IMG/VR virus record: IMGVR_UViG_3300039183_000005
Location: 1 to 64,000 of that record
Length of the DNA: 64,000 bases
Reading direction: 5' to 3' (one strand)
From: a virus
In this document: in pieces, positions 1 through 64,000 of the stretch
Layout of the letters: the number at the start of each line of letters is the position of its first letter
Numbering within the stretch: position 1 is the stretch's first letter
The notes under the pieces: model-generated
Database searches by the model: none
What the model was told of the DNA's origin: nothing
What the model saw: only the letters and a program-made list of their open reading frames with translations
Translations under genes and position numbers: made by a program

Positions 1-171
1 AAGGCTTTTGATTTGATTAATAAAGCCGGTGTTTTTAAAAAGGAAAAGATATTGGGGTTTGGTGATGATTGGTTATGTCTAGCTAGTGTGGATAGGATGG
101 TTGAGCTTGGCGAATTACGTGAATTATACGATGATTGTGTACAACATGACCGTGTTTTTACTAGAAGGTGA
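1..171 (+). CDS. hypothetical protein, 3' fragment
   Basis: Frame open from base 1 to TGA at 169-171 (KAFDLINKAGVF...VFTRR); translated by hand. Confidence 0.5.
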   Translation, partial: KAFDLINKAGVFKKEKILGFGDDWLCLASVDRMVELGELRELYDDCVQHDRVFTRR

Positions 172-274
172 TTTAAATAAATGAATCAGAAAACAAAATA
201 CAAAATTGGTAATTGATTATCGGACTTGTTAATTTTGAATAAATTATATTTATTTGGGATTTTGGAGTTGGTTG

Positions 275-343
275 AACGTATAATAAGATAGCAGCGTACC
301 GCTGCTCTCGGGAGCTTCGCACATGGGACATGTTATTACTGTT
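275..343 (+). repeat. dispersed structured element, copy 1 of 3
   Basis: ACGTATAATAAGATA + hairpin AGCAGCG-tac-CGCTGCT + GAGC-ttc-GCAC; similar to 37478-37551 and 40670-40744. Confidence 0.75.
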
Positions 344-421
344 GTATTAATATCTATAGTATTTCTTTGGATATCAGTTATGGCATGGGCTATTTATAGG
401 ACACATAATCCGAAGGAGTAA
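323..421 (+). CDS. 32-aa single-TM peptide
   Basis: MGHVITVVLISIVFLWISVMAWAIYRTHNPKE; GGGAG SD 8 nt upstream; below the ORF-track length cutoff. Confidence 0.4.
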   Translation: MGHVITVVLISIVFLWISVMAWAIYRTHNPKE

Positions 422-427
422 TTTGGA

Positions 428-604
428 ATGACTCAAACAACAAAATGCATAAGATGTGGCAAAGAGGCTAAGTTTTGGACCGGACATGTACGGAAACGTA
501 ATGGCGATGTAGTATTGGCGGGATGGTGTTCAGAACGATGTAAGAAATCGTGGATAGGATTATGTGGACCTTTTAAGAAAAAATATGGTGAAGAATCGGC
601 ATAA
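428..604 (+). CDS. small Cys-containing hypothetical protein
   Basis: MTQTTKCIRCGKEAK...WCSERC; AAGGAG SD upstream; 58 aa. Confidence 0.55.
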   Translation: MTQTTKCIRCGKEAKFWTGHVRKRNGDVVLAGWCSERCKKSWIGLCGPFKKKYGEESA

Positions 605-616
605 AGGGATTTTGAA

Positions 617-811
617 ATGCCAACTAGTAAATTTGATTTACATGTTAATCATTGGATTTTAAATTGCTTCAGACAGATAGTTAGTAAAAAGCAATATCAA
701 GAAATTTTGGACCGACATGGTTCGTGGGTATTTCGTAACGGAAGGCGCGCCAACATTAAGGGGAAACGGATAGGGCCTGGACGATATGAGATATGGTTGG
801 AGGATAATTAA
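617..811 (+). CDS. hypothetical protein
   Basis: ORF track; tightly packed operon. Confidence 0.6.
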   Translation: MPTSKFDLHVNHWILNCFRQIVSKKQYQEILDRHGSWVFRNGRRANIKGKRIGPGRYEIWLEDN

Positions 812-812
812 T

Positions 813-1028
813 ATGATGAATTTTGAAACTTGTCCATATTGTTGTCATCGCCGTAAATTGTTGGTAGACCAATTTAAGCCAATGATATTATCGGGTGATA
901 ATGAATGGATGCAATGTGGCACATGTCTTAACACTTTTAAATTACCGGATTGCGATGAAATTAGGGAAATAGCCAGACAACAAAGGAAAAACAGATATGA
1001 TCAGAGAAGTGGTAATACAAAGAGATAA
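813..1028 (+). CDS. Zn-ribbon hypothetical protein
   Basis: CPYC...CGTC; GGAGG SD before ATG 813. Confidence 0.6.
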   Translation: MMNFETCPYCCHRRKLLVDQFKPMILSGDNEWMQCGTCLNTFKLPDCDEIREIARQQRKNRYDQRSGNTKR

Positions 1029-1170
1029 ACAAAGTGGATTATGCGGGGTTAATATTACTACAGAAAAATTTGAGGAAGTTTTAATTTATTTTGCCGATTC
1101 TAACGATGCTCAAGTTCTATCAGATTTATTACAAAGAGCTACTAATATGGTTGTATATGGAGTAAACTAA
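997..1170 (+). CDS. hypothetical protein (57 aa)
   Basis: MIREVVIQRDK...; stop overlaps next ATG (TAATG). Confidence 0.5.
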   Translation: MIREVVIQRDKQSGLCGVNITTEKFEEVLIYFADSNDAQVLSDLLQRATNMVVYGVN

Positions 1171-1583
1171 TGGGTGAATGTGGATGTATATCTTGTGGTA
1201 TGACATACAAGCTACCAGCACCAAATGGTTGGTATGTTTTCCAAATGAATCCTGGATGTGATTATTGTTGTGTTGGATCAACTATCCACATTAGTATGCC
1301 GGAAACTTCCAATTTATATTTCGGCGAAATCATCGATGACATACCATTGATGCCAACCATAGGGCAGAACAAAGAAGTTATCTCTGTGATTAAATGTGGT
1401 ATTCCTAAAGATCAGGCCGAACAAGCTGCTATTAAAGTAATGGTTGGTTCTGGAACAGAAGATAATAAAATAGATGAATATTTAGCTGAGATTTTAGGTG
1501 CAGATTTTTGGGATGAAGCAATGCAACAATCGCCAAGTGTTGTTGTCGCAACAAATATGGAGAATAAAGATGGATCAAGATAG
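1170..1583 (+). CDS. hypothetical protein, Cys-rich N-terminus
   Basis: ORF track; MGECGCISC. Confidence 0.6.
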   Translation: MGECGCISCGMTYKLPAPNGWYVFQMNPGCDYCCVGSTIHISMPETSNLYFGEIIDDIPLMPTIGQNKEVISVIKCGIPKDQAEQAAIKVMVGSGTEDNKIDEYLAEILGADFWDEAMQQSPSVVVATNMENKDGSR

Positions 1584-1875
1584 GTTTGATGCAAAAGTTG
1601 CTGCTATGGTTGATGGGTTTTTCGATTTATTTAATGATCTAATGAGCCCAGGTGCTTTGTCTAGTGTAGAAAAAGAATTAGTTGCTCTTGGTATTGCGAC
1701 TACGAAAAATTGTGATCCCTGCATAAATTTGCATATTGATAAATGTCTTGAACTGGGCGCAACTCCAGAAGAAATAATGGAAGCTGCTGGTGTTGGAATA
1801 GTTATGGCTGGTGGTCCAGCTTGTATAAATGTTAAAAAAATAGCCAACATACTAAAGAGAAAAATTAAATCATGA
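1570..1875 (+). CDS. carboxymuconolactone decarboxylase/AhpD-family protein
   Basis: LSSVEKELVALGIATTKNCDPCINLH...GATPEEIMEA. Confidence 0.85.
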   Translation: MDQDRFDAKVAAMVDGFFDLFNDLMSPGALSSVEKELVALGIATTKNCDPCINLHIDKCLELGATPEEIMEAAGVGIVMAGGPACINVKKIANILKRKIKS

Positions 1876-1887
1876 TGGAGAAAATAT

Positions 1888-2538
1888 ATGTTGCGAATAA
1901 GTGATATACCGGTTATTTCTTTAGACCTTGAAACAGGTGGCCTTGTACCTGGTAAACATACTCCTCTTTCAATTGGTGCTGTCATGGTTCCAGGAAGTGG
2001 ACCATTGGATAAGGTCGACGGGTATAAGATTACGAAAGAAAATTCTTTTTACGTTCAGCTTGAATGGGATACTGTAGTTATTGATCCATCAGCTATGAGA
2101 ATTAATCGTTTGAATATTGTTGATCCTCCAGGCCCAGAAATGTATGGACAAGAAGTTGCTAGTCGTAGTTTGCCAGCGAAAGAAGGTGTACTGGAGTTTT
2201 TTAATTGGTTAGCATCAGCACAGACAACAAGTAGATATGTTCACGCACTTGGTATGAATGTGGGCTCATTTGATCTTCCGATGCTTAGGTCTATCTGGAA
2301 TGGGCCATGGCCCTTTCATTATCGATCAATCGATTTAAATAGTTTATTTTTTGCATTATCCCAAATACAAAATAAACCGTTTGATGCCATTAAACAAGAG
2401 ATTACGCAGATAGCTTGGGATAATAATGAATTTTCTCAGGAAATGGAACACTATGCGTTGGCCGATGCGTGGTTTAATGTTTATGCTTGGAAAGAGTGTT
2501 TGCGTAGGTTCGGAGATGGTTACGAAGAATTATTATAA
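1888..2538 (+). CDS. DEDD-family 3'-5' exonuclease
   Basis: DLETGG (ExoI), NVGSFD (ExoII), HYALADA (ExoIII). Confidence 0.85.
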   Translation: MLRISDIPVISLDLETGGLVPGKHTPLSIGAVMVPGSGPLDKVDGYKITKENSFYVQLEWDTVVIDPSAMRINRLNIVDPPGPEMYGQEVASRSLPAKEGVLEFFNWLASAQTTSRYVHALGMNVGSFDLPMLRSIWNGPWPFHYRSIDLNSLFFALSQIQNKPFDAIKQEITQIAWDNNEFSQEMEHYALADAWFNVYAWKECLRRFGDGYEELL

Positions 2539-2611
2539 TCGACGTTTCGGATTTAGTTCGCTGCAGTCTGAGAGCAACGTATCGGATGTTGGTATGCTAG
2601 CGTCGATTTTT
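2537..2611 (+). ncRNA. candidate structured RNA/attenuator with TPP-aptamer-like motifs
   Basis: Multi-stem fold with G-U pairs, UUCG loop, CUGAGAG, and TCG-GAT-GTTGG-TATG-CTAG-CGT-CGA followed by a U-run. Confidence 0.35.
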
Positions 2612-2692
2612 ATTTCAATAGAACGAAAATAATGGTTGTTGATTATCTTATTTTTATCGCTATGGCAATCAAGGCTTTGAGGGAATGGTAAA

Positions 2693-2953
2693 GTGATGGA
2701 AGTAGATGGTTACATTCCAAGAACACTTACAACTGTTATTGTCTATAATAATGATGGTATCGAGAGAGGAGAAAGAATTTTTTCATCACTTCGACACGCC
2801 AGAGAATATGCACAACAAATTGTTAATCAGTTTGGCGACCAAGATAATTGGATATTTAATAGACCGGTTGAAAATAATTCGTTTTGGATAAATGAAAAAC
2901 TAAATATTGAAATTTCTATAAAATCGCATAGAGTTTTATGGCCAGAGGTATGA
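2693..2953 (+). CDS. hypothetical protein
   Basis: ORF track. Confidence 0.6.
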   Translation: MMEVDGYIPRTLTTVIVYNNDGIERGERIFSSLRHAREYAQQIVNQFGDQDNWIFNRPVENNSFWINEKLNIEISIKSHRVLWPEV

Positions 2954-2959
2954 ATTGTA

Positions 2960-3166
2960 ATGAATTATGATACTTGGTACAAAATCTGGTGTGATGACTG
3001 TCAGACGGTGAATTGGGTTTGTGATGGTGATATATCCGATATGACTCAGCTAGACATAGATGGGTTTGTTTGTCGTAAATGTAGGAAGCTACATATTTTC
3101 GATTTGGAATGGGCACCGTCTCTGGATGCAGAAAATTATGAAATTGGATTGGAGCAATCGCGATGA
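2960..3166 (+). CDS. Zn-ribbon protein
   Basis: CDDC...CRKC. Confidence 0.6.
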   Translation: MNYDTWYKIWCDDCQTVNWVCDGDISDMTQLDIDGFVCRKCRKLHIFDLEWAPSLDAENYEIGLEQSR

Positions 3167-3375
3167 GACGATTTTTGTTTAAACACTTCCGGGAGAATGA
3201 CAAGGGTTTTGCTTGCTGTTTGCGTATTGGGTCGTGGACATATGCTATATATTTTGGATATGGGCTTCCAGTGTGGTGGATTCCCAAGTTGATTGGTCGC
3301 GGCAATGCCCGGTGGGGATTTGGATTCGGATGGCTTCTTTTTTGTATCCGGTTTCAGATTTGTACATGGAGATAA
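3163..3375 (+). CDS. aromatic-rich hypothetical protein
   Basis: ATGA overlap with upstream gene. Confidence 0.5.
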   Translation: MRRFLFKHFRENDKGFACCLRIGSWTYAIYFGYGLPVWWIPKLIGRGNARWGFGFGWLLFCIRFQICTWR

Positions 3376-3378
3376 ATT

Positions 3379-3699
3379 ATGAGTATACCAGTTAAATTAC
3401 ATCATCCATTACAAGAATTATTGGCGCAATTATTATTTGGTATAGAATCTGTTCCACAACAGGAACAAAAACGAATGGTAAATTTTGCTTGCAAAAAAGC
3501 TGTTGAATGGCACGATAAAGAAATGAATAAAATATCTGATTTGGCCGCTAGGCGTATTGCACATTTTGTTTGGAATTATTCCATGTCAGAATCAGATGAA
3601 ACTATCAACGGTATGAATTGTGATGAATATGCAGAAAGTATGCAACGTATAATTGATGGAATTGGTCCATCATGGGTTTTGGAAGATATTTCTGAATAG
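3379..3699 (+). CDS. hypothetical protein
   Basis: ORF track; GGAG SD. Confidence 0.6.
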   Translation: MSIPVKLHHPLQELLAQLLFGIESVPQQEQKRMVNFACKKAVEWHDKEMNKISDLAARRIAHFVWNYSMSESDETINGMNCDEYAESMQRIIDGIGPSWVLEDISE

Positions 3700-3708
3700 T
3701 CGGAGAAA

Positions 3709-3939
3709 GTGAGGATTATGATGAAGATTGGTGATAAGGTGCGAATTGTTAAGTGTGATGCTTGTTCAAAGATAGTTGGTAAGATGGTTAGTGTCACTGA
3801 GGTTACAACTATTGATGGGTGTAAGGGCGTTAAAGTTAATTTTGGGCGAGGTAGACCGCAATTGGGTCGTCCGGATGTGTTTGGTATGGATGAGGTTTCT
3901 TCGATGGAGGATGAACCTAATGAAGATAGTTGCTCTTGA
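3709..3939 (+). CDS. small SH3/KOW-like hypothetical protein
   Basis: MKIGDKVRIV...GKMVSV pattern. Confidence 0.55.
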   Translation: MRIMMKIGDKVRIVKCDACSKIVGKMVSVTEVTTIDGCKGVKVNFGRGRPQLGRPDVFGMDEVSSMEDEPNEDSCS

Positions 3940-5110
3940 AGCAGAAAATGTTAAGTATCTTAAAGTAGTTCGGATAGAACCAGATGGTTCACTTGTGGTT
4001 GTCGGCGGAAATAATGCTCAGGGTAAAACATGTGTACTTGATTCTATCGAATATGCCCTAAATGGTGCAGGAGGTATTCCGTCACAACCCATTAGAGCTG
4101 GACAGAAAAAGGCACGTATCGTTCTTGATATGGGTGACATTGTGGTTACTCGTACATTTACATCCAAGGGAACGAATCTTACTGTTAAGAATAAAGATGG
4201 TTCAACGTTTGCTTCTCCGCAAGATATGCTCAATAAGTTGAAGGGAAAGTTGACTTTTGATCCATTAGAATTTTCAAGGATGGATGCTAAAAAGCAATCT
4301 GAAGTTCTTAAACAGTTGGTTGGATTGAATTTCGATAAAGTGAACGCTCAGTATAAAAAATTATTTGACGAAAGAACTATCATCAATCGTAAGGGTAAAG
4401 AGACCAAGGCCATATTAGATTCTATGACTAGGCATGAAAATGTACCAGGTAATGAGGTGTCTATTCAACAACTAGGAACTGATTATAATAAGGCAATAGA
4501 ACACAATCAACAAATTAAACAGGATGCCAACACATTGTCACAGGAAATGGCAGAACTTAAACAGTTGGAAAAACGTGTTGCCGAATTGAAGAAGAGCATC
4601 AAACAAAAACAAAAGGCTCTTAATGGAATTGAGAAAATAGATATAGAAGTTATTAGGAAGAAGATTGCTGAAGTAGAAGATACTAATCTGAAGGTTAGAG
4701 AAAATAAAGCATATGACTCCACAAATAAAAGTATCATTGAGCTACGGAAACAATCAAAATTTCTTAGTGATCAGATGGTCAAGATAGAAAATGACAAAGC
4801 TAAAATTTTGGCTAAGGCTAAATTCCCAATTGATGGTTTAGCTATTGATGACGATGGGGTTACTTTCGAAGGTGTTCCGCTTACACAGTGCTCTATGGCC
4901 CAAAAAATTAGGATATCTGTGGCGATAGGTTTGGCTATGAATCCAAAGTTACGAATTTTACTCATAAGAGAAGGATCATTATTGGATGAGAATAATTTGG
5001 CCATGGTAGCTAAGATGGCCGACGATGCTGATGCTCAAGTTTGGCTTGAAAGAGTTGGCAAGGGTGACGAATGTCAGGTTATAATAGAAGACGGTGAAAT
5101 TGTTGCGTAG
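3920..5110 (+). CDS. SMC/SbcC-like ABC ATPase with coiled coil
   Basis: MKIVALEAENVK start, Walker A GNNAQGKT, central coiled coil, degenerate signature CSMAQ and Walker B LLIREGSLLD. Confidence 0.85.
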   Translation: MKIVALEAENVKYLKVVRIEPDGSLVVVGGNNAQGKTCVLDSIEYALNGAGGIPSQPIRAGQKKARIVLDMGDIVVTRTFTSKGTNLTVKNKDGSTFASPQDMLNKLKGKLTFDPLEFSRMDAKKQSEVLKQLVGLNFDKVNAQYKKLFDERTIINRKGKETKAILDSMTRHENVPGNEVSIQQLGTDYNKAIEHNQQIKQDANTLSQEMAELKQLEKRVAELKKSIKQKQKALNGIEKIDIEVIRKKIAEVEDTNLKVRENKAYDSTNKSIIELRKQSKFLSDQMVKIENDKAKILAKAKFPIDGLAIDDDGVTFEGVPLTQCSMAQKIRISVAIGLAMNPKLRILLIREGSLLDENNLAMVAKMADDADAQVWLERVGKGDECQVIIEDGEIVA

Positions 5111-5168
5111 AATGTTATGTGAATAGTAATAAAATTATTATATATACGTGTTGTCATGAGGTATTTCT

Positions 5169-5987
5169 ATGAAACCTAATTGGTTGATTCAAACGAACAT
5201 GGAAGGCGTAGATACGGGTTCATTAATAGCCGAAGTTACATCACAAGGGATGTTTGTTTTACCAATAGAACATCGTTTAGGAAAACATATTGATTTTGAT
5301 TGTTATAGTAGACATGATTGTACTATTTGCTATGGCGACATTGATTTTGTGCGACAGGTCTATCATAGATCGCCATTTATTCCAGGGGCATGGTGTAATT
5401 TTGATAACATGAAATGTAGCACTTATTATGCGCATTTTGGTGGGCACTTACTTAATAATCAATATGTTATTATGCCTTTGGGCGACCTACAAAGACGATT
5501 GGATGAATTTATTTATTATCACACCCCTCTGTCTCCGTCGCCAAAAGCAGTATTTATTAGACCAGATAGTGGTGCCAAACCTTTTACTGGATATGTTGTT
5601 AAACCAGATGAAGAGTACAAAATCCAACAACTAATTGAAGATGTTGGCCCAGAAACTTTGGTAATTGTTGCTCCAGAGAAGCCAATAACAGCAGAGTGGC
5701 GTTTTGTCATCTGTGACAGAAAGGTTGTAACCGGATGTCAATATTTACCAACTGAATCTAAATGGATTGACCCAGAATCTTTTCGTCTGGCCTATAAAAT
5801 ATCCCAGAATTCTTGGCAACCAGACACATGCTATACGGTAGATATGGCAGAATCGGATGGCAGGATGCATTTATTAGAAATTAATAGTTTTAGCTGTGCT
5901 GGTTTTTATGATTGTGACATAGCCAAAATAGTTGAGCACGCAAGTAGAGCAGCGATAGCAGAATGGAATGAATATCATGTCTCGTAA
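5169..5987 (+). CDS. ATP-grasp protein (DUF4343/R2K-like)
   Basis: FIRPDSGAKPFTG, EWRFVI, YTVD...LLEINSFSCAGFY. Confidence 0.75.
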   Translation: MKPNWLIQTNMEGVDTGSLIAEVTSQGMFVLPIEHRLGKHIDFDCYSRHDCTICYGDIDFVRQVYHRSPFIPGAWCNFDNMKCSTYYAHFGGHLLNNQYVIMPLGDLQRRLDEFIYYHTPLSPSPKAVFIRPDSGAKPFTGYVVKPDEEYKIQQLIEDVGPETLVIVAPEKPITAEWRFVICDRKVVTGCQYLPTESKWIDPESFRLAYKISQNSWQPDTCYTVDMAESDGRMHLLEINSFSCAGFYDCDIAKIVEHASRAAIAEWNEYHVS

Positions 5988-6204
5988 AATACAGACGCTT
6001 GATTTGGAATTTGACGAATGGGTTAACGAACTATTTCGCGATGGGAAGATTGATACTACAGATTTTTTACGTATGTTAAATCAGGGTCGTTTTGTGTGGG
6101 ATGCATGTCGCCGTAGATGTGCTGATTTATGTAAACAGCATGGTCTTATAGGTATATCATTGGCTATAGTAAAAAATGAAGATGGTGAGATAATTAATGG
6201 ATAA
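5977..6204 (+). CDS. hypothetical protein
   Basis: ORF track; overlaps neighbours. Confidence 0.55.
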   Translation: MSRKIQTLDLEFDEWVNELFRDGKIDTTDFLRMLNQGRFVWDACRRRCADLCKQHGLIGISLAIVKNEDGEIING

Positions 6205-6718
6205 CGAGGAGTGGAGAGATATTTTTGGATGGGAAGGTTTTTATCAAATATCCAATTTTGGCCGCTTGAAAAGCTTAAAAAGACCATTTGTTCCTAAAGA
6301 CCGTGTTCTGAAGGCATGTGTTGATGTGTATGGATATTCATTTGCTTGTTTATTCAAGAACCAAAAAAGATTAGCTTGTCCAAAAATACATAGATTAGTC
6401 TTGGAGGCTTTTGTAGGTCAAAAGCCAGAAGGAACCGAATGCCGCCATATAGATGGAAATAAATCTAACAATAGGCTTGAGAATCTTGAATGGGCTACTC
6501 ATGCAATTAATGAATTAGATAAATATAAACATGGTACAATTATGTATGGGTCAAAAAATGGATATGCTAAATTGATTGAAAAAGATGTTCGCAAAATTAG
6601 AAAATTGTGGAGTACTGGTAAATATACTCAGTGTGAATTGGCCGATAAGTTTGGTGTTCGTCAATTTTGTATCTGGTCTATAATACACAGGAAATCGTGG
6701 AAACATGTAGATGGGTGA
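6197..6718 (+). CDS. NUMOD4-HNH homing endonuclease with C-terminal HTH
   Basis: EEWRDIFGWEGFYQISNFGRLKS; HRLVLEAFVG...HIDGNKSNNRLENLEW. Confidence 0.9.
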   Translation: MDNEEWRDIFGWEGFYQISNFGRLKSLKRPFVPKDRVLKACVDVYGYSFACLFKNQKRLACPKIHRLVLEAFVGQKPEGTECRHIDGNKSNNRLENLEWATHAINELDKYKHGTIMYGSKNGYAKLIEKDVRKIRKLWSTGKYTQCELADKFGVRQFCIWSIIHRKSWKHVDG

Positions 6719-6723
6719 TACAT

Positions 6724-7203
6724 ATGCAAGAAGTTGAATATAAATATGATTTGTATCTTAGTGGAAAAATGCGTGGATGTCCACAGTTGAATTATCCTAT
6801 TTTCAATGCTATTGCTAGACGTTTAAGACAATTAGGTTATTCAGTTTTTAATCCAGCAGAATACGAAGGTGGGTTGACAAGCGGTGTTGACCGGAATGCT
6901 TTTGCCATATTTATAGCCAGAGATTTGCATACGATTATTAATGAATGTCGTGGTATTATATTTATCCCGGAATGGGAAGATTCTTTGGGTGCTAATGTTG
7001 AGGCGTTTGTGGCATTTGTTTGTAATAAAGGGGCTATGATAATTAATAATTTGAGTTTAACAGCGTCAGAAAATACGGAACTAGAAGCCAATTTCGATAT
7101 TGTGTCTATTAATCTTGCTAATTATCGACTACCATACGGCGAAGGGAAGATTCGTCGATTTGATCCACATAAATGTGATCTTCATTCTTTTGAACAAGAA
7201 TAA
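6724..7203 (+). CDS. DUF4406/nucleoside 2-deoxyribosyltransferase-like protein
   Basis: YLSGKMRG...VFNPAE...WEDSLGANVE. Confidence 0.75.
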   Translation: MQEVEYKYDLYLSGKMRGCPQLNYPIFNAIARRLRQLGYSVFNPAEYEGGLTSGVDRNAFAIFIARDLHTIINECRGIIFIPEWEDSLGANVEAFVAFVCNKGAMIINNLSLTASENTELEANFDIVSINLANYRLPYGEGKIRRFDPHKCDLHSFEQE

Positions 7204-7664
7204 TCAGTGGCTAAATTTTCCCATTTATCAATTGAATTATCAGCCCTGTGATGACAATCTTTACAAAGATATAATAATAAAAATGGTCTAGAATGATCTG
7301 GATGGTGAGCTTCAATGTGGTTTTCAGACCCACATATTTCGCACTCAGTTAATGGAATTAGTTTCCCAGTTTTTATAGCCTGACGCACAAGATAGCGGGC
7401 ATAAACCTTTTCTGGATATTTTTCTTTATCTCGGCGAGTTTGAGCTGCGTTGATCGTTGTTGGTTCACATCTTCTAGATTCATTAGTTATTGCCGATGCG
7501 CACTTCCTGGAACAAGCATGTTGTTTTCCAAGTTTTTCTGTCTGGTGTATGCGTTTTATTTCCTTTTCAAATTTTTTGCCACACCACGCACATTGTATTA
7601 TTTTGCTATTTTTCAATTTATTTCTGTTTTCATTTCGTCTACACAGTCCGTCGCAAAACCCCAT
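7182..7664 (-). CDS. Zn-finger HNH endonuclease (true start may be TTG near 7617)
   Basis: CAWCGKKF...CSRKC; CEICG...EAHHPD...LCKDCH. Confidence 0.8.
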   Translation of the reverse strand: MGFCDGLCRRNENRNKLKNSKIIQCAWCGKKFEKEIKRIHQTEKLGKQHACSRKCASAITNESRRCEPTTINAAQTRRDKEKYPEKVYARYLVRQAIKTGKLIPLTECEICGSENHIEAHHPDHSRPFLLLYLCKDCHHRADNSIDKWENLATDYSCSKE

Positions 7665-7879
7665 ATATCGAAAGCACGATTTTTGATTATATCGAGGCCG
7701 AAATTGCGATATATTTTTTGGTGTATTTCTTCATCGTATGTCATTACTATCATAGAAATGAATAGTGTATCCTGGAAATAGGTACTTTTGAGTATCCAAT
7801 TTTTGGGAGAATGAGCCCAAAGTAAATTCTCAAATAATTGTATTAATTCTGGTTTGAACGATTTAGTCATTTTCATCAC
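7613..7879 (-). CDS. hypothetical protein
   Basis: ORF downstream of minus-strand GTGTATAA motif. Confidence 0.5.
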   Translation of the reverse strand: MMKMTKSFKPELIQLFENLLWAHSPKNWILKSTYFQDTLFISMIVMTYDEEIHQKIYRNFGLDIIKNRAFDIWGFATDCVDEMKTEIN

Positions 7880-7913
7880 GTTTATCCGTTCAAATTATAA
7901 ACTCTCACAATTA

Positions 7914-7921
7914 TTATACAC
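7914..7921 (-). promoter_or_regulatory. GTGTATAA promoter motif
   Basis: Intergenic copy of the recurring motif. Confidence 0.55.
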
Positions 7922-7937
7922 AAAAATATTGATATAA

Positions 7938-8510
7938 TTATCTATCGTCACCTTCCCCATTTAGAGTCCCCCTCTGTTTGCGTCCAGCAAGTTTTTCTAT
8001 ATTGGCGATATAAATATCTTTTAATGTAAAACCACATCTACAAGCAATTTCTTCGATACAAACAATTATATGGGATAAATGCAATGGCAGACCAATAAAT
8101 CTACTACTTTCATTTATACGACTATCATAATTATAATACCATGTCTCTAGTAACTCGGCGACAGCGGTGGCATGTTTGTTCATATGAAAGACAAGTTGTG
8201 GAAGCATGAGTTTACGAATCGTGTGTGTTATGTGGGCTCCCCTCATTTTATGCATCATATCCAAATCTAAATTTGTATCACAGCAGATATTTGCTAAATA
8301 CCAACAACAATCTCCTAGTTCATTGGCGATAGAGATTATTCGATTTTGAGACATATTTCCGCTGTCATCACGAATTAGTTTTTTTATTTTTTCGGCAACT
8401 TCGCCGCATTCTCCTATGAGACCAAGAGCTGGATATATCATTTGAGTGTTTTCTATATTTAGATAAATTGCTGTACTGCGTGCCTTTTTTTGGTATTTAG
8501 TCAAATTCAT
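7938..8510 (-). CDS. MazG-like NTP pyrophosphohydrolase with internal expansion
   Basis: YPALGLIGECGEVAEKIKK...NELGDCCWY; C-terminal NIEKLAGRKQRGTLNGEGDDR. Confidence 0.85.
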   Translation of the reverse strand: MNLTKYQKKARSTAIYLNIENTQMIYPALGLIGECGEVAEKIKKLIRDDSGNMSQNRIISIANELGDCCWYLANICCDTNLDLDMMHKMRGAHITHTIRKLMLPQLVFHMNKHATAVAELLETWYYNYDSRINESSRFIGLPLHLSHIIVCIEEIACRCGFTLKDIYIANIEKLAGRKQRGTLNGEGDDR

Positions 8511-9223
8511 TATTCAGCTTCGCCTTCTTTTTCTTCATCTACTTCATGTTTTCCCAATTTCATTTTGGGTTGCCATTTGGCATTTTGTGTATCGGTGGCA
8601 TAATAGCGATATGGATCATCAATAGTTTCTAAAACCCAATCAGCTAATCCATGATTGACAGCTTCTTCTGATGTAAAAATAGTATCATGTGAACATAATT
8701 CTTCTATTCTCTGAAGTGTTATGCGCGGCTTAGCTGATTTCATTCTGCTAAGATAAATTTCATACATTCGTTTGCGAGTTTTGGTGGTTTCTTTTGCCCA
8801 TGCTTCAACGGCTTTGCAGGTACCACTGAGACCTTCAAATCCATCATGTATCATAAAGGTACAATGTGGAGCAACAATACGAGAATCGCATCCTTGAATG
8901 ATAATTGATCCCATACTCATTGCATGGCCCCAACATATACCATAGATATGTGATCTAGACGCCCTTATAGCATCATACATTGCCATTCCGTGGTACCAGT
9001 CTCCACCAAGATTATTCATATGTACAATTATTGGATGAGAAGATATTAAATTTAAATGGATTATTGCTTTGATAAAAAATTCAGACATTTGACAATCTGT
9101 GCCAGACTCACCCATTCCACTTGCAGTTTCCGCATCATGTGACCCCACATATATGATTCTTTTTGGTGATAAATATGAATAATCGAACCATCTGTCTATA
9201 TCCTCTTTTATATAATTTGCCAT
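8510..9223 (-). CDS. clpP: ClpP-family serine protease
   Basis: NNLGG...MYDAI...AMSMGS (Ser), FMIHD (His), HDTIFTSEEAVNHGLAD (Asp). Confidence 0.8.
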   Translation of the reverse strand: MANYIKEDIDRWFDYSYLSPKRIIYVGSHDAETASGMGESGTDCQMSEFFIKAIIHLNLISSHPIIVHMNNLGGDWYHGMAMYDAIRASRSHIYGICWGHAMSMGSIIIQGCDSRIVAPHCTFMIHDGFEGLSGTCKAVEAWAKETTKTRKRMYEIYLSRMKSAKPRITLQRIEELCSHDTIFTSEEAVNHGLADWVLETIDDPYRYYATDTQNAKWQPKMKLGKHEVDEEKEGEAE

Positions 9224-9240
9224 TATTTATGCGCCATTTG

Positions 9241-9594
9241 TTATATATTAGTTTTTTTTAAGATAAATTGTCTGATCTTTTTAATAATTATTCTGTAATG
9301 TTCATAATAGAGTTCGATAAAGTCTCCACGAATCCATGGATATCCGTCCATTATTTCTGGCTGACTACGAATGAGATTGGTTAAATGTGGTAATTCTTTA
9401 CATAATTTATTTTGAATTTCTTTTTGATCATTATATATGTCAAAATCAAAAATTACTGGTTGCCCAGTGGTTCTTTTTATTCGACCAAGAAGACCATCTT
9501 TACTTTTGGTAGCTTTTACTCTGGATTTTTGTTCTCCAATGTTGATCAAATCTTTCCATTGTTCAAGTAATTCGAAAATTTTAGTTTTATTCAT
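9241..9594 (-). CDS. hypothetical protein
   Basis: ORF track; operon packing. Confidence 0.6.
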   Translation of the reverse strand: MNKTKIFELLEQWKDLINIGEQKSRVKATKSKDGLLGRIKRTTGQPVIFDFDIYNDQKEIQNKLCKELPHLTNLIRSQPEIMDGYPWIRGDFIELYYEHYRIIIKKIRQFILKKTNI

Positions 9595-9898
9595 TAGAAT
9601 TTTCCATTCCTGTTTTATATATTGCTGGAATTATCCACGACGGATGGTTTATTGTTGTTTCGATTTTACAATTACATTGTTCCAACATAGCGTTGGCACT
9701 AGCCATCATAGCGATTGCTATTATAATTTTATTTTCTGGAACAGATGCCAATTTATCGTTTAACATAGCGGCAATACCAACGGTATTAACTAGTTCAAGC
9801 ATAACTTCTGGAGATAATTCCAGAATCATTTTAAATGTATTTGGTTCAACCGACAGTGGTATTGTTGTCATTTTTTTATCGCGATCTTTTTTAGTCAT
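9587..9898 (-). CDS. hypothetical protein
   Basis: ORF track; overlaps neighbours. Confidence 0.55.
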   Translation of the reverse strand: MTKKDRDKKMTTIPLSVEPNTFKMILELSPEVMLELVNTVGIAAMLNDKLASVPENKIIIAIAMMASANAMLEQCNCKIETTINHPSWIIPAIYKTGMENSNE

Positions 9899-10617
9899 AA
9901 ATTAAGATTTTCACTGAGTTTTTGGATACACGTAGTACTAATATCTATGCCTATAAAATTTCGGTTAGTGGCTATGGCGGCAAAAGCAGATGTCCCACTT
10001 CCGAAACATATATCTAAAACCGTTCCATTTTCAGGGCAGTGTCCGAGGATAATACGTTCTATTAATTTTTGATTGATTTGATTTGGGAACCATTTTCTTT
10101 TTTCTTTAAAGTTTCCACAGATACGAGGGAATTCCCAAACGTTTTGCGGAATTTTACCATCACTTGCTGCCCTAGAATCGTTGTATTTGATCTGTCTGTC
10201 TGATGCAATCTTAATATTTTCTGGTATTATAAATGGCGAATTTAACCACATAATGGGGCGATAACATAAACTATATTTTTCGTGGATTGATTGATCCATT
10301 CCAAAATTATAATGCCATAACAACCGTTGGATTAGTTTTATTCCAGTATTATGGACGGCATTTTCTACTTCTCGTGTCCATCGCTCATTGAATAGAAGAA
10401 ATACTGGACCATTTGTCAATGTTGACATTTTTTCTAACCAAATATTTATATTAGTTTCATACTCAAAATCTGGTATATTATCTTTGTAATCTGGATATTT
10501 TTGATTAAGGTTGTCCGGAATATCGGCTATAATTAAATCAATTTTTCCAATTTTTGATTTTGGTATATCTTCAAATTTGCCGTGTATTAATTTAATTTTT
10601 ATTGAATTTTTATCCAT
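9895..10617 (-). CDS. beta-class N6A/N4C DNA methyltransferase-like protein
   Basis: DLIIADIPDN (motif IV, atypical), NVWEFPR, VLDICFGSGTS...FIGID (motif I). Confidence 0.8.
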   Translation of the reverse strand: MDKNSIKIKLIHGKFEDIPKSKIGKIDLIIADIPDNLNQKYPDYKDNIPDFEYETNINIWLEKMSTLTNGPVFLLFNERWTREVENAVHNTGIKLIQRLLWHYNFGMDQSIHEKYSLCYRPIMWLNSPFIIPENIKIASDRQIKYNDSRAASDGKIPQNVWEFPRICGNFKEKRKWFPNQINQKLIERIILGHCPENGTVLDICFGSGTSAFAAIATNRNFIGIDISTTCIQKLSENLNL

Positions 10618-10762
10618 CGTTACAACAACCATTCCAATATTCATAATACATATTAAAATTTTCTATCCAAGTTTCGTCGCAGAATGTCTCACAGATATAA
10701 TCCCATGTACATTCATCAAAACAATCACAATTATTATCATTCGGAGAACTATTAATTAACAT
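10610..10762 (-). CDS. 50-aa acidic Cys/aromatic-rich peptide
   Basis: MLINSSPNDNNCDCFDECTWDYICETFCD...CCNDG; fills the gap and overlaps the MTase start. Confidence 0.4.
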   Translation of the reverse strand: MLINSSPNDNNCDCFDECTWDYICETFCDETWIENFNMYYEYWNGCCNDG

Positions 10763-10773
10763 TTTGTATATTT

Positions 10774-11058
10774 CTAGTCTAGTTTGACTATTCGTTTATT
10801 AGAGTGTCTTTTGGGTTTGGGTTGTGGATCGCCGTTTGGACGTTTCATCCGTATATTTATAGCATTCCATGCATTTTCGAAATCGGGTGGAGTACCGTGT
10901 GTGTCTTTTGGTATTCCATATTTTCTGAAATTGTCACAAGCTTTTTTGGCGAGTATCTCTGTTTTATATTCTCCGATTTTATCACCAGTATTAATATCAA
11001 TCACAGCCCATTGATGGACATATGGTAAAGTATTTTTTCTGACCACAAACCTTTCCAC
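10774..11058 (-). CDS. hypothetical protein
   Basis: First gene of the minus-strand block, directly after ACGTATAA at 11072-11065. Confidence 0.6.
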   Translation of the reverse strand: MERFVVRKNTLPYVHQWAVIDINTGDKIGEYKTEILAKKACDNFRKYGIPKDTHGTPPDFENAWNAINIRMKRPNGDPQPKPKRHSNKRIVKLD

Positions 11059-11064
11059 ACTCTA

Positions 11065-11183
11065 TTATACGTACGATCCATCGTTTTGTTCGAAAAAAAA
11101 TAAAAAAGTTTGAGCGCTTTTGTTCAAAATGTACTCTCTATATATATGGAGGGGGATTTTTATCGGACGTTAGTTGTGTATAA
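11065..11183. promoter_or_regulatory. divergent promoter region (ACGTATAA minus; GTGTATAA plus)
   Basis: Motifs at 11072-11065 (-) and 11176-11183 (+) between divergent gene blocks. Confidence 0.6.
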
Positions 11184-11200
11184 TTTTGAGGGTGGTAAAA

Positions 11201-11380
11201 ATGAGTGACAAGAAAACTAAGGTAGAATGTCGATTATTGACTCGCGGGACAAACAAAGTGAATGAAAAGGTAATTGATGATCTCAAAGTTCCCGATCCAG
11301 AATCTACAGAAGGTATGCGAGTACTCCAAGAGGAAATGGAAAAGGAATTAGAGAATGGATATAAGCGAAAAGATTCTTAA
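11201..11380 (+). CDS. hypothetical protein
   Basis: GAGGG SD, ATG 11201. Confidence 0.55.
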   Translation: MSDKKTKVECRLLTRGTNKVNEKVIDDLKVPDPESTEGMRVLQEEMEKELENGYKRKDS

Positions 11381-11900
11381 CGATGCATATCCGATAATAG
11401 AAAGACTTGCAAAATCGCGAAGTGCTAATGGCGCGTTTGCATATTATGAAAATAATGATGTTTATCAGGAAGTATGGGCAATGTGTCTTGATGCACTCGA
11501 AAGATATGATTCTGCCGTAGGTCCGATTGAAAATTATTTAGTTAGACATGTTACCAATCGTCTTAAAAATCTAAAGCGTGATAATTATTTTAGACCTGGA
11601 TTTGACATCCCTAGTTCTGGTCTGGCGAAAACAAGGATGAATTTGGTCAATGCTCTGCCACTTAGTGTAGGAGACATAGCAGAACGAGGTATTCTTATCG
11701 GGTCGACTACAATGAACATTAATCCAATTGATCATATTTTATGCGAAGAAACACTGGATTATATCAGAGAATATTTGCCAGAACATTTGAGTGATTCATT
11801 TGAGGATTTAATTAGTAATAATCGTATTCGCAATACAATTGTAGAAGAAATACGTCAGAGTGTTGCCGAAATTCTAAATGAGAGATCAGATAATGCCTAA
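11355..11900 (+). CDS. phage sigma70-like factor (region 2 present, region 4 reduced)
   Basis: DVYQEVWAMCLDALERYD...IENYLVRHVTNRLKNLKRD matches sigma region 2. Confidence 0.7.
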   Translation: MDISEKILNDAYPIIERLAKSRSANGAFAYYENNDVYQEVWAMCLDALERYDSAVGPIENYLVRHVTNRLKNLKRDNYFRPGFDIPSSGLAKTRMNLVNALPLSVGDIAERGILIGSTTMNINPIDHILCEETLDYIREYLPEHLSDSFEDLISNNRIRNTIVEEIRQSVAEILNERSDNA

Positions 11901-12804
11901 AATAAAAGGTAAGAGATTATCTTCTAATCCAAAAGCTTTGAAAATTCTTGCCGATTGTGTGAGGCAGGGTCTTTCTGATAAGAAAATTCAACAACGATTG
12001 GCCCAGGAATGTGGATATAAATGGACTTTAGATACCATTGGTAGGCGCAGAAGGGCTATGGGTGTTGTTAAGCAGTATGGCAAACAAATTGAAACAGATG
12101 TACTAGATGGTCCAATTTTAACAGTTCCACCACCAGGATTGTCAGATGTAGAAAAGGGACATTGGTTTCGAGATCAATTTAAGAAAACACATTTATATAA
12201 AACAATCAAGCGACAATTTGACCCAGAAGAAGTAGATATGTATATAGAAGATTTCGGTTTGTTATGTTGTCAATTTGAGGATATTGTTATAAGTGAATTT
12301 ATGCAAATTGATGATTTTCTTAAGCATCGAATTTTAGTTGATAGACAATTAATTCTATGTCGTTCGTTGCAGAGAGAAATAGCTGACCTACAAATGTGGT
12401 TTGTTTCTCATCCGAAACCAGAAGACGAGGACAAAGAAGCAACGCGATTTCGGATATCTCAACAAAGACAACTTGAAGATAAATATAGACATTTAAAAGC
12501 TATTAACGATCGCTACGATGCGTTAGTTAAAGAAAGACAAAAAATTTACAATAGTTTGGCTGCAACCAGGAAGGACAGACTTGATGAATTGCGCGGCGGA
12601 AAAGAAACATTTATGGAGTTGGTTAGTAGATTGCAGTATTCGCAAGACGAGAGAGAAAAGCAAGGACGTTTTGCTGAATTAACCAAGCTATCCGCCGAAG
12701 ACATAAAAAATGAATTTCGACATCCAGTAGAATTTCCAGATGGTAGCATTGATCCGATTATTATAGATTCAGAAACAGACTTTGCGGAGAACAATGATGA
12801 ATAA
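11893..12804 (+). CDS. HTH plus coiled-coil protein, possible terminase small subunit
   Basis: N-terminal HTH-like segment; helical body; upstream of TerL. Confidence 0.45.
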   Translation: MPKIKGKRLSSNPKALKILADCVRQGLSDKKIQQRLAQECGYKWTLDTIGRRRRAMGVVKQYGKQIETDVLDGPILTVPPPGLSDVEKGHWFRDQFKKTHLYKTIKRQFDPEEVDMYIEDFGLLCCQFEDIVISEFMQIDDFLKHRILVDRQLILCRSLQREIADLQMWFVSHPKPEDEDKEATRFRISQQRQLEDKYRHLKAINDRYDALVKERQKIYNSLAATRKDRLDELRGGKETFMELVSRLQYSQDEREKQGRFAELTKLSAEDIKNEFRHPVEFPDGSIDPIIIDSETDFAENNDE

Positions 12805-13906
12805 ATGTGCTTTGTATATACCACGTCCAGGTGGAACATCTAAAATGATACAAAGTGGTTATGTTGATGCACTACGACATTTAGGATGGAAAGTATATAT
12901 TGGTGATCCCAAAACAAAGCTGGGTTGCCGTAAGTTTATTGAGGAATATGGTGTACGACTAATTATGACTCATTCTAGATATGGGATGAGACAATTGCCT
13001 ATTGACGTAATTAACGCTAATCGGGTAGTTGTTTTTATAGAGGCTCTTCCTTTAAATGCGAACAATTTAACCATTGATGGTCCATACGAAATGGCGCACA
13101 GCGATGAACCAGATATTGTTAAGAATATTGAATCCGTTACGATGCACACCAGAATAGAGCCTCATCTGTGGACGAATTATATGTCTATTTGGGGTGAGAA
13201 TAATGTCAATATTTTACATCTCCCTGTCGCGGGGAACTTAGTTCGGGCTATTCCACCAACCTGCACCACCATGACTGACGTTGCTATGGTGGCCAATTTT
13301 TCACACAGACAAGGAATTATGCAACAAATGATAGAACCGCTATTTAAGAGACTTGATTTGTTGGGGCATTCATATCAGGCTTTTGGCGATGATATATGGG
13401 CTAGAGCAGGTTTACGCTATAATGGTCCACTTGATAGTGATGAAAACAGATTGGCCTATGTTTATGCGACGGCTCGCGTGTGTCCAAATGTACATACCGA
13501 ACAACAAGTTGGTCTTCAAGCCTGTGTTAATGAAAGATCATTTATGATTCCCCTGTGCGGTGGTGTGCAAGTATCTGACAATCCACTTGTATCAAAATAT
13601 TTGGGCAAGCATTGTGTCGTTGCTACTAGTGTAACAGATTTTATAAATAAAGTTATTAGCTTAGTCGAGGATCAGCCACAGCGTTTTGAAAAAATCCGGG
13701 CGAACGTTGAATATGTTGCTAATAACCATACATATTTTAATCGATTGGCGGACTTATTTAGGGCAGCCGGGCTACACGACCAGGCAGATTATGTAGTTGA
13801 CGAAGGACAGCGAGCAGCAGTTAGGCATTGCTGGGAAATCGATGCTAGATTAAGTGCTGAAGAAAGAGGGGTACCATATGAGTCGAACGTCATCGGAACA
13901 ACGTAG
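12794..13906 (+). CDS. GT-B glycosyltransferase (CgeB/Glyco_trans_1_2-like)
   Basis: YVDALRHLGW; FGDDIW; VYATARVCPNVH...VNERSFMIPLCGGVQVSD; HTYFNR. Confidence 0.75.
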   Translation: MMNKCALYIPRPGGTSKMIQSGYVDALRHLGWKVYIGDPKTKLGCRKFIEEYGVRLIMTHSRYGMRQLPIDVINANRVVVFIEALPLNANNLTIDGPYEMAHSDEPDIVKNIESVTMHTRIEPHLWTNYMSIWGENNVNILHLPVAGNLVRAIPPTCTTMTDVAMVANFSHRQGIMQQMIEPLFKRLDLLGHSYQAFGDDIWARAGLRYNGPLDSDENRLAYVYATARVCPNVHTEQQVGLQACVNERSFMIPLCGGVQVSDNPLVSKYLGKHCVVATSVTDFINKVISLVEDQPQRFEKIRANVEYVANNHTYFNRLADLFRAAGLHDQADYVVDEGQRAAVRHCWEIDARLSAEERGVPYESNVIGTT

Positions 13907-14150
13907 TTTAGGTAGACGAATCAATGGTATAACCATGCCGATTACATGCAAACGTACTAGATGGTGTCGGAACTGGCCATGTATGTGTGGAAGTGGGTTA
14001 AAGTATAAGAATTGTTGTCTGAAGGAAATACAGTCCTTAACAGAATCGGATGGTAATGCCAATGTTACTAAATTACCAGAAGATATTCAAAAAATGATTG
14101 ATACTCATCGCGAGGCAGAAAAAACTGGAGGCAAGAAAGAAAATGGATAA
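13878..14150 (+). CDS. SEC-C motif protein
   Basis: RNWPCMCGSGLKYKNCC. Confidence 0.85.
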   Translation: MSRTSSEQRSLGRRINGITMPITCKRTRWCRNWPCMCGSGLKYKNCCLKEIQSLTESDGNANVTKLPEDIQKMIDTHREAEKTGGKKENG

Positions 14151-16242
14151 AATAGCGTTGATCACAGGAGTAACTGGCCAAGATGGTAGTTACCTTTCAG
14201 AATTGTTATTGGAAAAAAAATATAAAGTTTATGGAATGATCAGAAGATCATCAGTAGATACTACCGAACGAATTAAACATATTTTAAATCATGAAAATTT
14301 TGAATTGATTGAGGGTGACGTTACTGATGCGTCATGTATGCACCGCTTGATATCTGGTATTAGACCTAATGAGGTTTATAATCTTGCAGCTCAAAGTCAT
14401 GTACAGACATCATTTGATCAGCCTATTCTTACTTATAATGTCAACGCAATTGGGTCGCTTAACATCCTGGAAGCCATTCGTCAAACATCTCCAACTACCA
14501 AATACTATCAAGCTTCAACCTCAGAGTTATTTGGTGATACCACCATATTTCCACAAAATGAAGATACTCCATTTAATCCAGCTTCTCCATATGGTATAGC
14601 GAAATTATCCGCCCATCATTTGACTAGTCTTTACCGTCGTGCCTATGGACTTTTTGCTTGTGCGGGGATTTTGTTTAACCACGAGTCAATTTTGAAAAAT
14701 GCACCAGTTATAATTAAAGATGGAAATGATTTGATAAATATTGTCCCTATTGAGGATATGTTTAGAACTGATAGTCATAAACATGAAGGATTATTAGACA
14801 AATATTGTGGTTTATCGGTTTGGGATGGAGAAAAATGGACAAAAATTTTGGGGGGTCATTGTTATCAGGATTGTAACAAAAGTGTTAAATTGGTTCAAAC
14901 CGTTGGTTCTTGCTATGAAGCAACAGATGATCATGTGACTTTTGATCAGAATAATAAAGAAATAAAGACGAAAGATTTAACGATTGGTCAGTCATTGAAA
15001 AAAATAGAATATCCCGAAACTGAAGATTTTTTAACAGGGAATTTAGATTTAATGCGATTTCTTGGTTTTGTCGTAGCAGAAGGCAGTATTGATAATCGTG
15101 GTCATATTAAGCTGACTGGCTGCGATAAGGAATTATTAGTACGAATGGCCGAATGTGTTTGTGGGCAATTTGGTTGGACATATCGACTAGAAACTCATGG
15201 ACCAGGTGGTTTCGTTACTAGCAAAAAAGATGTTTGGCAACTAAATATTCATAATGATTCAGCTTTTGGACAATGGATATATCAACATATTTACACTATT
15301 CGCTCTAAGGAGAAAAGGGTGCCGACATTCGTTCTTAATGCCAACAAAATGGTTTGTCAAGCATTTTTCGAAGGATATTACGAAGGAGATGGTCGAAAAG
15401 TAGGAAATGAACAATATAAATATAAAGGATGGACCACATCGTCGGCCACTCTTTGTCTTGGATTAATTTTAATCTTACAAAAAATTTCACCAAATCAAAT
15501 ACCTAAAGTAAAATGTGAATATAGGCAGAATAATGGAAAATCTGGAGGTAGATATTATTATTGTAGTTTGACAACCGATGATAAATTTAATACGAAAGGA
15601 AATTGTCACATTAAAAATAAGGCAGAAGTTATAAAGATTTTGAAAACCAAGTCTGATGATGGCTGGTTTTATGATCTTACTACTGAATCTAAAACTTTTG
15701 CGGTTGGTCCCAATTTGATTAAAATTCATAATAGCCCACGTCGTGGAGAAAATTTTGTTACCCGTAAAATTACAAAATATGTTGCTATGTTGAAAAAGTG
15801 GACAGAAGATTATGACAATGGAGGTAGATCGTATCTGCGACCAATTAAAGATGTTGATGTGCCACCATTGAGATTAGGCAATCTTGACGCAAAACGAGAT
15901 TGGAGTCATGCCAGGGATATGGTTAGGGGTATGTGGTTAATGTTGCAACAGTCTGAACCAGACGACTATGTTTTAGGTTCGGGAGAAACACATACAATAA
16001 GAGAATTTTTAGAAATTGCTTTTAATTTAATTAATTTGAATTATAATGATTATGTTGTAGTTGATCCAAAATTTTATCGTCCACTGGATGTAAATTTGTT
16101 GCATTCTAATCCGAGTAAAGCTAGACAAATTTTAGGGTGGAACAGAATCATTAGCTTCAATGAGTTGATAGAGGAAATGGTACAAAGCGATTATGAATTA
16201 CCGAAAAAGGATGTTTCATATGCCAAGACTAGTTCTTCCTAG
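14143..16242 (+). CDS. gmd: GDP-mannose 4,6-dehydratase containing an intein
   Basis: ALITGVTGQDGSYL, YNLAAQSHV, YQASTSELFG, SPYGIAK, LFNHE/SPRRGENFVTRKI, LGNLDAKRDW. Confidence 0.95.
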   Translation: MDKIALITGVTGQDGSYLSELLLEKKYKVYGMIRRSSVDTTERIKHILNHENFELIEGDVTDASCMHRLISGIRPNEVYNLAAQSHVQTSFDQPILTYNVNAIGSLNILEAIRQTSPTTKYYQASTSELFGDTTIFPQNEDTPFNPASPYGIAKLSAHHLTSLYRRAYGLFACAGILFNHESILKNAPVIIKDGNDLINIVPIEDMFRTDSHKHEGLLDKYCGLSVWDGEKWTKILGGHCYQDCNKSVKLVQTVGSCYEATDDHVTFDQNNKEIKTKDLTIGQSLKKIEYPETEDFLTGNLDLMRFLGFVVAEGSIDNRGHIKLTGCDKELLVRMAECVCGQFGWTYRLETHGPGGFVTSKKDVWQLNIHNDSAFGQWIYQHIYTIRSKEKRVPTFVLNANKMVCQAFFEGYYEGDGRKVGNEQYKYKGWTTSSATLCLGLILILQKISPNQIPKVKCEYRQNNGKSGGRYYYCSLTTDDKFNTKGNCHIKNKAEVIKILKTKSDDGWFYDLTTESKTFAVGPNLIKIHNSPRRGENFVTRKITKYVAMLKKWTEDYDNGGRSYLRPIKDVDVPPLRLGNLDAKRDWSHARDMVRGMWLMLQQSEPDDYVLGSGETHTIREFLEIAFNLINLNYNDYVVVDPKFYRPLDVNLLHSNPSKARQILGWNRIISFNELIEEMVQSDYELPKKDVSYAKTSSS
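14686..15732 (+). mobile_element. intein with LAGLIDADG endonuclease (349 aa) in gmd
   Basis: Interrupts NHE|SPRRG; begins SILKNAP; block B ATDDH; FLGFVVAEG and FFEGYYEGDG; block F FYDLTT; ends IHN/S. Confidence 0.92.
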
Positions 16243-16765
16243 TTATACAGTTGTTCGAGATACTAGAGAACAAAAGGGACATGGATGGTTTTTTGATGCC
16301 CATACTCCAGATCGTCGTCCTCCACGATGCGAAGGGACTATTGTTGAGACGATGCAGGTGGGTGATTATAGCCTGGTAGGATATACGGATATATTGGCTA
16401 TTGAAAGAAAGTTTGCATTTTCTGAATTATGGGGTAACTACAGCGCGAAGAAACGATCGGCATTTGAAAAAGAAATGGAAAAGATGTCACAGATGAAACA
16501 TGCTTATATCATTATTGAATCTTCTTTAACGCCGGATATTATGGAGTTATCTCCACCACAATTTGCCAAGGGAGTTCCTGGTAAGTCTTTAGTTAGATGG
16601 CTGATGTATTTAACCGCTAAATATGATGTTAAAATTATTCCCGCTGGTCAGTGTGGGTACAGAATAGCACAGATGATTTTTGAAGAAGTGGTTCGTGTTG
16701 AGAAGGACCGATGGATTTTCCAAGAATCTAAAAAGAAAGCAGGAGAAGATTGTCTTGGGTTCTAA
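16220..16765 (+). CDS. ERCC4-domain nuclease (probable resolvase)
   Basis: VVRDTREQ...GDYSL...IERK. Confidence 0.85.
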   Translation: MPRLVLPSYTVVRDTREQKGHGWFFDAHTPDRRPPRCEGTIVETMQVGDYSLVGYTDILAIERKFAFSELWGNYSAKKRSAFEKEMEKMSQMKHAYIIIESSLTPDIMELSPPQFAKGVPGKSLVRWLMYLTAKYDVKIIPAGQCGYRIAQMIFEEVVRVEKDRWIFQESKKKAGEDCLGF

Positions 16766-18851
16766 AGTAACATTAGACGAATTATTACATGGAGTACAGG
16801 GTAAATATGGATACCTTTTTCCGTATAGGGATCGTGTACCAACGGTTCGCAAACATATTTTTACAGATTTAAAACAATCGAAAGACCCACTCGATCAAGT
16901 TGTTATTAGGAATATGCTAAATATTGATTATATTGGATGGACAGCGAAAGTAATTTTAGGTTTAGATTTATTTCCTATTCAAATAGCAATTTTGCAAATG
17001 TTGTGGAATACACCATTTCCAATGTTGGTTGCGTGTCGCGGAGGCTCAAAGAGTTATATACTAGCCATTTATGCTGTTCTTAGGGCACTACTTGACCCAG
17101 GAACTAAAATTGTTATTATAGGTGCTGGTTTGCGACAGGCTAAGTTGGTATTCAATTACATCGATACTATTTGGAATAACGCACCTGTTCTTAGGAACAT
17201 AATAGGTGGAGGTAAACATGCTGGTCCAAGGCAAAGTGTAGATTTGTGTTATTTTAAAGTTGGGGATAGTATTATTTACGCTCTGCCTCTTGGTGATGGA
17301 CAAAAAATTCGCGGATTCAGGGCGAACGTAGTTTTGTGTGATGAGTTTGCTAGCGTACCCGAAGATATATTCGATATTGTTGTTAGGGGTTTTGCTGCTA
17401 CAGCCAAGACGCCAGTCGAGGAAGCTAAAAAAATAGATTTTGAAAAACAACTAGCCAAACTTAACCTGCCAATCGACATAAAACAAAAAATAGTTACTGA
17501 TGATGGCAAAATGCGTGGAAACCAAATCGTTTATTCTGGTACTGCATATTATGCATTTAATCATTTTGCTAAAAAATATGAAATGTGGAAAAAAATTATC
17601 CAAAGCAAGGGAGACCCAGATCAAGTGGCACAAATTTTTGGTGGAGATAATTTAATTCCGAACGAATTTGATTATAGAGATTATTCTATCGTCAGAATTC
17701 CACACACACATCTTCCAGAAGGTTTGTTAGATAAAAGACAACTAGCTCATGCAAAAGCGACATTACCTCGTAATATTTATCTTATGGAGTATTGTGGAAT
17801 TTTCGTTGCGGATTCGGACGGTTTTTTTCCTCGAAGTTTAATTGAAGGATGTACTGTCGGACCAAACAAACCAATAGATACTCCAGATGGTCCGGTTACA
17901 TTTACACCGTTAATGAGGGCTCGACCCAAATCGAAATATGTTATGGGTATTGACCCTGCTGCCGAAAGAGATAATCTTGCTATAACCATGACGGAAGTGT
18001 GGCCAAATCATTATCGTGTTGTGTATTGTTGGGCTGTAAATAAAAAGGAGTTTACACAAAGAAAGAAAAAAGGGCTAATTACGGATGATGATTATTATGC
18101 ATATTGTTGTACTAAGATTCGCGACATAGTTAGGTTATTTAATCCAGTTCGTATTGAGATGGATAGTCAGGGTGGTGGCTATGCTGTAGCGGAGATGCTT
18201 CGAAATAAAAAATTAATGAATATTGATGATGGAGATTTTCCAATTTATGAAGTTATAGATTTTAATGATCCTAAAGACACAGACGGTGAGACGGATGGTC
18301 GCCACATATTACATTTGGTGAAACAAAGTACCGAATACAATCAGGAAGCGAATATAGCCCTGCACAAGAGTCTTGAAACTAGAACTTTATTATTTCCAGC
18401 ATTTGATAGTGTTAAAATGTATGCTGCTATTGAAGCTGAAAAAGCTGCTGGTGTTATTTTTGATACGTATGAAGAAAATGTATTCAATTTGGAAGAATTA
18501 AAGAATGAGCTTTGTACAATTCAAATGAGCGAAACTGCAACGGGCAAGGAAAAGTTTGATACACCGCAAGTGATGAAACCTGGCGCTGTAGAAGGCAGGA
18601 CACGAAAGGGGAGATTACGTAAGGACCGCTATACAGCCCTTTTGCTATCACATAAGTATATCTACGATACCGATGTCGCTACACCAGATGGTATCGATTA
18701 TAATGATGTTCCTGGCAATATTGCAAAACGTGAGAAAGCGCCGAAAAACGAGGCTTTATATAGGGGCGCTGGGGTAGGACGTTTACGTAATAGTCAATAT
18801 TCTAGGTCTGGTAGTATTTATAAAGCCGTTAAAGGTGGCAAGATAATCTAG
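16755..18851 (+). CDS. terL: terminase large subunit
   Basis: Walker A ACRGGSKS, Walker B VVLCDE, nuclease MGIDPA...DRYTA; TTG start with AGGAG SD. Confidence 0.9.
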   Translation: MGSKVTLDELLHGVQGKYGYLFPYRDRVPTVRKHIFTDLKQSKDPLDQVVIRNMLNIDYIGWTAKVILGLDLFPIQIAILQMLWNTPFPMLVACRGGSKSYILAIYAVLRALLDPGTKIVIIGAGLRQAKLVFNYIDTIWNNAPVLRNIIGGGKHAGPRQSVDLCYFKVGDSIIYALPLGDGQKIRGFRANVVLCDEFASVPEDIFDIVVRGFAATAKTPVEEAKKIDFEKQLAKLNLPIDIKQKIVTDDGKMRGNQIVYSGTAYYAFNHFAKKYEMWKKIIQSKGDPDQVAQIFGGDNLIPNEFDYRDYSIVRIPHTHLPEGLLDKRQLAHAKATLPRNIYLMEYCGIFVADSDGFFPRSLIEGCTVGPNKPIDTPDGPVTFTPLMRARPKSKYVMGIDPAAERDNLAITMTEVWPNHYRVVYCWAVNKKEFTQRKKKGLITDDDYYAYCCTKIRDIVRLFNPVRIEMDSQGGGYAVAEMLRNKKLMNIDDGDFPIYEVIDFNDPKDTDGETDGRHILHLVKQSTEYNQEANIALHKSLETRTLLFPAFDSVKMYAAIEAEKAAGVIFDTYEENVFNLEELKNELCTIQMSETATGKEKFDTPQVMKPGAVEGRTRKGRLRKDRYTALLLSHKYIYDTDVATPDGIDYNDVPGNIAKREKAPKNEALYRGAGVGRLRNSQYSRSGSIYKAVKGGKII

Positions 18852-18859
18852 GTCTTGTG

Positions 18860-18867
18860 GTGTATAA
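18860..18867 (+). promoter_or_regulatory. GTGTATAA promoter motif upstream of portal
   Basis: Intergenic recurring motif. Confidence 0.6.
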
Positions 18868-18911
18868 TCAATAGAATTGTGGTTGAATAGTGATGCGATT
18901 GAGAGGTAGAA

Positions 18912-21053
18912 ATGGCAACTAAAAAATCTGGTAATAGAAAACCAAAAACTCCAACCGACGGGCATTTATATACTCACGGTGTAAAAAACATCATTGAACA
19001 TGTACTTCCAGAAGTTTGTCATGTGACTCATGGATGTGTTGACAGGACTATTGCGTCGGACATTAATCTTCGCACAGGGTACAATCGCCACGATTACGAT
19101 ACTCATCGTCCTAATGACCAATTGCCAACTAAACATGCTGAAATTATTATGGCATGTCAGGCTATTTACAAAAAGGTTGGTATGGTTCGTAATATTATTG
19201 ATTTAATGACCGATTTTGCAGCAGAAGGACTTGAACTACAACATGCGACCAAAACGCAAGAACGATTTTATCGCGAATGGGCAAGGAGAGTAAATCTACA
19301 AGGTAGAGCCCATGATTTTATGAAGCTTCTCATGAGAGATGCGAATGTAATTGTTCGTCGCAAAAATGCATTTATTACTAAACCTGCTGTTAAAGAAATG
19401 ACAAAGGGAGCCACCACAAGTCTTACTTTGTTAGATGAAACTAAAGTAGCAGAATCTCCAGAAAAAATCAATACTACCAAGAAGAAAACTAATCGTAGGG
19501 AAATTCCGTGGAGATACACATTTTTATCACCAGTAGTTATTGAAAAAATTGGTGGAGAAGTTGGCCGTTTCTTCGGTTCCGATGCACTTGGGATGCGTAT
19601 TCCACGCAATTTAGCAAATGCCATCAAGAGTCCCAAAAGTGGTGCAGAAGAGGAGTTTATAGCGAAATTACCTAAAGAAGTAGTAAAAGCTGCAAAAAAA
19701 AGTGGAATGCTTGTTGCACTAAATATGGATAAAATTTTTGTAGATTATTACAAAAAGGATGATTGGGAGGATTGGGGCACTCCATTTTTATATGGTGTTT
19801 TAGAAGATGTCATGTTTAAGGAGAAGATGCGATTAGCAGATATGGCCGCATTAGATGGTGTAATTAATGTTATTCGTTTATGGAAACTAGGCAAATCAGA
19901 TCAGCAGATTCTTCCTACTCCAGCGGCAGTGGATAAGCTTATCGATATGCTTCAACATAATCCTGGTGGCGGTGTTATGGACCTTGTGTGGGATGATATG
20001 ATTGATCTAACGGTTGAATATCCTCCCACTGACAAAATTCTTGGTCCAGACAAATACAAGGGTGTAAATGGAGATATTGTTCGCGGTCTTGGTATACCAG
20101 ATTCTTTAGTTGGAGGCTCAGACCTTGGTACACGTAATGCCCAGTCGGCTTTTGTGCAATTAAAAACATTAGTCGAACGTTTGGAATACGTACGTAGTCG
20201 TGCTATTCGTTGGATGGAAAATGAATTGCAATTGGTCGCAGATGCGATGGGATTTAAGAAAATTCCATCTATAAGTTTTGGTATTATGTCGTTGCGAGAT
20301 GAAGCAGCAGAGAAGCAACTTATGATCCAGTTGTTAGATCGTGGTATAATTTCATCCGAGAAAGCTACTGAAGTATTTGGTGTTAATTATATGATTGAGC
20401 TTGAGAGACTAAAATCAGAACAGAGTATTAGAAAAGAAAATCCCGGAGTGCTTGAGAAGTCTAATCCATATAACCGTCCATTTTCGGTTATGGAGAAACA
20501 AACTGATTTGGCAATTCAAATAGAAAAGGTTAAGCAAGGTTTAAATAGAAATAGTCAATTGCCAAATACCAAAGACGATAATGGTGGTGGAGACAATCCT
20601 AGTGGCGATCAACCAAGTGATGATGGAATTAATTCACCAGGAAGACCACCTTCTACTAAAGATACTGCTCCTCGCGACGAACGAACTTCAAAAACTTTGT
20701 CAGTATTAAGTGTAGTGGCTGAAAGATTGATAGATCGTATCGACAATCTGGTTGATGATACCTATCTAGAACAACATGGTGCTAAGAATATGCGGTCTCT
20801 GACTAAGGCTCAGCGTACTGAGCTAGAGCGTACCAAGCGTGGCATTTTGTCGGTCTTGCGTCCAGGAGACACAGTGACGAAGGAACTGATTGCCGCAAGG
20901 CTTGGTGGGGCAGGGAAGGGTGCCCGTCATATGGAAGCTCGTTTCTGCGATTTTGTCGCCGATTTTACTCTGTCAACCCAGAAGGCACCTACAGCTAAAG
21001 AACGCAGAATGCTGGCGTCATTGGCTTGGGCAACTGTGGTGGATACAAGATAA
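18912..21053 (+). CDS. portal protein
   Basis: Follows TerL; YKKVGMVRNIIDLMTDF, DWEDWGTPFL, low-complexity GRP tail. Confidence 0.8.
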   Translation: MATKKSGNRKPKTPTDGHLYTHGVKNIIEHVLPEVCHVTHGCVDRTIASDINLRTGYNRHDYDTHRPNDQLPTKHAEIIMACQAIYKKVGMVRNIIDLMTDFAAEGLELQHATKTQERFYREWARRVNLQGRAHDFMKLLMRDANVIVRRKNAFITKPAVKEMTKGATTSLTLLDETKVAESPEKINTTKKKTNRREIPWRYTFLSPVVIEKIGGEVGRFFGSDALGMRIPRNLANAIKSPKSGAEEEFIAKLPKEVVKAAKKSGMLVALNMDKIFVDYYKKDDWEDWGTPFLYGVLEDVMFKEKMRLADMAALDGVINVIRLWKLGKSDQQILPTPAAVDKLIDMLQHNPGGGVMDLVWDDMIDLTVEYPPTDKILGPDKYKGVNGDIVRGLGIPDSLVGGSDLGTRNAQSAFVQLKTLVERLEYVRSRAIRWMENELQLVADAMGFKKIPSISFGIMSLRDEAAEKQLMIQLLDRGIISSEKATEVFGVNYMIELERLKSEQSIRKENPGVLEKSNPYNRPFSVMEKQTDLAIQIEKVKQGLNRNSQLPNTKDDNGGGDNPSGDQPSDDGINSPGRPPSTKDTAPRDERTSKTLSVLSVVAERLIDRIDNLVDDTYLEQHGAKNMRSLTKAQRTELERTKRGILSVLRPGDTVTKELIAARLGGAGKGARHMEARFCDFVADFTLSTQKAPTAKERRMLASLAWATVVDTR

Positions 21054-21103
21054 TAATATGAATAGATGGTCAAAGAAGGCAGTAATATGCCAAAGGAGTA
21101 GTT

Positions 21104-21484
21104 ATGGATTTTAAGTGTTTTTTTGATTCACTTGCGGTTTTTGGTGATCGTTCTTGGCCCGATGCGGCCTTTGTGGTTGAAAAGGGGGCAGAAAAAGATA
21201 GTGATGGTCGTACTTTGCAAAAATTTAGACATTTAGTTCATCACACTAAAAATGCTACTGATCCAATGGCTCATGGTACTGTTGATCTTCCTCATCTAAG
21301 AAATGCTTTGGCTAGGGTCAATCAGGTTAAACCAATTAAGGAATCTGCTGCGAATTTTCGCAAGAGAGCTAAGTCCCACTTACAGAGGCACGCAAAAGCC
21401 GTATTAGAATCCTACAAATCCAAAAGTTCTCTTACATCTGAAGAACGAGGTTTCGTTGAATTTTGTCGGCAATTAGGAGATTAG
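21104..21484 (+). CDS. DUF6582-like head-region protein
   Basis: WPDAAF...RHL...DLPHLRNALAR. Confidence 0.6.
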   Translation: MDFKCFFDSLAVFGDRSWPDAAFVVEKGAEKDSDGRTLQKFRHLVHHTKNATDPMAHGTVDLPHLRNALARVNQVKPIKESAANFRKRAKSHLQRHAKAVLESYKSKSSLTSEERGFVEFCRQLGD

Positions 21485-21487
21485 ATT

Positions 21488-22174
21488 ATGGTGAAAGCAC
21501 CGTCTTTTGAATTTGATCGCTGTGACACGTATATGTATTTTACACCAGATACGTTGCCTGATAGACCAAACATTGTAGAAGTCGGTTCAATACATGGTGC
21601 TCATGGTATTAAATTATGTAAAAAATTCAATAATAATTTAACCATGATAGCGTATGAAGCTGGACAGGAAAATTACAAGAGTCTATGTCGTGGTCTGTCT
21701 CCTTTCTCTATTTCACATTCTGGCGGCTGTTGTCAACCTCGCATTGTTGCTCATAACGCTGCGGTTACGGGGCGCGACGGAGAGGTAGAATTTTTTGAGT
21801 TTAAAGAAATATCTTCCAATAGTATATTTCCACGACACGTAAACGAAGGTAGAAATTTAAAATGTGTGAATTTGATTAAATCAGTTAGTCTAGAAACAGT
21901 TTTAAAAGATAATCATTTAGATAGATTAGATTTGCTTTTTCTTAATTGTGAAGGTGCCGAACTTGGAATATTAAATGAAGTGTTACTTAAACCATTATTG
22001 CGAAATAGATTAGGTCAATTATGTGTTTCTTTTCATGGTAACCGCATTTATCCACAAGAAAAAACTGATGAAATGGTACAAATGATGTCAGAATTTTTCT
22101 GGGTGGTCGAGGAGCAAAATGATTGGCCTTGTCACCTGTTTGTAAACAAAGGTCTTGAATTAGTTAGGGGGTAG
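21488..22174 (+). CDS. FkbM-family SAM-dependent methyltransferase
   Basis: IVEVGSIHG...AYEA; HNAAV; LDLLFLNCEGAELGIL. Confidence 0.8.
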   Translation: MVKAPSFEFDRCDTYMYFTPDTLPDRPNIVEVGSIHGAHGIKLCKKFNNNLTMIAYEAGQENYKSLCRGLSPFSISHSGGCCQPRIVAHNAAVTGRDGEVEFFEFKEISSNSIFPRHVNEGRNLKCVNLIKSVSLETVLKDNHLDRLDLLFLNCEGAELGILNEVLLKPLLRNRLGQLCVSFHGNRIYPQEKTDEMVQMMSEFFWVVEEQNDWPCHLFVNKGLELVRG

Positions 22175-22176
22175 TT

Positions 22177-22503
22177 ATGGCTATTGTAAATGTTTCACTG
22201 GATACGTCGAGTAGGCAGGCGGTCCTTACTGTTAACGGCGTTCTTGTTCCGGCGAATGATATTTTCGTTGAGAAATGTATCTACGATGGTGAGGAATTTG
22301 TAAGATTCGGTTATACCATTGAAAACACCAATCCCGATGGCATGAAGGAAAAACGACAATTTTATCTTCCTTCTCCGGAAGAAATTGCAACAGAAGCTCA
22401 TGCCGGATTAAATAAGGAAGGATTTGCATCCAAGATTGTTTATGATGATAAAAAGGCTAAAGCCGATATTATTGATTTTTTCAAGCGTAACAATAAATCT
22501 TAG
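22177..22503 (+). CDS. hypothetical protein
   Basis: ORF track. Confidence 0.6.
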   Translation: MAIVNVSLDTSSRQAVLTVNGVLVPANDIFVEKCIYDGEEFVRFGYTIENTNPDGMKEKRQFYLPSPEEIATEAHAGLNKEGFASKIVYDDKKAKADIIDFFKRNNKS

Positions 22504-22553
22504 CAATATGCTTATGAATGGTCTTTTATATTCATTTATTTCAAGTAATAATT

Positions 22554-22561
22554 GTGTATAA
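22554..22561 (+). promoter_or_regulatory. GTGTATAA promoter motif upstream of protease/MCP operon
   Basis: Intergenic recurring motif. Confidence 0.6.
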
Positions 22562-22581
22562 ATTAATGATTGGAGGCGTTT

Positions 22582-24063
22582 GTGCGCGTTTATCAAGCTG
22601 AAAAAAATGCCGGTATCGATTTCCAAATAAATAAAGCAGGAAGTTCTTATGCATACGTAACTGCACAGGTGCGAGTTTGTGATATTGAAAAATATTTTGA
22701 TGGTATGCCTATTGCAGATATTGTGAAAGCAACTTCTACTGTTAATACTGTAGAAGAGCTTTTAGGCCAAGATCAACCAGATTTGGCACTTGTTGTTGCA
22801 ATATTAGTTAGTACTGGTTGGAATTTGAATGACGATGTTTTTACGCCAGACGAAGTGTGGAGAGCACGAAACACGCCACTTCACAAGCCAATGAACGATA
22901 ATCATCAGGCCGCTAAAATATTGGGTCATATTGTTCAGACTAGAGCACTTAATAAAGATGGTGTTGAAATTGAAGTGGTAGGAAATGAACCTCCATCAAC
23001 GGAATTTGATATTGAAGTTGCTGGTGTTTTATACCGTGCGTTTCCAGAATTATCAGAGCGAATTAATGAGATTATTACCAAAGCAAAAGCTGGTGAAATA
23101 TTTGTATCCATGGAAGCTTGGTTTCCAGATTTTGGATATGGATTAATTGATCCCGCTACTGGTGATACAAAATTAATTGAGCGAAATGAAAATACTGCAT
23201 TTCTCACTAAGCACTTGAGAATTTATGGGGGCAGTGGAGAATATCAGGGATATAAAATTGGTCGTGTATTAAAAAATATTATTTTTGGTGCGCAGGGATT
23301 TGTTGATGAACCTGCAAATCCAGAATCCGTAATTAAAGTAGCAGCTAATAGAGTAGCTGTTTCAAATGGTTTTGTAACTGCTGAATTGAGTGACTTATTG
23401 GAAGGGGGTGTAGAAGACGTGGATGAGAAAGAGATGCAAGAACTCCAGGTAAAATTTGATGAGGTTCAGACAAATCTAAAATGTAAGGAAGAGGAAGTTG
23501 CTGAGTTGAAGAAGGCGGCAAGTGGTTATGACGAACAGATTGCTGTTCTGAAAGCTAAAGTCGACGAATTGACTACTAACATAACTGAGGTGTCTGAGAA
23601 AATGGAAGTTGTTGAAGCTGCTAAAGCCGAGCTTCAAAAGCAACTTGATGAAATGACAGTGCGTGCCGAAAAGAGTGATGCAGAATTGGATGAAATTCGT
23701 AAGAATGAAGCAGCTCGCGAACGATTGGCAAAACTATCTGAGGTTAAGAAGGTTGATGACGAAGAGGCAACTTTGGCTGAACTTCGTGATATGACTGAAG
23801 ATACGTTTGAAAAGGTGATGAAATATGCTGGGGAGGCTAAATCCGAAAAGGTTATTGATGAAAAGTCGGAAAAGAAGACTGACGCAACAGAAACCGAAAC
23901 GGATGACGAACAAGCTAAGGCAATTTTGGATACCGCAGATGAAAGTGATGATGCCGAACTTAATGTTACGGATGATACGGTACAATCCGAGTCCGATCAA
24001 TGGCTGTCGGTAGCAGGTGCGCTATGTGGACGAAAAGAAGAAAAAGATGAAGGGGGTGAATAG
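22582..24063 (+). CDS. prohead protease fused to acidic coiled-coil scaffold
   Basis: WNLNDDVF...KPMNDNH...ILGHI, FVSMEAWF, GFVDEPANPES; C-terminal coiled coil; GTG start after GGAGG. Confidence 0.75.
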   Translation: MRVYQAEKNAGIDFQINKAGSSYAYVTAQVRVCDIEKYFDGMPIADIVKATSTVNTVEELLGQDQPDLALVVAILVSTGWNLNDDVFTPDEVWRARNTPLHKPMNDNHQAAKILGHIVQTRALNKDGVEIEVVGNEPPSTEFDIEVAGVLYRAFPELSERINEIITKAKAGEIFVSMEAWFPDFGYGLIDPATGDTKLIERNENTAFLTKHLRIYGGSGEYQGYKIGRVLKNIIFGAQGFVDEPANPESVIKVAANRVAVSNGFVTAELSDLLEGGVEDVDEKEMQELQVKFDEVQTNLKCKEEEVAELKKAASGYDEQIAVLKAKVDELTTNITEVSEKMEVVEAAKAELQKQLDEMTVRAEKSDAELDEIRKNEAARERLAKLSEVKKVDDEEATLAELRDMTEDTFEKVMKYAGEAKSEKVIDEKSEKKTDATETETDDEQAKAILDTADESDDAELNVTDDTVQSESDQWLSVAGALCGRKEEKDEGGE

Positions 24064-24065
24064 GG

Positions 24066-24545
24066 ATGGCTTTGAAACCAGATCGTGAATACAATGAAGT
24101 TACTGACATTACCAACTTTTGGACTACAGTTGCGGCTGAGAAAGGTGGTTGTGCCGGTGTCGTTACGCAGGGTTCGGGTGCAGCTATCGGGCAAAATATT
24201 ACCGATGAACCGAACGTTGTTGGTTATGTAGCAAACCCGTCAGGAGTAATTGCTAAGGGTATTCTGCTTCAAACGGTTAGTGCGGCTATGAGTGCTACTA
24301 GAGATTTTGTTAATTATGAAAATCAGGAAATTCGTCCTGGTGATAAGTGTACTCTAGTCAAAAAGGGTTTTGTGGTTACAGATATGATTCCAGCAGGTAT
24401 TACACCAACTGCTGGAGCTGCTGCATATTTGGCTGCAAGTGGTTACATTAGTTCAACGCAGGCCACTGGTGCTCCGCAAATTGGTCGTTTTGAAACGACT
24501 AAAGATGCGGCTGGCTTTGCAAGGGTTTCTATTGACATAACTTAA
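24066..24545 (+). CDS. head decoration/cement protein
   Basis: Small Gly/Ala-rich beta protein between scaffold and MCP. Confidence 0.65.
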   Translation: MALKPDREYNEVTDITNFWTTVAAEKGGCAGVVTQGSGAAIGQNITDEPNVVGYVANPSGVIAKGILLQTVSAAMSATRDFVNYENQEIRPGDKCTLVKKGFVVTDMIPAGITPTAGAAAYLAASGYISSTQATGAPQIGRFETTKDAAGFARVSIDIT

Positions 24546-24559
24546 GGGGGTGAAGAAGA

Positions 24560-25585
24560 ATGAAGCGTAATATTGTAAAACCAACTCCAGAGCAAATTGA
24601 ACTTTTACGGCGCACTGGTTCCACCAATCAGGCTGAATCTTTAGCCGCCATGCATTCTCTTGCTCAGGCTCTACAAGTTCCTCTGCGATCTGCACTACTC
24701 AATGGTGATATTCTTGGCGGAATCTTCACACCTGAAGTTCTAGACCCAAGCGCAACTGCTGAGTATCCACTGGATTTTTATCAGACGGCACAAGAAAACG
24801 ATTATGTTGCCTATGTAATTCCGAGTGAAGGTGCTTTGCCGCAGCGTACCATCTGTGGTGATGCAATAACCATCAGCACATATGATGTTGGTAATGCCAT
24901 TGACTGGCCAATCAAATACGCAAGAACGGCACGATGGAATATTGTTGCACGTGCCATGGAGGTATTAGAGGCTGGTTTTGTGAAGAAGATGAATACGGAT
25001 GGTTGGCGTGTTATTATCGCGGCAGGTGCAGGACGTACTGATTATGCCGGTGGGGCACCACTGGTATACGATAGTGCGGCTACTGCCGGTCAATTTACTA
25101 AGCGACTTGTTTCTCTGATGAAGACAACCATGACTCGTCTTGCTGGTGGCAATAGCACATCAACAAATCATGGTCGCCTGACTGATTTATTTATCAGTCC
25201 AGAAGCACTAGAGGATATTCGCGAATGGGATAATGATGAAGTTGACGATTTTACTCGCCGGGAAATCTTTACTGCTGGAGACGGCGGTGGTCCTATGGCA
25301 AGTATTTATGGTGTCAATCTTCATACGCTAGACGAACTAGGTGTGGGTCAGGAATTCCAGACTTATTTTGCAACACTGGGTGTCAGTATGGGTACGGGCG
25401 ATGAGGAAATCGCTATCGGCCTAGACTTGTCTCACGGTGATTCGTTCGTGATGCCAGTTAAGCAAGAATTAATGATCTACGAAGATGATGCACTATTCCG
25501 TAGACGTAGGGCTGGGTTCTGGGGAACCCAAGAGCATGGATTTGCGGCTTTAGACGGACGTAGAGTTTTGTTATCGAGCTTTTAG
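24560..25585 (+). CDS. major capsid protein
   Basis: 341 aa, canonical position, strong SD, followed by terminator. Confidence 0.8.
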   Translation: MKRNIVKPTPEQIELLRRTGSTNQAESLAAMHSLAQALQVPLRSALLNGDILGGIFTPEVLDPSATAEYPLDFYQTAQENDYVAYVIPSEGALPQRTICGDAITISTYDVGNAIDWPIKYARTARWNIVARAMEVLEAGFVKKMNTDGWRVIIAAGAGRTDYAGGAPLVYDSAATAGQFTKRLVSLMKTTMTRLAGGNSTSTNHGRLTDLFISPEALEDIREWDNDEVDDFTRREIFTAGDGGGPMASIYGVNLHTLDELGVGQEFQTYFATLGVSMGTGDEEIAIGLDLSHGDSFVMPVKQELMIYEDDALFRRRRAGFWGTQEHGFAALDGRRVLLSSF

Positions 25586-25604
25586 GATCATTTTAATGCA
25601 AAAT

Positions 25605-25634
25605 CAGGGTTGGCAGTTTGTCAACCCTGTTTTT
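25605..25634 (+). terminator. intrinsic terminator after MCP
   Basis: CAGGGTTGGCA-gtt-TGTCAACCCTG + T5. Confidence 0.85.
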
Positions 25635-25712
25635 ATTGGATGATAAAAATTATTTTTTCCATGAAACAAAACACCCTTTTTAACGTATAATCATATTGAA
25701 GGGAGCTGATCA

Positions 25713-26960
25713 ATGGCGAAGAAGAAAATTGATATAGATAAGGCAATTCGACTTTACCGAGACGAAAGGAAGTCAACACCCGAAATATCAAAAATAATCG
25801 GATGTGCTGTACAAACATTGATTACTCGTCTTAGAGAAGCTGGAGTCAAAATGCGATCATCGGGTGAATCACATGCAAAAATAGATTTTGATATCATACG
25901 ACACGAATATGAAGACTTAAAAATGTCTACCGAACAAATAGCAAAAAAACATAAAATGAAGTCTTCATCTATATGGCAACGTCTTACCAGAAATGGTGTT
26001 GCAACAAGAAATTATCAAGAGGCTGCTAATATTAACATTATAATTCCAACCGAAGAATGTCAGATTATTTGTGAACGTTATAAGGCGAATCAACACGAAA
26101 GTTGCGCCGATATTGCTGCGGACTACGATGTCAATAAAAGTACAATTGCAAATATTTTAAAGAAAAACGGTATTATTCCAGAACGCAGCGGTGCTCGCAT
26201 TAAATCATACAAGGGTGGTATTACCAAACTCCATACCAGAATTCGTAATTGCGAAAGAGCTAAGTTTTGGCAACGAGCGTGTATGGAAAGAGATGATTAT
26301 AAGTGTAGAGTTACTGGCGAAAATGGACAATTACAAATTCATCATTATCCGAAAAGTTTTTCAAAAGTATTTAATGAGTTTTTAGCCCAATATCCCGATT
26401 TAAATCCGATTAAAGATTGTGATAAACTTTTTCAATTATCTCAAAGCTATGAACCATTTTGGGATACTGATAATGGTATGACCGTAACAGTAGAAACGCA
26501 TAAAAAACTGCATATGCATAATGGTATCAAAGATAGCGAACTGATAGCTTTATACGACCAGGGCTGGTCGTGCCAACGTATTGCGAAACATTTTGGAAAG
26601 TCTCCATCATTTGTTCAGACCAGATTTGCGGCAATCGGGCAAACCCGCAGAAATGCTGGATTTTATAATAAATTGCGCTCTGAAATTAGTAGCGAAATCC
26701 AGGCTGGTGTTCTTGAAGCCTATGTCCGTGGTGAGACAACAAGGGAAATATGCAATAGATATGGTATAGCGACAAGCACACTGTACAAGATTTTGCGGAA
26801 TAATAATGTTGTACCTGGTAATAGAAAAAAGTCTGTAGAAAGTAAAGCCAGACAAGATAGTGATCGCGTAAAACAATTATATTCTATCGGTGTTACCGTA
26901 CTTGAACTTTCAAGGATGTATTGTGTCAGCGATACTACAATTAGAAATATTCTAAAATAA
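25713..26960 (+). CDS. HNH-like endonuclease flanked by multiple HTH repeats
   Basis: RDDYKCRVTG...QIHH...NGMTVTVETHKKLH core; repeated LY..G.S..EIA..G.S..TI...L; own ACGTATAA motif at 25683. Confidence 0.7.
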   Translation: MAKKKIDIDKAIRLYRDERKSTPEISKIIGCAVQTLITRLREAGVKMRSSGESHAKIDFDIIRHEYEDLKMSTEQIAKKHKMKSSSIWQRLTRNGVATRNYQEAANINIIIPTEECQIICERYKANQHESCADIAADYDVNKSTIANILKKNGIIPERSGARIKSYKGGITKLHTRIRNCERAKFWQRACMERDDYKCRVTGENGQLQIHHYPKSFSKVFNEFLAQYPDLNPIKDCDKLFQLSQSYEPFWDTDNGMTVTVETHKKLHMHNGIKDSELIALYDQGWSCQRIAKHFGKSPSFVQTRFAAIGQTRRNAGFYNKLRSEISSEIQAGVLEAYVRGETTREICNRYGIATSTLYKILRNNNVVPGNRKKSVESKARQDSDRVKQLYSIGVTVLELSRMYCVSDTTIRNILK

Positions 26961-27117
26961 TAATTTAATAAAAATATACACATTTCTGGGGGTACCTCAA
27001 GCAATCTCATCCTTTCTGTTGAAGCCTATTCTAAGACCAACACTCCTAAAGTCTCTTTTCATTTTCCTTGGTGTATAATCCAATAACTGGTGAAAGGTCT
27101 TTTTCTTGGGAGATATT

Positions 27118-27495
27118 ATGTTCCTATCTGATGCACAAATAACAGAATTATACTCTCTGGGGAAAAGTTGTGCCGATATAGCACATATTGGGGAATGTAG
27201 TGAAACGACAATATATAATAGACTCAAGTCTTTAGGAGTAACGATGCGAAATCGGTCGGAAGCTAATCAAATTTTTCCAGACTGTATTTTTATATTACTT
27301 TATAATTTGGGTCTTTCTGCGTCCCAAATTGGAACATTGTTGGGTTTAGATTCGTCAACAGTTATTAAACGATTACATAAACTGAACTTCCCTTTGCGGT
27401 CTGGCGCTTTAGCTCGTAATATTAGATACACAAATGATGAATTTAAGACGCACTTTATGACTCCTAAAATTTTAGACATATTGGGGGATATGTAG
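27118..27495 (+). CDS. tandem HTH-repeat protein
   Basis: Two LYxLGxSxxxI...STTV/I repeats; GTGTATAA at 27071-27078. Confidence 0.7.
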   Translation: MFLSDAQITELYSLGKSCADIAHIGECSETTIYNRLKSLGVTMRNRSEANQIFPDCIFILLYNLGLSASQIGTLLGLDSSTVIKRLHKLNFPLRSGALARNIRYTNDEFKTHFMTPKILDILGDM

Positions 27496-30400
27496 TGGCA
27501 TTTTTAAAATCAGATCAAGTTATTTTTTATCATCCATTAGATAATTTTGATGAATATACTCAATCGCAGTCATGGGACGGATTGGGTAATTTTATGTCTG
27601 GATTATTGCCACATAGCTATCCGGCAGGGCTTGGAGTGGAATTAGGTGATACTTTTGTCGCATATAGCGCAGAAAGTTTTTGTAATACATCTGCCTATAG
27701 AAACGTCCCAATTAGACTTAGTAATACTAAACATATGGTTATCTATAATCAGGATGAAGGTGGATCAAAAAATTTATATGGTCAAATTATATCTTATGAG
27801 AACGATATTGTTACATCTGGAGAGCCGACCCTTTTAACTGCTGGAACATATAATACTACTTCATATCCAAATGCTTTTAATGGACACGCCTTAACGGAGG
27901 ATCAATGCTTATTAGTATATGGATTTTCTTCCCCAAATCAGCTCAGGGGTATGGTTGTAGACATAAGTGGCTTAACGATCACACCTAACAATTATTCTAT
28001 AATATACTCTAATTTCGGTCGCGAATTATCTTTGGCGGAAATGATTCCATATCAGTCTGGAGTTTCATCTGGTATTTTTATGCTTACCAGCAGAAGATTT
28101 AGTGATCAGAAATCTTATGCTACTCCAATACTGGTAAGTGGTACTACGATAGATAGTGGAAATTCTATTACTCCAAACGATGATGCTAATACTAACTATT
28201 TGGCAGTTGCATCATTTGATGCAGAAAATTTTGTGATGTTTTACAATGCATCTGGTCACGCCGACTATGTTACTCCGAATTTAGGAATTGGGATGGCCAG
28301 ACACGGAAGTTTAAGTGGTGCAACATGTTCGTGGGAAGAAGATGCTGTTGAGATTAATACCTGGTCTGTTCCAGGAACAGATAATCAATATTATGCTAGG
28401 ACAATAGCAAAACAATTATGTAGTGGACAAGCTGTTTCCATAGGACAATTTAAAACAGGAACAAGCACTCTGTCTACCAAGGGAATTTTGGCTACACTTG
28501 ACAATGGCGTTATGACAATTACACCTTCTGGCGGCATAGAATTAGCCGATCCAGGTGAAGCAGACAGAATTGCCATGGACGTTCTGGATGATAATCATTT
28601 TGTTACAGCTTTGAGAGAAAATTTGGATGAAAATTTAATTGATATAGTTACAATTACTGTTAGTGGGACATCTGGAACTAAAAGTCCACATTATTATAGT
28701 GGAGAACTTGATGCAGAATATCTTTGGCTATCAAAATTCAGTTTTAATAATTTTGCATTATACTGGAATAATCCAGAGATATCTAATGGGCGATTACAAA
28801 TTTTTGATGTTAGTGGAATTTCTAATATTTATGCATCTAATCCTGATGTATATCCAAGTGCTTCTGGATTTCCAAGATTAACTATCGCACTTTGGTGCAA
28901 TCAACCGACATCATTTACTGGTGATGTACATATCGACGCTGGTTATGCCATAAGACTAACAAGTGGAAGTATTATCTTTGGCGACAATGGTTCTGTATGG
29001 AATGATTCAGAAATTGCAGATTTCATGTCGCAAATCAATGATGGCTCAAATCATTTTATGGTGTTAGATTTTGCTAATAGTGGTTCGAATAATTGGGGTT
29101 TATCCACTTCGACTGATGGAAGTGGTTGGATTGATCATGGAATACAAAATAGTGGTACTACACAGTTATTAATTGATGATGGAAATTCTCCACGTATCGG
29201 CATTAGTGGATTAAACAATGAGGAAACTTTTATAGATGAACTTATTGTTTGGGGTGGATCAAGCGGAGACATGCCCAAATTTACAGATGAACAACTATCT
29301 AATCTATATAATCTTGCATATATTAAACACAATACTATGCCGAACTATAGTAATTACTATACATTAGATGCTGACGATGAAATAAATCTTTTTATTGGCG
29401 GTAGTAATCCCACAATACAATTATCAGGGAATATGTTCATTAATGGGTGTTCAGAGAATACTGCGATTTGTAATTTATTTTTAAATGGATATGACGATCT
29501 TGATGCATCAGGAAATTTATATATACATAGTCATGAAAATGTTAATTCTGACGTAGACTTATTTATTCGTGGCATAAGTCAAAATACTATTTCTATAAAT
29601 TTATTTGTCGATGGACATGTTAATAACTCTGGGTCTTGCGATTTATTTGTTGATGGATATTTGACAGTATCATTCTCTGGTAATCTATTTGTTGTTGGCG
29701 ATATAAATTCGAGTGGACATTGTGATTTATCTGTTTATGGTCGCAACAACGTTAATGATTATTTAAACCTATATACACATGGACACGTTGATAGTATTAA
29801 TTCATCCGATATGTTTATCGGTGGATATTTAATAGATAATGTTAGTGGTGATTTATTCACTTATGGAAAATCAAATCAAATTATTTCTGGTAGTTTATAT
29901 ATTGTTGGAGATATTGCTGAAAATTCTTCCATAGATTTGTTTGTGTATGGACAAAACAATATAGTAGAATCAGGAGACCTTTACATACATAGTTATGACT
30001 TGATGTCTGATGCAACCAGTTTATATACAGTTAGCATTGATGATAGGGCACTTTATTGGGCAGATGATGTTAATGGTAAAATTCAGAGATCATTATTGGA
30101 TGGAACGAATATAAAAGATGTTTTAATAAATTTACCATTAATACAAAGTCTTGTGATTGATAGGCAAGACAATAGCATATATTTTGGTGATTCAATAATC
30201 GATAAAATAGAGAAATGTGACCCAAATGGTGCCAACAGGGAGAATGTAGTTACTGATGGATTGGCTGGTATTCGTGGTATCGCAATTAGTCAGAGTTTAC
30301 GTAAAATATATTGGACAGACACAGAACTGAATGTACTCAAACGCTGTGATATAGATGGTTCAAATATTGAGACACTCGTGTCACTAGGTGTTAGTAGTAT

Positions 30401-32075
30401 TGTCCAAAAAATAACAATTGATGATAATGGTGGCAAAATATACTGGACGGACGAGAATTTATCAGGTCCGACAATTAAGAGGGCTAACCTAGATGGCACA
30501 AATGTTCAAACAATAATTAATACAAATATCACACAGCCGAGAGAAATTAGCGTAGATACATTAAACAGTAAAATATATTGGGTAGATGCTATAAGGGATT
30601 CTGTTGATTGTGCTGATTTGGATGGTAGTAATAGAGAAAATATTGCAACAATTAATGGACCACAATCGATAGCCATTGATACATATGATCAGAAATTATA
30701 TGTTGGAGATTTAATAGGCAAGATATATCGATTGAATACAGATGGGTCAGATAAAACAGAAATTGTTAACACAAGTGGTGTAATTAGGGCAATAGATTTT
30801 GGTATTGTTGTTCATACAGATGGTGTTCACGTCCCATCACCAAACGACTGTGATATTTTTATCTATGGATATCAACTTGATAATGATCAACATGATTTAA
30901 TTTTAATTGGTCACGAAGATGTTGACACATCTTGTGATTTATGGATAAGTGGACCAGTTGCAGTAACTACATATGATAATTTATTTATTCAAGGCAACGA
31001 ATATAGTGAAACCTCATGTGACCTACTTGTTAATGGATTCATGGATTATTCTATGTCTGGCGACTTATTTATCAATGGACATACTGAACATATTGACACG
31101 ATAGATTTAGTTATACATGGACATACCGATACAGTTTTGTCTTGTGATCTATTAATAAGCGGCAAAACTACGCAGAACGAATCGTGTGATATTTTTGTTT
31201 CTGGATTTGACGAGATAGTAACTTCCGGTGATTTGTTCGTTGGTGGTGTTACTAGCTACAATAATAATACAGACTTATTTGTGCTCGGAGATAGCGATAG
31301 TTATAATTCTGTTAATTTATATGCCTATGGATATGTAAGTACTCATGATTTATCCAACATGTTTATCGGAGGACATTCGACAGATAATGATCAGATTTAT
31401 TTATTTACTAATGGATATTCAACAATATCGTTTTCGGGCAATTTGTTTACAGCTAGCCATAGTAGTTATAATGATAATCTAAATCTATTTATACATGGAG
31501 ATAATAATAAGAATAATTTTATTAATTTGTATATATGTGGACATATTGACGTTTATGATTCGTTGAATTTATTTATCAATGGCAACTCAACAGACAATAA
31601 TCAAACAGATTTATTCATGCATGGATATTCTGGTGTGGCTGATTATTCAAATCTATTTATCCGTGGAGATGACGACCGAACTAAATCCATCGATCTTTTT
31701 ATTGAAGGTTCTACTGCGTCAACATCAACAATAGATTTTAGTCTCGAAAGACTTCTTAGAACGTCCGATCATAGTCCGCAGTTAATAGGAAATTTTACAA
31801 CCAGTCCGTCTGGTGTCAACATAGAAGTTTGGGATATAACGAATGGACAAAACCTAGCATTGGCACTAGAGTCTAGTGGGTGTTATCCTATTGGAAATAC
31901 TGGAAGATGGGGTTGGTCTACGCAGTATTTGCCGACACTATCTGGTTTTAGAGAATTATTTTATTACAGAATGACTAGTAATCTTGGTGAAATTTTCGAA
32001 GGACAGTTGATTTTGGGTGTTCCAGAGAGTACCAAGTGGTTCCACCCGAAAGATAGTGGAAATTATTTAGTTTAG
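27495..32075 (+). CDS. giant fibre/adhesin-like virion protein
   Basis: Beta-rich/LamG-like N-half, about 16 + 21 copies of a 14-aa (D/N)L(F/Y)(I/V)xG repeat, central YWTD propeller. Confidence 0.75.
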   Translation: MAFLKSDQVIFYHPLDNFDEYTQSQSWDGLGNFMSGLLPHSYPAGLGVELGDTFVAYSAESFCNTSAYRNVPIRLSNTKHMVIYNQDEGGSKNLYGQIISYENDIVTSGEPTLLTAGTYNTTSYPNAFNGHALTEDQCLLVYGFSSPNQLRGMVVDISGLTITPNNYSIIYSNFGRELSLAEMIPYQSGVSSGIFMLTSRRFSDQKSYATPILVSGTTIDSGNSITPNDDANTNYLAVASFDAENFVMFYNASGHADYVTPNLGIGMARHGSLSGATCSWEEDAVEINTWSVPGTDNQYYARTIAKQLCSGQAVSIGQFKTGTSTLSTKGILATLDNGVMTITPSGGIELADPGEADRIAMDVLDDNHFVTALRENLDENLIDIVTITVSGTSGTKSPHYYSGELDAEYLWLSKFSFNNFALYWNNPEISNGRLQIFDVSGISNIYASNPDVYPSASGFPRLTIALWCNQPTSFTGDVHIDAGYAIRLTSGSIIFGDNGSVWNDSEIADFMSQINDGSNHFMVLDFANSGSNNWGLSTSTDGSGWIDHGIQNSGTTQLLIDDGNSPRIGISGLNNEETFIDELIVWGGSSGDMPKFTDEQLSNLYNLAYIKHNTMPNYSNYYTLDADDEINLFIGGSNPTIQLSGNMFINGCSENTAICNLFLNGYDDLDASGNLYIHSHENVNSDVDLFIRGISQNTISINLFVDGHVNNSGSCDLFVDGYLTVSFSGNLFVVGDINSSGHCDLSVYGRNNVNDYLNLYTHGHVDSINSSDMFIGGYLIDNVSGDLFTYGKSNQIISGSLYIVGDIAENSSIDLFVYGQNNIVESGDLYIHSYDLMSDATSLYTVSIDDRALYWADDVNGKIQRSLLDGTNIKDVLINLPLIQSLVIDRQDNSIYFGDSIIDKIEKCDPNGANRENVVTDGLAGIRGIAISQSLRKIYWTDTELNVLKRCDIDGSNIETLVSLGVSSIVQKITIDDNGGKIYWTDENLSGPTIKRANLDGTNVQTIINTNITQPREISVDTLNSKIYWVDAIRDSVDCADLDGSNRENIATINGPQSIAIDTYDQKLYVGDLIGKIYRLNTDGSDKTEIVNTSGVIRAIDFGIVVHTDGVHVPSPNDCDIFIYGYQLDNDQHDLILIGHEDVDTSCDLWISGPVAVTTYDNLFIQGNEYSETSCDLLVNGFMDYSMSGDLFINGHTEHIDTIDLVIHGHTDTVLSCDLLISGKTTQNESCDIFVSGFDEIVTSGDLFVGGVTSYNNNTDLFVLGDSDSYNSVNLYAYGYVSTHDLSNMFIGGHSTDNDQIYLFTNGYSTISFSGNLFTASHSSYNDNLNLFIHGDNNKNNFINLYICGHIDVYDSLNLFINGNSTDNNQTDLFMHGYSGVADYSNLFIRGDDDRTKSIDLFIEGSTASTSTIDFSLERLLRTSDHSPQLIGNFTTSPSGVNIEVWDITNGQNLALALESSGCYPIGNTGRWGWSTQYLPTLSGFRELFYYRMTSNLGEIFEGQLILGVPESTKWFHPKDSGNYLV

Positions 32076-32087
32076 GAGGCATGTGAT

Positions 32088-32435
32088 ATGACAGTTATCG
32101 GAGCGACAATACCAGAGTATGATTTTTTTCCTAATGCAGCACCAGCTATTGTTGGGCAATTGCCATCTGGCCAAGTTGTTAATATACAGCTTTGGGAAAA
32201 TGGTTCGCCAGTCTCTATTTCTTCTAGTGGTTGTAGTGAGATTGGCAATACTGGTAGATATACCTGGTCTACTAGTGGTATTCCAACATTATCCGCGAGT
32301 AGACAACAATTTCATTGGCAAATGTCTGATGGTTCAGATACCGACGATGGTGATTTTATTTTAATTTCTCACGAAAACTATGACGGAGGTATGCCATCCT
32401 TAAATGCCAAGGATACATACATAAAAAGAATTTAG
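32088..32435 (+). CDS. standalone paralog of the fibre C-terminal domain
   Basis: VNIQLW...SSGCSEIGNTGRYTWSTSGIPTLS vs VNIEVW...SSGCYPIGNTGRWGWSTQYLPTLS. Confidence 0.7.
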   Translation: MTVIGATIPEYDFFPNAAPAIVGQLPSGQVVNIQLWENGSPVSISSSGCSEIGNTGRYTWSTSGIPTLSASRQQFHWQMSDGSDTDDGDFILISHENYDGGMPSLNAKDTYIKRI

Positions 32436-32444
32436 GGAGACGAT

Positions 32445-32990
32445 ATGGCTTGGAATACTGATCTAGTTTTGATAACCAGAGTTTTGATTAGCGACGTTGC
32501 TACACCACAAACTTATGTGGACGAATATATTGAGAGAGTATTAATTACTGCTGGAATTATGGTTGATGCCGATTTTCCGTTTAGCTATGATTATACCTAT
32601 GATATAAGCACTCTTACAATTTCTCCCGATCCAGTATTGAGCAGTGATTCTGCATTTATGGCTTTGATACCGCTCAAGGCTGCGTGTATTTTAACGCAAG
32701 GTGAATTTAAGCAGGCATTGGGCCAGGGAATCAAAGTACGAGACGGAGATAGTTCTATTGACACAAGCGTAAGCTTTCGGGGTTATCGAGATATTTTAGA
32801 AATGGGACCATGTGCCGCGTACGAGAAATTGAAATGGTCACTATTGGCATCTGGGGAAGCTGTGGGCGACGGTGTTGGAAAAGCCGTTCTTGGACCATAT
32901 CGGTCACCAGGCAGCAATGCACTAGATACTATTTCGTGGTATTATGATCAATTTGCTATCGAAAGCAATGGCCGCAGAGATCGTATGTAA
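32445..32990 (+). CDS. probable head-tail adaptor
   Basis: Position and size; N-terminal RVLISD helix. Confidence 0.5.
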   Translation: MAWNTDLVLITRVLISDVATPQTYVDEYIERVLITAGIMVDADFPFSYDYTYDISTLTISPDPVLSSDSAFMALIPLKAACILTQGEFKQALGQGIKVRDGDSSIDTSVSFRGYRDILEMGPCAAYEKLKWSLLASGEAVGDGVGKAVLGPYRSPGSNALDTISWYYDQFAIESNGRRDRM

Positions 32991-33019
32991 TAATTTTTAG
33001 TTAATATTTGGAAGTTATT

Positions 33020-33610
33020 ATGACATATGCCAATAATAATATTAGTTTTTTTATCAACGGGTTGGAGCCCCGTCCTACTCTTTCGTGTCCTGCGCTCGAC
33101 ACAACAGCATCTATACAAATCAAGGATTCATTGATTAGAATCTATCAATCCAGAATTGATGCTCTAATTAATCAGCTTGGAAAAAATGTTTACCTAGAAT
33201 TTGATCCAATTCGTGATCCTTGTCCTAACTGTTCCTATGATGTTATTCGTGAACGATCAACCGGAATATATAAAATTGGTGGTCCAACACCATTTGCTCG
33301 TGGACGTAAATGTCCATATTGTAAAGGCCATGGTTTTACAGAAACATCAGTTAATAAATGTATTAAATGTTTGATTAAATGGAACCCCAACGATACTAGC
33401 AACTACGGACTAGCAATCGAACAAAGAAAAGGCGTAGTGCGACTTAAAACATATTTGACAGAGGCAGATGACTTAGCAAGAGCAAAGACTGTTATTGTTA
33501 ATCACGATATTGTCAATCAGATGAAATTGAGGGTGAAACTTATTCAAGGTCCAATTCCAGTTGGATTACGTGAAGATAGATATTGTATTAGTTTTTGGGA
33601 GTTGATATAA
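33020..33610 (+). CDS. probable head-closure/neck protein
   Basis: CPNC...CPYCKG; synteny. Confidence 0.5.
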   Translation: MTYANNNISFFINGLEPRPTLSCPALDTTASIQIKDSLIRIYQSRIDALINQLGKNVYLEFDPIRDPCPNCSYDVIRERSTGIYKIGGPTPFARGRKCPYCKGHGFTETSVNKCIKCLIKWNPNDTSNYGLAIEQRKGVVRLKTYLTEADDLARAKTVIVNHDIVNQMKLRVKLIQGPIPVGLREDRYCISFWELI

Positions 33611-34312
33611 TTGGCCAATATTAGATTAAAAATTGAACCAACATCGCAAACTATTATTCAGCTTTCCAAAGGAGTGAAACGAGAAGGTTCAAAAATATGG
33701 GCTGGACGTATATTGTCTCACGCAACTGCAATCAGACAAGATATTGGCAATATGCTTGCAAAAACTTTTAATGGAACATCTGTAGCTAAAGCTATTCGCG
33801 GCCAAGGTGGAGAAGATTTGCCAGCACATTTTGGATTAAACGACAGTACAGCTAATGCTTTGGTTGACGGAATGGCGGAATTGATTCGATCATCAGTGAG
33901 ACTTGTTAGCAAAAGTGCTAACGATAATACTGTATTGGTTCGCGTACAGGCGGTAGAAGATAATTGGAATGATTACTTAAGTCTGCCAGGCGCACAATAT
34001 ATATCTTATCCATCGAATATTACAATTCCAGTTGTTAAATGGCTATTAGTGGACCCTAGTATCGATATTGGTCAAGCTGCATACGATATAGTCTTCAAGG
34101 GGGAAGATCAGAAATTCGATGTAAGAATACAAAATGCATCTCGCAGTGGACGAGCAATCATGGTATCTCTACAGACATTGGGTGGTGGAGGAGGCTATGT
34201 ATTGCCAGCTATTGTGTCTGGACAGGCTGGTAAAAATTTCATTGAAATGACTTTAGGCCAACAGAATGTGGCGATGGAAGCCGCAACTATTTTAATGAAG
34301 AAGGTTGGATAA
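33611..34312 (+). CDS. probable neck/tail-completion protein
   Basis: Synteny. Confidence 0.45.
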   Translation: MANIRLKIEPTSQTIIQLSKGVKREGSKIWAGRILSHATAIRQDIGNMLAKTFNGTSVAKAIRGQGGEDLPAHFGLNDSTANALVDGMAELIRSSVRLVSKSANDNTVLVRVQAVEDNWNDYLSLPGAQYISYPSNITIPVVKWLLVDPSIDIGQAAYDIVFKGEDQKFDVRIQNASRSGRAIMVSLQTLGGGGGYVLPAIVSGQAGKNFIEMTLGQQNVAMEAATILMKKVG

Positions 34313-35264
34313 TATGAGAAAATGCTGGACGAAAAAAGAAGATGATATATTGAGAAAATACTATTTCAGTGATGGTGCTAAATATTGTTTTAATTTACTG
34401 GATAGGTCTATTGGTAGTGTTTATGAAAGAGTTAAAAAAATAAATTTGTCTAAAAAAATACCTAAATGGACGGAAGGAGAAATTAGCGATCTTAGAAAAT
34501 ACTATATTGATCATGGATCGGAATATTGCGCTCGATTGCTGAATAAACCTCGGCGATCTATTATTAAAAAAGCTTATCGTCTTAAAATTAAAACAAATAT
34601 TAACAAAGGTTGGAATAGTAATGAAGACGATATTTTATTTAAATATTATGTTCAACATGGAGCTGACTATTGTTCTAATTTATTAAATAAATCCAAAAAT
34701 AATGTTTGTGCAAGGGCTAACAAATTGGGTCTACTTTCCTGTATTACAAATGGTGGATTTCCTAAAAAACAAGTGATAGATAAAATATGTAACAATAAAG
34801 TTATGGCAATATGTAAAAAACATGGTGAAACACCACATTATTTTAGAAACGGCACAATTCAACACTGTATTAAATGTTCATCAATAAAAAATGTAGCTTA
34901 TAAAAAAGCAGAAAGAAAAACACCGTTGGGTTTATATAAAAGTAGATTACGTAATTCCTTAAATAGTGCCTTTACACGTATTTCAAAAATAAACAATACT
35001 AAAAAACACAGAGGATGTTTTAGACATCTATCATATTCACCTAGACAATTATGTAATCACTTAGAAGCAATCAGGGGGCGACAGAATAATAAGTGTCCGA
35101 TGTGTCAACAATCGTATGACTGCGTTAAGATAAGTATAGATCATACCATACCTGTCAAGATAGCCAACACAACGGAAGAAGTATTAGAGTTATTTAATCT
35201 CAGCAACTTATCTTTGTTATGTCTGTCATGCAATAGTTCTAAGGGGGCCAGCATATGTCCTTAA
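34305..35264 (+). CDS. HNH endonuclease with three Myb/SANT-like repeats
   Basis: WTKKEDDILRKYY / WTEGEISDLRKYY / WNSNEDDILFKYY; CPMC...IDHTIP...NLSLLCLSCNSSKG. Confidence 0.8.
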   Translation: MDNMRKCWTKKEDDILRKYYFSDGAKYCFNLLDRSIGSVYERVKKINLSKKIPKWTEGEISDLRKYYIDHGSEYCARLLNKPRRSIIKKAYRLKIKTNINKGWNSNEDDILFKYYVQHGADYCSNLLNKSKNNVCARANKLGLLSCITNGGFPKKQVIDKICNNKVMAICKKHGETPHYFRNGTIQHCIKCSSIKNVAYKKAERKTPLGLYKSRLRNSLNSAFTRISKINNTKKHRGCFRHLSYSPRQLCNHLEAIRGRQNNKCPMCQQSYDCVKISIDHTIPVKIANTTEEVLELFNLSNLSLLCLSCNSSKGASICP

Positions 35265-36187
35265 CATTCAAAGGTATAGGTGGATACGGCTATTCCGGCT
35301 ATTCTTTAACCGATCAACTTCTGTATAATTTGAAATTTTTTATCGACTGGAATCTATTAAATAATGGTGCCTATAGTATTTACGAATATAATTCAAGCAG
35401 TTGGTACGATGCAGATGAATCTAAACTACACGTTGTCCCCGACGAAAGATATGAACAAGGACGTGTATGGGAAGGTGCAGGACGCGAATGGGCATGGGAA
35501 AGTGGAGTTTCACTGGGTAGCGGTGCGGTTGATCCATTTCGTGTTTCTGGCGTATATATCGACGGAGATTTTTATCCGAAGGATTCTGCTGGCATTTATG
35601 CTCACCATGTGGATTATCTAAATGGTCGTATAATTTTTGATGAGCCAAAGAGCGTCGATGATGACATTCGTGCAGAATATACCCGCAGATCAGTTCATGT
35701 AGGATTTGCCGATGATCAAGATTTTAGAGTCATGATGTTGAATGCTGTTGAAGAATTTCTTACCGACTCTTCTACGTCTGGCACTCCGTCCAGAGAACAT
35801 CAAATTTGGCTTCCAAGTATTTTTATCGAAGTTACCACTGGTGAACAACGCGGTTTACAACTGGGCGGTGGACAAATAAAAACTAGATACGTGACTTTTC
35901 ACATATTTGCAGATAATCCGCAAGATCGCAATTTATTAATGGATTGGCTAGACTATCAAACCAGAACTGTATTTTGGATGGCTGATCTGAATAATATTAC
36001 TTTTCCATTTGATGAATATGGTGACTTGGTATCTGGTGTAACAAATTGGCCAAATATGGTATCTGCTCATCCGTGGAAACGTTTAAGGGTGATCGAAGGG
36101 AATTCAGCGGTACTAAATTCATTAAATTCTCAATTGTTTAGGGCTCGTGTGACGTGGACTGTTGAAATTGATTTTAATTTGATATAA
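35255..36187 (+). CDS. probable tail terminator protein
   Basis: Directly before tail tube; LPSIFIE...FHIFAD. Confidence 0.55.
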   Translation: MSLTFKGIGGYGYSGYSLTDQLLYNLKFFIDWNLLNNGAYSIYEYNSSSWYDADESKLHVVPDERYEQGRVWEGAGREWAWESGVSLGSGAVDPFRVSGVYIDGDFYPKDSAGIYAHHVDYLNGRIIFDEPKSVDDDIRAEYTRRSVHVGFADDQDFRVMMLNAVEEFLTDSSTSGTPSREHQIWLPSIFIEVTTGEQRGLQLGGGQIKTRYVTFHIFADNPQDRNLLMDWLDYQTRTVFWMADLNNITFPFDEYGDLVSGVTNWPNMVSAHPWKRLRVIEGNSAVLNSLNSQLFRARVTWTVEIDFNLI

Positions 36188-36202
36188 TTTGAATTGCATA
36201 TT

Positions 36203-36210
36203 GTGTATAA
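36203..36210 (+). promoter_or_regulatory. GTGTATAA promoter motif upstream of tail tube
   Basis: Intergenic recurring motif. Confidence 0.6.
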
Positions 36211-36267
36211 GACAATGGTGGATAGATTTGGATAGATTAGATTTACTGAGAGGTAAGGTGAGTGTAA

Positions 36268-37386
36268 ATGAGTTCTAACAATCGCATATTTTACGCCATA
36301 CAGGCATTGGGTTTTGCGGAGCACGACGTAGTATGTCCAACTGGTTCTGGTGGGTGTGGTGTTGCTGGTTCTGGAACACATCCGTCTGGATTTAGGACAG
36401 CACATGGTGTACAGAGTGTTGGCATGAATACTACATTTAATCTTGAACAAGTTTTCGAACTTGGTCAACTAGAGCTTTACGAAAATGTCGAGGGTATTCC
36501 AGACATCGAATTGACAGCCCAAAAAGTACTAGATGGTTATCCATTGCTGTATCATCTTGCTACGCCAGGTGCAACATCGGCAACGTTGGTCGGACGATCG
36601 AACGAGCGATGTTTTGCTGCTCTGAATATTTATCCGGATACTTTTGATAATGCTTCTGGAACTCCACTGCAATCAGTTGGTCTGTCGGGTATGTATGTTT
36701 CAGCACTTACCTATACTCTGAATGTAGAGGGTAGTTCAACGGAGGATGTTACGCTTGTCGGAAACAACAGAGAATGGGTGGCCAGTGGTCTTACTCACTT
36801 TGCCCCATCTGCATTTGATGGTTCTGATGAACCATTATCTTTGACTGCTTCTGGTGGTGTGGCACAAAGAGAAAACATTCTTATGGGCTCTGGATGTTCT
36901 ATGAGTGACGCTGGTGTTATTTCTGGTGCTAGCGGTAGTATTTGGCCTACGGAAATTGATGGTATTGATGCTAACGGGCACAATTTAGTTTCCGGAGGTG
37001 CTTATAGTGCCCACATTCAAACCGTTACAATTTCAACAGACCTTGGTCGCGAAGAACTATTTGAGCTTGGTCGTCGTGGTCCGTATCACCGTTTCGTATC
37101 ATTTCCAACAGAGGTGACCTGTGTAATTGATACTACATCGTCCGAAGGTGATCTGATTGATGCCCTGGCCGATCCTGTTGGCGGAAGTAACCTCACTGAT
37201 CAAAAGATTTTCATCTGGGTTGAGGAAGGTACGCGGCTCAATCTTGGTGCTAAGAACAAATTGGCATCGGTTAGCTACGGAGGGGGCGACAGCGGTGGCG
37301 GAAATGTTACAGTATCACTTAACTATTCGAATTTCAATTCCTTAAAGGTTACGCATCCACAAGACCCGGCGGGCCTTTCAACCTAA
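36268..37386 (+). CDS. major tail tube protein
   Basis: Two internally similar halves (LEQVFELGQ / REELFELGR); own promoter and terminator; synteny. Confidence 0.7.
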   Translation: MSSNNRIFYAIQALGFAEHDVVCPTGSGGCGVAGSGTHPSGFRTAHGVQSVGMNTTFNLEQVFELGQLELYENVEGIPDIELTAQKVLDGYPLLYHLATPGATSATLVGRSNERCFAALNIYPDTFDNASGTPLQSVGLSGMYVSALTYTLNVEGSSTEDVTLVGNNREWVASGLTHFAPSAFDGSDEPLSLTASGGVAQRENILMGSGCSMSDAGVISGASGSIWPTEIDGIDANGHNLVSGGAYSAHIQTVTISTDLGREELFELGRRGPYHRFVSFPTEVTCVIDTTSSEGDLIDALADPVGGSNLTDQKIFIWVEEGTRLNLGAKNKLASVSYGGGDSGGGNVTVSLNYSNFNSLKVTHPQDPAGLST

Positions 37387-37415
37387 TCTTTATAAATTGG
37401 CATACGATTAAATAG

Positions 37416-37450
37416 ATCGAGGTGGTTTTCGGACCATCTCGATTTTTTTT
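37416..37450 (+). terminator. intrinsic terminator after tail tube
   Basis: ATCGAGGTGGTT-ttcg-GACCATCTCGAT + T-run. Confidence 0.85.
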
Positions 37451-37477
37451 ATTTTAATGAAACAAATCTATTTGTTA

Positions 37478-37551
37478 TACGTATAATAAGATAGCAGCGT
37501 TGTGCTGCTATCGTGAGCCAAGCTCTGTATCGGATGCATCTTTATTGGATT
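37478..37551 (+). repeat. dispersed structured element, copy 2 of 3
   Basis: ACGTATAATAAGATAGCAGCG-ttg-TGCTGCTATC + GAGC-caa-GCTC. Confidence 0.75.
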
Positions 37552-37578
37552 ATATAATTCTTCTTCAATCGTGCAGTC

Positions 37579-37809
37579 ATGAATAAGACAATAGAATATT
37601 TTCGTAACAGAATAGAGAGTGAATATAAAGATGTTCTGCTTGGAAGTGGTTCCGTAGGAGGATGTTTTGGGTCCATATTGTGTCACGAATTGCACCACAG
37701 CGAAGAAGGTAATGGATTACATTTCAAGAAATTAGCTAAGAAATGGAATATTTCCGTATCGTTTTTGGGACAAATTATAGCCGATCATTGCGATAGACTG
37801 GATCAATGA
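37579..37809 (+). CDS. hypothetical protein
   Basis: ORF track. Confidence 0.55.
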   Translation: MNKTIEYFRNRIESEYKDVLLGSGSVGGCFGSILCHELHHSEEGNGLHFKKLAKKWNISVSFLGQIIADHCDRLDQ

Positions 37810-37810
37810 T

Positions 37811-37999
37811 ATGATTTACTTTGTTGTAGCTCAAAAAGAAGAAGATGCAGAATGGGAGCTTTTCGGTCCTTGGGATTATATAGAAGGGGCTGACGAAAAG
37901 ATAGACGAATTGAGTCATAGTCCTATATATTCTCAAGTCGAATTAGCTAGAGTGTTAACGGACGAAGACGGCCGAGAGTGGTTACGGGATGTTGAATGA
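37811..37999 (+). CDS. acidic hypothetical protein
   Basis: ORF track; ATGA overlap with ligA. Confidence 0.55.
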   Translation: MIYFVVAQKEEDAEWELFGPWDYIEGADEKIDELSHSPIYSQVELARVLTDEDGREWLRDVE

Positions 38000-39876
38000 T
38001 GAAGGTAGATCAACTTGAAAAAGCAAGTGCTGCTTATTACGCTGGCAACCCGATAATGACAGATGCCGAATTTGATGCGGCTGTTGTTGAATTGCGTGAA
38101 AACAATCCAGATCACCCATTTCTCAAACGTATTGGGGCACCTGTCCCCGGTAAAGAGAAGGTAGCTCATAAGATTGCGATGGGAAGTTTAGCTAATGCAA
38201 ACAATAAAGAAGAATTTGAGACATGGATACCAGACGATAATCCGACGATATTTCTTTCCCATAAAATGGATGGTTCTTCACTGGAACTAGTTTATGAGAA
38301 CGGTTCTTTTGTGCAGGCCATTACTCGCGGCAATGGTGAATTGGGAGAAGATGTAACAAAAAATGTAGTCAAATCAGGGAATGTCCCCCTCACTATTGAT
38401 CCAAGCATAGTTTCTGTTAGGTGCGAATGCTTAATTCATGTTGCTGACTGGACTGCTCACTTTGGTGGAGACGCTAATCCACGCAATTCTGCTGCTGGAA
38501 CACTACGTCGTCACGATGGCCACAATGCAAAATATCTTCAATTTTATGCTTTTGATGCTTTGTTCACTACCGATAAGATAGATGATGGAATTTTTGCATT
38601 TTCGAAATCTGAATGCGGTATCCTTACTCTGCTCAAACGATGGTTCTCTACACCATTTTATGCATTAGCAAATGATTTGGAAAGTCTAGTGTCGTGGTGT
38701 CGAGAGGTAGAATACGTTAGAGAAACACATCCGTATGAAATAGATGGAGTTGTAGCAAAAATAGACGATCGCACTAGGTCTCAAAATATGGGTAGTAGAA
38801 ATGGAAGACCAAGGGGCCAGATTGCCATAAAGTTCAAACCCCGTGGTGGAGAAACAATTTTAAATAAGGTGATATGGCAAGTTGGTCATACGGGATCGTT
38901 AACTCCCGTCGGTGAAGTATCTCCCGTGGGTGTTGGTGGAACTATCGTTAAACGTGTTACTCTATGCAATATGGATGAGATTGATAGATTAGACATCGCA
39001 ATTGGAGATACTGTCGAAATTATTAGGGCTGGTGATGTTATTCCTAAATTATCTAAATGTGTCAAAAAAGGTAAGCAAAGATTAATTATTTGTCCTCCGA
39101 AGCAGTGTCCTGAATGTGGAAGCAAGACAGCAAAAGATGGGGCTAGACTTTTTTGCACCAATGATTTGTGTGGGGGTCAATCTTTAGGGCGTGTAATGAC
39201 ATGGATCAAAAAGAGGGATATTCTCAATCTGGGAATTGGTGTTATTAAGGCCGCTAATATAAAATCAATCCGCCACTTATATGAGATGAGTCTTGATGAG
39301 TGGGCGAAGGTTCAGGTTGGAAATGGTGTTTTGGGTGAAAAACGTGCGAAGAAAATACTGGTATCTCTATATCATTCTAAATATGTTTCTTTATCAGAAT
39401 TTTTAGGCTCTATTGGAATCAAAGGCGTGGGACGATCTCTTTGTCGTGATATTTGTAATGGATTGGGGGTACGAACACTAGACAATATATTTGCAATTCG
39501 TCCGGAACACATAGAAAAACTGGAAGGATTTGGACAGATAAGAGCATATGATTTTTGCAATTGGTTACTAGAGTATCGTAAAGATATAATTGAACTTGCT
39601 GGTATTATGAATTTCGAAACCGAGTTTTCTAAAGGTAATCAAGTTTTTGACAATGAGACAATTTGTTTTACTGGTAAGTCACCAAAACCACGTCAAGAAA
39701 TGAGCAAATTAGCGGAAGCTGCTGGTGCCTCTGTTAGTAGTTCGGTTAACAACAATACCACGATTTTGGTAATTGCCGATATAGACAGTACGTCTTCGAA
39801 AGCGGTTAAGGCCCGTAAAATTGGGATAAAGCTGATGTCGCCAGATGAATTTTTGGAACAAGTTGGAGAATTGTAA
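37996..39876 (+). CDS. ligA: NAD-dependent DNA ligase
   Basis: KMDG motif I, TRGNG, NPRNSAAG, DGVVAK, RAGDVIP, C4 Zn finger, HhH, BRCT. Confidence 0.95.
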   Translation: MMKVDQLEKASAAYYAGNPIMTDAEFDAAVVELRENNPDHPFLKRIGAPVPGKEKVAHKIAMGSLANANNKEEFETWIPDDNPTIFLSHKMDGSSLELVYENGSFVQAITRGNGELGEDVTKNVVKSGNVPLTIDPSIVSVRCECLIHVADWTAHFGGDANPRNSAAGTLRRHDGHNAKYLQFYAFDALFTTDKIDDGIFAFSKSECGILTLLKRWFSTPFYALANDLESLVSWCREVEYVRETHPYEIDGVVAKIDDRTRSQNMGSRNGRPRGQIAIKFKPRGGETILNKVIWQVGHTGSLTPVGEVSPVGVGGTIVKRVTLCNMDEIDRLDIAIGDTVEIIRAGDVIPKLSKCVKKGKQRLIICPPKQCPECGSKTAKDGARLFCTNDLCGGQSLGRVMTWIKKRDILNLGIGVIKAANIKSIRHLYEMSLDEWAKVQVGNGVLGEKRAKKILVSLYHSKYVSLSEFLGSIGIKGVGRSLCRDICNGLGVRTLDNIFAIRPEHIEKLEGFGQIRAYDFCNWLLEYRKDIIELAGIMNFETEFSKGNQVFDNETICFTGKSPKPRQEMSKLAEAAGASVSSSVNNNTTILVIADIDSTSSKAVKARKIGIKLMSPDEFLEQVGEL

Positions 39877-40271
39877 TGGAGCGATTATTTATTATATTTC
39901 TCACCGTTATGTTTGTTTCTCCGGTTATGGCCGATCGTCCAAAACTGAAAGGCCCAAGTAGTCCAAAATCACAAAAGATAACAAAAATAGACACAAAGCA
40001 TCATTGTGATCATTTTCGCAAACATTATATCAGACACAGAAAGCATACACATCGTTCTCGACAACCAATTGTGATTATAGTCCAACCAAAAATTACATTA
40101 TCAATTGACAAAGAACAAAAACAACAGACCCACGTGGAGTCAAGACATAAGACGATTTATATCGAACAGAAATCTAAAGATACTGTTTATGTTCCAAAAA
40201 CTCGCAATCAAATAATACAAGAATCTAAGAATAAAGTAAAACCACAGGTGTATAATACTAAGGAACGATAG
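39876..40271 (+). CDS. basic His-rich protein with signal peptide
   Basis: MERLFIIFLTVMFVSPVMA. Confidence 0.55.
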   Translation: MERLFIIFLTVMFVSPVMADRPKLKGPSSPKSQKITKIDTKHHCDHFRKHYIRHRKHTHRSRQPIVIIVQPKITLSIDKEQKQQTHVESRHKTIYIEQKSKDTVYVPKTRNQIIQESKNKVKPQVYNTKER

Positions 40272-40335
40272 CGATGAACAGGCGTCGTTCGTTACCTTAG
40301 TTACCGGGGGTCTTTAAAATGACTCCCGCTTTTTT
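40257..40335 (+). ncRNA. candidate small RNA (promoter - long hairpin - terminator)
   Basis: GTGTATAA 40248; ACTAAGG.AACGA...TCGTT.CCTTAGT hairpin; CGGGGGTC...GACTCCCG + T6. Confidence 0.45.
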
Positions 40336-40348
40336 CGTTGAAAATCAA

Positions 40349-40678
40349 ATGGGCAAATGGTGGTATTTAATTCTTCCAATTATCGTATGTCTGATATCAT
40401 GCTGCGATTTATTAGCTACTTTATATTTTGAAAAAACGAATTGCTATTTCCAGGAAGCGAATCCTATAGCAGTATATGTCTGGACGACCTATGGCGATTA
40501 TGGATTGGTAGGATTTAAAATTACCATCACTTTGGTGTCTTGCGTCTGTATGGCAGCAGTACTTCATGGCAAGAATCGATGTTGGCGAATTGTTGTTTCA
40601 ATATTCGGACTTTCAATTTGTATATTTTTGGTTGGCTGGTGGATTTTTTGGGAACAATTGTGTGTATTGAACGTATAA
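40349..40678 (+). CDS. DUF5658-like membrane protein
   Basis: DLLAT...EANPIA...GFK; 3 TM segments. Confidence 0.7.
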   Translation: MGKWWYLILPIIVCLISCCDLLATLYFEKTNCYFQEANPIAVYVWTTYGDYGLVGFKITITLVSCVCMAAVLHGKNRCWRIVVSIFGLSICIFLVGWWIFWEQLCVLNV

Positions 40679-40744
40679 TAAGATAACGGCACTAGTGCCG
40701 TTCTCAATAGCCGCGCTCTATATGGATACATTCTTAATTGCGTT
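40670..40744 (+). repeat. dispersed structured element, copy 3 of 3
   Basis: ACGTATAATAAGATAACGGCAC-ta-GTGCCGTTCTC + AGC-cgc-GCTC. Confidence 0.75.
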
Positions 40745-40762
40745 TTAGGGTGTTTGAAACAA

Positions 40763-40966
40763 ATGGGTATTCACTGTACTAGATGTGATGGAACTGGTTT
40801 TTTGAATATTCATCAGATACCATCTGATATATTTGATAATGGTTATGATGCTATTATAGAATGGATTGATAAACAAGATTCAGATAGCCATGATGTGCAA
40901 GAATGCGATTGTTGTGACGGAAGCGGTGAGCACGGATACGATGAGCGTACATTTGATTGTATGTAA
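40763..40966 (+). CDS. DnaJ-type Zn-finger small protein
   Basis: CTRCDGTG...CDCCDGSG. Confidence 0.6.
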   Translation: MGIHCTRCDGTGFLNIHQIPSDIFDNGYDAIIEWIDKQDSDSHDVQECDCCDGSGEHGYDERTFDCM

Positions 40967-40968
40967 TA

Positions 40969-41556
40969 ATGAAAATATTAATTGATGAAGATACTACTCA
41001 AACAAGAATAGCCGAAATGGCTTCGGAAATTGATTTCTATTATTATGGTAAGGATTGGTATCGACACATTCAAGAACCAATTATTGTTGTTGGTGTGCTT
41101 ACAGGTGCAATATTTTTTGTGGCCGATTTAGTGAGACAATTATCTATTCGTACCGAATTAGATTTTATTAGGACATCAACATATCCAATTACGGAGCCGA
41201 TTAATGATATTGGCCGAGAAGATATATCCGAGGAAATTACAGTAGGATTAAATTCGGATATTATCGCCGAACCAGTCTCTACAATAAATAATTCTCATGT
41301 ATTAATAATTGATGATATACTAGATTCTGGTTCAACCTATCAAGCAATTAGAGCCTACTTATTTGAGCGTGGTGCAAAAGATATAAGATTGGTTACACTG
41401 TTGAAGAAGCCAGGAAAAGCACCAGACAACATAAAAGCTGATTTTGTAGGTTTTGATATCGAGGATAAATGGGTGGCTGGATATGGCATGGATGACCGAC
41501 GCGGATTAGGGCGTGAGATTCCATATATTTTTGTAGACGAAGGAACTGGAGATTAA
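40969..41556 (+). CDS. hpt: hypoxanthine phosphoribosyltransferase
   Basis: VGVLTGAIFFVADL, VLIIDDILDSGST, VAGYGMD. Confidence 0.9.
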   Translation: MKILIDEDTTQTRIAEMASEIDFYYYGKDWYRHIQEPIIVVGVLTGAIFFVADLVRQLSIRTELDFIRTSTYPITEPINDIGREDISEEITVGLNSDIIAEPVSTINNSHVLIIDDILDSGSTYQAIRAYLFERGAKDIRLVTLLKKPGKAPDNIKADFVGFDIEDKWVAGYGMDDRRGLGREIPYIFVDEGTGD

Positions 41557-41557
41557 T

Positions 41558-41836
41558 GTGGATATTAAACAAGCTAAAAATATACTCAATGATGCAATGA
41601 AATCTATCGATAGATACTGCGCGGATAATCAGGAAATATCAGTTATTAATAAATTGTGTGATGTTATAAAATTTTTACTAGATGAAATCGATTGTATTAA
41701 ATCTCCGACGATGACTGTTTTACATTGCGGAACAGAACAAAAATCAACTGAATTATCTCCAATACTACCTCCATCTCAAATTGATATACCAATGCCACCA
41801 GTGAAACGTAATTATGATGCAAGGGATGCACAATAA
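41558..41836 (+). CDS. hypothetical protein
   Basis: ORF track. Confidence 0.55.
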   Translation: MDIKQAKNILNDAMKSIDRYCADNQEISVINKLCDVIKFLLDEIDCIKSPTMTVLHCGTEQKSTELSPILPPSQIDIPMPPVKRNYDARDAQ

Positions 41837-42216
41837 TGTCTGATAAATTTGATTTTATAAAAGTACAACCATCCAATGGCGTAATGAAGGATAAAAATGG
41901 AAATATAGTTGCTTTTGTTTGGATATTTAGACCGGATGTTGCTGTTGAAGATCGACACTATTTTAAAATGTCTGATACTGATGATGATTCAAATTTTTTG
42001 TGTATTGAAACTGGCTCAGATAAAATTCCAGTAAATTGTAAAAAAATATTTTCGCCCGACAATAGACCAAATGAGTGGGAATCAGTAGGTGACGAAGAAA
42101 TTCTTAAATGTTTCGAATTTTGTTGTAGTTTGCTGGCTGAAAAATATAAAGACATCGAACTACAGCAGCTTGGTCACCAGATTCTTTTGGATACTTTGTC
42201 CGGAGATAAAAAATAA
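41836..42216 (+). CDS. hypothetical protein
   Basis: ORF track; TAATG coupling. Confidence 0.6.
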   Translation: MSDKFDFIKVQPSNGVMKDKNGNIVAFVWIFRPDVAVEDRHYFKMSDTDDDSNFLCIETGSDKIPVNCKKIFSPDNRPNEWESVGDEEILKCFEFCCSLLAEKYKDIELQQLGHQILLDTLSGDKK

Positions 42217-43205
42217 TGCTTCAGACATCAGAACATACATGTGACGTAGTAAAAATTAAACTATTGCCACATCCAAATGCCGATAAATTGAGCTTAGTTA
42301 TGGTCGGCGATTTTCAGTGTATCGTTCGTACTGAGGATTGGAAAGATGGCGATCTTGCCGTGTATGTTCCTCCAGATAATATTGTTCCGGAAACAAAGGA
42401 ATTTGAATTTTTGGGTGGACACCGCAGAATTAAAGCTCGAAAACTTCGGGGTGAATGGTCTGCTGGCCTCTTAGTTCCCGCACCAGAAGGTGCCAAAATT
42501 GGTGATGATTGTATGGAGCGACTTGGCATAATTCATTACGAGCCGAAAGCTAGGGGCGATTTTAGTACTGATGGAGAGAATGTTAAACCACCAAGATCAA
42601 AAGAAACATCTAAAGCTGGTTTATTTACGCCTGTATATGATGTATTAAATTTTCGTAAGTATTCCGATTTGTTTGAAGATGGTGAAGAGGTAATAGTTAC
42701 AGAGAAGCTTCATGGAGCAAATTCTCGCTTTACTTGTGCTGATGGTCAAATATACTGTGGTTCTCGTAGATTTTGGAAAAAAGAAGACTCAAATAATTTA
42801 TGGTGGAAAGCTCTTTCGCAAAATAAAATTCTTGAAACCTGGCTGAGAAATCATCAAAACTATATTCTCTATGGAGAAGTTCTTGGGCAAGTTCAAAATC
42901 TAAAGTATGGAGCTAAAAACGGTGAAATTTTCTTTGCTGCATTTGATATACTAAAGGGTAATAAATGGCTTGATTTTGATGAAGCTTGCGAAATTGGTTA
43001 TATATTGCCGTGGGTACCTTTGGTATATCGTGGGCCATTTGATAAATATAAAATTCTTGCATTTGCAGAAGAGGATAGTTTGTGGCCCTGTGCGCAACAC
43101 TGTCGTGAGGGCGTTGTTGTGAAACCGGTACATGAACGTACTGATCATAGAATTGGAAGAGTACAACTCAAGGTGGTTGGTAATCGATATTTATCTAAAT
43201 CATAG
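42216..43205 (+). CDS. RNA ligase (DRB0094/Rnl2-like) with N-terminal OB-like module
   Basis: HPNADKL...GDLAVY.PPD, motif I TEKLHG, YGE, FAAFDI, EGVVVK. Confidence 0.85.
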   Translation: MLQTSEHTCDVVKIKLLPHPNADKLSLVMVGDFQCIVRTEDWKDGDLAVYVPPDNIVPETKEFEFLGGHRRIKARKLRGEWSAGLLVPAPEGAKIGDDCMERLGIIHYEPKARGDFSTDGENVKPPRSKETSKAGLFTPVYDVLNFRKYSDLFEDGEEVIVTEKLHGANSRFTCADGQIYCGSRRFWKKEDSNNLWWKALSQNKILETWLRNHQNYILYGEVLGQVQNLKYGAKNGEIFFAAFDILKGNKWLDFDEACEIGYILPWVPLVYRGPFDKYKILAFAEEDSLWPCAQHCREGVVVKPVHERTDHRIGRVQLKVVGNRYLSKS

Positions 43206-43217
43206 AAGGATATAGAA

Positions 43218-43469
43218 ATGTCTAAAGTAAGAAATTGTCCATATTGTTACGGTACTGGAAAAATTGGTATGATTGGTCGATGCACATATTGTCATGGTAG
43301 AAAAAAGGTATTATCGGATTATGTAAAATGGTATAGCAATAAGGCTTATGCGGTAGCCAAGTTTGAGCGAACAAGGAAAGAGGAAGCTGCAAAACTAATA
43401 GACAAAGATATCAAAAAATGGGAAGAAAAACATCCTAAACCGAGAAAATTTCCCAAAAATACAAAATAA
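43218..43469 (+). CDS. Zn-finger hypothetical protein
   Basis: CPYCYGTG...CTYCHG. Confidence 0.6.
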   Translation: MSKVRNCPYCYGTGKIGMIGRCTYCHGRKKVLSDYVKWYSNKAYAVAKFERTRKEEAAKLIDKDIKKWEEKHPKPRKFPKNTK

Positions 43470-43545
43470 GAATTTTTGCTAGTTAATTGTACACAATTAC
43501 GAATTGTTGACTATTAATATTTCAATAAAACAGAAAGGATATATT

Positions 43546-43701
43546 ATGCCAGGAAAAGATGGAACTGGTCCTGATGGTCATGGACCTAAAAAGAACAATA
43601 CAGGAGTTCCTACTCCGCGAAGAAGAAGGTCTACTAATCCAGGTGGTGGTCGCAGAAATAGGGGCAAAACTTGTCCGTATAACCCAAATAAGAATACATA
43701 A
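43546..43701 (+). CDS. DUF5320-like small basic protein
   Basis: MPGKDGTGPDGHGP start. Confidence 0.55.
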   Translation: MPGKDGTGPDGHGPKKNNTGVPTPRRRRSTNPGGGRRNRGKTCPYNPNKNT

Positions 43702-44168
43702 TGATAAAATTTATATCAGGTGACATGTTTGATATTGACGCTGACATTCTCGTCAACACAATCAACTGCGTAGGCGTGATGGGCTGCGGTGTGGCATTGG
43801 CATTTAAGAAAAAATATCCGTATATGTTTAAAAGATATAGATATCTATGTAGGTCTAATCAAATGCATCCTGGAATTCTGTGGAACTATAAAACACCAGA
43901 TGGTAAGCTTATTGTTAATTTTCCCACCAAAGACCACTGGAGAGAACCTTCTAGATATTCGTATATTGAGCACGGACTAGAAGAATTGAGATCATTATTG
44001 AAAGAAGCTGATAAAGACACATCCATTGCATTGCCCGCATTGGGATGTGGACATGGAGGATTGGATTGGGATATTGTTAAGGAAATGATTTCAGAACAAT
44101 TAAGCGATCTAGATAATGTTAATGTTTATGTGTTTCAACCGGGTGACTCAAGAAAACTAGGAGAATAG
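43701..44168 (+). CDS. macrodomain ADP-ribosylhydrolase, DarG-like
   Basis: VNTINCVGVMGCGVALAFK, NFPTKDHWR.PS, SIALPALGCGHGGLDW. Confidence 0.9.
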   Translation: MIKFISGDMFDIDADILVNTINCVGVMGCGVALAFKKKYPYMFKRYRYLCRSNQMHPGILWNYKTPDGKLIVNFPTKDHWREPSRYSYIEHGLEELRSLLKEADKDTSIALPALGCGHGGLDWDIVKEMISEQLSDLDNVNVYVFQPGDSRKLGE

Positions 44169-44170
44169 TA

Positions 44171-44443
44171 ATGCCATACATATCACAAGATTCTCGCGCA
44201 GAATACAATGATGAAATCAATAGTTTAGTGGAAAAATTAGAGGCTTGGGATAATGATACATTATCTGGGCATCTTAATTATATTTTTTTCCGTATAGTTG
44301 CCTTATTGGGTAAAAACGAATCATACGCTAGAATGGCAACAGTATCATCTGCTTTATCTGAAGCCCAGGCTGAATTTCGTCGCAGAATTATGGCTCCATA
44401 TGAGGATGAAAAGATTCAACAAAATGGAGATATTCAGTTATAG
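44171..44443 (+). CDS. DUF6899-like phage protein
   Basis: MPYI...GHLNY...EFRRRIMAPYEDEKI..NGD. Confidence 0.65.
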   Translation: MPYISQDSRAEYNDEINSLVEKLEAWDNDTLSGHLNYIFFRIVALLGKNESYARMATVSSALSEAQAEFRRRIMAPYEDEKIQQNGDIQL

Positions 44444-44493
44444 AACATCATGTTTCGGCTTGAATACTTACATTAATGCATCGGAGAAAAATA

Positions 44494-45900
44494 ATGAGAA
44501 AAAAATTATGCAATGGTTTGTTATTTAGTTTGATGATACTTTTTGCTAGTATTTTTAGTCTACAAAAAACTTTACTAGCATATGAATTACCATCTATTCA
44601 AATTACAGATAATATTGTAAATGATGTAAAACCACAGGTAGATGGTAATATTGTTGTGTGGGAAAGTTACGTTGGACCATATAATACAGAAATTTTTATG
44701 TACAATACCGATACTGGAAATATACATCAAATTACAAATAATACTATTTATGATTTTGATGCTAAAATTAATGGTAATTTTATTGTTTGGACCAGTAGTG
44801 TCAGTCTTGGTGGCTATGACGATGCTGAGATTTTTATATACAATATTGATTTGGGCACAATAACACAATTGACAAATGATAATACTATGGATATTGAACC
44901 AAGTATTGATGCAGATTATTTAATATGGCAAGGACGTGCAGATAATTTGCCTGATGGGCCGTGTGCGTGGAATATTTTTGAATTATCAACTGAGATTTGG
45001 TATGAGCTACCAGCAAATTCATGTTCTTTTCATAATACCGCAAATCTTGAGAATCCATTTTTTGTATTTTTTGTTGACATTCAACCATGGAAATTATATA
45101 ATATTTCAACTGACACCACAATTGATGCATTTTTTGGTTCAAATACGTCCAAAGTAAATAACGGTAGAATAGTTTACAATTCTTCACAATTTCCTCCATC
45201 AAATTATGATCTTTTTATGTTGGATTTGGTTTCTATGAATACGACGCAATTAACCAATACCCAAGAAATCGAACATGATGTTTGTTTGTACGATAATTAC
45301 GTTGTATTCACTAGACAAATTGACCCAGAATTGCCTGAAAAATCAATCTTTATTCTTGATATATCAACTACTACATTGTTTCGTATAATGAATGGGATAG
45401 ATATTGACAACATTGTTATGGATAACAATAAAGTTGCCTGGTTAATGACTGATCCGGCTTACATTCATTGTACCATATTGTGCAATCACAGGACTGAGTG
45501 TATAGCATGTGAGGCGTGTGGTGGCGAATGCCAAGAATGTGATGAATGTTATTTATGTCACGAATTGTGTGATAATTTTGATAAAACCATATTAATACAA
45601 TATGATATAGCTACCCATACCTGGTATAAAATTGATTCTGGTGAATATAACGTAACTGATGTAACGATTAATAACGGCAATACTGTTTGGACAGGATGTG
45701 ATGATATTGATCATGAAATTTTCTTGGTTATTGACTGCCCAGATATTGATGGTGATGGAATTTGTGATATTGACGATAATTGTCCATATACTCCAAACAA
45801 CGACCAAGGAGATATGGACGGAGATGGAATTGGTGATGTTTGTGATCCATGTCCAAAAGTTTTTGGCAATTGTAAACATCCGACAGGCACTATACAATAG
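44494..45900 (+). CDS. secreted beta-propeller protein with Cys-rich insert and thrombospondin type-3 repeats
   Basis: Signal peptide; QITxN...PxIDGxxxVW repeats; [15 protein letters not shown]...[12 protein letters not shown]. Confidence 0.75.
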
Positions 45901-45954
45901 ATTGATGGCACAATAGCATAATTACTAGTGTCTAATCAGAAAGGAGGTGAAATT

Positions 45955-46128
45955 GTGATTAAGAAAATGATGGCGTGTTTACTGGTGGTTTTTTGTTCGT
46001 TTATCGCTGGATGTCCTGCTGCTGATTTTATAGCTGAAAGATTTGGTTACGTACCAGAACCCGAAGCTAGCTGGGTTGATGATGTTGATGATGTATTAGA
46101 TCAAATTAGTGATTTAATTAATGATTAA
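45955..46128 (+). CDS. small lipoprotein
   Basis: Lipobox IAGC; AGGAGGTG SD. Confidence 0.6.
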   Translation: MIKKMMACLLVVFCSFIAGCPAADFIAERFGYVPEPEASWVDDVDDVLDQISDLIND

Positions 46129-46140
46129 TCGCATTCTAAG

Positions 46141-46213
46141 TGCGGGGTGGAGCAGTTGGTAGCTTAACGGCCTCATAAGCCGAAGGTCGCCGGTTCGAGT
46201 CCGGCCCCCGCAA
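46141..46213 (+). tRNA. tRNA-Met(CAT), initiator-like body, no encoded CCA
   Basis: TGCGGGG/CCCCGCA acceptor, CTCATAA loop, GCCGG-TTCGAGT-CCGGC. Confidence 0.92.
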
Positions 46214-46234
46214 ATTCTTTATGAAAGGAAAAAT

Positions 46235-46576
46235 ATGTTGAAAGTTTACATTGCAGGCCCATATGCCAAAGGTGATGTTGCAGTTAATGTTAAAAATGCC
46301 ATAGATGCTGCTGATAGATTAATTGAAATTCGATGTGTCCCATTTGTACCACATTTATTTCATTTTTGGCACATTTTATCTCCACACGAATATGATGTTT
46401 GGATGAATCTGGATATGGAATGGCTGAGACAGTGCGATGTTGTTCTTAGACTTTCTGGTGATTCAGAAGGTGCTGATAAAGAAGTTCAATTGGCTAAACA
46501 ATTAGGTAAACACGTATATACATCGGTTGAAAGTCTTATAAAAGTAATTTCAGGAGATAATAAATGTTACAAGTAA
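46235..46576 (+). CDS. DUF4406/DUF1937-like nucleoside deoxyribosyltransferase-fold protein
   Basis: VYIAGPY...PFVPH...CDVVLRLSGDSEGADKE. Confidence 0.75.
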   Translation: MLKVYIAGPYAKGDVAVNVKNAIDAADRLIEIRCVPFVPHLFHFWHILSPHEYDVWMNLDMEWLRQCDVVLRLSGDSEGADKEVQLAKQLGKHVYTSVESLIKVISGDNKCYK

Positions 46577-46875
46577 CATATGATCTTGATAAAATAAAAG
46601 TCAGATTTGATCACAAATTTTGTGGTCCGCATGAAATAATGGGCTGTACTGGTGTTCATGTTAATGAAAGTCGCAGATGTTCTTTGGCGACAGTATATAT
46701 TAATGATGTATTTGCTGGTAAAGGCATGGCGGTATGCCATCCTACGGATAATTTTTGTCGTTCTATCGGAAGAAAGAAAGCCTTAGCCAATGCGCTTATT
46801 CCATTTAATAAATCATTTCGTAGGGCTATTTGGATAGAATATAATATTAAGTGTGGTTTTAAAATACATAAATAA
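46564..46875 (+). CDS. hypothetical phage protein
   Basis: GMAVCHPTDNFCRSIGRKKAL. Confidence 0.6.
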   Translation: MLQVTYDLDKIKVRFDHKFCGPHEIMGCTGVHVNESRRCSLATVYINDVFAGKGMAVCHPTDNFCRSIGRKKALANALIPFNKSFRRAIWIEYNIKCGFKIHK

Positions 46876-46902
46876 TAAAGTTATTCATGATTGGGAAAAT
46901 AT

Positions 46903-47295
46903 ATGAAAATTTTTATTCTAGAAGATAATGAATCGCGTATGATAAAATTCAGACGAGAACTTATTGGACACGAGATAGATCATGCAGAAACAGTTCAAGA
47001 TGGCACTAGTTTGGTAGTGGCCAACAAGTATGATTTGCTTTTTCTCGATCATGATTTGGGTGGAAAAGAAATGGTTGATTCTTTTGTCGAAGATACTGGC
47101 TATAAATTAGCCGAATTCATAGCTTCGTTTACTCCGAATAAAGAAACGCCATGTGTAATACATTCATGCAATCCAGTTGGCGCCGACAATATGACCAAAG
47201 TACTCCCTCACGCCATTAAGATACCATTTCCATCTTTAAATATATCACTAGTTATAAAATATGTGGAAAAATATCAAAAACTACTAGAAAACTGA
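46903..47295 (+). CDS. cyclic-phosphate-processing receiver-like protein
   Basis: ILEDN...FLDHDLGG...TGY...IHSCNPVG. Confidence 0.75.
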   Translation: MKIFILEDNESRMIKFRRELIGHEIDHAETVQDGTSLVVANKYDLLFLDHDLGGKEMVDSFVEDTGYKLAEFIASFTPNKETPCVIHSCNPVGADNMTKVLPHAIKIPFPSLNISLVIKYVEKYQKLLEN

Positions 47296-47308
47296 AGGTG
47301 TATAATTC

Positions 47309-47548
47309 ATGGGTAAAAAAAATAAAAAAGAGAAGCAACGAGAATTAACTAAAATAGAACCAATAAATAAAGATATACTTGATTCAATTGGAAGCCCGAA
47401 CATATGGACTCCTAAAACCGAAGATGCCTGGCTAAAGGAACTTCGCAAGATGTCAACTGGAGAAATCTATCGAAGGTTCCCGCCGCTCAAGAAACCTATG
47501 AATGTTAGAAAAAGAGGCAAGGGGTCTGGTTGGGGTAAAAATGCTTGA
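47309..47548 (+). CDS. basic hypothetical protein, possibly leaderless
   Basis: ATG 4 nt after GTGTATAA at 47298-47305. Confidence 0.5.
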   Translation: MGKKNKKEKQRELTKIEPINKDILDSIGSPNIWTPKTEDAWLKELRKMSTGEIYRRFPPLKKPMNVRKRGKGSGWGKNA

Positions 47549-47620
47549 TGAAAGAAACGCACCAATGGACGTTTTAGATACTGAGTTAGAATTTTTCAAT
47601 ATTTAGTACGCAGGATATCG

Positions 47621-47959
47621 ATGAGTATTAGGCTCTCTAGAAAACAAAGACGCGGTGGACATATCGCCAGACGGAAAAAGGGCATTACACCATATAAATA
47701 TTATCTTACTAAAAAAGAAATTATTCGCAGAAAGGAGGAAGGTGACGTGACTGACTGGAACGAAGAACTTCAAAGAGCAGCAGAACGCGCTATGGAAGTA
47801 GCAACGGCTGTGATTCGAGAGGATGGCCCTAAGAGTAAACCATATTGCGTTTATTCTGAAAAGACTGGACGAAAATTTGGATGTTATCCTACTAGAAAAG
47901 CTGCGGAAAAAAGATTGGCTCAGATTGAGATGCATAAACATATTAAGAAAAACAAGTGA
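47621..47959 (+). CDS. basic hypothetical protein
   Basis: YCVYSEKTGRKFGCYPTRKAAEKRLAQIE. Confidence 0.65.
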   Translation: MSIRLSRKQRRGGHIARRKKGITPYKYYLTKKEIIRRKEEGDVTDWNEELQRAAERAMEVATAVIREDGPKSKPYCVYSEKTGRKFGCYPTRKAAEKRLAQIEMHKHIKKNK

Positions 47960-47960
47960 G

Positions 47961-48046
47961 TAACCACAAAGAGGATTAGCTTGCTTGCCATGCGTAGGTG
48001 GAGTAACGGTGTCGTCGTTCTAAGGCGACACCAGCTTTTGGTTTTT
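47961..48046 (+). ncRNA. candidate multi-stem RNA or terminator
   Basis: Outer stem AACCA(C)AAAG/CTTTTGGTT enclosing two hairpins, then T-run. Confidence 0.3.
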
Positions 48047-48065
48047 ATTTAAGAGATAAAATTTT

Positions 48066-48305
48066 ATGAACATACAAAATAAAATACAGCTTATTTCCAC
48101 AAATAATGAATTTTTGCAGCGATTTAAGGATACATGGGGAGTTGGTAAAAAAAGAAGTGATCAGGCCCGTAGATTGGTTGATGGTGATATTCATTTACCA
48201 GAAGACAAAGATGCTATTATCGGTATGGCAATAATTGTAAATATACAATTAGCATTAAGTCATTTAGAATCACAAGAACTAGAAGTAAGTATCGGTGACG
48301 AATAA
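48066..48305 (+). CDS. hypothetical protein
   Basis: ORF track. Confidence 0.55.
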   Translation: MNIQNKIQLISTNNEFLQRFKDTWGVGKKRSDQARRLVDGDIHLPEDKDAIIGMAIIVNIQLALSHLESQELEVSIGDE

Positions 48306-48528
48306 AACAACAGTAGTAAATATTCGAACACACGAATATGACGCATACATAGGCAGGGAGGGGCATGGCCATGATGGCTATTTTGGTAATCCCTTTTCTG
48401 TCATGCGAGATGGTGGTCAAGAATTTGCCTCACGAGTTGAAGAATTAAGAGGAACTAAACATACAGTTACAGAAGCTCGAAAACGTGGTATTAAAGTTGA
48501 AATTATTGGAGTAAATAATGTTAAATGA
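48295..48528 (+). pseudogene. DUF4326 N-terminus joined to a SLOG/YspA-like C-terminus (probable deletion remnant)
   Basis: TTVVN...YIGR...FGNPF joined to RGTKHTVTEARKRGIKVEII. Confidence 0.45.
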
Positions 48529-48784
48529 AACAGTAGATTTTTTGAATTATATTTTGCAACAAGATAGGGTAGGAGTCAGTAATATTTTTCTTGATTGCTA
48601 TATGCCAGCATCTCAGGAATGGATAGATCATCCAACTATTCAAGTAACAACGGATGATAGGGTTCGTTTGATCGGGATATTAAATGGTTTTGTTCTAGAT
48701 TGTCAGAAAACTGAATGTTTAAGAATGGTTATTGATGATAAAACCGGTTTAATTAATCGCTTTGAACTTGGACCATATAAATAA
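48518..48784 (+). CDS. hypothetical protein
   Basis: ORF track. Confidence 0.6.
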   Translation: MLNETVDFLNYILQQDRVGVSNIFLDCYMPASQEWIDHPTIQVTTDDRVRLIGILNGFVLDCQKTECLRMVIDDKTGLINRFELGPYK

Positions 48785-48806
48785 TATCAGAAGGTGATAA
48801 ATAATA

Positions 48807-49232
48807 ATGCAAGCTTGTTATAGAGGATTACGTAATTACAAATATCAATTAGTTGAAGATTATGAATTAATAATTCCCATTAAAGAAAAATCAATAGTTG
48901 AAAAATTTATTGAACTGAACGAAGCTGGTCGTCTTTTGATTAAAAAAGGATATTGTTGGGATGGCCCAAGTGGACCTACAATTGATACTTTAACTTTCAT
49001 GAGAGGATCACTCGTTCACGACGCCCTTTATCAACTTATAAGGATGGAACGTCTGGATTTGTCGTACCGAGACAAAGCTGATCGAATTATTCGTCAAATA
49101 TGCTTAGAAGATGGAATGAATAGAATTAGAGCATGGTATGTTTATTGGTCGTTAAGGTTTTTTGCTAAAGGGGCTGCTATTCCTGGAACGCAAGAATCAG
49201 ATGTAATTGTTTGTGTTCCCGTAAATAAATAA
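48807..49232 (+). CDS. DUF1353-family protein
   Basis: GYCWDGPS...SLVHDALYQ...ADRI. Confidence 0.75.
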   Translation: MQACYRGLRNYKYQLVEDYELIIPIKEKSIVEKFIELNEAGRLLIKKGYCWDGPSGPTIDTLTFMRGSLVHDALYQLIRMERLDLSYRDKADRIIRQICLEDGMNRIRAWYVYWSLRFFAKGAAIPGTQESDVIVCVPVNK

Positions 49233-49245
49233 GCAAGGAATAACT

Positions 49246-49659
49246 ATGGCTCTAATAATTGAAGATATCCGTCGTGAAATTAATCATACAATAAGGATGG
49301 GCTATCATGTTAACAATATAGAAGCCTTTTTAATTCATTGTGATGATGCATATACACTATTAAAAGATGACCATGATTATTGCCAAAAATATGGTTTTCC
49401 ATGCAGTATATTTCATACGGAAAATAATGAAATGAAAATTTGTGGCATTAAAATAATTACTAGTGAATACGTCGAACGAGGAACGATCCACAAAATTTTT
49501 AAGAATAATTTACCATATATTCCTCCGCAATTTCAAACATATTTACCCGAAAATGAGCCAATAAATTTTCCAGAATATTTACGACTTCCAACCATTGTTG
49601 ATAAAAAGAAGAAAAAAAAGAAACATAGCACGACACGAAAGATAGAGTTGGGTGATTAA
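49246..49659 (+). CDS. hypothetical protein with poly-Lys tail
   Basis: ORF track. Confidence 0.55.
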   Translation: MALIIEDIRREINHTIRMGYHVNNIEAFLIHCDDAYTLLKDDHDYCQKYGFPCSIFHTENNEMKICGIKIITSEYVERGTIHKIFKNNLPYIPPQFQTYLPENEPINFPEYLRLPTIVDKKKKKKKHSTTRKIELGD

Positions 49660-49861
49660 TATGGAATTTGGAGACAATCGATTAAAGCGAATAACTAGGT
49701 TTCTTTACAAATGGTTACTGTGTTCTTGGTTCCACAGACGACACAGATGTTATCCAAGAGTTGATTTGCTAGATGATAACTCGTGGCATTGTAAAAAATG
49801 TCATGAGTGTGGAGAAGTGTTTGATATTATTTTTGATGGACAAAATATGAAGTGGTTTTAA
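49652..49861 (+). CDS. hypothetical protein
   Basis: ORF track; CKKCHECG. Confidence 0.5.
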   Translation: MINMEFGDNRLKRITRFLYKWLLCSWFHRRHRCYPRVDLLDDNSWHCKKCHECGEVFDIIFDGQNMKWF

Positions 49862-49862
49862 A

Positions 49863-49945
49863 GGCCCCGTGGCGGAATGGCATACGCGACAGTTTCAAGA
49901 ACTGTTGTCCGAAAGGGCGTGCTGGTTCGAATCCAGTCGTGGCCA
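49863..49945 (+). tRNA. tRNA-Leu(CAA)
   Basis: ACAGT-TTCAAGA-ACTGT anticodon arm, long variable arm GTCC-GAAA-GGGC, TTCGAAT; one acceptor mismatch. Confidence 0.9.
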
Positions 49946-50030
49946 TTAAAAAATATGCTGAGTAAACTAGAACTGGAAGAAAAAGTAAATTGCAGTGGGT
50001 GGGTTGAGCAATTTATTGGAGATAAATAGT

Positions 50031-50357
50031 ATGAAAAGTGATTATTGGTTTGATTCCGTAAAATCTTCTCTTTCAGAGGCCGGTATTTTGGCAACACAAA
50101 AACAGATTGAACAAATAGCTGGAGATATGGAGGTAAGTCATGATCAGTACGATATGGCTTTCGGATATGATGTGGCTAGTCAGAATCTTCAGGCCAGTAA
50201 AAACAATGAAATAGTAAAACTTAAGAAAAAACTTAGGGAAGAACAAGAAAAGCAAACATGCAAAGAATGTAATGGGAGAGGGTATGTGAGAGAACAAGGC
50301 CCAGTCCATGGTTCCGAATTTACGTGCTATAAGTGCAAGGGGGCAGGAAGGATATAA
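50031..50357 (+). CDS. hypothetical protein with DnaJ-type Zn finger
   Basis: CKECNGRG...CYKCKGAG. Confidence 0.6.
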   Translation: MKSDYWFDSVKSSLSEAGILATQKQIEQIAGDMEVSHDQYDMAFGYDVASQNLQASKNNEIVKLKKKLREEQEKQTCKECNGRGYVREQGPVHGSEFTCYKCKGAGRI

Positions 50358-50358
50358 C

Positions 50359-50721
50359 ATGGTAAAACATGGTTGTGCGCCGTTTCTGGAGTGTAGCACA
50401 AAAGGTGATCGAAGATTCTCGGCTTTTTGTGCTCGTGTTAATGGGCGTGATGGAAAGAATATCGAAGAAATCTATCAGGCGGCTAAGATTTTCGAAGATG
50501 GATCAACTGGTTTGACGTGGAAAGAGGCTAAGGGGCGAATTCCGATTAACAGCGATGAAGTATCACTGTTATATTCTCAGTTATGGGATGAATATATCGC
50601 CGAAAATCCACATTTATTAAAAATATTAAAAATGGTTAGCGGCATTAGTGATATATTTGGTCAACGTGGTCACGCTTGTCAAGCCACAGAGCTTTGGAGG
50701 ATTAAGTGTAAAATGCAATAA
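50359..50721 (+). CDS. NADAR-like protein
   Basis: LECSTKGDRRFSAF...IEEIYQAAKIFEDG...AKG...CQA. Confidence 0.5.
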   Translation: MVKHGCAPFLECSTKGDRRFSAFCARVNGRDGKNIEEIYQAAKIFEDGSTGLTWKEAKGRIPINSDEVSLLYSQLWDEYIAENPHLLKILKMVSGISDIFGQRGHACQATELWRIKCKMQ

Positions 50722-50772
50722 TATATTTTTCCTGTATGTATAAATAGATCATATTATATTAGACTATACATC

Positions 50773-50799
50773 GAGCAATCTTATGATTGCTCATTTTTT
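50773..50799 (+). terminator. intrinsic terminator ending accessory island
   Basis: GAGCAATC-ttat-GATTGCTC + T6. Confidence 0.75.
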
Positions 50800-50809
50800 A
50801 TGCGCATTT

Positions 50810-50817
50810 GTGTATAA
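50810..50817 (+). promoter_or_regulatory. GTGTATAA promoter motif
   Basis: Intergenic; followed by leader hairpin CTATTGAG...CTCAGTAG and GGGAGG SD. Confidence 0.6.
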
Positions 50818-50901
50818 TAAATATGTGATGAATCTATTGAGCCTTCGTTTCTATGGTGATTCGGAATCTCAGTAGCCTTATCGTTTTAGGGAGGTAAAAT
50901 T

Positions 50902-51444
50902 ATGACATTAGTAGCTGATACATGGGGAGCAAATCGAAATCCAACTCCAAAATCTTTCAAAATGTACAAGACTCTTACAGCTACGGCTGTATCTGGGTCT
51001 GCCGTGACCGACACAGAAACAATTTTTAATAAAAACTGTCCTTTTCCAGTGAAGGTTGTTGGATTTGAGGTTCAGGCAGTGACATTAACTGCTAGTGATT
51101 TCAGTGGTAGCGGATCGGCCATGACTGTTGCGCTGCAAACCTCTGATGAAGTTGATACATCTCCTGGTGCGCCAACGGCCATAAGCTGGGATACTGCGGT
51201 AACTGTCGATTGTTCTGGCATTGCATCTGATACAGACAAGAGACTATTTGCAGCTCCATCTAATGCTGGTGATCGAGTGGATGTCGGTTTGGATCAGACA
51301 TATGTTGCAGTTCCGAAGGGTGGTTCAATGAGGGCAACCCTATCAGCTCAGGCCAAAGATGCCGTTTCTGTATCTAGTGCTGTAGAATTGCTGGCAATTG
51401 TAGAATGTATACCGACAGAAGCCAACGATCAACTTAGATTTTAG
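50902..51444 (+). CDS. probable virion structural protein
   Basis: Ser/Thr/Ala-rich beta protein; own promoter, strong SD and terminator. Confidence 0.55.
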   Translation: MTLVADTWGANRNPTPKSFKMYKTLTATAVSGSAVTDTETIFNKNCPFPVKVVGFEVQAVTLTASDFSGSGSAMTVALQTSDEVDTSPGAPTAISWDTAVTVDCSGIASDTDKRLFAAPSNAGDRVDVGLDQTYVAVPKGGSMRATLSAQAKDAVSVSSAVELLAIVECIPTEANDQLRF

Positions 51445-51468
51445 TTAACAATAATTAAAAACACTTCT

Positions 51469-51501
51469 AAGACCGAAAGCGAAAGTTTTCGGTCTTTTTT
51501 T
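51469..51501 (+). terminator. intrinsic terminator
   Basis: AAGACCGAAAGC-gaaa-GTTTTCGGTCTT + T-run. Confidence 0.85.
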
Positions 51502-51589
51502 ATCAAAGGTGTATAAGTTATTGGATAGGATAGGGCGTAGGTATGGATAGACAGTGCCACTGTATTTTTTGGGACTGGGAAGGTGTCAA

Positions 51590-52672
51590 ATGGATATAGC
51601 TGAAAAAGAGCGGCTAATTGCAAGAATTAGTTGGAAATATATTCCTGCCACCGTCAGAGTCAATAATGGCGATATTGTTTCATTTCTTCTTCATTCCCCA
51701 ACGCCACAAGAACAATCGCAAGCTGCTATGATTTATTCCACTGAAAAACAACGCGCCACTATTATTGGCTTACCATCTGAATCAGAATTATTGGCAAATA
51801 TGATTAATCTTGACAGATGGAGTCTTCAAAAAGAAGATGAAATAGAAGGATTACAAAAAGATATTCATACAATTCGTAGAGGATTGTTGGATTTAAGGTT
51901 TAATAAAACAAAACTAGAATTCACTCGCTCTCTTTTGCGTCGTGCAGAAAAAGCTCTAATCGAACGACTGACAAACCGCCACGATCTTTTACAAGGAAGC
52001 GCAGAAGCTCATGCGGAAATTGCTCGTCAACGTTATTTAGTGGGTCGTATTGCCGAAACAGAAAATCATAAACAAATATGGCCGATACCAGAAGATTTTG
52101 ATAATTGCGAAGACAACGAACTTATATCACAACTGTGTGAATTTTTTTTTCAAAAATCTCGTATTTCGTCCAAGCTAATAAGAGAACTAGCCCGTTCATC
52201 TCAATGGAGAGCCTATTGGGAAATAGCTAAGAATACTAATGAATTATTTTGTGGTGATGTATTATCGTGGTCAGTCAATCAAAGAGAATTAGCTTATTGG
52301 TCTACTATTTATGATTCAGTATATGGTTCATATGATCGTCCATCAAAGGAAATTATTGAAGACGATGATCTTTTAGATTCTTGGTTTATACGTCAGGGAG
52401 AAAAAATAGAGCATAGAACACAATCTGGACTTATACCGAAATCAAATAAGTCTGGTCGTAATGAAGAATTTATTATGGCAGACGCCGAAGGCGCTAAACA
52501 AGTATATAAAATGAATGATCCTGTTGTTCGTGCTCGTATTAAGGCAAAACAAAAAATGATAGCCAAAAAAGGAATAGTACGTGAGCAAGATATGCCAGAC
52601 AGTCAAAATGAAATGAGACAACAGTTTATGGAAAAACAAAGTAAACATGTTAAGGATATTATGCGAAAATAG
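51590..52672 (+). CDS. helical protein, possible tail assembly factor
   Basis: Downstream of GTGTATAA 51509; upstream of TMP. Confidence 0.55.
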   Translation: MDIAEKERLIARISWKYIPATVRVNNGDIVSFLLHSPTPQEQSQAAMIYSTEKQRATIIGLPSESELLANMINLDRWSLQKEDEIEGLQKDIHTIRRGLLDLRFNKTKLEFTRSLLRRAEKALIERLTNRHDLLQGSAEAHAEIARQRYLVGRIAETENHKQIWPIPEDFDNCEDNELISQLCEFFFQKSRISSKLIRELARSSQWRAYWEIAKNTNELFCGDVLSWSVNQRELAYWSTIYDSVYGSYDRPSKEIIEDDDLLDSWFIRQGEKIEHRTQSGLIPKSNKSGRNEEFIMADAEGAKQVYKMNDPVVRARIKAKQKMIAKKGIVREQDMPDSQNEMRQQFMEKQSKHVKDIMRK

Positions 52673-52682
52673 GGAGATGAAA

Positions 52683-53051
52683 ATGTCTCGCAAAGAAGAA
52701 GAATTGGCAGAATTACGGCATAGACAAAAAAGGGCTCAACAAGGACGTATTGCTCAAGATTCTAAGAATCGTTTGAAAAAAATAGCAGATAAGAAATTCC
52801 GCACCTGTTTTATTGCTGCGTTGGCTGAATTTGAAAATACATTTGGCCTTGAACTTTGGGGACATAATTTACCAGAAGAAGAATTAACTACAAAGCAAAT
52901 GGCTAACAGGATACGTTGGGAACAAGTTCGTAAGAATATTCTCGATAAAGGAAATACTCAGGCACGTGCCCTGGGGATGGAAATTGATTTACATAAAATA
53001 GAATTTGAAGGATATCATGTCCAATTTGGAGGAATTACAAATGGAGAGTAA
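52683..53051 (+). CDS. hypothetical protein
   Basis: ORF track; GGGAG SD. Confidence 0.6.
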   Translation: MSRKEEELAELRHRQKRAQQGRIAQDSKNRLKKIADKKFRTCFIAALAEFENTFGLELWGHNLPEEELTTKQMANRIRWEQVRKNILDKGNTQARALGMEIDLHKIEFEGYHVQFGGITNGE

Positions 53052-53946
53052 AAGGACAGTAATCGACACTGTGGACGAAAATAATCAGCCAATTAAGCTA
53101 GCTGTTGTTCGTCCGAACAATAAGGTTAATCAGGAAGCTAATATGGGTTATAATTTACGAATGGCAGAACTTATTCGTAATGGGTCTAAAAATGGGTCGA
53201 ATAGATTACTGCTTCGCGCCGAACTAGAAGATTATTTGGCCGAAATGGGCATTTGGACTATGAAGGATCAGCTTGAAGTAGAGAAATTGGCTTTGGAAAT
53301 TCGCGCCAATGAATTATTGCTAAAAAGGGGTGGCATTAAAATCTCAGAAGGTAGGGCCATGGCACTGCAAATGGCCGAAAAACGACAATTAATTCTTGAG
53401 AAACATGCGAAAAGATTGCAATTTGATTCTGCTACAATAGAATCTCACGCAGAAAATTTTCGCTTTGAATATCTTTTGGTTAAATGTTTGGTACTTGCTG
53501 ATACTGGTAAACAATTTTTAAAGGATCATGATGAATATATTGAAAAACAAGATACAGAAGCGGTAATGGAAGGTGCTCGAATACTTGCCAATATGATTTA
53601 TGGCATTGAAGACAATGTTCAAAAGAAGATGTTTGAAATGAAGTGGCTTAAAGATGCTGGTATGATCAACGATGAAGGACGTTATATTAAATCTGACGGT
53701 ACGATTATTGATAGGGATGGTCGTTTAATTGACAAAAATGGTCGCTATATCAATAAGGATGGTCAATTAATTGATACTTTTGGACGATTTGTTGACGAAC
53801 ATGGTAATTTACTAGTGGATGAATCAAAACCATTTATAGATGATGAAACTGGTAAGGCAGTGATTATCGGAGAAATAGGTAAAAAAAGTAAAACAAAGAA
53901 AATTGCTTCCAAAAGAAAAAGAAAAAAGAAGGTAGCAACAAAATAG
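53041..53946 (+). CDS. probable tail assembly chaperone with 7-aa (I/V)(D/N)xxG repeats
   Basis: Directly before TMP; INDEGRYIKSDGTIIDRDGRLIDKNGRYINKDG. Confidence 0.55.
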   Translation: MESKRTVIDTVDENNQPIKLAVVRPNNKVNQEANMGYNLRMAELIRNGSKNGSNRLLLRAELEDYLAEMGIWTMKDQLEVEKLALEIRANELLLKRGGIKISEGRAMALQMAEKRQLILEKHAKRLQFDSATIESHAENFRFEYLLVKCLVLADTGKQFLKDHDEYIEKQDTEAVMEGARILANMIYGIEDNVQKKMFEMKWLKDAGMINDEGRYIKSDGTIIDRDGRLIDKNGRYINKDGQLIDTFGRFVDEHGNLLVDESKPFIDDETGKAVIIGEIGKKSKTKKIASKRKRKKKVATK

Positions 53947-53968
53947 AATGATTGAGGATGTGATGTAA

Positions 53969-56900
53969 GTGGCATTTGTACTTGACGTTAATCTTAGAAT
54001 TCAAGATATCCTTGGTCTGCAAAAGGTTGAGGCTGCTCTTGGCAAATTAACAAGTTCCACACAGGTGGGAGCTGTTGTTGGTGGTGCTGGAGCTACAACA
54101 AGTGCAATTAAAACACAGGCTGCTGCTGCAACTGCCCAGGCTACTGCTGTCAACAAAGTAACAACTGCCACTAATAAAATGAATGTTGCCCAGAATAAAG
54201 CTGCAACAAGTACGCGAAAAGCTACTTCTGGAATGCAACTTAGCGCTAAAGCTTCTGAAAATTTTGGCAATGCTGTGTATCTCGCCGGTCGTCGATATGC
54301 TGCATTTGTAACTGCTACCGCTGCTCCACTAGCAATTGTCGCAGGTTTGGGAAAAGCCACAGCTTCGGTAATCGAATTTGATAGTGCCATACTTAAATTG
54401 CGACAAATTATGGGCCAAACAGATCAGCAAATTAGTAGTACCAGAGACACTATTCTTGATTTAGCCGCCAGCACAGGTACGTCTGCTAGTGAGATTGCTC
54501 GTGTTGGTAAGGTTTTGGCTCAGGCAGGGCAAAGAGGTGATGTGCTTACCGAGTCACTAACAGCTCTTTCTAAAGTTCCATTAACGCCGTCTTTTGAAAC
54601 TATTGATGCTGCTATTGAAGGTACCATCGCCGCTCTAAATCAGTTCAATTCCGAAGGTTTAACTACTACTAGGGTGCTGGATGTTATGACAGCCCTATCT
54701 AATAAATTTGCTGCATCTTCAGAAGATATTGCTAAAGGTATAGCTCGTGGTGGTGCTGCATTTGAAGCTATTGGTGGCACATTTGAGGAATTTGCTTCAG
54801 TATTTACAACTATTCGACAGGCAACGCGAGAAAGCGCCGAAACTGTTGGTACATTTATGAAGACCATTTCTTCTCGTCTGGCTGATCCTAAGATTGTAAA
54901 TTTCCTTGAAGGTAAAGGAATTCGTATTTCCGAAGCCATTGAAGCTGGTAATCCAGTAGAAGCAATAAAGCGAATTGCCGCTGCATTAAGAGAAACTGCA
55001 AGTATTCAGGATAGAATTGAAATAGGTACTAAGCTTGGCGGACGACGCCAGATTTCTCGTTTACTTGCTTTGATTAGTAACATTGATGTGTTAGATGAAA
55101 CTTTAAAAACTGCTGCCACATCAAGCGGAGAATTCGGGAAAATAGCCGAAGAAGGTTTAAAGGGATTGCAGGCACAATTAAATATTATGGTTCAAGAATG
55201 GAATAAATTAATACAATCATTAGCGGCTCCAGTATTTGTTCCATTTATTCAAATGGCTACTCAAGCAGGAAAAGCCTTGGCGTATATGGCCGATTTTGCC
55301 AAACCTATTATTCCAGCCTTAACATATATTGCAGGGTTTACTGCGGCATTCAAGTTATTAGCAGTATCTATTACCAATGCAGGAAAAGCACTTGCATTTA
55401 TGGGAACCGTTGGAAGAACCGTTGGTGGTGGACTTGCTGCTACCGCAACTGCTGCCCAAGGTTTAGCTGCTGGTGGTTTAGCCGGAACTACAGCAAGAGA
55501 ACGGGTTCAAAGACGTTTGGCTGGTGGAGTTGGCCTTTCTGCTGAACAAGCTGCTGCTGCTGGCGCTGCTGGTGGTAGATTCGCTGGTGGAGCGAAAGCT
55601 GCTGTTACTTCACAATTGGGCCAATTAGCTGTAGCTGCCGGTATTGCTTTAGCTGCCAGTAAGTTTTCTGAAGCTGCTGAGAAAGCTGGTAGTTCTGCTG
55701 GTATATTCGCTTCTGAAACAGCAAAAGCTGCCGCTGTTATTGGTATTGCTATCTCTGCTTTGTCTGGCAAAAGTATCACCGGGGCTTTAGCTTCACTCGG
55801 CCCATTCGGTGGTGCTGTTGCTGGAGTTACTTTGGCATTGGGTGCAATGACATATGCTGCCAATAAAGCTGCTGATATCGATATGCAAAAAGTTATTGAT
55901 GAAATGGTTAATAAAATTAAAAACATTAAAACAGATGACCTAGAAATAAAAACACCAGAACAATTACAGCAACAAATTGGCGATCTTGGAACTGATGCTA
56001 TAGAAGGAATTCAAGAAGCTGCAAATAAATGGGAGGATGACTGGTATGACGTTTTTGCCAATATTCCAAATAGATTAAAAAATCTATTTACTGGTCAGGG
56101 TAACTTAACAATTAATGATGCACAAGCTCAAGAAATAATTGAACGTATTGTTGGTGCTAATCCAGAACTACTTAATAAAATTTTGCAATCTGCGGTAGAA
56201 CAATTTGGCGCTGGTGGACTAGAAACAGGTATCGATCAATTATTAGTAGAAGAATTAGGTGGCAATGCTGAAGTCATTGCCCGTGTTCGTCAGGCTATGA
56301 TTAAACAGCTTGGTGGAATGGAAAAAATTGCTACTAATATTGAAAAAATTAAGCTAGACACAGAAGTGAGTAGGCTTGGAAATGCTATTGCTAAAGCGTC
56401 AAAAGATTTTGAAACCCTACATGTTCCATCGCAACTTAGTTTTGAACTTGGAATGTTGAGTGATGCAGTTGGTAATACAGCGAGGGCTATTGAAACTAAT
56501 GTAACATTATTTGACAAATTAAGTCAAGTAATTGGTCAAGATATTGGTGTTTCTAAGCCGGGAACAGAATTTTCTAGGGCGGCAGTTGAAGAACTTGTTC
56601 GTACTGGAGGTATCGGTGACATATTAGATTTGAGCAATTTTGAAGGTTTAGATGAATTTACTACCGACATGGCAAGAGTCGGAGATGCACTAGATGATTT
56701 TATGAAATCTATTGTTAAAAGTAAGGCAAATGCTGATTCATTGCGATCGTTATTGAGTGATCCAAAGGTTGATCCATTTGATATTATGAGTGATTATATC
56801 GATAAATTTATGGATGAATATCCAGATAAAATTCCACCTGAAGCTGAAGCTGCCTTTAAAGCTGCTGCTACTGGTCTCGGACAACAATTAAAAAATATGA

Positions 56901-59011
56901 TTACTGATTCTGCCGGTGTGTTGCCCAGTACAGAAGAAATACAAAAAGCTATGGATTCTGTTCTTGGAAAACAACGTCCATTTTATGACGCAGCTATAGA
57001 TGTTTATCAAACATGGTTAAATGCTCAAATGCAACAATTAAATTTAAAATTATCTGGTGAAGAAATATCTGCACAAGTCGATGTTAGTACCGCAGAACTT
57101 AGTGATACTATTATAACAAGTCTACGAAATGCTTTAAAAAATGTTGGTATTGATCTTCGATTACCATTATTCGAAGAAGGTCTCCAGAATGCTAATGATG
57201 TCATGGTTGATTTAGCTCAAAATGGTGATTTGGTTGGACAAGTTTTATTAAAATATGAAAGTAGTTATCGTAAACATGCTGAATTGCAACGACAAATAGC
57301 TGAAGCTCAGCAAACCGGTGAAGGAGCAAGTATTGGTTTGTTGGAAGCTTCAAATAAGGCATCAATTGAAGTGCTTAATTTACAAGTAGTTTTAAGTCAA
57401 TTGGCTAAAATAGCACAACGGGCTCCACAGGCATTAGCCGCACAGCAAGAAGAACAAAGAAAACTTCCGTATGTTTTTGATGAAAAAGCTGCAACAAAAT
57501 TTACAGAACAACTTGGTAAAAGTAGTGAGAAAATGATTGAGCTTATTAATCGACAACGACAATTGATTGAAGCACAAACTGCAATTGATGTAGCTGAAGT
57601 ATTCAAAAAACCTGCCGATATTTTTGCTGAAGCTCTAAGAGAAAGTGCCACTGCTGTTCGTGCATTTACCTCTGCCCTGACAACCCAAGACTTACAAAGG
57701 GGACTTGGTGTTCCTAGTGCTGGCACAACGCCGGAAGGGCGTGTATACACAGCACGCCAATATGTTCCAGAAGCAAGACTGCCAAAAAAGCAAGTGATGG
57801 ACCAGAAATTTTTGCAATCTGCTTTATTCGGTGGTAATGTGGAGAATGTTATGGAAGCACTACTCCAGGGTGCTGCGACGACAGCCGAAAGTAAAGTTTT
57901 CAGTCAATTACTTCGAGGACAACAAGATGAAGCTGCGTCCAATAAAGTACTTGCTGAAAGTTTTAGAGAATTTAAGGGATTTATTTATGATATTCCAAAG
58001 GCTATTCAAGAAAGTGGACTAGACCCGGCAGAAGTGGCACATGCTGCGGCTAAAGTTTTGAGGGAGCAGGCTACTCAATCTGGAGCAATTGAAGTAGAAC
58101 ACATTGGCGCAATTCAAAGAACCATGGGTGATTTAGCTAATAGTTTAAAAACATTAATCGAACGTCCAGAAGTAGCCAGAGAACCACAGCAAATCATAGA
58201 GCAATTACCTAGCAATATTCAGGATTTATTACGGAATTTAAGTCAACCGACAGGTCGTGCGACAGAATTTGAAACGGCGCCAAGAACATTCGAAGATATT
58301 TCGTCATCGGCGGCAGACATTCAGCGAGCTGCATCTGAAACACATATGGCCTCAGAAGCTACCATACGATCAACTGAAGAAATGCGTACAGCTTCTACCG
58401 ATATACGTACTGGCGGCACTGATTTACTCACTGCTAGTCAAGGTATTAGTGAGGCGATTGGACAACTACAAGCATTTGTTGATATACAGCGAGAAACATT
58501 AACAAGACAACAAGAAGTAGCTGGCGAAAGTACTGATACTGGTAGTAATACTGAAGCAATTATGGCTACAACGGAAGCGATAAATGCTCTTGGTGAACGT
58601 GTTGATTCGGTCGCGAAAGCTGTCGAAATTCAAACCCAACAAGCAGTTGAATTGGCTACTACAGAAACAATGAAACCACTCGAAGTGGAAGGCTTGGTTG
58701 AAAATACCAAGGCATTAGATGCTAGTAGTGATGCAAATTCAAAAACTCGGGAGGAAATGACTACTTTAAGTAAGGGGATGTCTGATATTGCAAATTCAAT
58801 GAAAAATGGTATTGGAATTGACATTGAAACTATGAGCGAAGTCAAGGTTGATGTAGAAAGTATTGGTGCAGCAGCTAAAGAATTTACATCTGAATTTGAA
58901 GAGGTTGCGCATAAGGTCGCCAAGGAAGAAATTCGCATTATGTTGCAACAACTAGCTCGTGAAGCTGGTAATTCCGAAGCCGCATCAACATTTGAAAGTG
59001 CGATAACGTAA
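53969..59011 (+). CDS. tail tape measure protein
   Basis: 1680 aa Ala-rich helical protein; TP901-type core (EFDSAI...SNKFAASSEDIA...ETVGTFMKTI). Confidence 0.9.
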   Translation: MAFVLDVNLRIQDILGLQKVEAALGKLTSSTQVGAVVGGAGATTSAIKTQAAAATAQATAVNKVTTATNKMNVAQNKAATSTRKATSGMQLSAKASENFGNAVYLAGRRYAAFVTATAAPLAIVAGLGKATASVIEFDSAILKLRQIMGQTDQQISSTRDTILDLAASTGTSASEIARVGKVLAQAGQRGDVLTESLTALSKVPLTPSFETIDAAIEGTIAALNQFNSEGLTTTRVLDVMTALSNKFAASSEDIAKGIARGGAAFEAIGGTFEEFASVFTTIRQATRESAETVGTFMKTISSRLADPKIVNFLEGKGIRISEAIEAGNPVEAIKRIAAALRETASIQDRIEIGTKLGGRRQISRLLALISNIDVLDETLKTAATSSGEFGKIAEEGLKGLQAQLNIMVQEWNKLIQSLAAPVFVPFIQMATQAGKALAYMADFAKPIIPALTYIAGFTAAFKLLAVSITNAGKALAFMGTVGRTVGGGLAATATAAQGLAAGGLAGTTARERVQRRLAGGVGLSAEQAAAAGAAGGRFAGGAKAAVTSQLGQLAVAAGIALAASKFSEAAEKAGSSAGIFASETAKAAAVIGIAISALSGKSITGALASLGPFGGAVAGVTLALGAMTYAANKAADIDMQKVIDEMVNKIKNIKTDDLEIKTPEQLQQQIGDLGTDAIEGIQEAANKWEDDWYDVFANIPNRLKNLFTGQGNLTINDAQAQEIIERIVGANPELLNKILQSAVEQFGAGGLETGIDQLLVEELGGNAEVIARVRQAMIKQLGGMEKIATNIEKIKLDTEVSRLGNAIAKASKDFETLHVPSQLSFELGMLSDAVGNTARAIETNVTLFDKLSQVIGQDIGVSKPGTEFSRAAVEELVRTGGIGDILDLSNFEGLDEFTTDMARVGDALDDFMKSIVKSKANADSLRSLLSDPKVDPFDIMSDYIDKFMDEYPDKIPPEAEAAFKAAATGLGQQLKNMITDSAGVLPSTEEIQKAMDSVLGKQRPFYDAAIDVYQTWLNAQMQQLNLKLSGEEISAQVDVSTAELSDTIITSLRNALKNVGIDLRLPLFEEGLQNANDVMVDLAQNGDLVGQVLLKYESSYRKHAELQRQIAEAQQTGEGASIGLLEASNKASIEVLNLQVVLSQLAKIAQRAPQALAAQQEEQRKLPYVFDEKAATKFTEQLGKSSEKMIELINRQRQLIEAQTAIDVAEVFKKPADIFAEALRESATAVRAFTSALTTQDLQRGLGVPSAGTTPEGRVYTARQYVPEARLPKKQVMDQKFLQSALFGGNVENVMEALLQGAATTAESKVFSQLLRGQQDEAASNKVLAESFREFKGFIYDIPKAIQESGLDPAEVAHAAAKVLREQATQSGAIEVEHIGAIQRTMGDLANSLKTLIERPEVAREPQQIIEQLPSNIQDLLRNLSQPTGRATEFETAPRTFEDISSSAADIQRAASETHMASEATIRSTEEMRTASTDIRTGGTDLLTASQGISEAIGQLQAFVDIQRETLTRQQEVAGESTDTGSNTEAIMATTEAINALGERVDSVAKAVEIQTQQAVELATTETMKPLEVEGLVENTKALDASSDANSKTREEMTTLSKGMSDIANSMKNGIGIDIETMSEVKVDVESIGAAAKEFTSEFEEVAHKVAKEEIRIMLQQLAREAGNSEAASTFESAIT

Positions 59012-59021
59012 AAGGTAAATT

Positions 59022-62000
59022 ATGGCCCAATGTTATTATACAGAAAATTATCAAACTTGGAGCCCATCCGGTAAGCAAGTATGGGAAGAAAAGGACTTAT
59101 CTCCATGGCTTCCGAGTACTGGAGATATAACAGCAGAAATTGTTATATTAAATAGCAATACGATAGTGGGAGTTTTTTCCGGTGGGATAAGAGCCGCTGG
59201 TTCTTCGTTAGATAGAAAATTTAATATATACAGGGTTCCATTTTATGATGGATACAATCCATTAACATTGCACGTTCAAGTTTCTGGCGGTAAAATTGAG
59301 TGCTATGCCTCAAGTGGTATAGATTTCTGTTTGTTGGGATATTGGACTGGAACTCGATATGTAGAAAAAAATGATGATTTTGCGCCTGCATCTGGTGGTG
59401 CTTGGATCAATACAAATCTTAGTACCTTTGGTGTTCCAAGCGGTGCTATAGCAGAAATTGCTCTTGGAGATGCTAATGGTAATAATAACTTCGGCGTTCG
59501 ATCTGTCGGAAATGATAATCTTCGTTACGTTAAAATGAATGCTGGAGATACCTTGCACGGTAAATATAATTACTGGACATCCCTGGTGCAAACCAGCGGC
59601 AACAATGCGACAATTCAATATTATTCACAAACCTATACGACTGGACGAAAATTATTTGTTTGTGGTTACTGGGATACTCCACCTGGGGATTATACTGATA
59701 TATTTGATAGAGATGCAGCTAATCCAATAAATGATAGTACATGGGACGTTATCGATGTAGCTAATGTACAATCTGGATATGTAGCATCATTCGGCATCAT
59801 GACCGAAGAACCACTTCATAGTCGTGTTTTAGGTATTCGTCAATCTGGAAGCATTATTGATAGAAAAAATAATATACGTTTTTCTACTGCCACAAAAATC
59901 AATATGGTATATTGTTCGCACGTAAATGTTAATCCATACATTGAAGCTTACTCAGAAGATGCTTCTGGAAGTAATGATGATTTTACTTTATTGGGTTATT
60001 GGAACAATTTTTCATCATATTTCGAATCGATAAATGCTAGCGGCAATTTATATATATGCGGACATGATATAGCTCCTGTTTTGAGTGGCAGTAAATTATA
60101 TTACACAAATTTGGTTGAAAAGCAAATTGTCGCATATGATATTGATAATTTTGAAACAGACATTATTGTCGCAAGTGGATTAAATGCCCCATATGGAATA
60201 GTGTCTGACAGCATTAGGGATCATTTATACTGGGTTGATAAAAGTGACGGAACAGTTAATAGATGTACTACAAGTGGAGATAATATCTGTATAATTAGTT
60301 CTGGATTTTCACTTCCGTCACATATAGCTTTCGACTATTTAAATAGCAATTTATATATTGTTGGTAATAGTGATGATTATATATCTAGAATTAATATTGA
60401 TGGCTCAAATAATGTTCTTATTCTTGATAGTTCTGACGGAATTTCAGCTCCTAGTAGAATTCAATTATTGCCATATTCTGGTATAATGTTTTGGACAGAA
60501 ACAGATACCACTAATGGTAAAATCAAAAAAGCTAATTTGGATGGATCAGAAATACAAACTATAGTAAGTGGTTTATATAATCCAATAGGAATAGCGTTAG
60601 ATAAAACTAACAATAAAATTTATTGGACACACACACCAACAACTGGAGACCCATTTAATGGACAAATACAAAGATCAAATTTTGATGGATCAAACATAGA
60701 AACAATTTCTGATGGATTTGGATTTTTACTTGGTCTTGTTATAGATCAATTCTCAGAATTTGCTTATGTTAATATTTATGCCGGTGCTGAAAATGATGTA
60801 ATAGCAAAAGTTAATATGTCCGACGGAACAAAAGAATATATCATCATGGTCGATGGCCATATCAACGGAATGGCTATTTACAATCCGTCTCCAGGAATTA
60901 AAACATTTACACATGGACATGACACCATATTATCTTCTAGTGATTTATTCATATCAGGAAAAGATGATAACTTAAATAATTGCAATCTTTTTATACCTGG
61001 ACACGATATAGTATCAATTTCCAGTGATTTATTTATTGATGGCGAATGTCCATGTAATGATAGTTGCGACCTATTTACATCCGCCATGCATATATGTTCA
61101 AATAATTTGAACCTTTTTGTAAAAACTTGGAATTTTGATGGAAATTGTCACTACACCGAAGATATTCATAGTTGGCATATTGAAAATAGTGGGTCGTGGG
61201 AAGTCCATGATTTAAATTCTCATATTGTTGTGCCATCTGGAGATACTCCCAGCATAGTAGCAGAAATTTTGATTTCTAATATTGGTGATATTCCATGGTC
61301 TGGTGGTGTCCGTACATTAAATTCTTCGCTAGACAGAAAAATAGGTATTTTTCAACAGGATAATATTGAATGGTCTGGTGCCAATTATGGTGCTACGATG
61401 CACGTACAACTTTCTAATGATCATAAGTTAGAATGTTACGCGCAAAACTGTGATGATATTAAATTTATTTTATTAGGATATTGGGTTGGTCCAGAATATG
61501 TCGAATTAGCCGAAAGATTCAATTTTGTTGGTGCTGCTGATTGGGCGCAAAAATCACTAGATACCTATGGAGTTGCTAGTGGTGCTATAGCCGAATTAGT
61601 TGCTGGATGTTATTATTCCTCTGAATATCGCATGGGTGCTAGACAAATAGGTTCTGATATAGACCGATTCATATATGCTGGCCGTGGACAATGGACTGGA
61701 TTGCCAGGAAGTTCACGAGGTTATTGGTCAACGTTCGTTAATACAAGCGGCAATAATGCTGTTATAGAGATCAAATCTGATTTTCCGACTTTAGTTACCG
61801 GCGGTATATATTGGATGGAAAATTTCGTTGCTGGATATTGGTCTAATCCACCTGGTGAATATACTGAACAATATACTATTGATGATGCATCTATAGGAAT
61901 AGATAGTACTTGGACAAATGTTAGTGGAACAGCACCATCAGATTCCGTAGCACAATATTATGTATCTAACAAAAAATTAACAAAACAAACACTTGGTATC

Positions 62001-64000
62001 AGATCATTAGCCAATGAGCTTGATCGTAAATTTAGTCTTCCAAGATCACCAACTAGTAAAACATCAAATTTTAGTTCGCATGTCAATGTATCGTCAGACG
62101 TAAAAGTATATGCTCAATATGGTGCCGACAATAATGAAAATATAAATTTATTAGGTTATTGGAATAATTTTAATTCATGGACACCTCTGACTTCAGATAG
62201 TATATCACTTTTTATGTCTGGGATTCCAGCTTTTATAAATACTAGTGGCGACAAAGGCGGGTTATATCCATCTGGTGTTTCATTATATATCTATGGTATT
62301 CAATCTGATAATATTGATTTGTTTACCAACGGTGCTGATAGCAGTGATGCTTCTGGAAGTTTGTTTATACATGGAATATTTAATTATGCTACTAGCCAAG
62401 AATATTCTTTGTCTTATCCATCTGGTCTTCAATGTTATACTGTCGGTAGTGGCATAATTTCAGAAAGTGGTCAATTTCCACTTGTTATTGACGGATTTAA
62501 TATACCTGAAGTATCCGGTGATCTTTTCATTAACGGTTATGATCTCTCTTCTGTGTCTGGCGATTTATTCATAAAAGCTCCTGAGCCAGCAGCATCTTCA
62601 TTAAGTCTTTTCATCTATAATCCAGTTGATCTAGGACCAGGTTTAATTAGAGAAGCTGATGCTGTATTTTATTTGAGATATTATCATGATGGCCCAGATT
62701 CAGCAGGTGATATACAGGAATTTGTAAATAACCAAACATGGTATATTCCAGAAACCTTATTTCAACACAGTCCGTTTATTGGCGTATCCGGTAAAGTGGT
62801 TGAAAATGTTGGATCATCAGAAATAATTGAACCATTTGCTCCGACTTTCGGAGATGGCACTTATCCGCAATTTAATGATCTTGGCGGACCTAATTATCGT
62901 GAAGCACTAGACACTGACTACCGCACCCCTGGAGGTGGATGGCAGTCCACTAAACTTGGTTATTCTGAAAGCACCAAATATCAACAAAATACTTGTGGCC
63001 CAATTGATGATTATCAATATCCCGGTTCTAGTAGTTTTACTACAGTTTTTTGGATGTCCGGTGCTCATACATCGGGGAATGTTGCTGAAGTAGGTTGGTT
63101 CAGAAAAGATAATGTTGAAGATTTAGATATTGCCCTAGCAGTTCACACTGTTGGTATTCGTATTGAAAGTGAAAGTGGTCTCACTGTCATAACTAATATG
63201 CGTGATGTGCCATATGAACAACCCAGCGGAGGTGGTTTATGGTGGGGCGGTACCACTCACTACGGAACTCCAACTGGAACAGACTGGACATGGCGCAGTG
63301 CAAATGAATACTGGACGTGGACAGAAGAATGGCCAACTGTACATATAGAACATAATCCAATTACTTTTGTAGCCTTACATGCGGATTTTATAGCTAGTGG
63401 TGTCGATGGTGGTCATCCCAATCACATGAAGGTATATCTGAGTCTGGATGGTCAACCATGGACGTATATTGGTTCTGGATTAACCGGTCCACCAGCAAGC
63501 TCTCTATATAGCTACAGTGATCCAAGAAATAGAAAAGCTGAAAATTGTGTTGGCGTTAGACAGCAAGGTATTAATGTCAGTGGCGGAATTATTCCTGCGG
63601 AGATTGGTGGCGTTAAACAGGGTAGTATTATTCTGTCAGAAAATGTTCTGTGGACTGATGCAGATAAATTTACCAACGGTGAATTAAGTGCTTTATACAG
63701 TGTTGTTGATCAATATTATCGGCCACTTAATGAGTATAGACCTACTATCGTTCCGCCGTCAACATATATTAAAAGAACGTTCAGTGATTTTATATATAGT
63801 CCAGCAGATATCAGTGTTGGATATAATCCAGGAGAAATTTGTTCTGGCATATTGGTAACGATTGAAGTTGGCCTTGGAGCCTACGGAGATGCTGCATCAG
63901 CTTATCTTATTGAAGAAAATATCCCATCTGGCGTATATGTCCGTAATATTAGTCGTTCTAGTGGTACATCTGCATATTACAATCAGGGATCGCGTCCTGC
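59022..64000 (+). CDS. giant tail/fibre-like protein, 3' truncated by window end (absent from ORF track)
   Basis: ATG 59022; translated by hand at start, middle and end in one frame; duplicated triple-domain modules ending GYW, YWTD propeller, LF(I)xG repeats. Confidence 0.8.
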   Translation, partial: MAQCYYTENYQTWSPSGKQVWEEKDLSPWLPSTGDITAEIVILNSNTIVGVFSGGIRAAGSSLDRKFNIYRVPFYDGYNPLTLHVQVSGGKIECYASSGIDFCLLGYWTGTRYVEKNDDFAPASGGAWINTNLSTFGVPSGAIAEIALGDANGNNNFGVRSVGNDNLRYVKMNAGDTLHGKYNYWTSLVQTSGNNATIQYYSQTYTTGRKLFVCGYWDTPPGDYTDIFDRDAANPINDSTWDVIDVANVQSGYVASFGIMTEEPLHSRVLGIRQSGSIIDRKNNIRFSTATKINMVYCSHVNVNPYIEAYSEDASGSNDDFTLLGYWNNFSSYFESINASGNLYICGHDIAPVLSGSKLYYTNLVEKQIVAYDIDNFETDIIVASGLNAPYGIVSDSIRDHLYWVDKSDGTVNRCTTSGDNICIISSGFSLPSHIAFDYLNSNLYIVGNSDDYISRINIDGSNNVLILDSSDGISAPSRIQLLPYSGIMFWTETDTTNGKIKKANLDGSEIQTIVSGLYNPIGIALDKTNNKIYWTHTPTTGDPFNGQIQRSNFDGSNIETISDGFGFLLGLVIDQFSEFAYVNIYAGAENDVIAKVNMSDGTKEYIIMVDGHINGMAIYNPSPGIKTFTHGHDTILSSSDLFISGKDDNLNNCNLFIPGHDIVSISSDLFIDGECPCNDSCDLFTSAMHICSNNLNLFVKTWNFDGNCHYTEDIHSWHIENSGSWEVHDLNSHIVVPSGDTPSIVAEILISNIGDIPWSGGVRTLNSSLDRKIGIFQQDNIEWSGANYGATMHVQLSNDHKLECYAQNCDDIKFILLGYWVGPEYVELAERFNFVGAADWAQKSLDTYGVASGAIAELVAGCYYSSEYRMGARQIGSDIDRFIYAGRGQWTGLPGSSRGYWSTFVNTSGNNAVIEIKSDFPTLVTGGIYWMENFVAGYWSNPPGEYTEQYTIDDASIGIDSTWTNVSGTAPSDSVAQYYVSNKKLTKQTLGIRSLANELDRKFSLPRSPTSKTSNFSSHVNVSSDVKVYAQYGADNNENINLLGYWNNFNSWTPLTSDSISLFMSGIPAFINTSGDKGGLYPSGVSLYIYGIQSDNIDLFTNGADSSDASGSLFIHGIFNYATSQEYSLSYPSGLQCYTVGSGIISESGQFPLVIDGFNIPEVSGDLFINGYDLSSVSGDLFIKAPEPAASSLSLFIYNPVDLGPGLIREADAVFYLRYYHDGPDSAGDIQEFVNNQTWYIPETLFQHSPFIGVSGKVVENVGSSEIIEPFAPTFGDGTYPQFNDLGGPNYREALDTDYRTPGGGWQSTKLGYSESTKYQQNTCGPIDDYQYPGSSSFTTVFWMSGAHTSGNVAEVGWFRKDNVEDLDIALAVHTVGIRIESESGLTVITNMRDVPYEQPSGGGLWWGGTTHYGTPTGTDWTWRSANEYWTWTEEWPTVHIEHNPITFVALHADFIASGVDGGHPNHMKVYLSLDGQPWTYIGSGLTGPPASSLYSYSDPRNRKAENCVGVRQQGINVSGGIIPAEIGGVKQGSIILSENVLWTDADKFTNGELSALYSVVDQYYRPLNEYRPTIVPPSTYIKRTFSDFIYSPADISVGYNPGEICSGILVTIEVGLGAYGDAASAYLIEENIPSGVYVRNISRSSGTSAYYNQGSRP

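Follow-up and report, generated by a model that had tools for sequence, protein, structure and literature searches.

Ser-Gly excess in fibre, tail-tube and cement proteins of an uncultured phage: a plausible loop-building habit with no tie to glycosyltransferase genes

The window analysed here, i.e. the first 64,000 nucleotides of the IMG/VR virus record IMGVR_UViG_3300039183_000005, which belongs to a 168-kb genome, encodes a set of virion proteins in which the dipeptide Ser-Gly (SG) is strongly over-used. The excess is a genuine protein-level trait of particular virion modules, namely the fibres, the tail tube, the cement protein and a few small tail proteins. It is specific to Ser and to the order of the two residues, it holds a fixed place in a fibre repeat, it falls mainly in loops of the tube model, and it shows no tie to the transferase content of the phage. 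On balance we lean towards regarding it as a habit of this lineage of building loops in beta-rich, partly repetitive structures, and we infer that the structural reason is the pairing of a small hydrogen-bonding residue with the one residue that permits a tight turn.

The 1526-aa fibre (27495..32075, plus strand), encoded after the capsid gene, contains 43 SG versus 14.9 expected from its own composition (z 8.0), together with 15 GS and 3 TG. The giant fibre that follows the tape measure (59022..64000, plus strand, running on to genome position 65672) carries 45 SG within the window and 66 versus 22.9 expected over its full 2216 aa (z 10.0), while a third giant fibre has 22 versus 7.5 (z 5.7). 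Ranked by z, SG comes first among the dipeptides of each of the three giant fibres, and none of 2000 shuffles matched the observed fibre counts. With respect to the observed/expected ratio (O/E), NG and DG are at expectation in these proteins, GS is close to 1 and TG is depleted (0.3–0.7). The first-pass annotation had counted SG, GS and TG by hand and claimed a bias specific to order and to Ser, beyond mere S/G richness; all its counts were reproduced exactly, including those for the proteins at 35255, 50902, 24066 and 32088 (6, 4, 3 and 3 SG) and for TMP, TerL, LigA and MCP (6/1680, 2/723, 1/626 and 0/341 SG per length), and the bias survives the correction for composition. Its description of SG as rare in internal proteins was right as to the numbers, but these proteins are in fact at expectation, with a pooled O/E of 0.97 for the remaining orthologue groups.

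The claimed over-use in virion proteins likewise holds for a subset only. The head decoration (cement) protein (24066..24545, plus strand; Phage_cement, 25.6 bits, below the cut-off of 27) exhibits 3 SG versus 0.9 expected and 46 versus 14.7 across 14 orthologues, i.e. a family-wide enrichment. The conserved 310-aa protein encoded upstream of the tube (35255..36187, plus strand), a putative terminator in the first-pass annotation, has 6 versus 2.1 and 64 versus 29.2 over 13 orthologues, with three of its six sites conserved in 9 genomes, and the 180-aa protein upstream of the tape-measure block (50902..51444, plus strand) has 4 versus 1.1 and 31 versus 9.8 over 7 orthologues, with GS equally high (30). 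A 115-aa protein (32088..32435, plus strand), 45% identical to residues 1427–1493 in the C-terminus of the 1526-aa fibre, has 3 versus 1.6. The negative contrasts are the major capsid protein (24560..25585, plus strand; 0 versus 1.7 here, 20 versus 24.3 across 14 orthologues), the tape measure protein (53969..59011, plus strand; PHROG tape-measure families, E down to 2e-25; 6 versus 8.8) and the three large tail proteins encoded nearby at 65684, 67426 and 69834 (O/E 0.33–0.83). The relatives were collected with the major capsid protein, and counts summed across orthologues are non-independent. When the capsid protein and the fibre were used as tblastn queries, none of 50,697 phage records gave a match. 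Among the tail and fibre proteins of T4, lambda and T5, the pooled SG O/E is 1.21 and no single protein is significant; lambda J (SG 12/6.5, TG 1/8.1) and, likewise, T4 gp34 display a weaker version of the trend.

The 1526-aa fibre comprises, in this order, an N-terminal part, shaft repeats, a YWTD propeller, further shaft repeats and a C-terminal part, with SG O/E of 3.4, 2.9, 1.4, 2.4 and 3.2, respectively. The two stretches of shaft repeats (A: 29355..30074, plus strand, residues 621–860, read from the sequence; B: 30795..31754, plus strand, residues 1101–1420) are similar to each other, and B is also similar to repeat fibres of relatives. The intervening six-bladed beta-propeller of the YWTD (LDL-receptor class B) type (30075..30794, plus strand, residues 861–1100; PF00058, E=1.4e-22) was confirmed as tandem class B repeats, matches chains of LRP2, LRP4 and LRP6 (E down to 6e-117, for LRP2) and is SG-poor (2 versus 1.4 expected). 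The 59022 fibre also has a YWTD propeller, next to a duplicated N-terminal domain (matches to PF00058 and DUF5050), and its segments range in O/E from 1.1 to 4.0. Nearly all fibre segments lie between 2.0 and 4.0, the exceptions being the YWTD propeller and residues 601–720 of the 59022 fibre (1.1); thus, the excess is not only an artefact of repeats. A homology search with residues 1–620 of the 1526-aa fibre found one relative only, and PHROGs gave no match for the fibres.

The shaft repeats A are built of units some 14 residues long that contain the core [DN]-L-[FY]-[IV]-x-G, just ahead of which SG is found in some units. About one third of the SG dipeptides in the 1526-aa fibre fall at this fixed loop position. 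In this genome SG adjoins the core in 14 of the 44 repeat units, and no Gly occurs there without Ser before it; such a Ser is present nearly always (14/14, 27/27 and 13/14). In the SG-rich fibre of the relative G015, the unit runs from a hydrophobic strand to D-L-F-hydrophobic-x-G, followed by four variable residues and S-G, and a 1649-aa fibre of a relative contains 91 SG, with 46 of the 90 intervals being exactly 14. The same 14-residue repeat occurs in G003, G002 and G001 with T-Q, N-Q, N-N or N-I in place of SG, so the fold does not require SG. Adenovirus fibre shafts are built of a 15-residue repeat folded as a triple beta-spiral, and the phage units appear to share with shafts of this type the short period, alternating hydrophobic strand residues, a turn Gly and a variable exposed loop. 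A homotrimer prediction for shaft repeats A scored 0.00 with an uncertain fold and favours neither side, and the structural role of SG in the fibre is a proposal.

It is extremely improbable that the excess is a biologically meaningless by-product of composition, repeats or gene calling. The fibres are indeed Ser- and Gly-rich, about a third of the SG dipeptides of the 1526-aa fibre lie within repeats, and the orthologue sums are not independent; nonetheless, the by-product reading is refuted by the composition-corrected shuffles, by GS being at expectation, by the O/E of 2.0–4.0 in non-repeat segments, and by independent public homologues of shaft repeats B, of which 30 out of 45 exceed an O/E of 2 (median 2.48). 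A DNA word as the cause was also ruled out, since both codon boxes of serine encode SG (68 TCN, 63 AGY) and TCA is avoided ahead of Gly through a codon-pair effect that extends across the whole genome.

The 372-aa product of 36268..37386 (plus strand), which the first-pass annotation had taken for the tail tube, gave no match in PHROGs or in a sequence search of the PDB; 3715 relatives were found in public data. A preliminary model from just 9 close orthologues was useless (pLDDT 27.6); repeated with 141 sequences, AlphaFold2 yielded a pLDDT of 94 and a pTM of 0.91, and Foldseek placed 8xan, 7qg9, 9iny and 8ed0 at the top of the PDB matches (E 1e-12 to 5e-9), with 5ngj also identified. According to this model the protein is a double tail tube of the T5 pb6 type, with the same fused double tube-domain fold as the T5 pb6 and P74-26 tubes at about 10% sequence identity, and the earlier assignment stands. 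It contains 12 SG versus 5.0 expected, whereas T5 pb6 shows no excess (3 versus 2.6). In the model, nine of the 12 SG are located in coil and three at strand edges. Among 131 deep homologues only S130, S140 and, in part, S195 are conserved SG sites, S140-G141 being SG in 104 of them and S130-G131 in 66. Over the entire tube family the SG O/E is 1.71, irrespective of the source genome.

The location and conservation of SG in the tube, together with the 14-residue spacing and the Ser before the repeat Gly, support the loop-building habit, as does the lack of a link to the glycan genes described below. Across 651 SG sites the flanking residues have the pattern of strand-loop-strand surroundings: position -1 favours Ala, Pro, Val and Met, positions +3 and +4 favour Leu, Met and Phe, while Lys, Arg, Asp, Glu and Asn are under-represented. 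Where SG is substituted, the replacement is usually TG, SS, DG, SA or NG, the classic set of small polar turns, and the weak trend in lambda J and T4 gp34 arises without a virion glycosylation system. We propose that SG marks short loops and strand edges: in the fibre shaft it would hold one fixed loop place per 14-residue unit, and in the tube it would be used mainly in lineage-specific loops as well as at two or three deeply conserved positions. Repeat expansion may have multiplied the motif and exchange of fibre modules between relatives may have spread it, which would account for the alternation of SG-rich and SG-poor fibres among close relatives in two clades. Several findings count against the loop-building habit. 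A turn motif should favour Asn-Gly and Asp-Gly too, and both are at expectation; the T4, lambda and T5 pool is barely enriched; and the same repeat works without SG in three relatives. Within the tube, Gly residues that belong to SG are less conserved than the other Gly residues (0.29 versus 0.57). Finally, diverged fibres keep many SG at shifted positions (e.g. 28 and 31 SG, 8 of them aligned), which looks like selection on density and not on fixed structural sites.

Another explanation, and the one advanced by the first-pass annotation, is that SG is an acceptor sequon. The serines in exposed loops would then be candidate sites at which soluble transferases encoded by the phage itself attach O-glycans in the cytoplasm, at the loop position of the shaft unit and in loops of the tube and cement protein, and a dense glycan coat would cover these structures by a logic analogous to the Ser-only heptosylation of repetitive autotransporter adhesins. 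We consider this unlikely, both as a general reading and for these particular sites, yet a number of features agree with it: the Ser and order specificity, the restriction to certain outward-facing virion proteins, the behaviour of SG as a unit within the repeat, the retention of SG density while positions turn over, and the location of many tube SG in variable loops.

The gene content is also in agreement with glycosylation. A glycosyltransferase (GT12782; 12782..13906, plus strand), whose C-terminal half matches PF13524 (Glyco_trans_1_2, GT-B clan; E=1.3e-13), is encoded directly upstream of the terminase and of a GDP-mannose 4,6-dehydratase (Gmd; 14098..16242, plus strand; PF16363, E=3.8e-114 in two stretches), and both lie on the same strand within the late structural block. 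A LAGLIDADG intein of 346 aa (about 14689–15726; LAGLIDADG_3 match) splits the Gmd gene, and the exteins (residues 1–197 and 544–714) align over their whole length with orthologues of 332–389 aa that lack an intein. An FkbM-family methyltransferase (21488..22174, plus strand; TIGR01444, 46.1 bits versus a cut-off of 37.7; PF05050 borderline), present in some relatives only, is encoded between the portal and the scaffold. The earlier placement of GT, Gmd and FkbM inside the packaging/head block is upheld by these matches. At least five further transferase genes are located at 79–92 kb, bringing the genome to at least six transferases (matches to PF13524, PF00535, PF00534, PF13692 and Caps_synth), Gmd, a sugar-1-phosphate nucleotidylyltransferase, and TylF and FkbM methyltransferases. 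Searches of the genome found neither lipid-carrier priming transferases of two families (Bac_transf and WecA-type) nor a ThyA-type hydroxymethylase, which would have indicated lipid-linked or DNA targets. GT12782 has no match in NCBIfam or among PDB sequences, PHROGs has none for the transferases, and a search for GT12782 relatives in other phage families led back to this family only, so there is no independent replicate. The 6-deoxyhexose nature of the glycan had been an inference of the first-pass annotation; a BLAST search of the genome (E 1e-3) gave no further SDR paralogue that might act as reductase on the Gmd product, such a paralogue is present in G011 and G013, and a host enzyme could serve.

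The comparison of relatives speaks against glycosylation. Homologues of GT12782 occur in all 8 near-complete close relatives, and both G011 (95% complete) and G013 possess homologues of GT12782, GT2, GT1a, GT1b, an intein-bearing GT1, Gmd and u78421, yet their giant fibres are at expectation (12/10.9, 24/21.7, 12/11.4 and 22/21.5). No other Ser/Thr dipeptide is enriched in the fibres of SG-poor relatives, which argues against an alternative sequon. Conversely, G003 lacks GT12782 and keeps SG in the tube (7/2.8), P216 (6/2.6) and P310 (5/2.4), and the fragments L152–L154 encode SG-rich fibres with no GT or Gmd at the usual place, although these records are 17–28% complete. The notion that the excess goes with GT12782, based on G003 and G002, which lack both, was dropped after G011, G013 and L152–L154. 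No transferase is present among the 21 genes that track SG-rich genomes in the phylogenetic profile. A tie between the excess and the transferase content is thus not supported, and the co-occurrence with GT, gmd and FkbM genes proposed by the first-pass annotation failed to appear; the glycan genes probably have a different or a broader role than modifying SG. The lack of enrichment in the capsid protein and the three large tail proteins also argues against glycosylation.

Characterized systems supply precedents for glycosylation as well as differences. Ser-Gly is the sequon of eukaryotic proteoglycan xylosyltransferases, where it is flanked by acidic residues. The phage shares the dipeptide, but its flanks are depleted in acidic residues relative to background (Asp 0.4 and Glu 0.6 at -1; Asp 0.4 and Glu 0.3 at +3) and enriched in Ala, Pro and Val at -1, and no GT14 enzyme (Branch domain, PF02485) was found in the genome; the suggested likeness to proteoglycans is therefore abandoned. 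The cytoplasmic AAH and TibC heptosyltransferases O-glycosylate many serines, not threonines, of the repetitive beta-structured adhesins AIDA-I and TibA, and one TibA site is in N-S-G-G (PMC4358343). In the phage, SG holds a fixed place in a repeat loop and TG is depleted, as might be seen at candidate Ser-specific sites. Its repeat has about 14 residues, not 19, and the candidate substrate is a phage fibre; the genome has no match to GT9 (Glyco_transf_9, PF01075), while controls matched. In mycobacteriophages, phage transferases modify the phage's own capsid and tail tube (Freeman et al. 2023, cited in PMC12619734), and the account in PMC12619734 puts the glycans on the C-terminal ends of the capsid and tube proteins. 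Phage-encoded glycosyltransferases are common to both; by that account, our phage differs in a capsid without SG, a tube without a Ser/Thr-rich tail and dispersed candidate sites, and its putative acceptor motif does not co-vary with a transferase among relatives. SdgA and SdgB, GT-B enzymes of family GT4, decorate Ser of repeated Ser-Asp in staphylococcal adhesins (PMC3794999, PMC8561734), where the motif forms a contiguous low-complexity run, unlike the Ser-Gly of the phage; the phage GT scored 22.4 and 14.8 bits against them (cut-off 800), i.e. a generic GT4 similarity only.

Or perhaps SG is selected on exposed loops for another modification, for chemical stability or for a property of host interaction? 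We regard this as very improbable. The phage ubiquitin-like conjugation genes, or phosphorylation, would be the candidate modifications: genes for ThiF/E1, JAB, E2-like, AAA ATPase, DUF3150 and DUF1257 proteins are present in SG-rich genomes and missing from G003, G011 and G013, and there is a strong depletion of Lys up to four residues away from SG. However, the profile includes two independent SG-poor clades only, is confounded by distance and leaves G012 and G015 unscored, and ubiquitin-like systems normally target Lys. Avoidance of deamidation-prone Asn-Gly was ruled out, and the stability argument fails, because neither Asn-Gly nor Asp-Gly is depleted.

The excess is robust, and the uncultured phages that share it form a very abundant family in sediments and marine settings; a literature search aimed at virion glycosylation, and not at SG bias, found no description of such a bias. 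If SG serves loop building only, the new shaft repeat and its signature would be useful for recognizing fibre modules. If the serines bore sugars, a dense glycan coat directed by a sequon would be seen for the first time on a tailed phage. It would be a bottle brush, with tens of sites on each fibre chain of this phage and about 90 in the relative richest in SG, and each phage would tune the amount of coat by means of SG-rich and SG-poor fibre modules. Such a coat would bear on host recognition, protease resistance and persistence in sediment, and would supply a target for the many unexplained transferase genes of this lineage.

Every Ser-Gly (SG) count made by hand in the first-pass annotation was reproduced exactly, and the excess persists against an expectation derived from the Ser and Gly content of each individual protein: 43 SG versus 14.9 expected in the 1526-aa fibre (27495-32075, plus strand), 66 versus 22.9 in the giant fibre starting at 59022 on the same strand, and 22 versus 7.5 in a third SG-rich fibre (72308-75802). 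The latter, as well as the end of the giant fibre (65672, 2216 aa in total), was located by ORF calling on the whole 168,332-base IMG/VR phage record, whose opening 64 kb form the window. SG is the highest-z dipeptide in each of these fibres, and genome-wide it is the most over-represented one (observed/expected, O/E, 1.54). The bias is specific to Ser and to order, as had been proposed: in the fibres GS is close to expectation, TG reaches an O/E of 0.3-0.7, and NG and DG 1.0-1.6. An artefact is so improbable as to be negligible, as 0 of 2000 shuffles reach the observed counts and SG O/E is 2.0-4.0 across nearly all fibre segments, lower values being confined to the YWTD propeller (1.4) and to residues 601-720 in the giant fibre (1.1). 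Both Ser codon boxes encode SG. TCA is avoided ahead of Gly throughout the genome, a codon-pair effect that is as strong in non-fibre genes; thus, the cause lies at the protein level. This codon-pair bias is itself strong, with A-ending codons at 18.5% before Gly versus 35% elsewhere and T-ending ones at 54% versus 37% over the whole genome. The SG excess is well outside the range of the classical phages, a small control set, since the summed count for 25 tail and fibre proteins from T4, lambda and T5 is only 143 versus 117.8 (1.21) and none of them shows an individual excess at p<0.01; the same trend is faintly visible in lambda J (SG 12/6.5, TG 1/8.1) and T4 gp34 (SG 12/7.1).

Orthologue sums over 14 genomes, in which inherited SG sites are counted repeatedly and which are hence not independent, extend the excess to the tail tube (106/48.3), the cement protein (24066-24545; 46/14.7), the 310-aa protein P310 (64/29.2), the 50902 protein (31/9.8) and a further group, P216 (86/39.9). 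SG is at or below expectation in the capsid protein (24560-25585), portal, TerL, tape measure (1680 aa, 53969-59011) and three large tail proteins, and all remaining groups pool to 0.97. The cement, capsid and tape measure genes are on the plus strand, as are the scaffold gene, situated between those for FkbM and the cement protein, the conserved gene pair at 35255 (P310) and 36268 (tube), and a block of small genes that includes the NAD-dependent DNA ligase (37996-39876). An RNA ligase (42216-43205; PF09414 plus an OB-fold domain) is found in the block between tube and tape measure. Amid the structural genes there are also a 415-aa protein with several HTH_23-type helix-turn-helix units and an ANT-like piece (25713-26960) and an HNH endonuclease with a Myb-like N-terminus (34305-35264), which may be mobile or homing elements.

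The predicted model of the 372-aa tube protein (36268-37386; pLDDT 94, 141 sequences) matches the double-domain tubes of SH-Ab15497, T5/DT57C and P74-26, so its earlier labelling as a tail tube was right. In this model 9 of the 12 SG fall in coil and 3 at strand edges, several of them within a low-confidence loop (21-40) and an insertion (205-225) that is absent from deep homologues. Among 131 representatives of the latter (34-52% identity; family SG O/E 1.71), the only conserved sites are S140 (104 SG, 11 TG), S130 (66 SG, 25 TG) and, partly, S195. Two tube homologues with 84-85% identity (P0020, P0027) are assigned at NCBI to Heimdallarchaeota and Pacearchaeota bins; these are probably binning errors, because the phage's sigma factor, DnaE, LigA and deformylase suggest that its host is bacterial.

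The fibres contain a shaft repeat roughly 14 residues long, built around the core [DN]-L-[FY]-[IV]-x-G and exemplified by the unit T-A-S-G-S-I-D-L-F-V-N-G-H-D in the 1649-aa fibre of a related phage (G015), whose 91 SG are spaced by exactly 14 in 46 of 90 intervals. Gly at the SG place is nearly always preceded by Ser (14/14, 27/27, 13/14). In the relatives G003 and G002 that place is taken by T-Q, N-Q or N-N, therefore the fold tolerates other residues there. The residues flanking 651 SG sites from 23 SG-rich proteins show an excess of Ala, Pro, Met and Val at position -1 and of Leu, Met and Phe at +3 and +4, and a deficit of Lys, Arg, Asp, Glu and Asn. Judged by these flanks, the context is that of a short inter-strand loop; it is not the acidic proteoglycan sequon, and the proposed likeness to proteoglycan-type Ser-Gly does not hold, GT14 also leaving no trace in the genome. 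In a distant relative, the collagen-like 1868-aa fibre 3' of the capsid gene (L180:11370-16976) contains 274 QG, in triplets G-N-Q, G-D-Q and G-F-Q, and is depleted in SG (11 vs 29) and enriched in GS (49).

The enzymes on which the glycosylation proposal rested were identified correctly. The plus-strand glycosyltransferase GT12782 (12782-13906) matches Glyco_trans_1_2; Gmd (14098-16242) harbours an interrupting LAGLIDADG intein of 346 aa (14689-15726), which is missing from nearly all relatives' Gmd; and the FkbM methyltransferase (21488-22174), which follows TerL and portal on the same strand, scores above the TIGR01444 cut-off. Other inteins occur in a GT1 gene of this genome (84537-87437) and in the TerL homologues, 1089-1122 aa long, of some relatives. 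A second glycan cluster (79-98 kb, opposite strand, between two DnaE halves) encodes a GT2, three GT1/GT4 enzymes (one with an intein), a Caps_synth transferase, a TylF methyltransferase, a weak sulfotransferase match, a nucleotidylyltransferase, a cupin and an aldolase-like protein. Priming transferases of the Bac_transf or WecA type, ThyA-family hydroxymethylases and GT9 are absent from the genome, in which BLAST did not reveal a reductase paralogue that could act on the Gmd product. The sugar-1-phosphate nucleotidylyltransferase (weak HddC-like match) is accompanied at 95328-98642 by a HAD phosphatase-like ORF, the cupin and the aldolase-like gene; one may speculate that these, with the Gmd-like dehydratase, make GDP-heptose or 6-deoxyheptose instead of 6-deoxyhexose.

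Comparison of 13 relatives, whole or to the limits of their records, revealed no link between SG bias and these enzymes. All 8 close relatives combine a GT12782 homologue with fibres of SG O/E 1.4-3.6, and the sister lineages G003 and G002 (capsid identity 87%) have neither GT12782 nor an SG excess in their shaft fibres (7/7.3 and 14/11.7). The tie to GT12782 that this pair suggested was overturned by the SG retained in the G003 tube (as in its P216 and P310; three GT1 genes and Gmd are also kept) and by further genomes. L152-L154, the nearest relatives of the pair (capsid identity 69-75%), lack the GT and Gmd 5' of TerL and show no GT12782 family member on their 17-28% complete records, and have SG-rich fibres (13/3.9, 24/10.7, 26/12.0). 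Conversely, G011 (95% complete) and G013 possess homologues of GT12782, GT2, GT1a, GT1b, the intein-type GT1, Gmd and u78421, but SG in their giant fibres is at expectation (12/10.9, 6/4.4, 24/21.7, 12/11.4, 22/21.5), with no alternative enriched Ser/Thr dipeptide. Agreement between the core transferases and the modest SG excess of tube, cement protein, P216 and P310 is uninformative, because every member of the family has both. A presence/absence profile, phylogenetically confounded, yielded 21 genes whose presence coincides with SG-rich genomes, none of them a transferase and several from a Ubl-E1-E2-JAB neighbourhood. The genes at 133091-143391 (ThiF/E1, JAB, E2-like, AAA ATPase, DUF3150, DUF1257) occur in all SG-rich near-complete relatives but in none of the SG-poor G003, G011 and G013, an association probably due to phylogenetic confounding, with just two independent clades behind it.

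We lean towards the SG excess being a structural habit. In its favour are the set register of SG within the periodic repeat, the strand-loop-strand flanks, the coil placement in the predicted tube, the two deeply conserved tube sites, the use of Thr, Asp, Asn and Ala as substitutes, the faint lambda J trend and the lack of dependence on transferases. Points to the contrary are that NG and DG show no parallel enrichment, that the repeat functions without SG, that SG density is maintained while positions change (e.g. 28 and 31 SG, 8 aligned), and that Gly residues at tube SG sites are conserved less than other Gly. These contrary points are what a sequon would predict, and there is a precedent in TibC, which heptosylates serines, not threonines, of TibA, one site lying within N-S-G-G (PMC4358343). 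We regard SG as a glycosylation site as unlikely, and some other modification or function as more doubtful still.

Two fibres carry genuine animal-type YWTD (LDL-receptor class B) beta-propellers (30075-30794 and about 60078-60629; E=6e-117 against LRP2), which look like exchangeable receptor-binding heads, because public shaft homologues carry RCC1, LamG or DUF5050 modules in their place. As for SG itself, since G011 and G013 are SG-poor despite their enzymes while G012, L163 and L184 from the same clade are SG-rich, as are L152-L154, its richness is a property of individual exchangeable fibre modules, and not of clades or transferase content.
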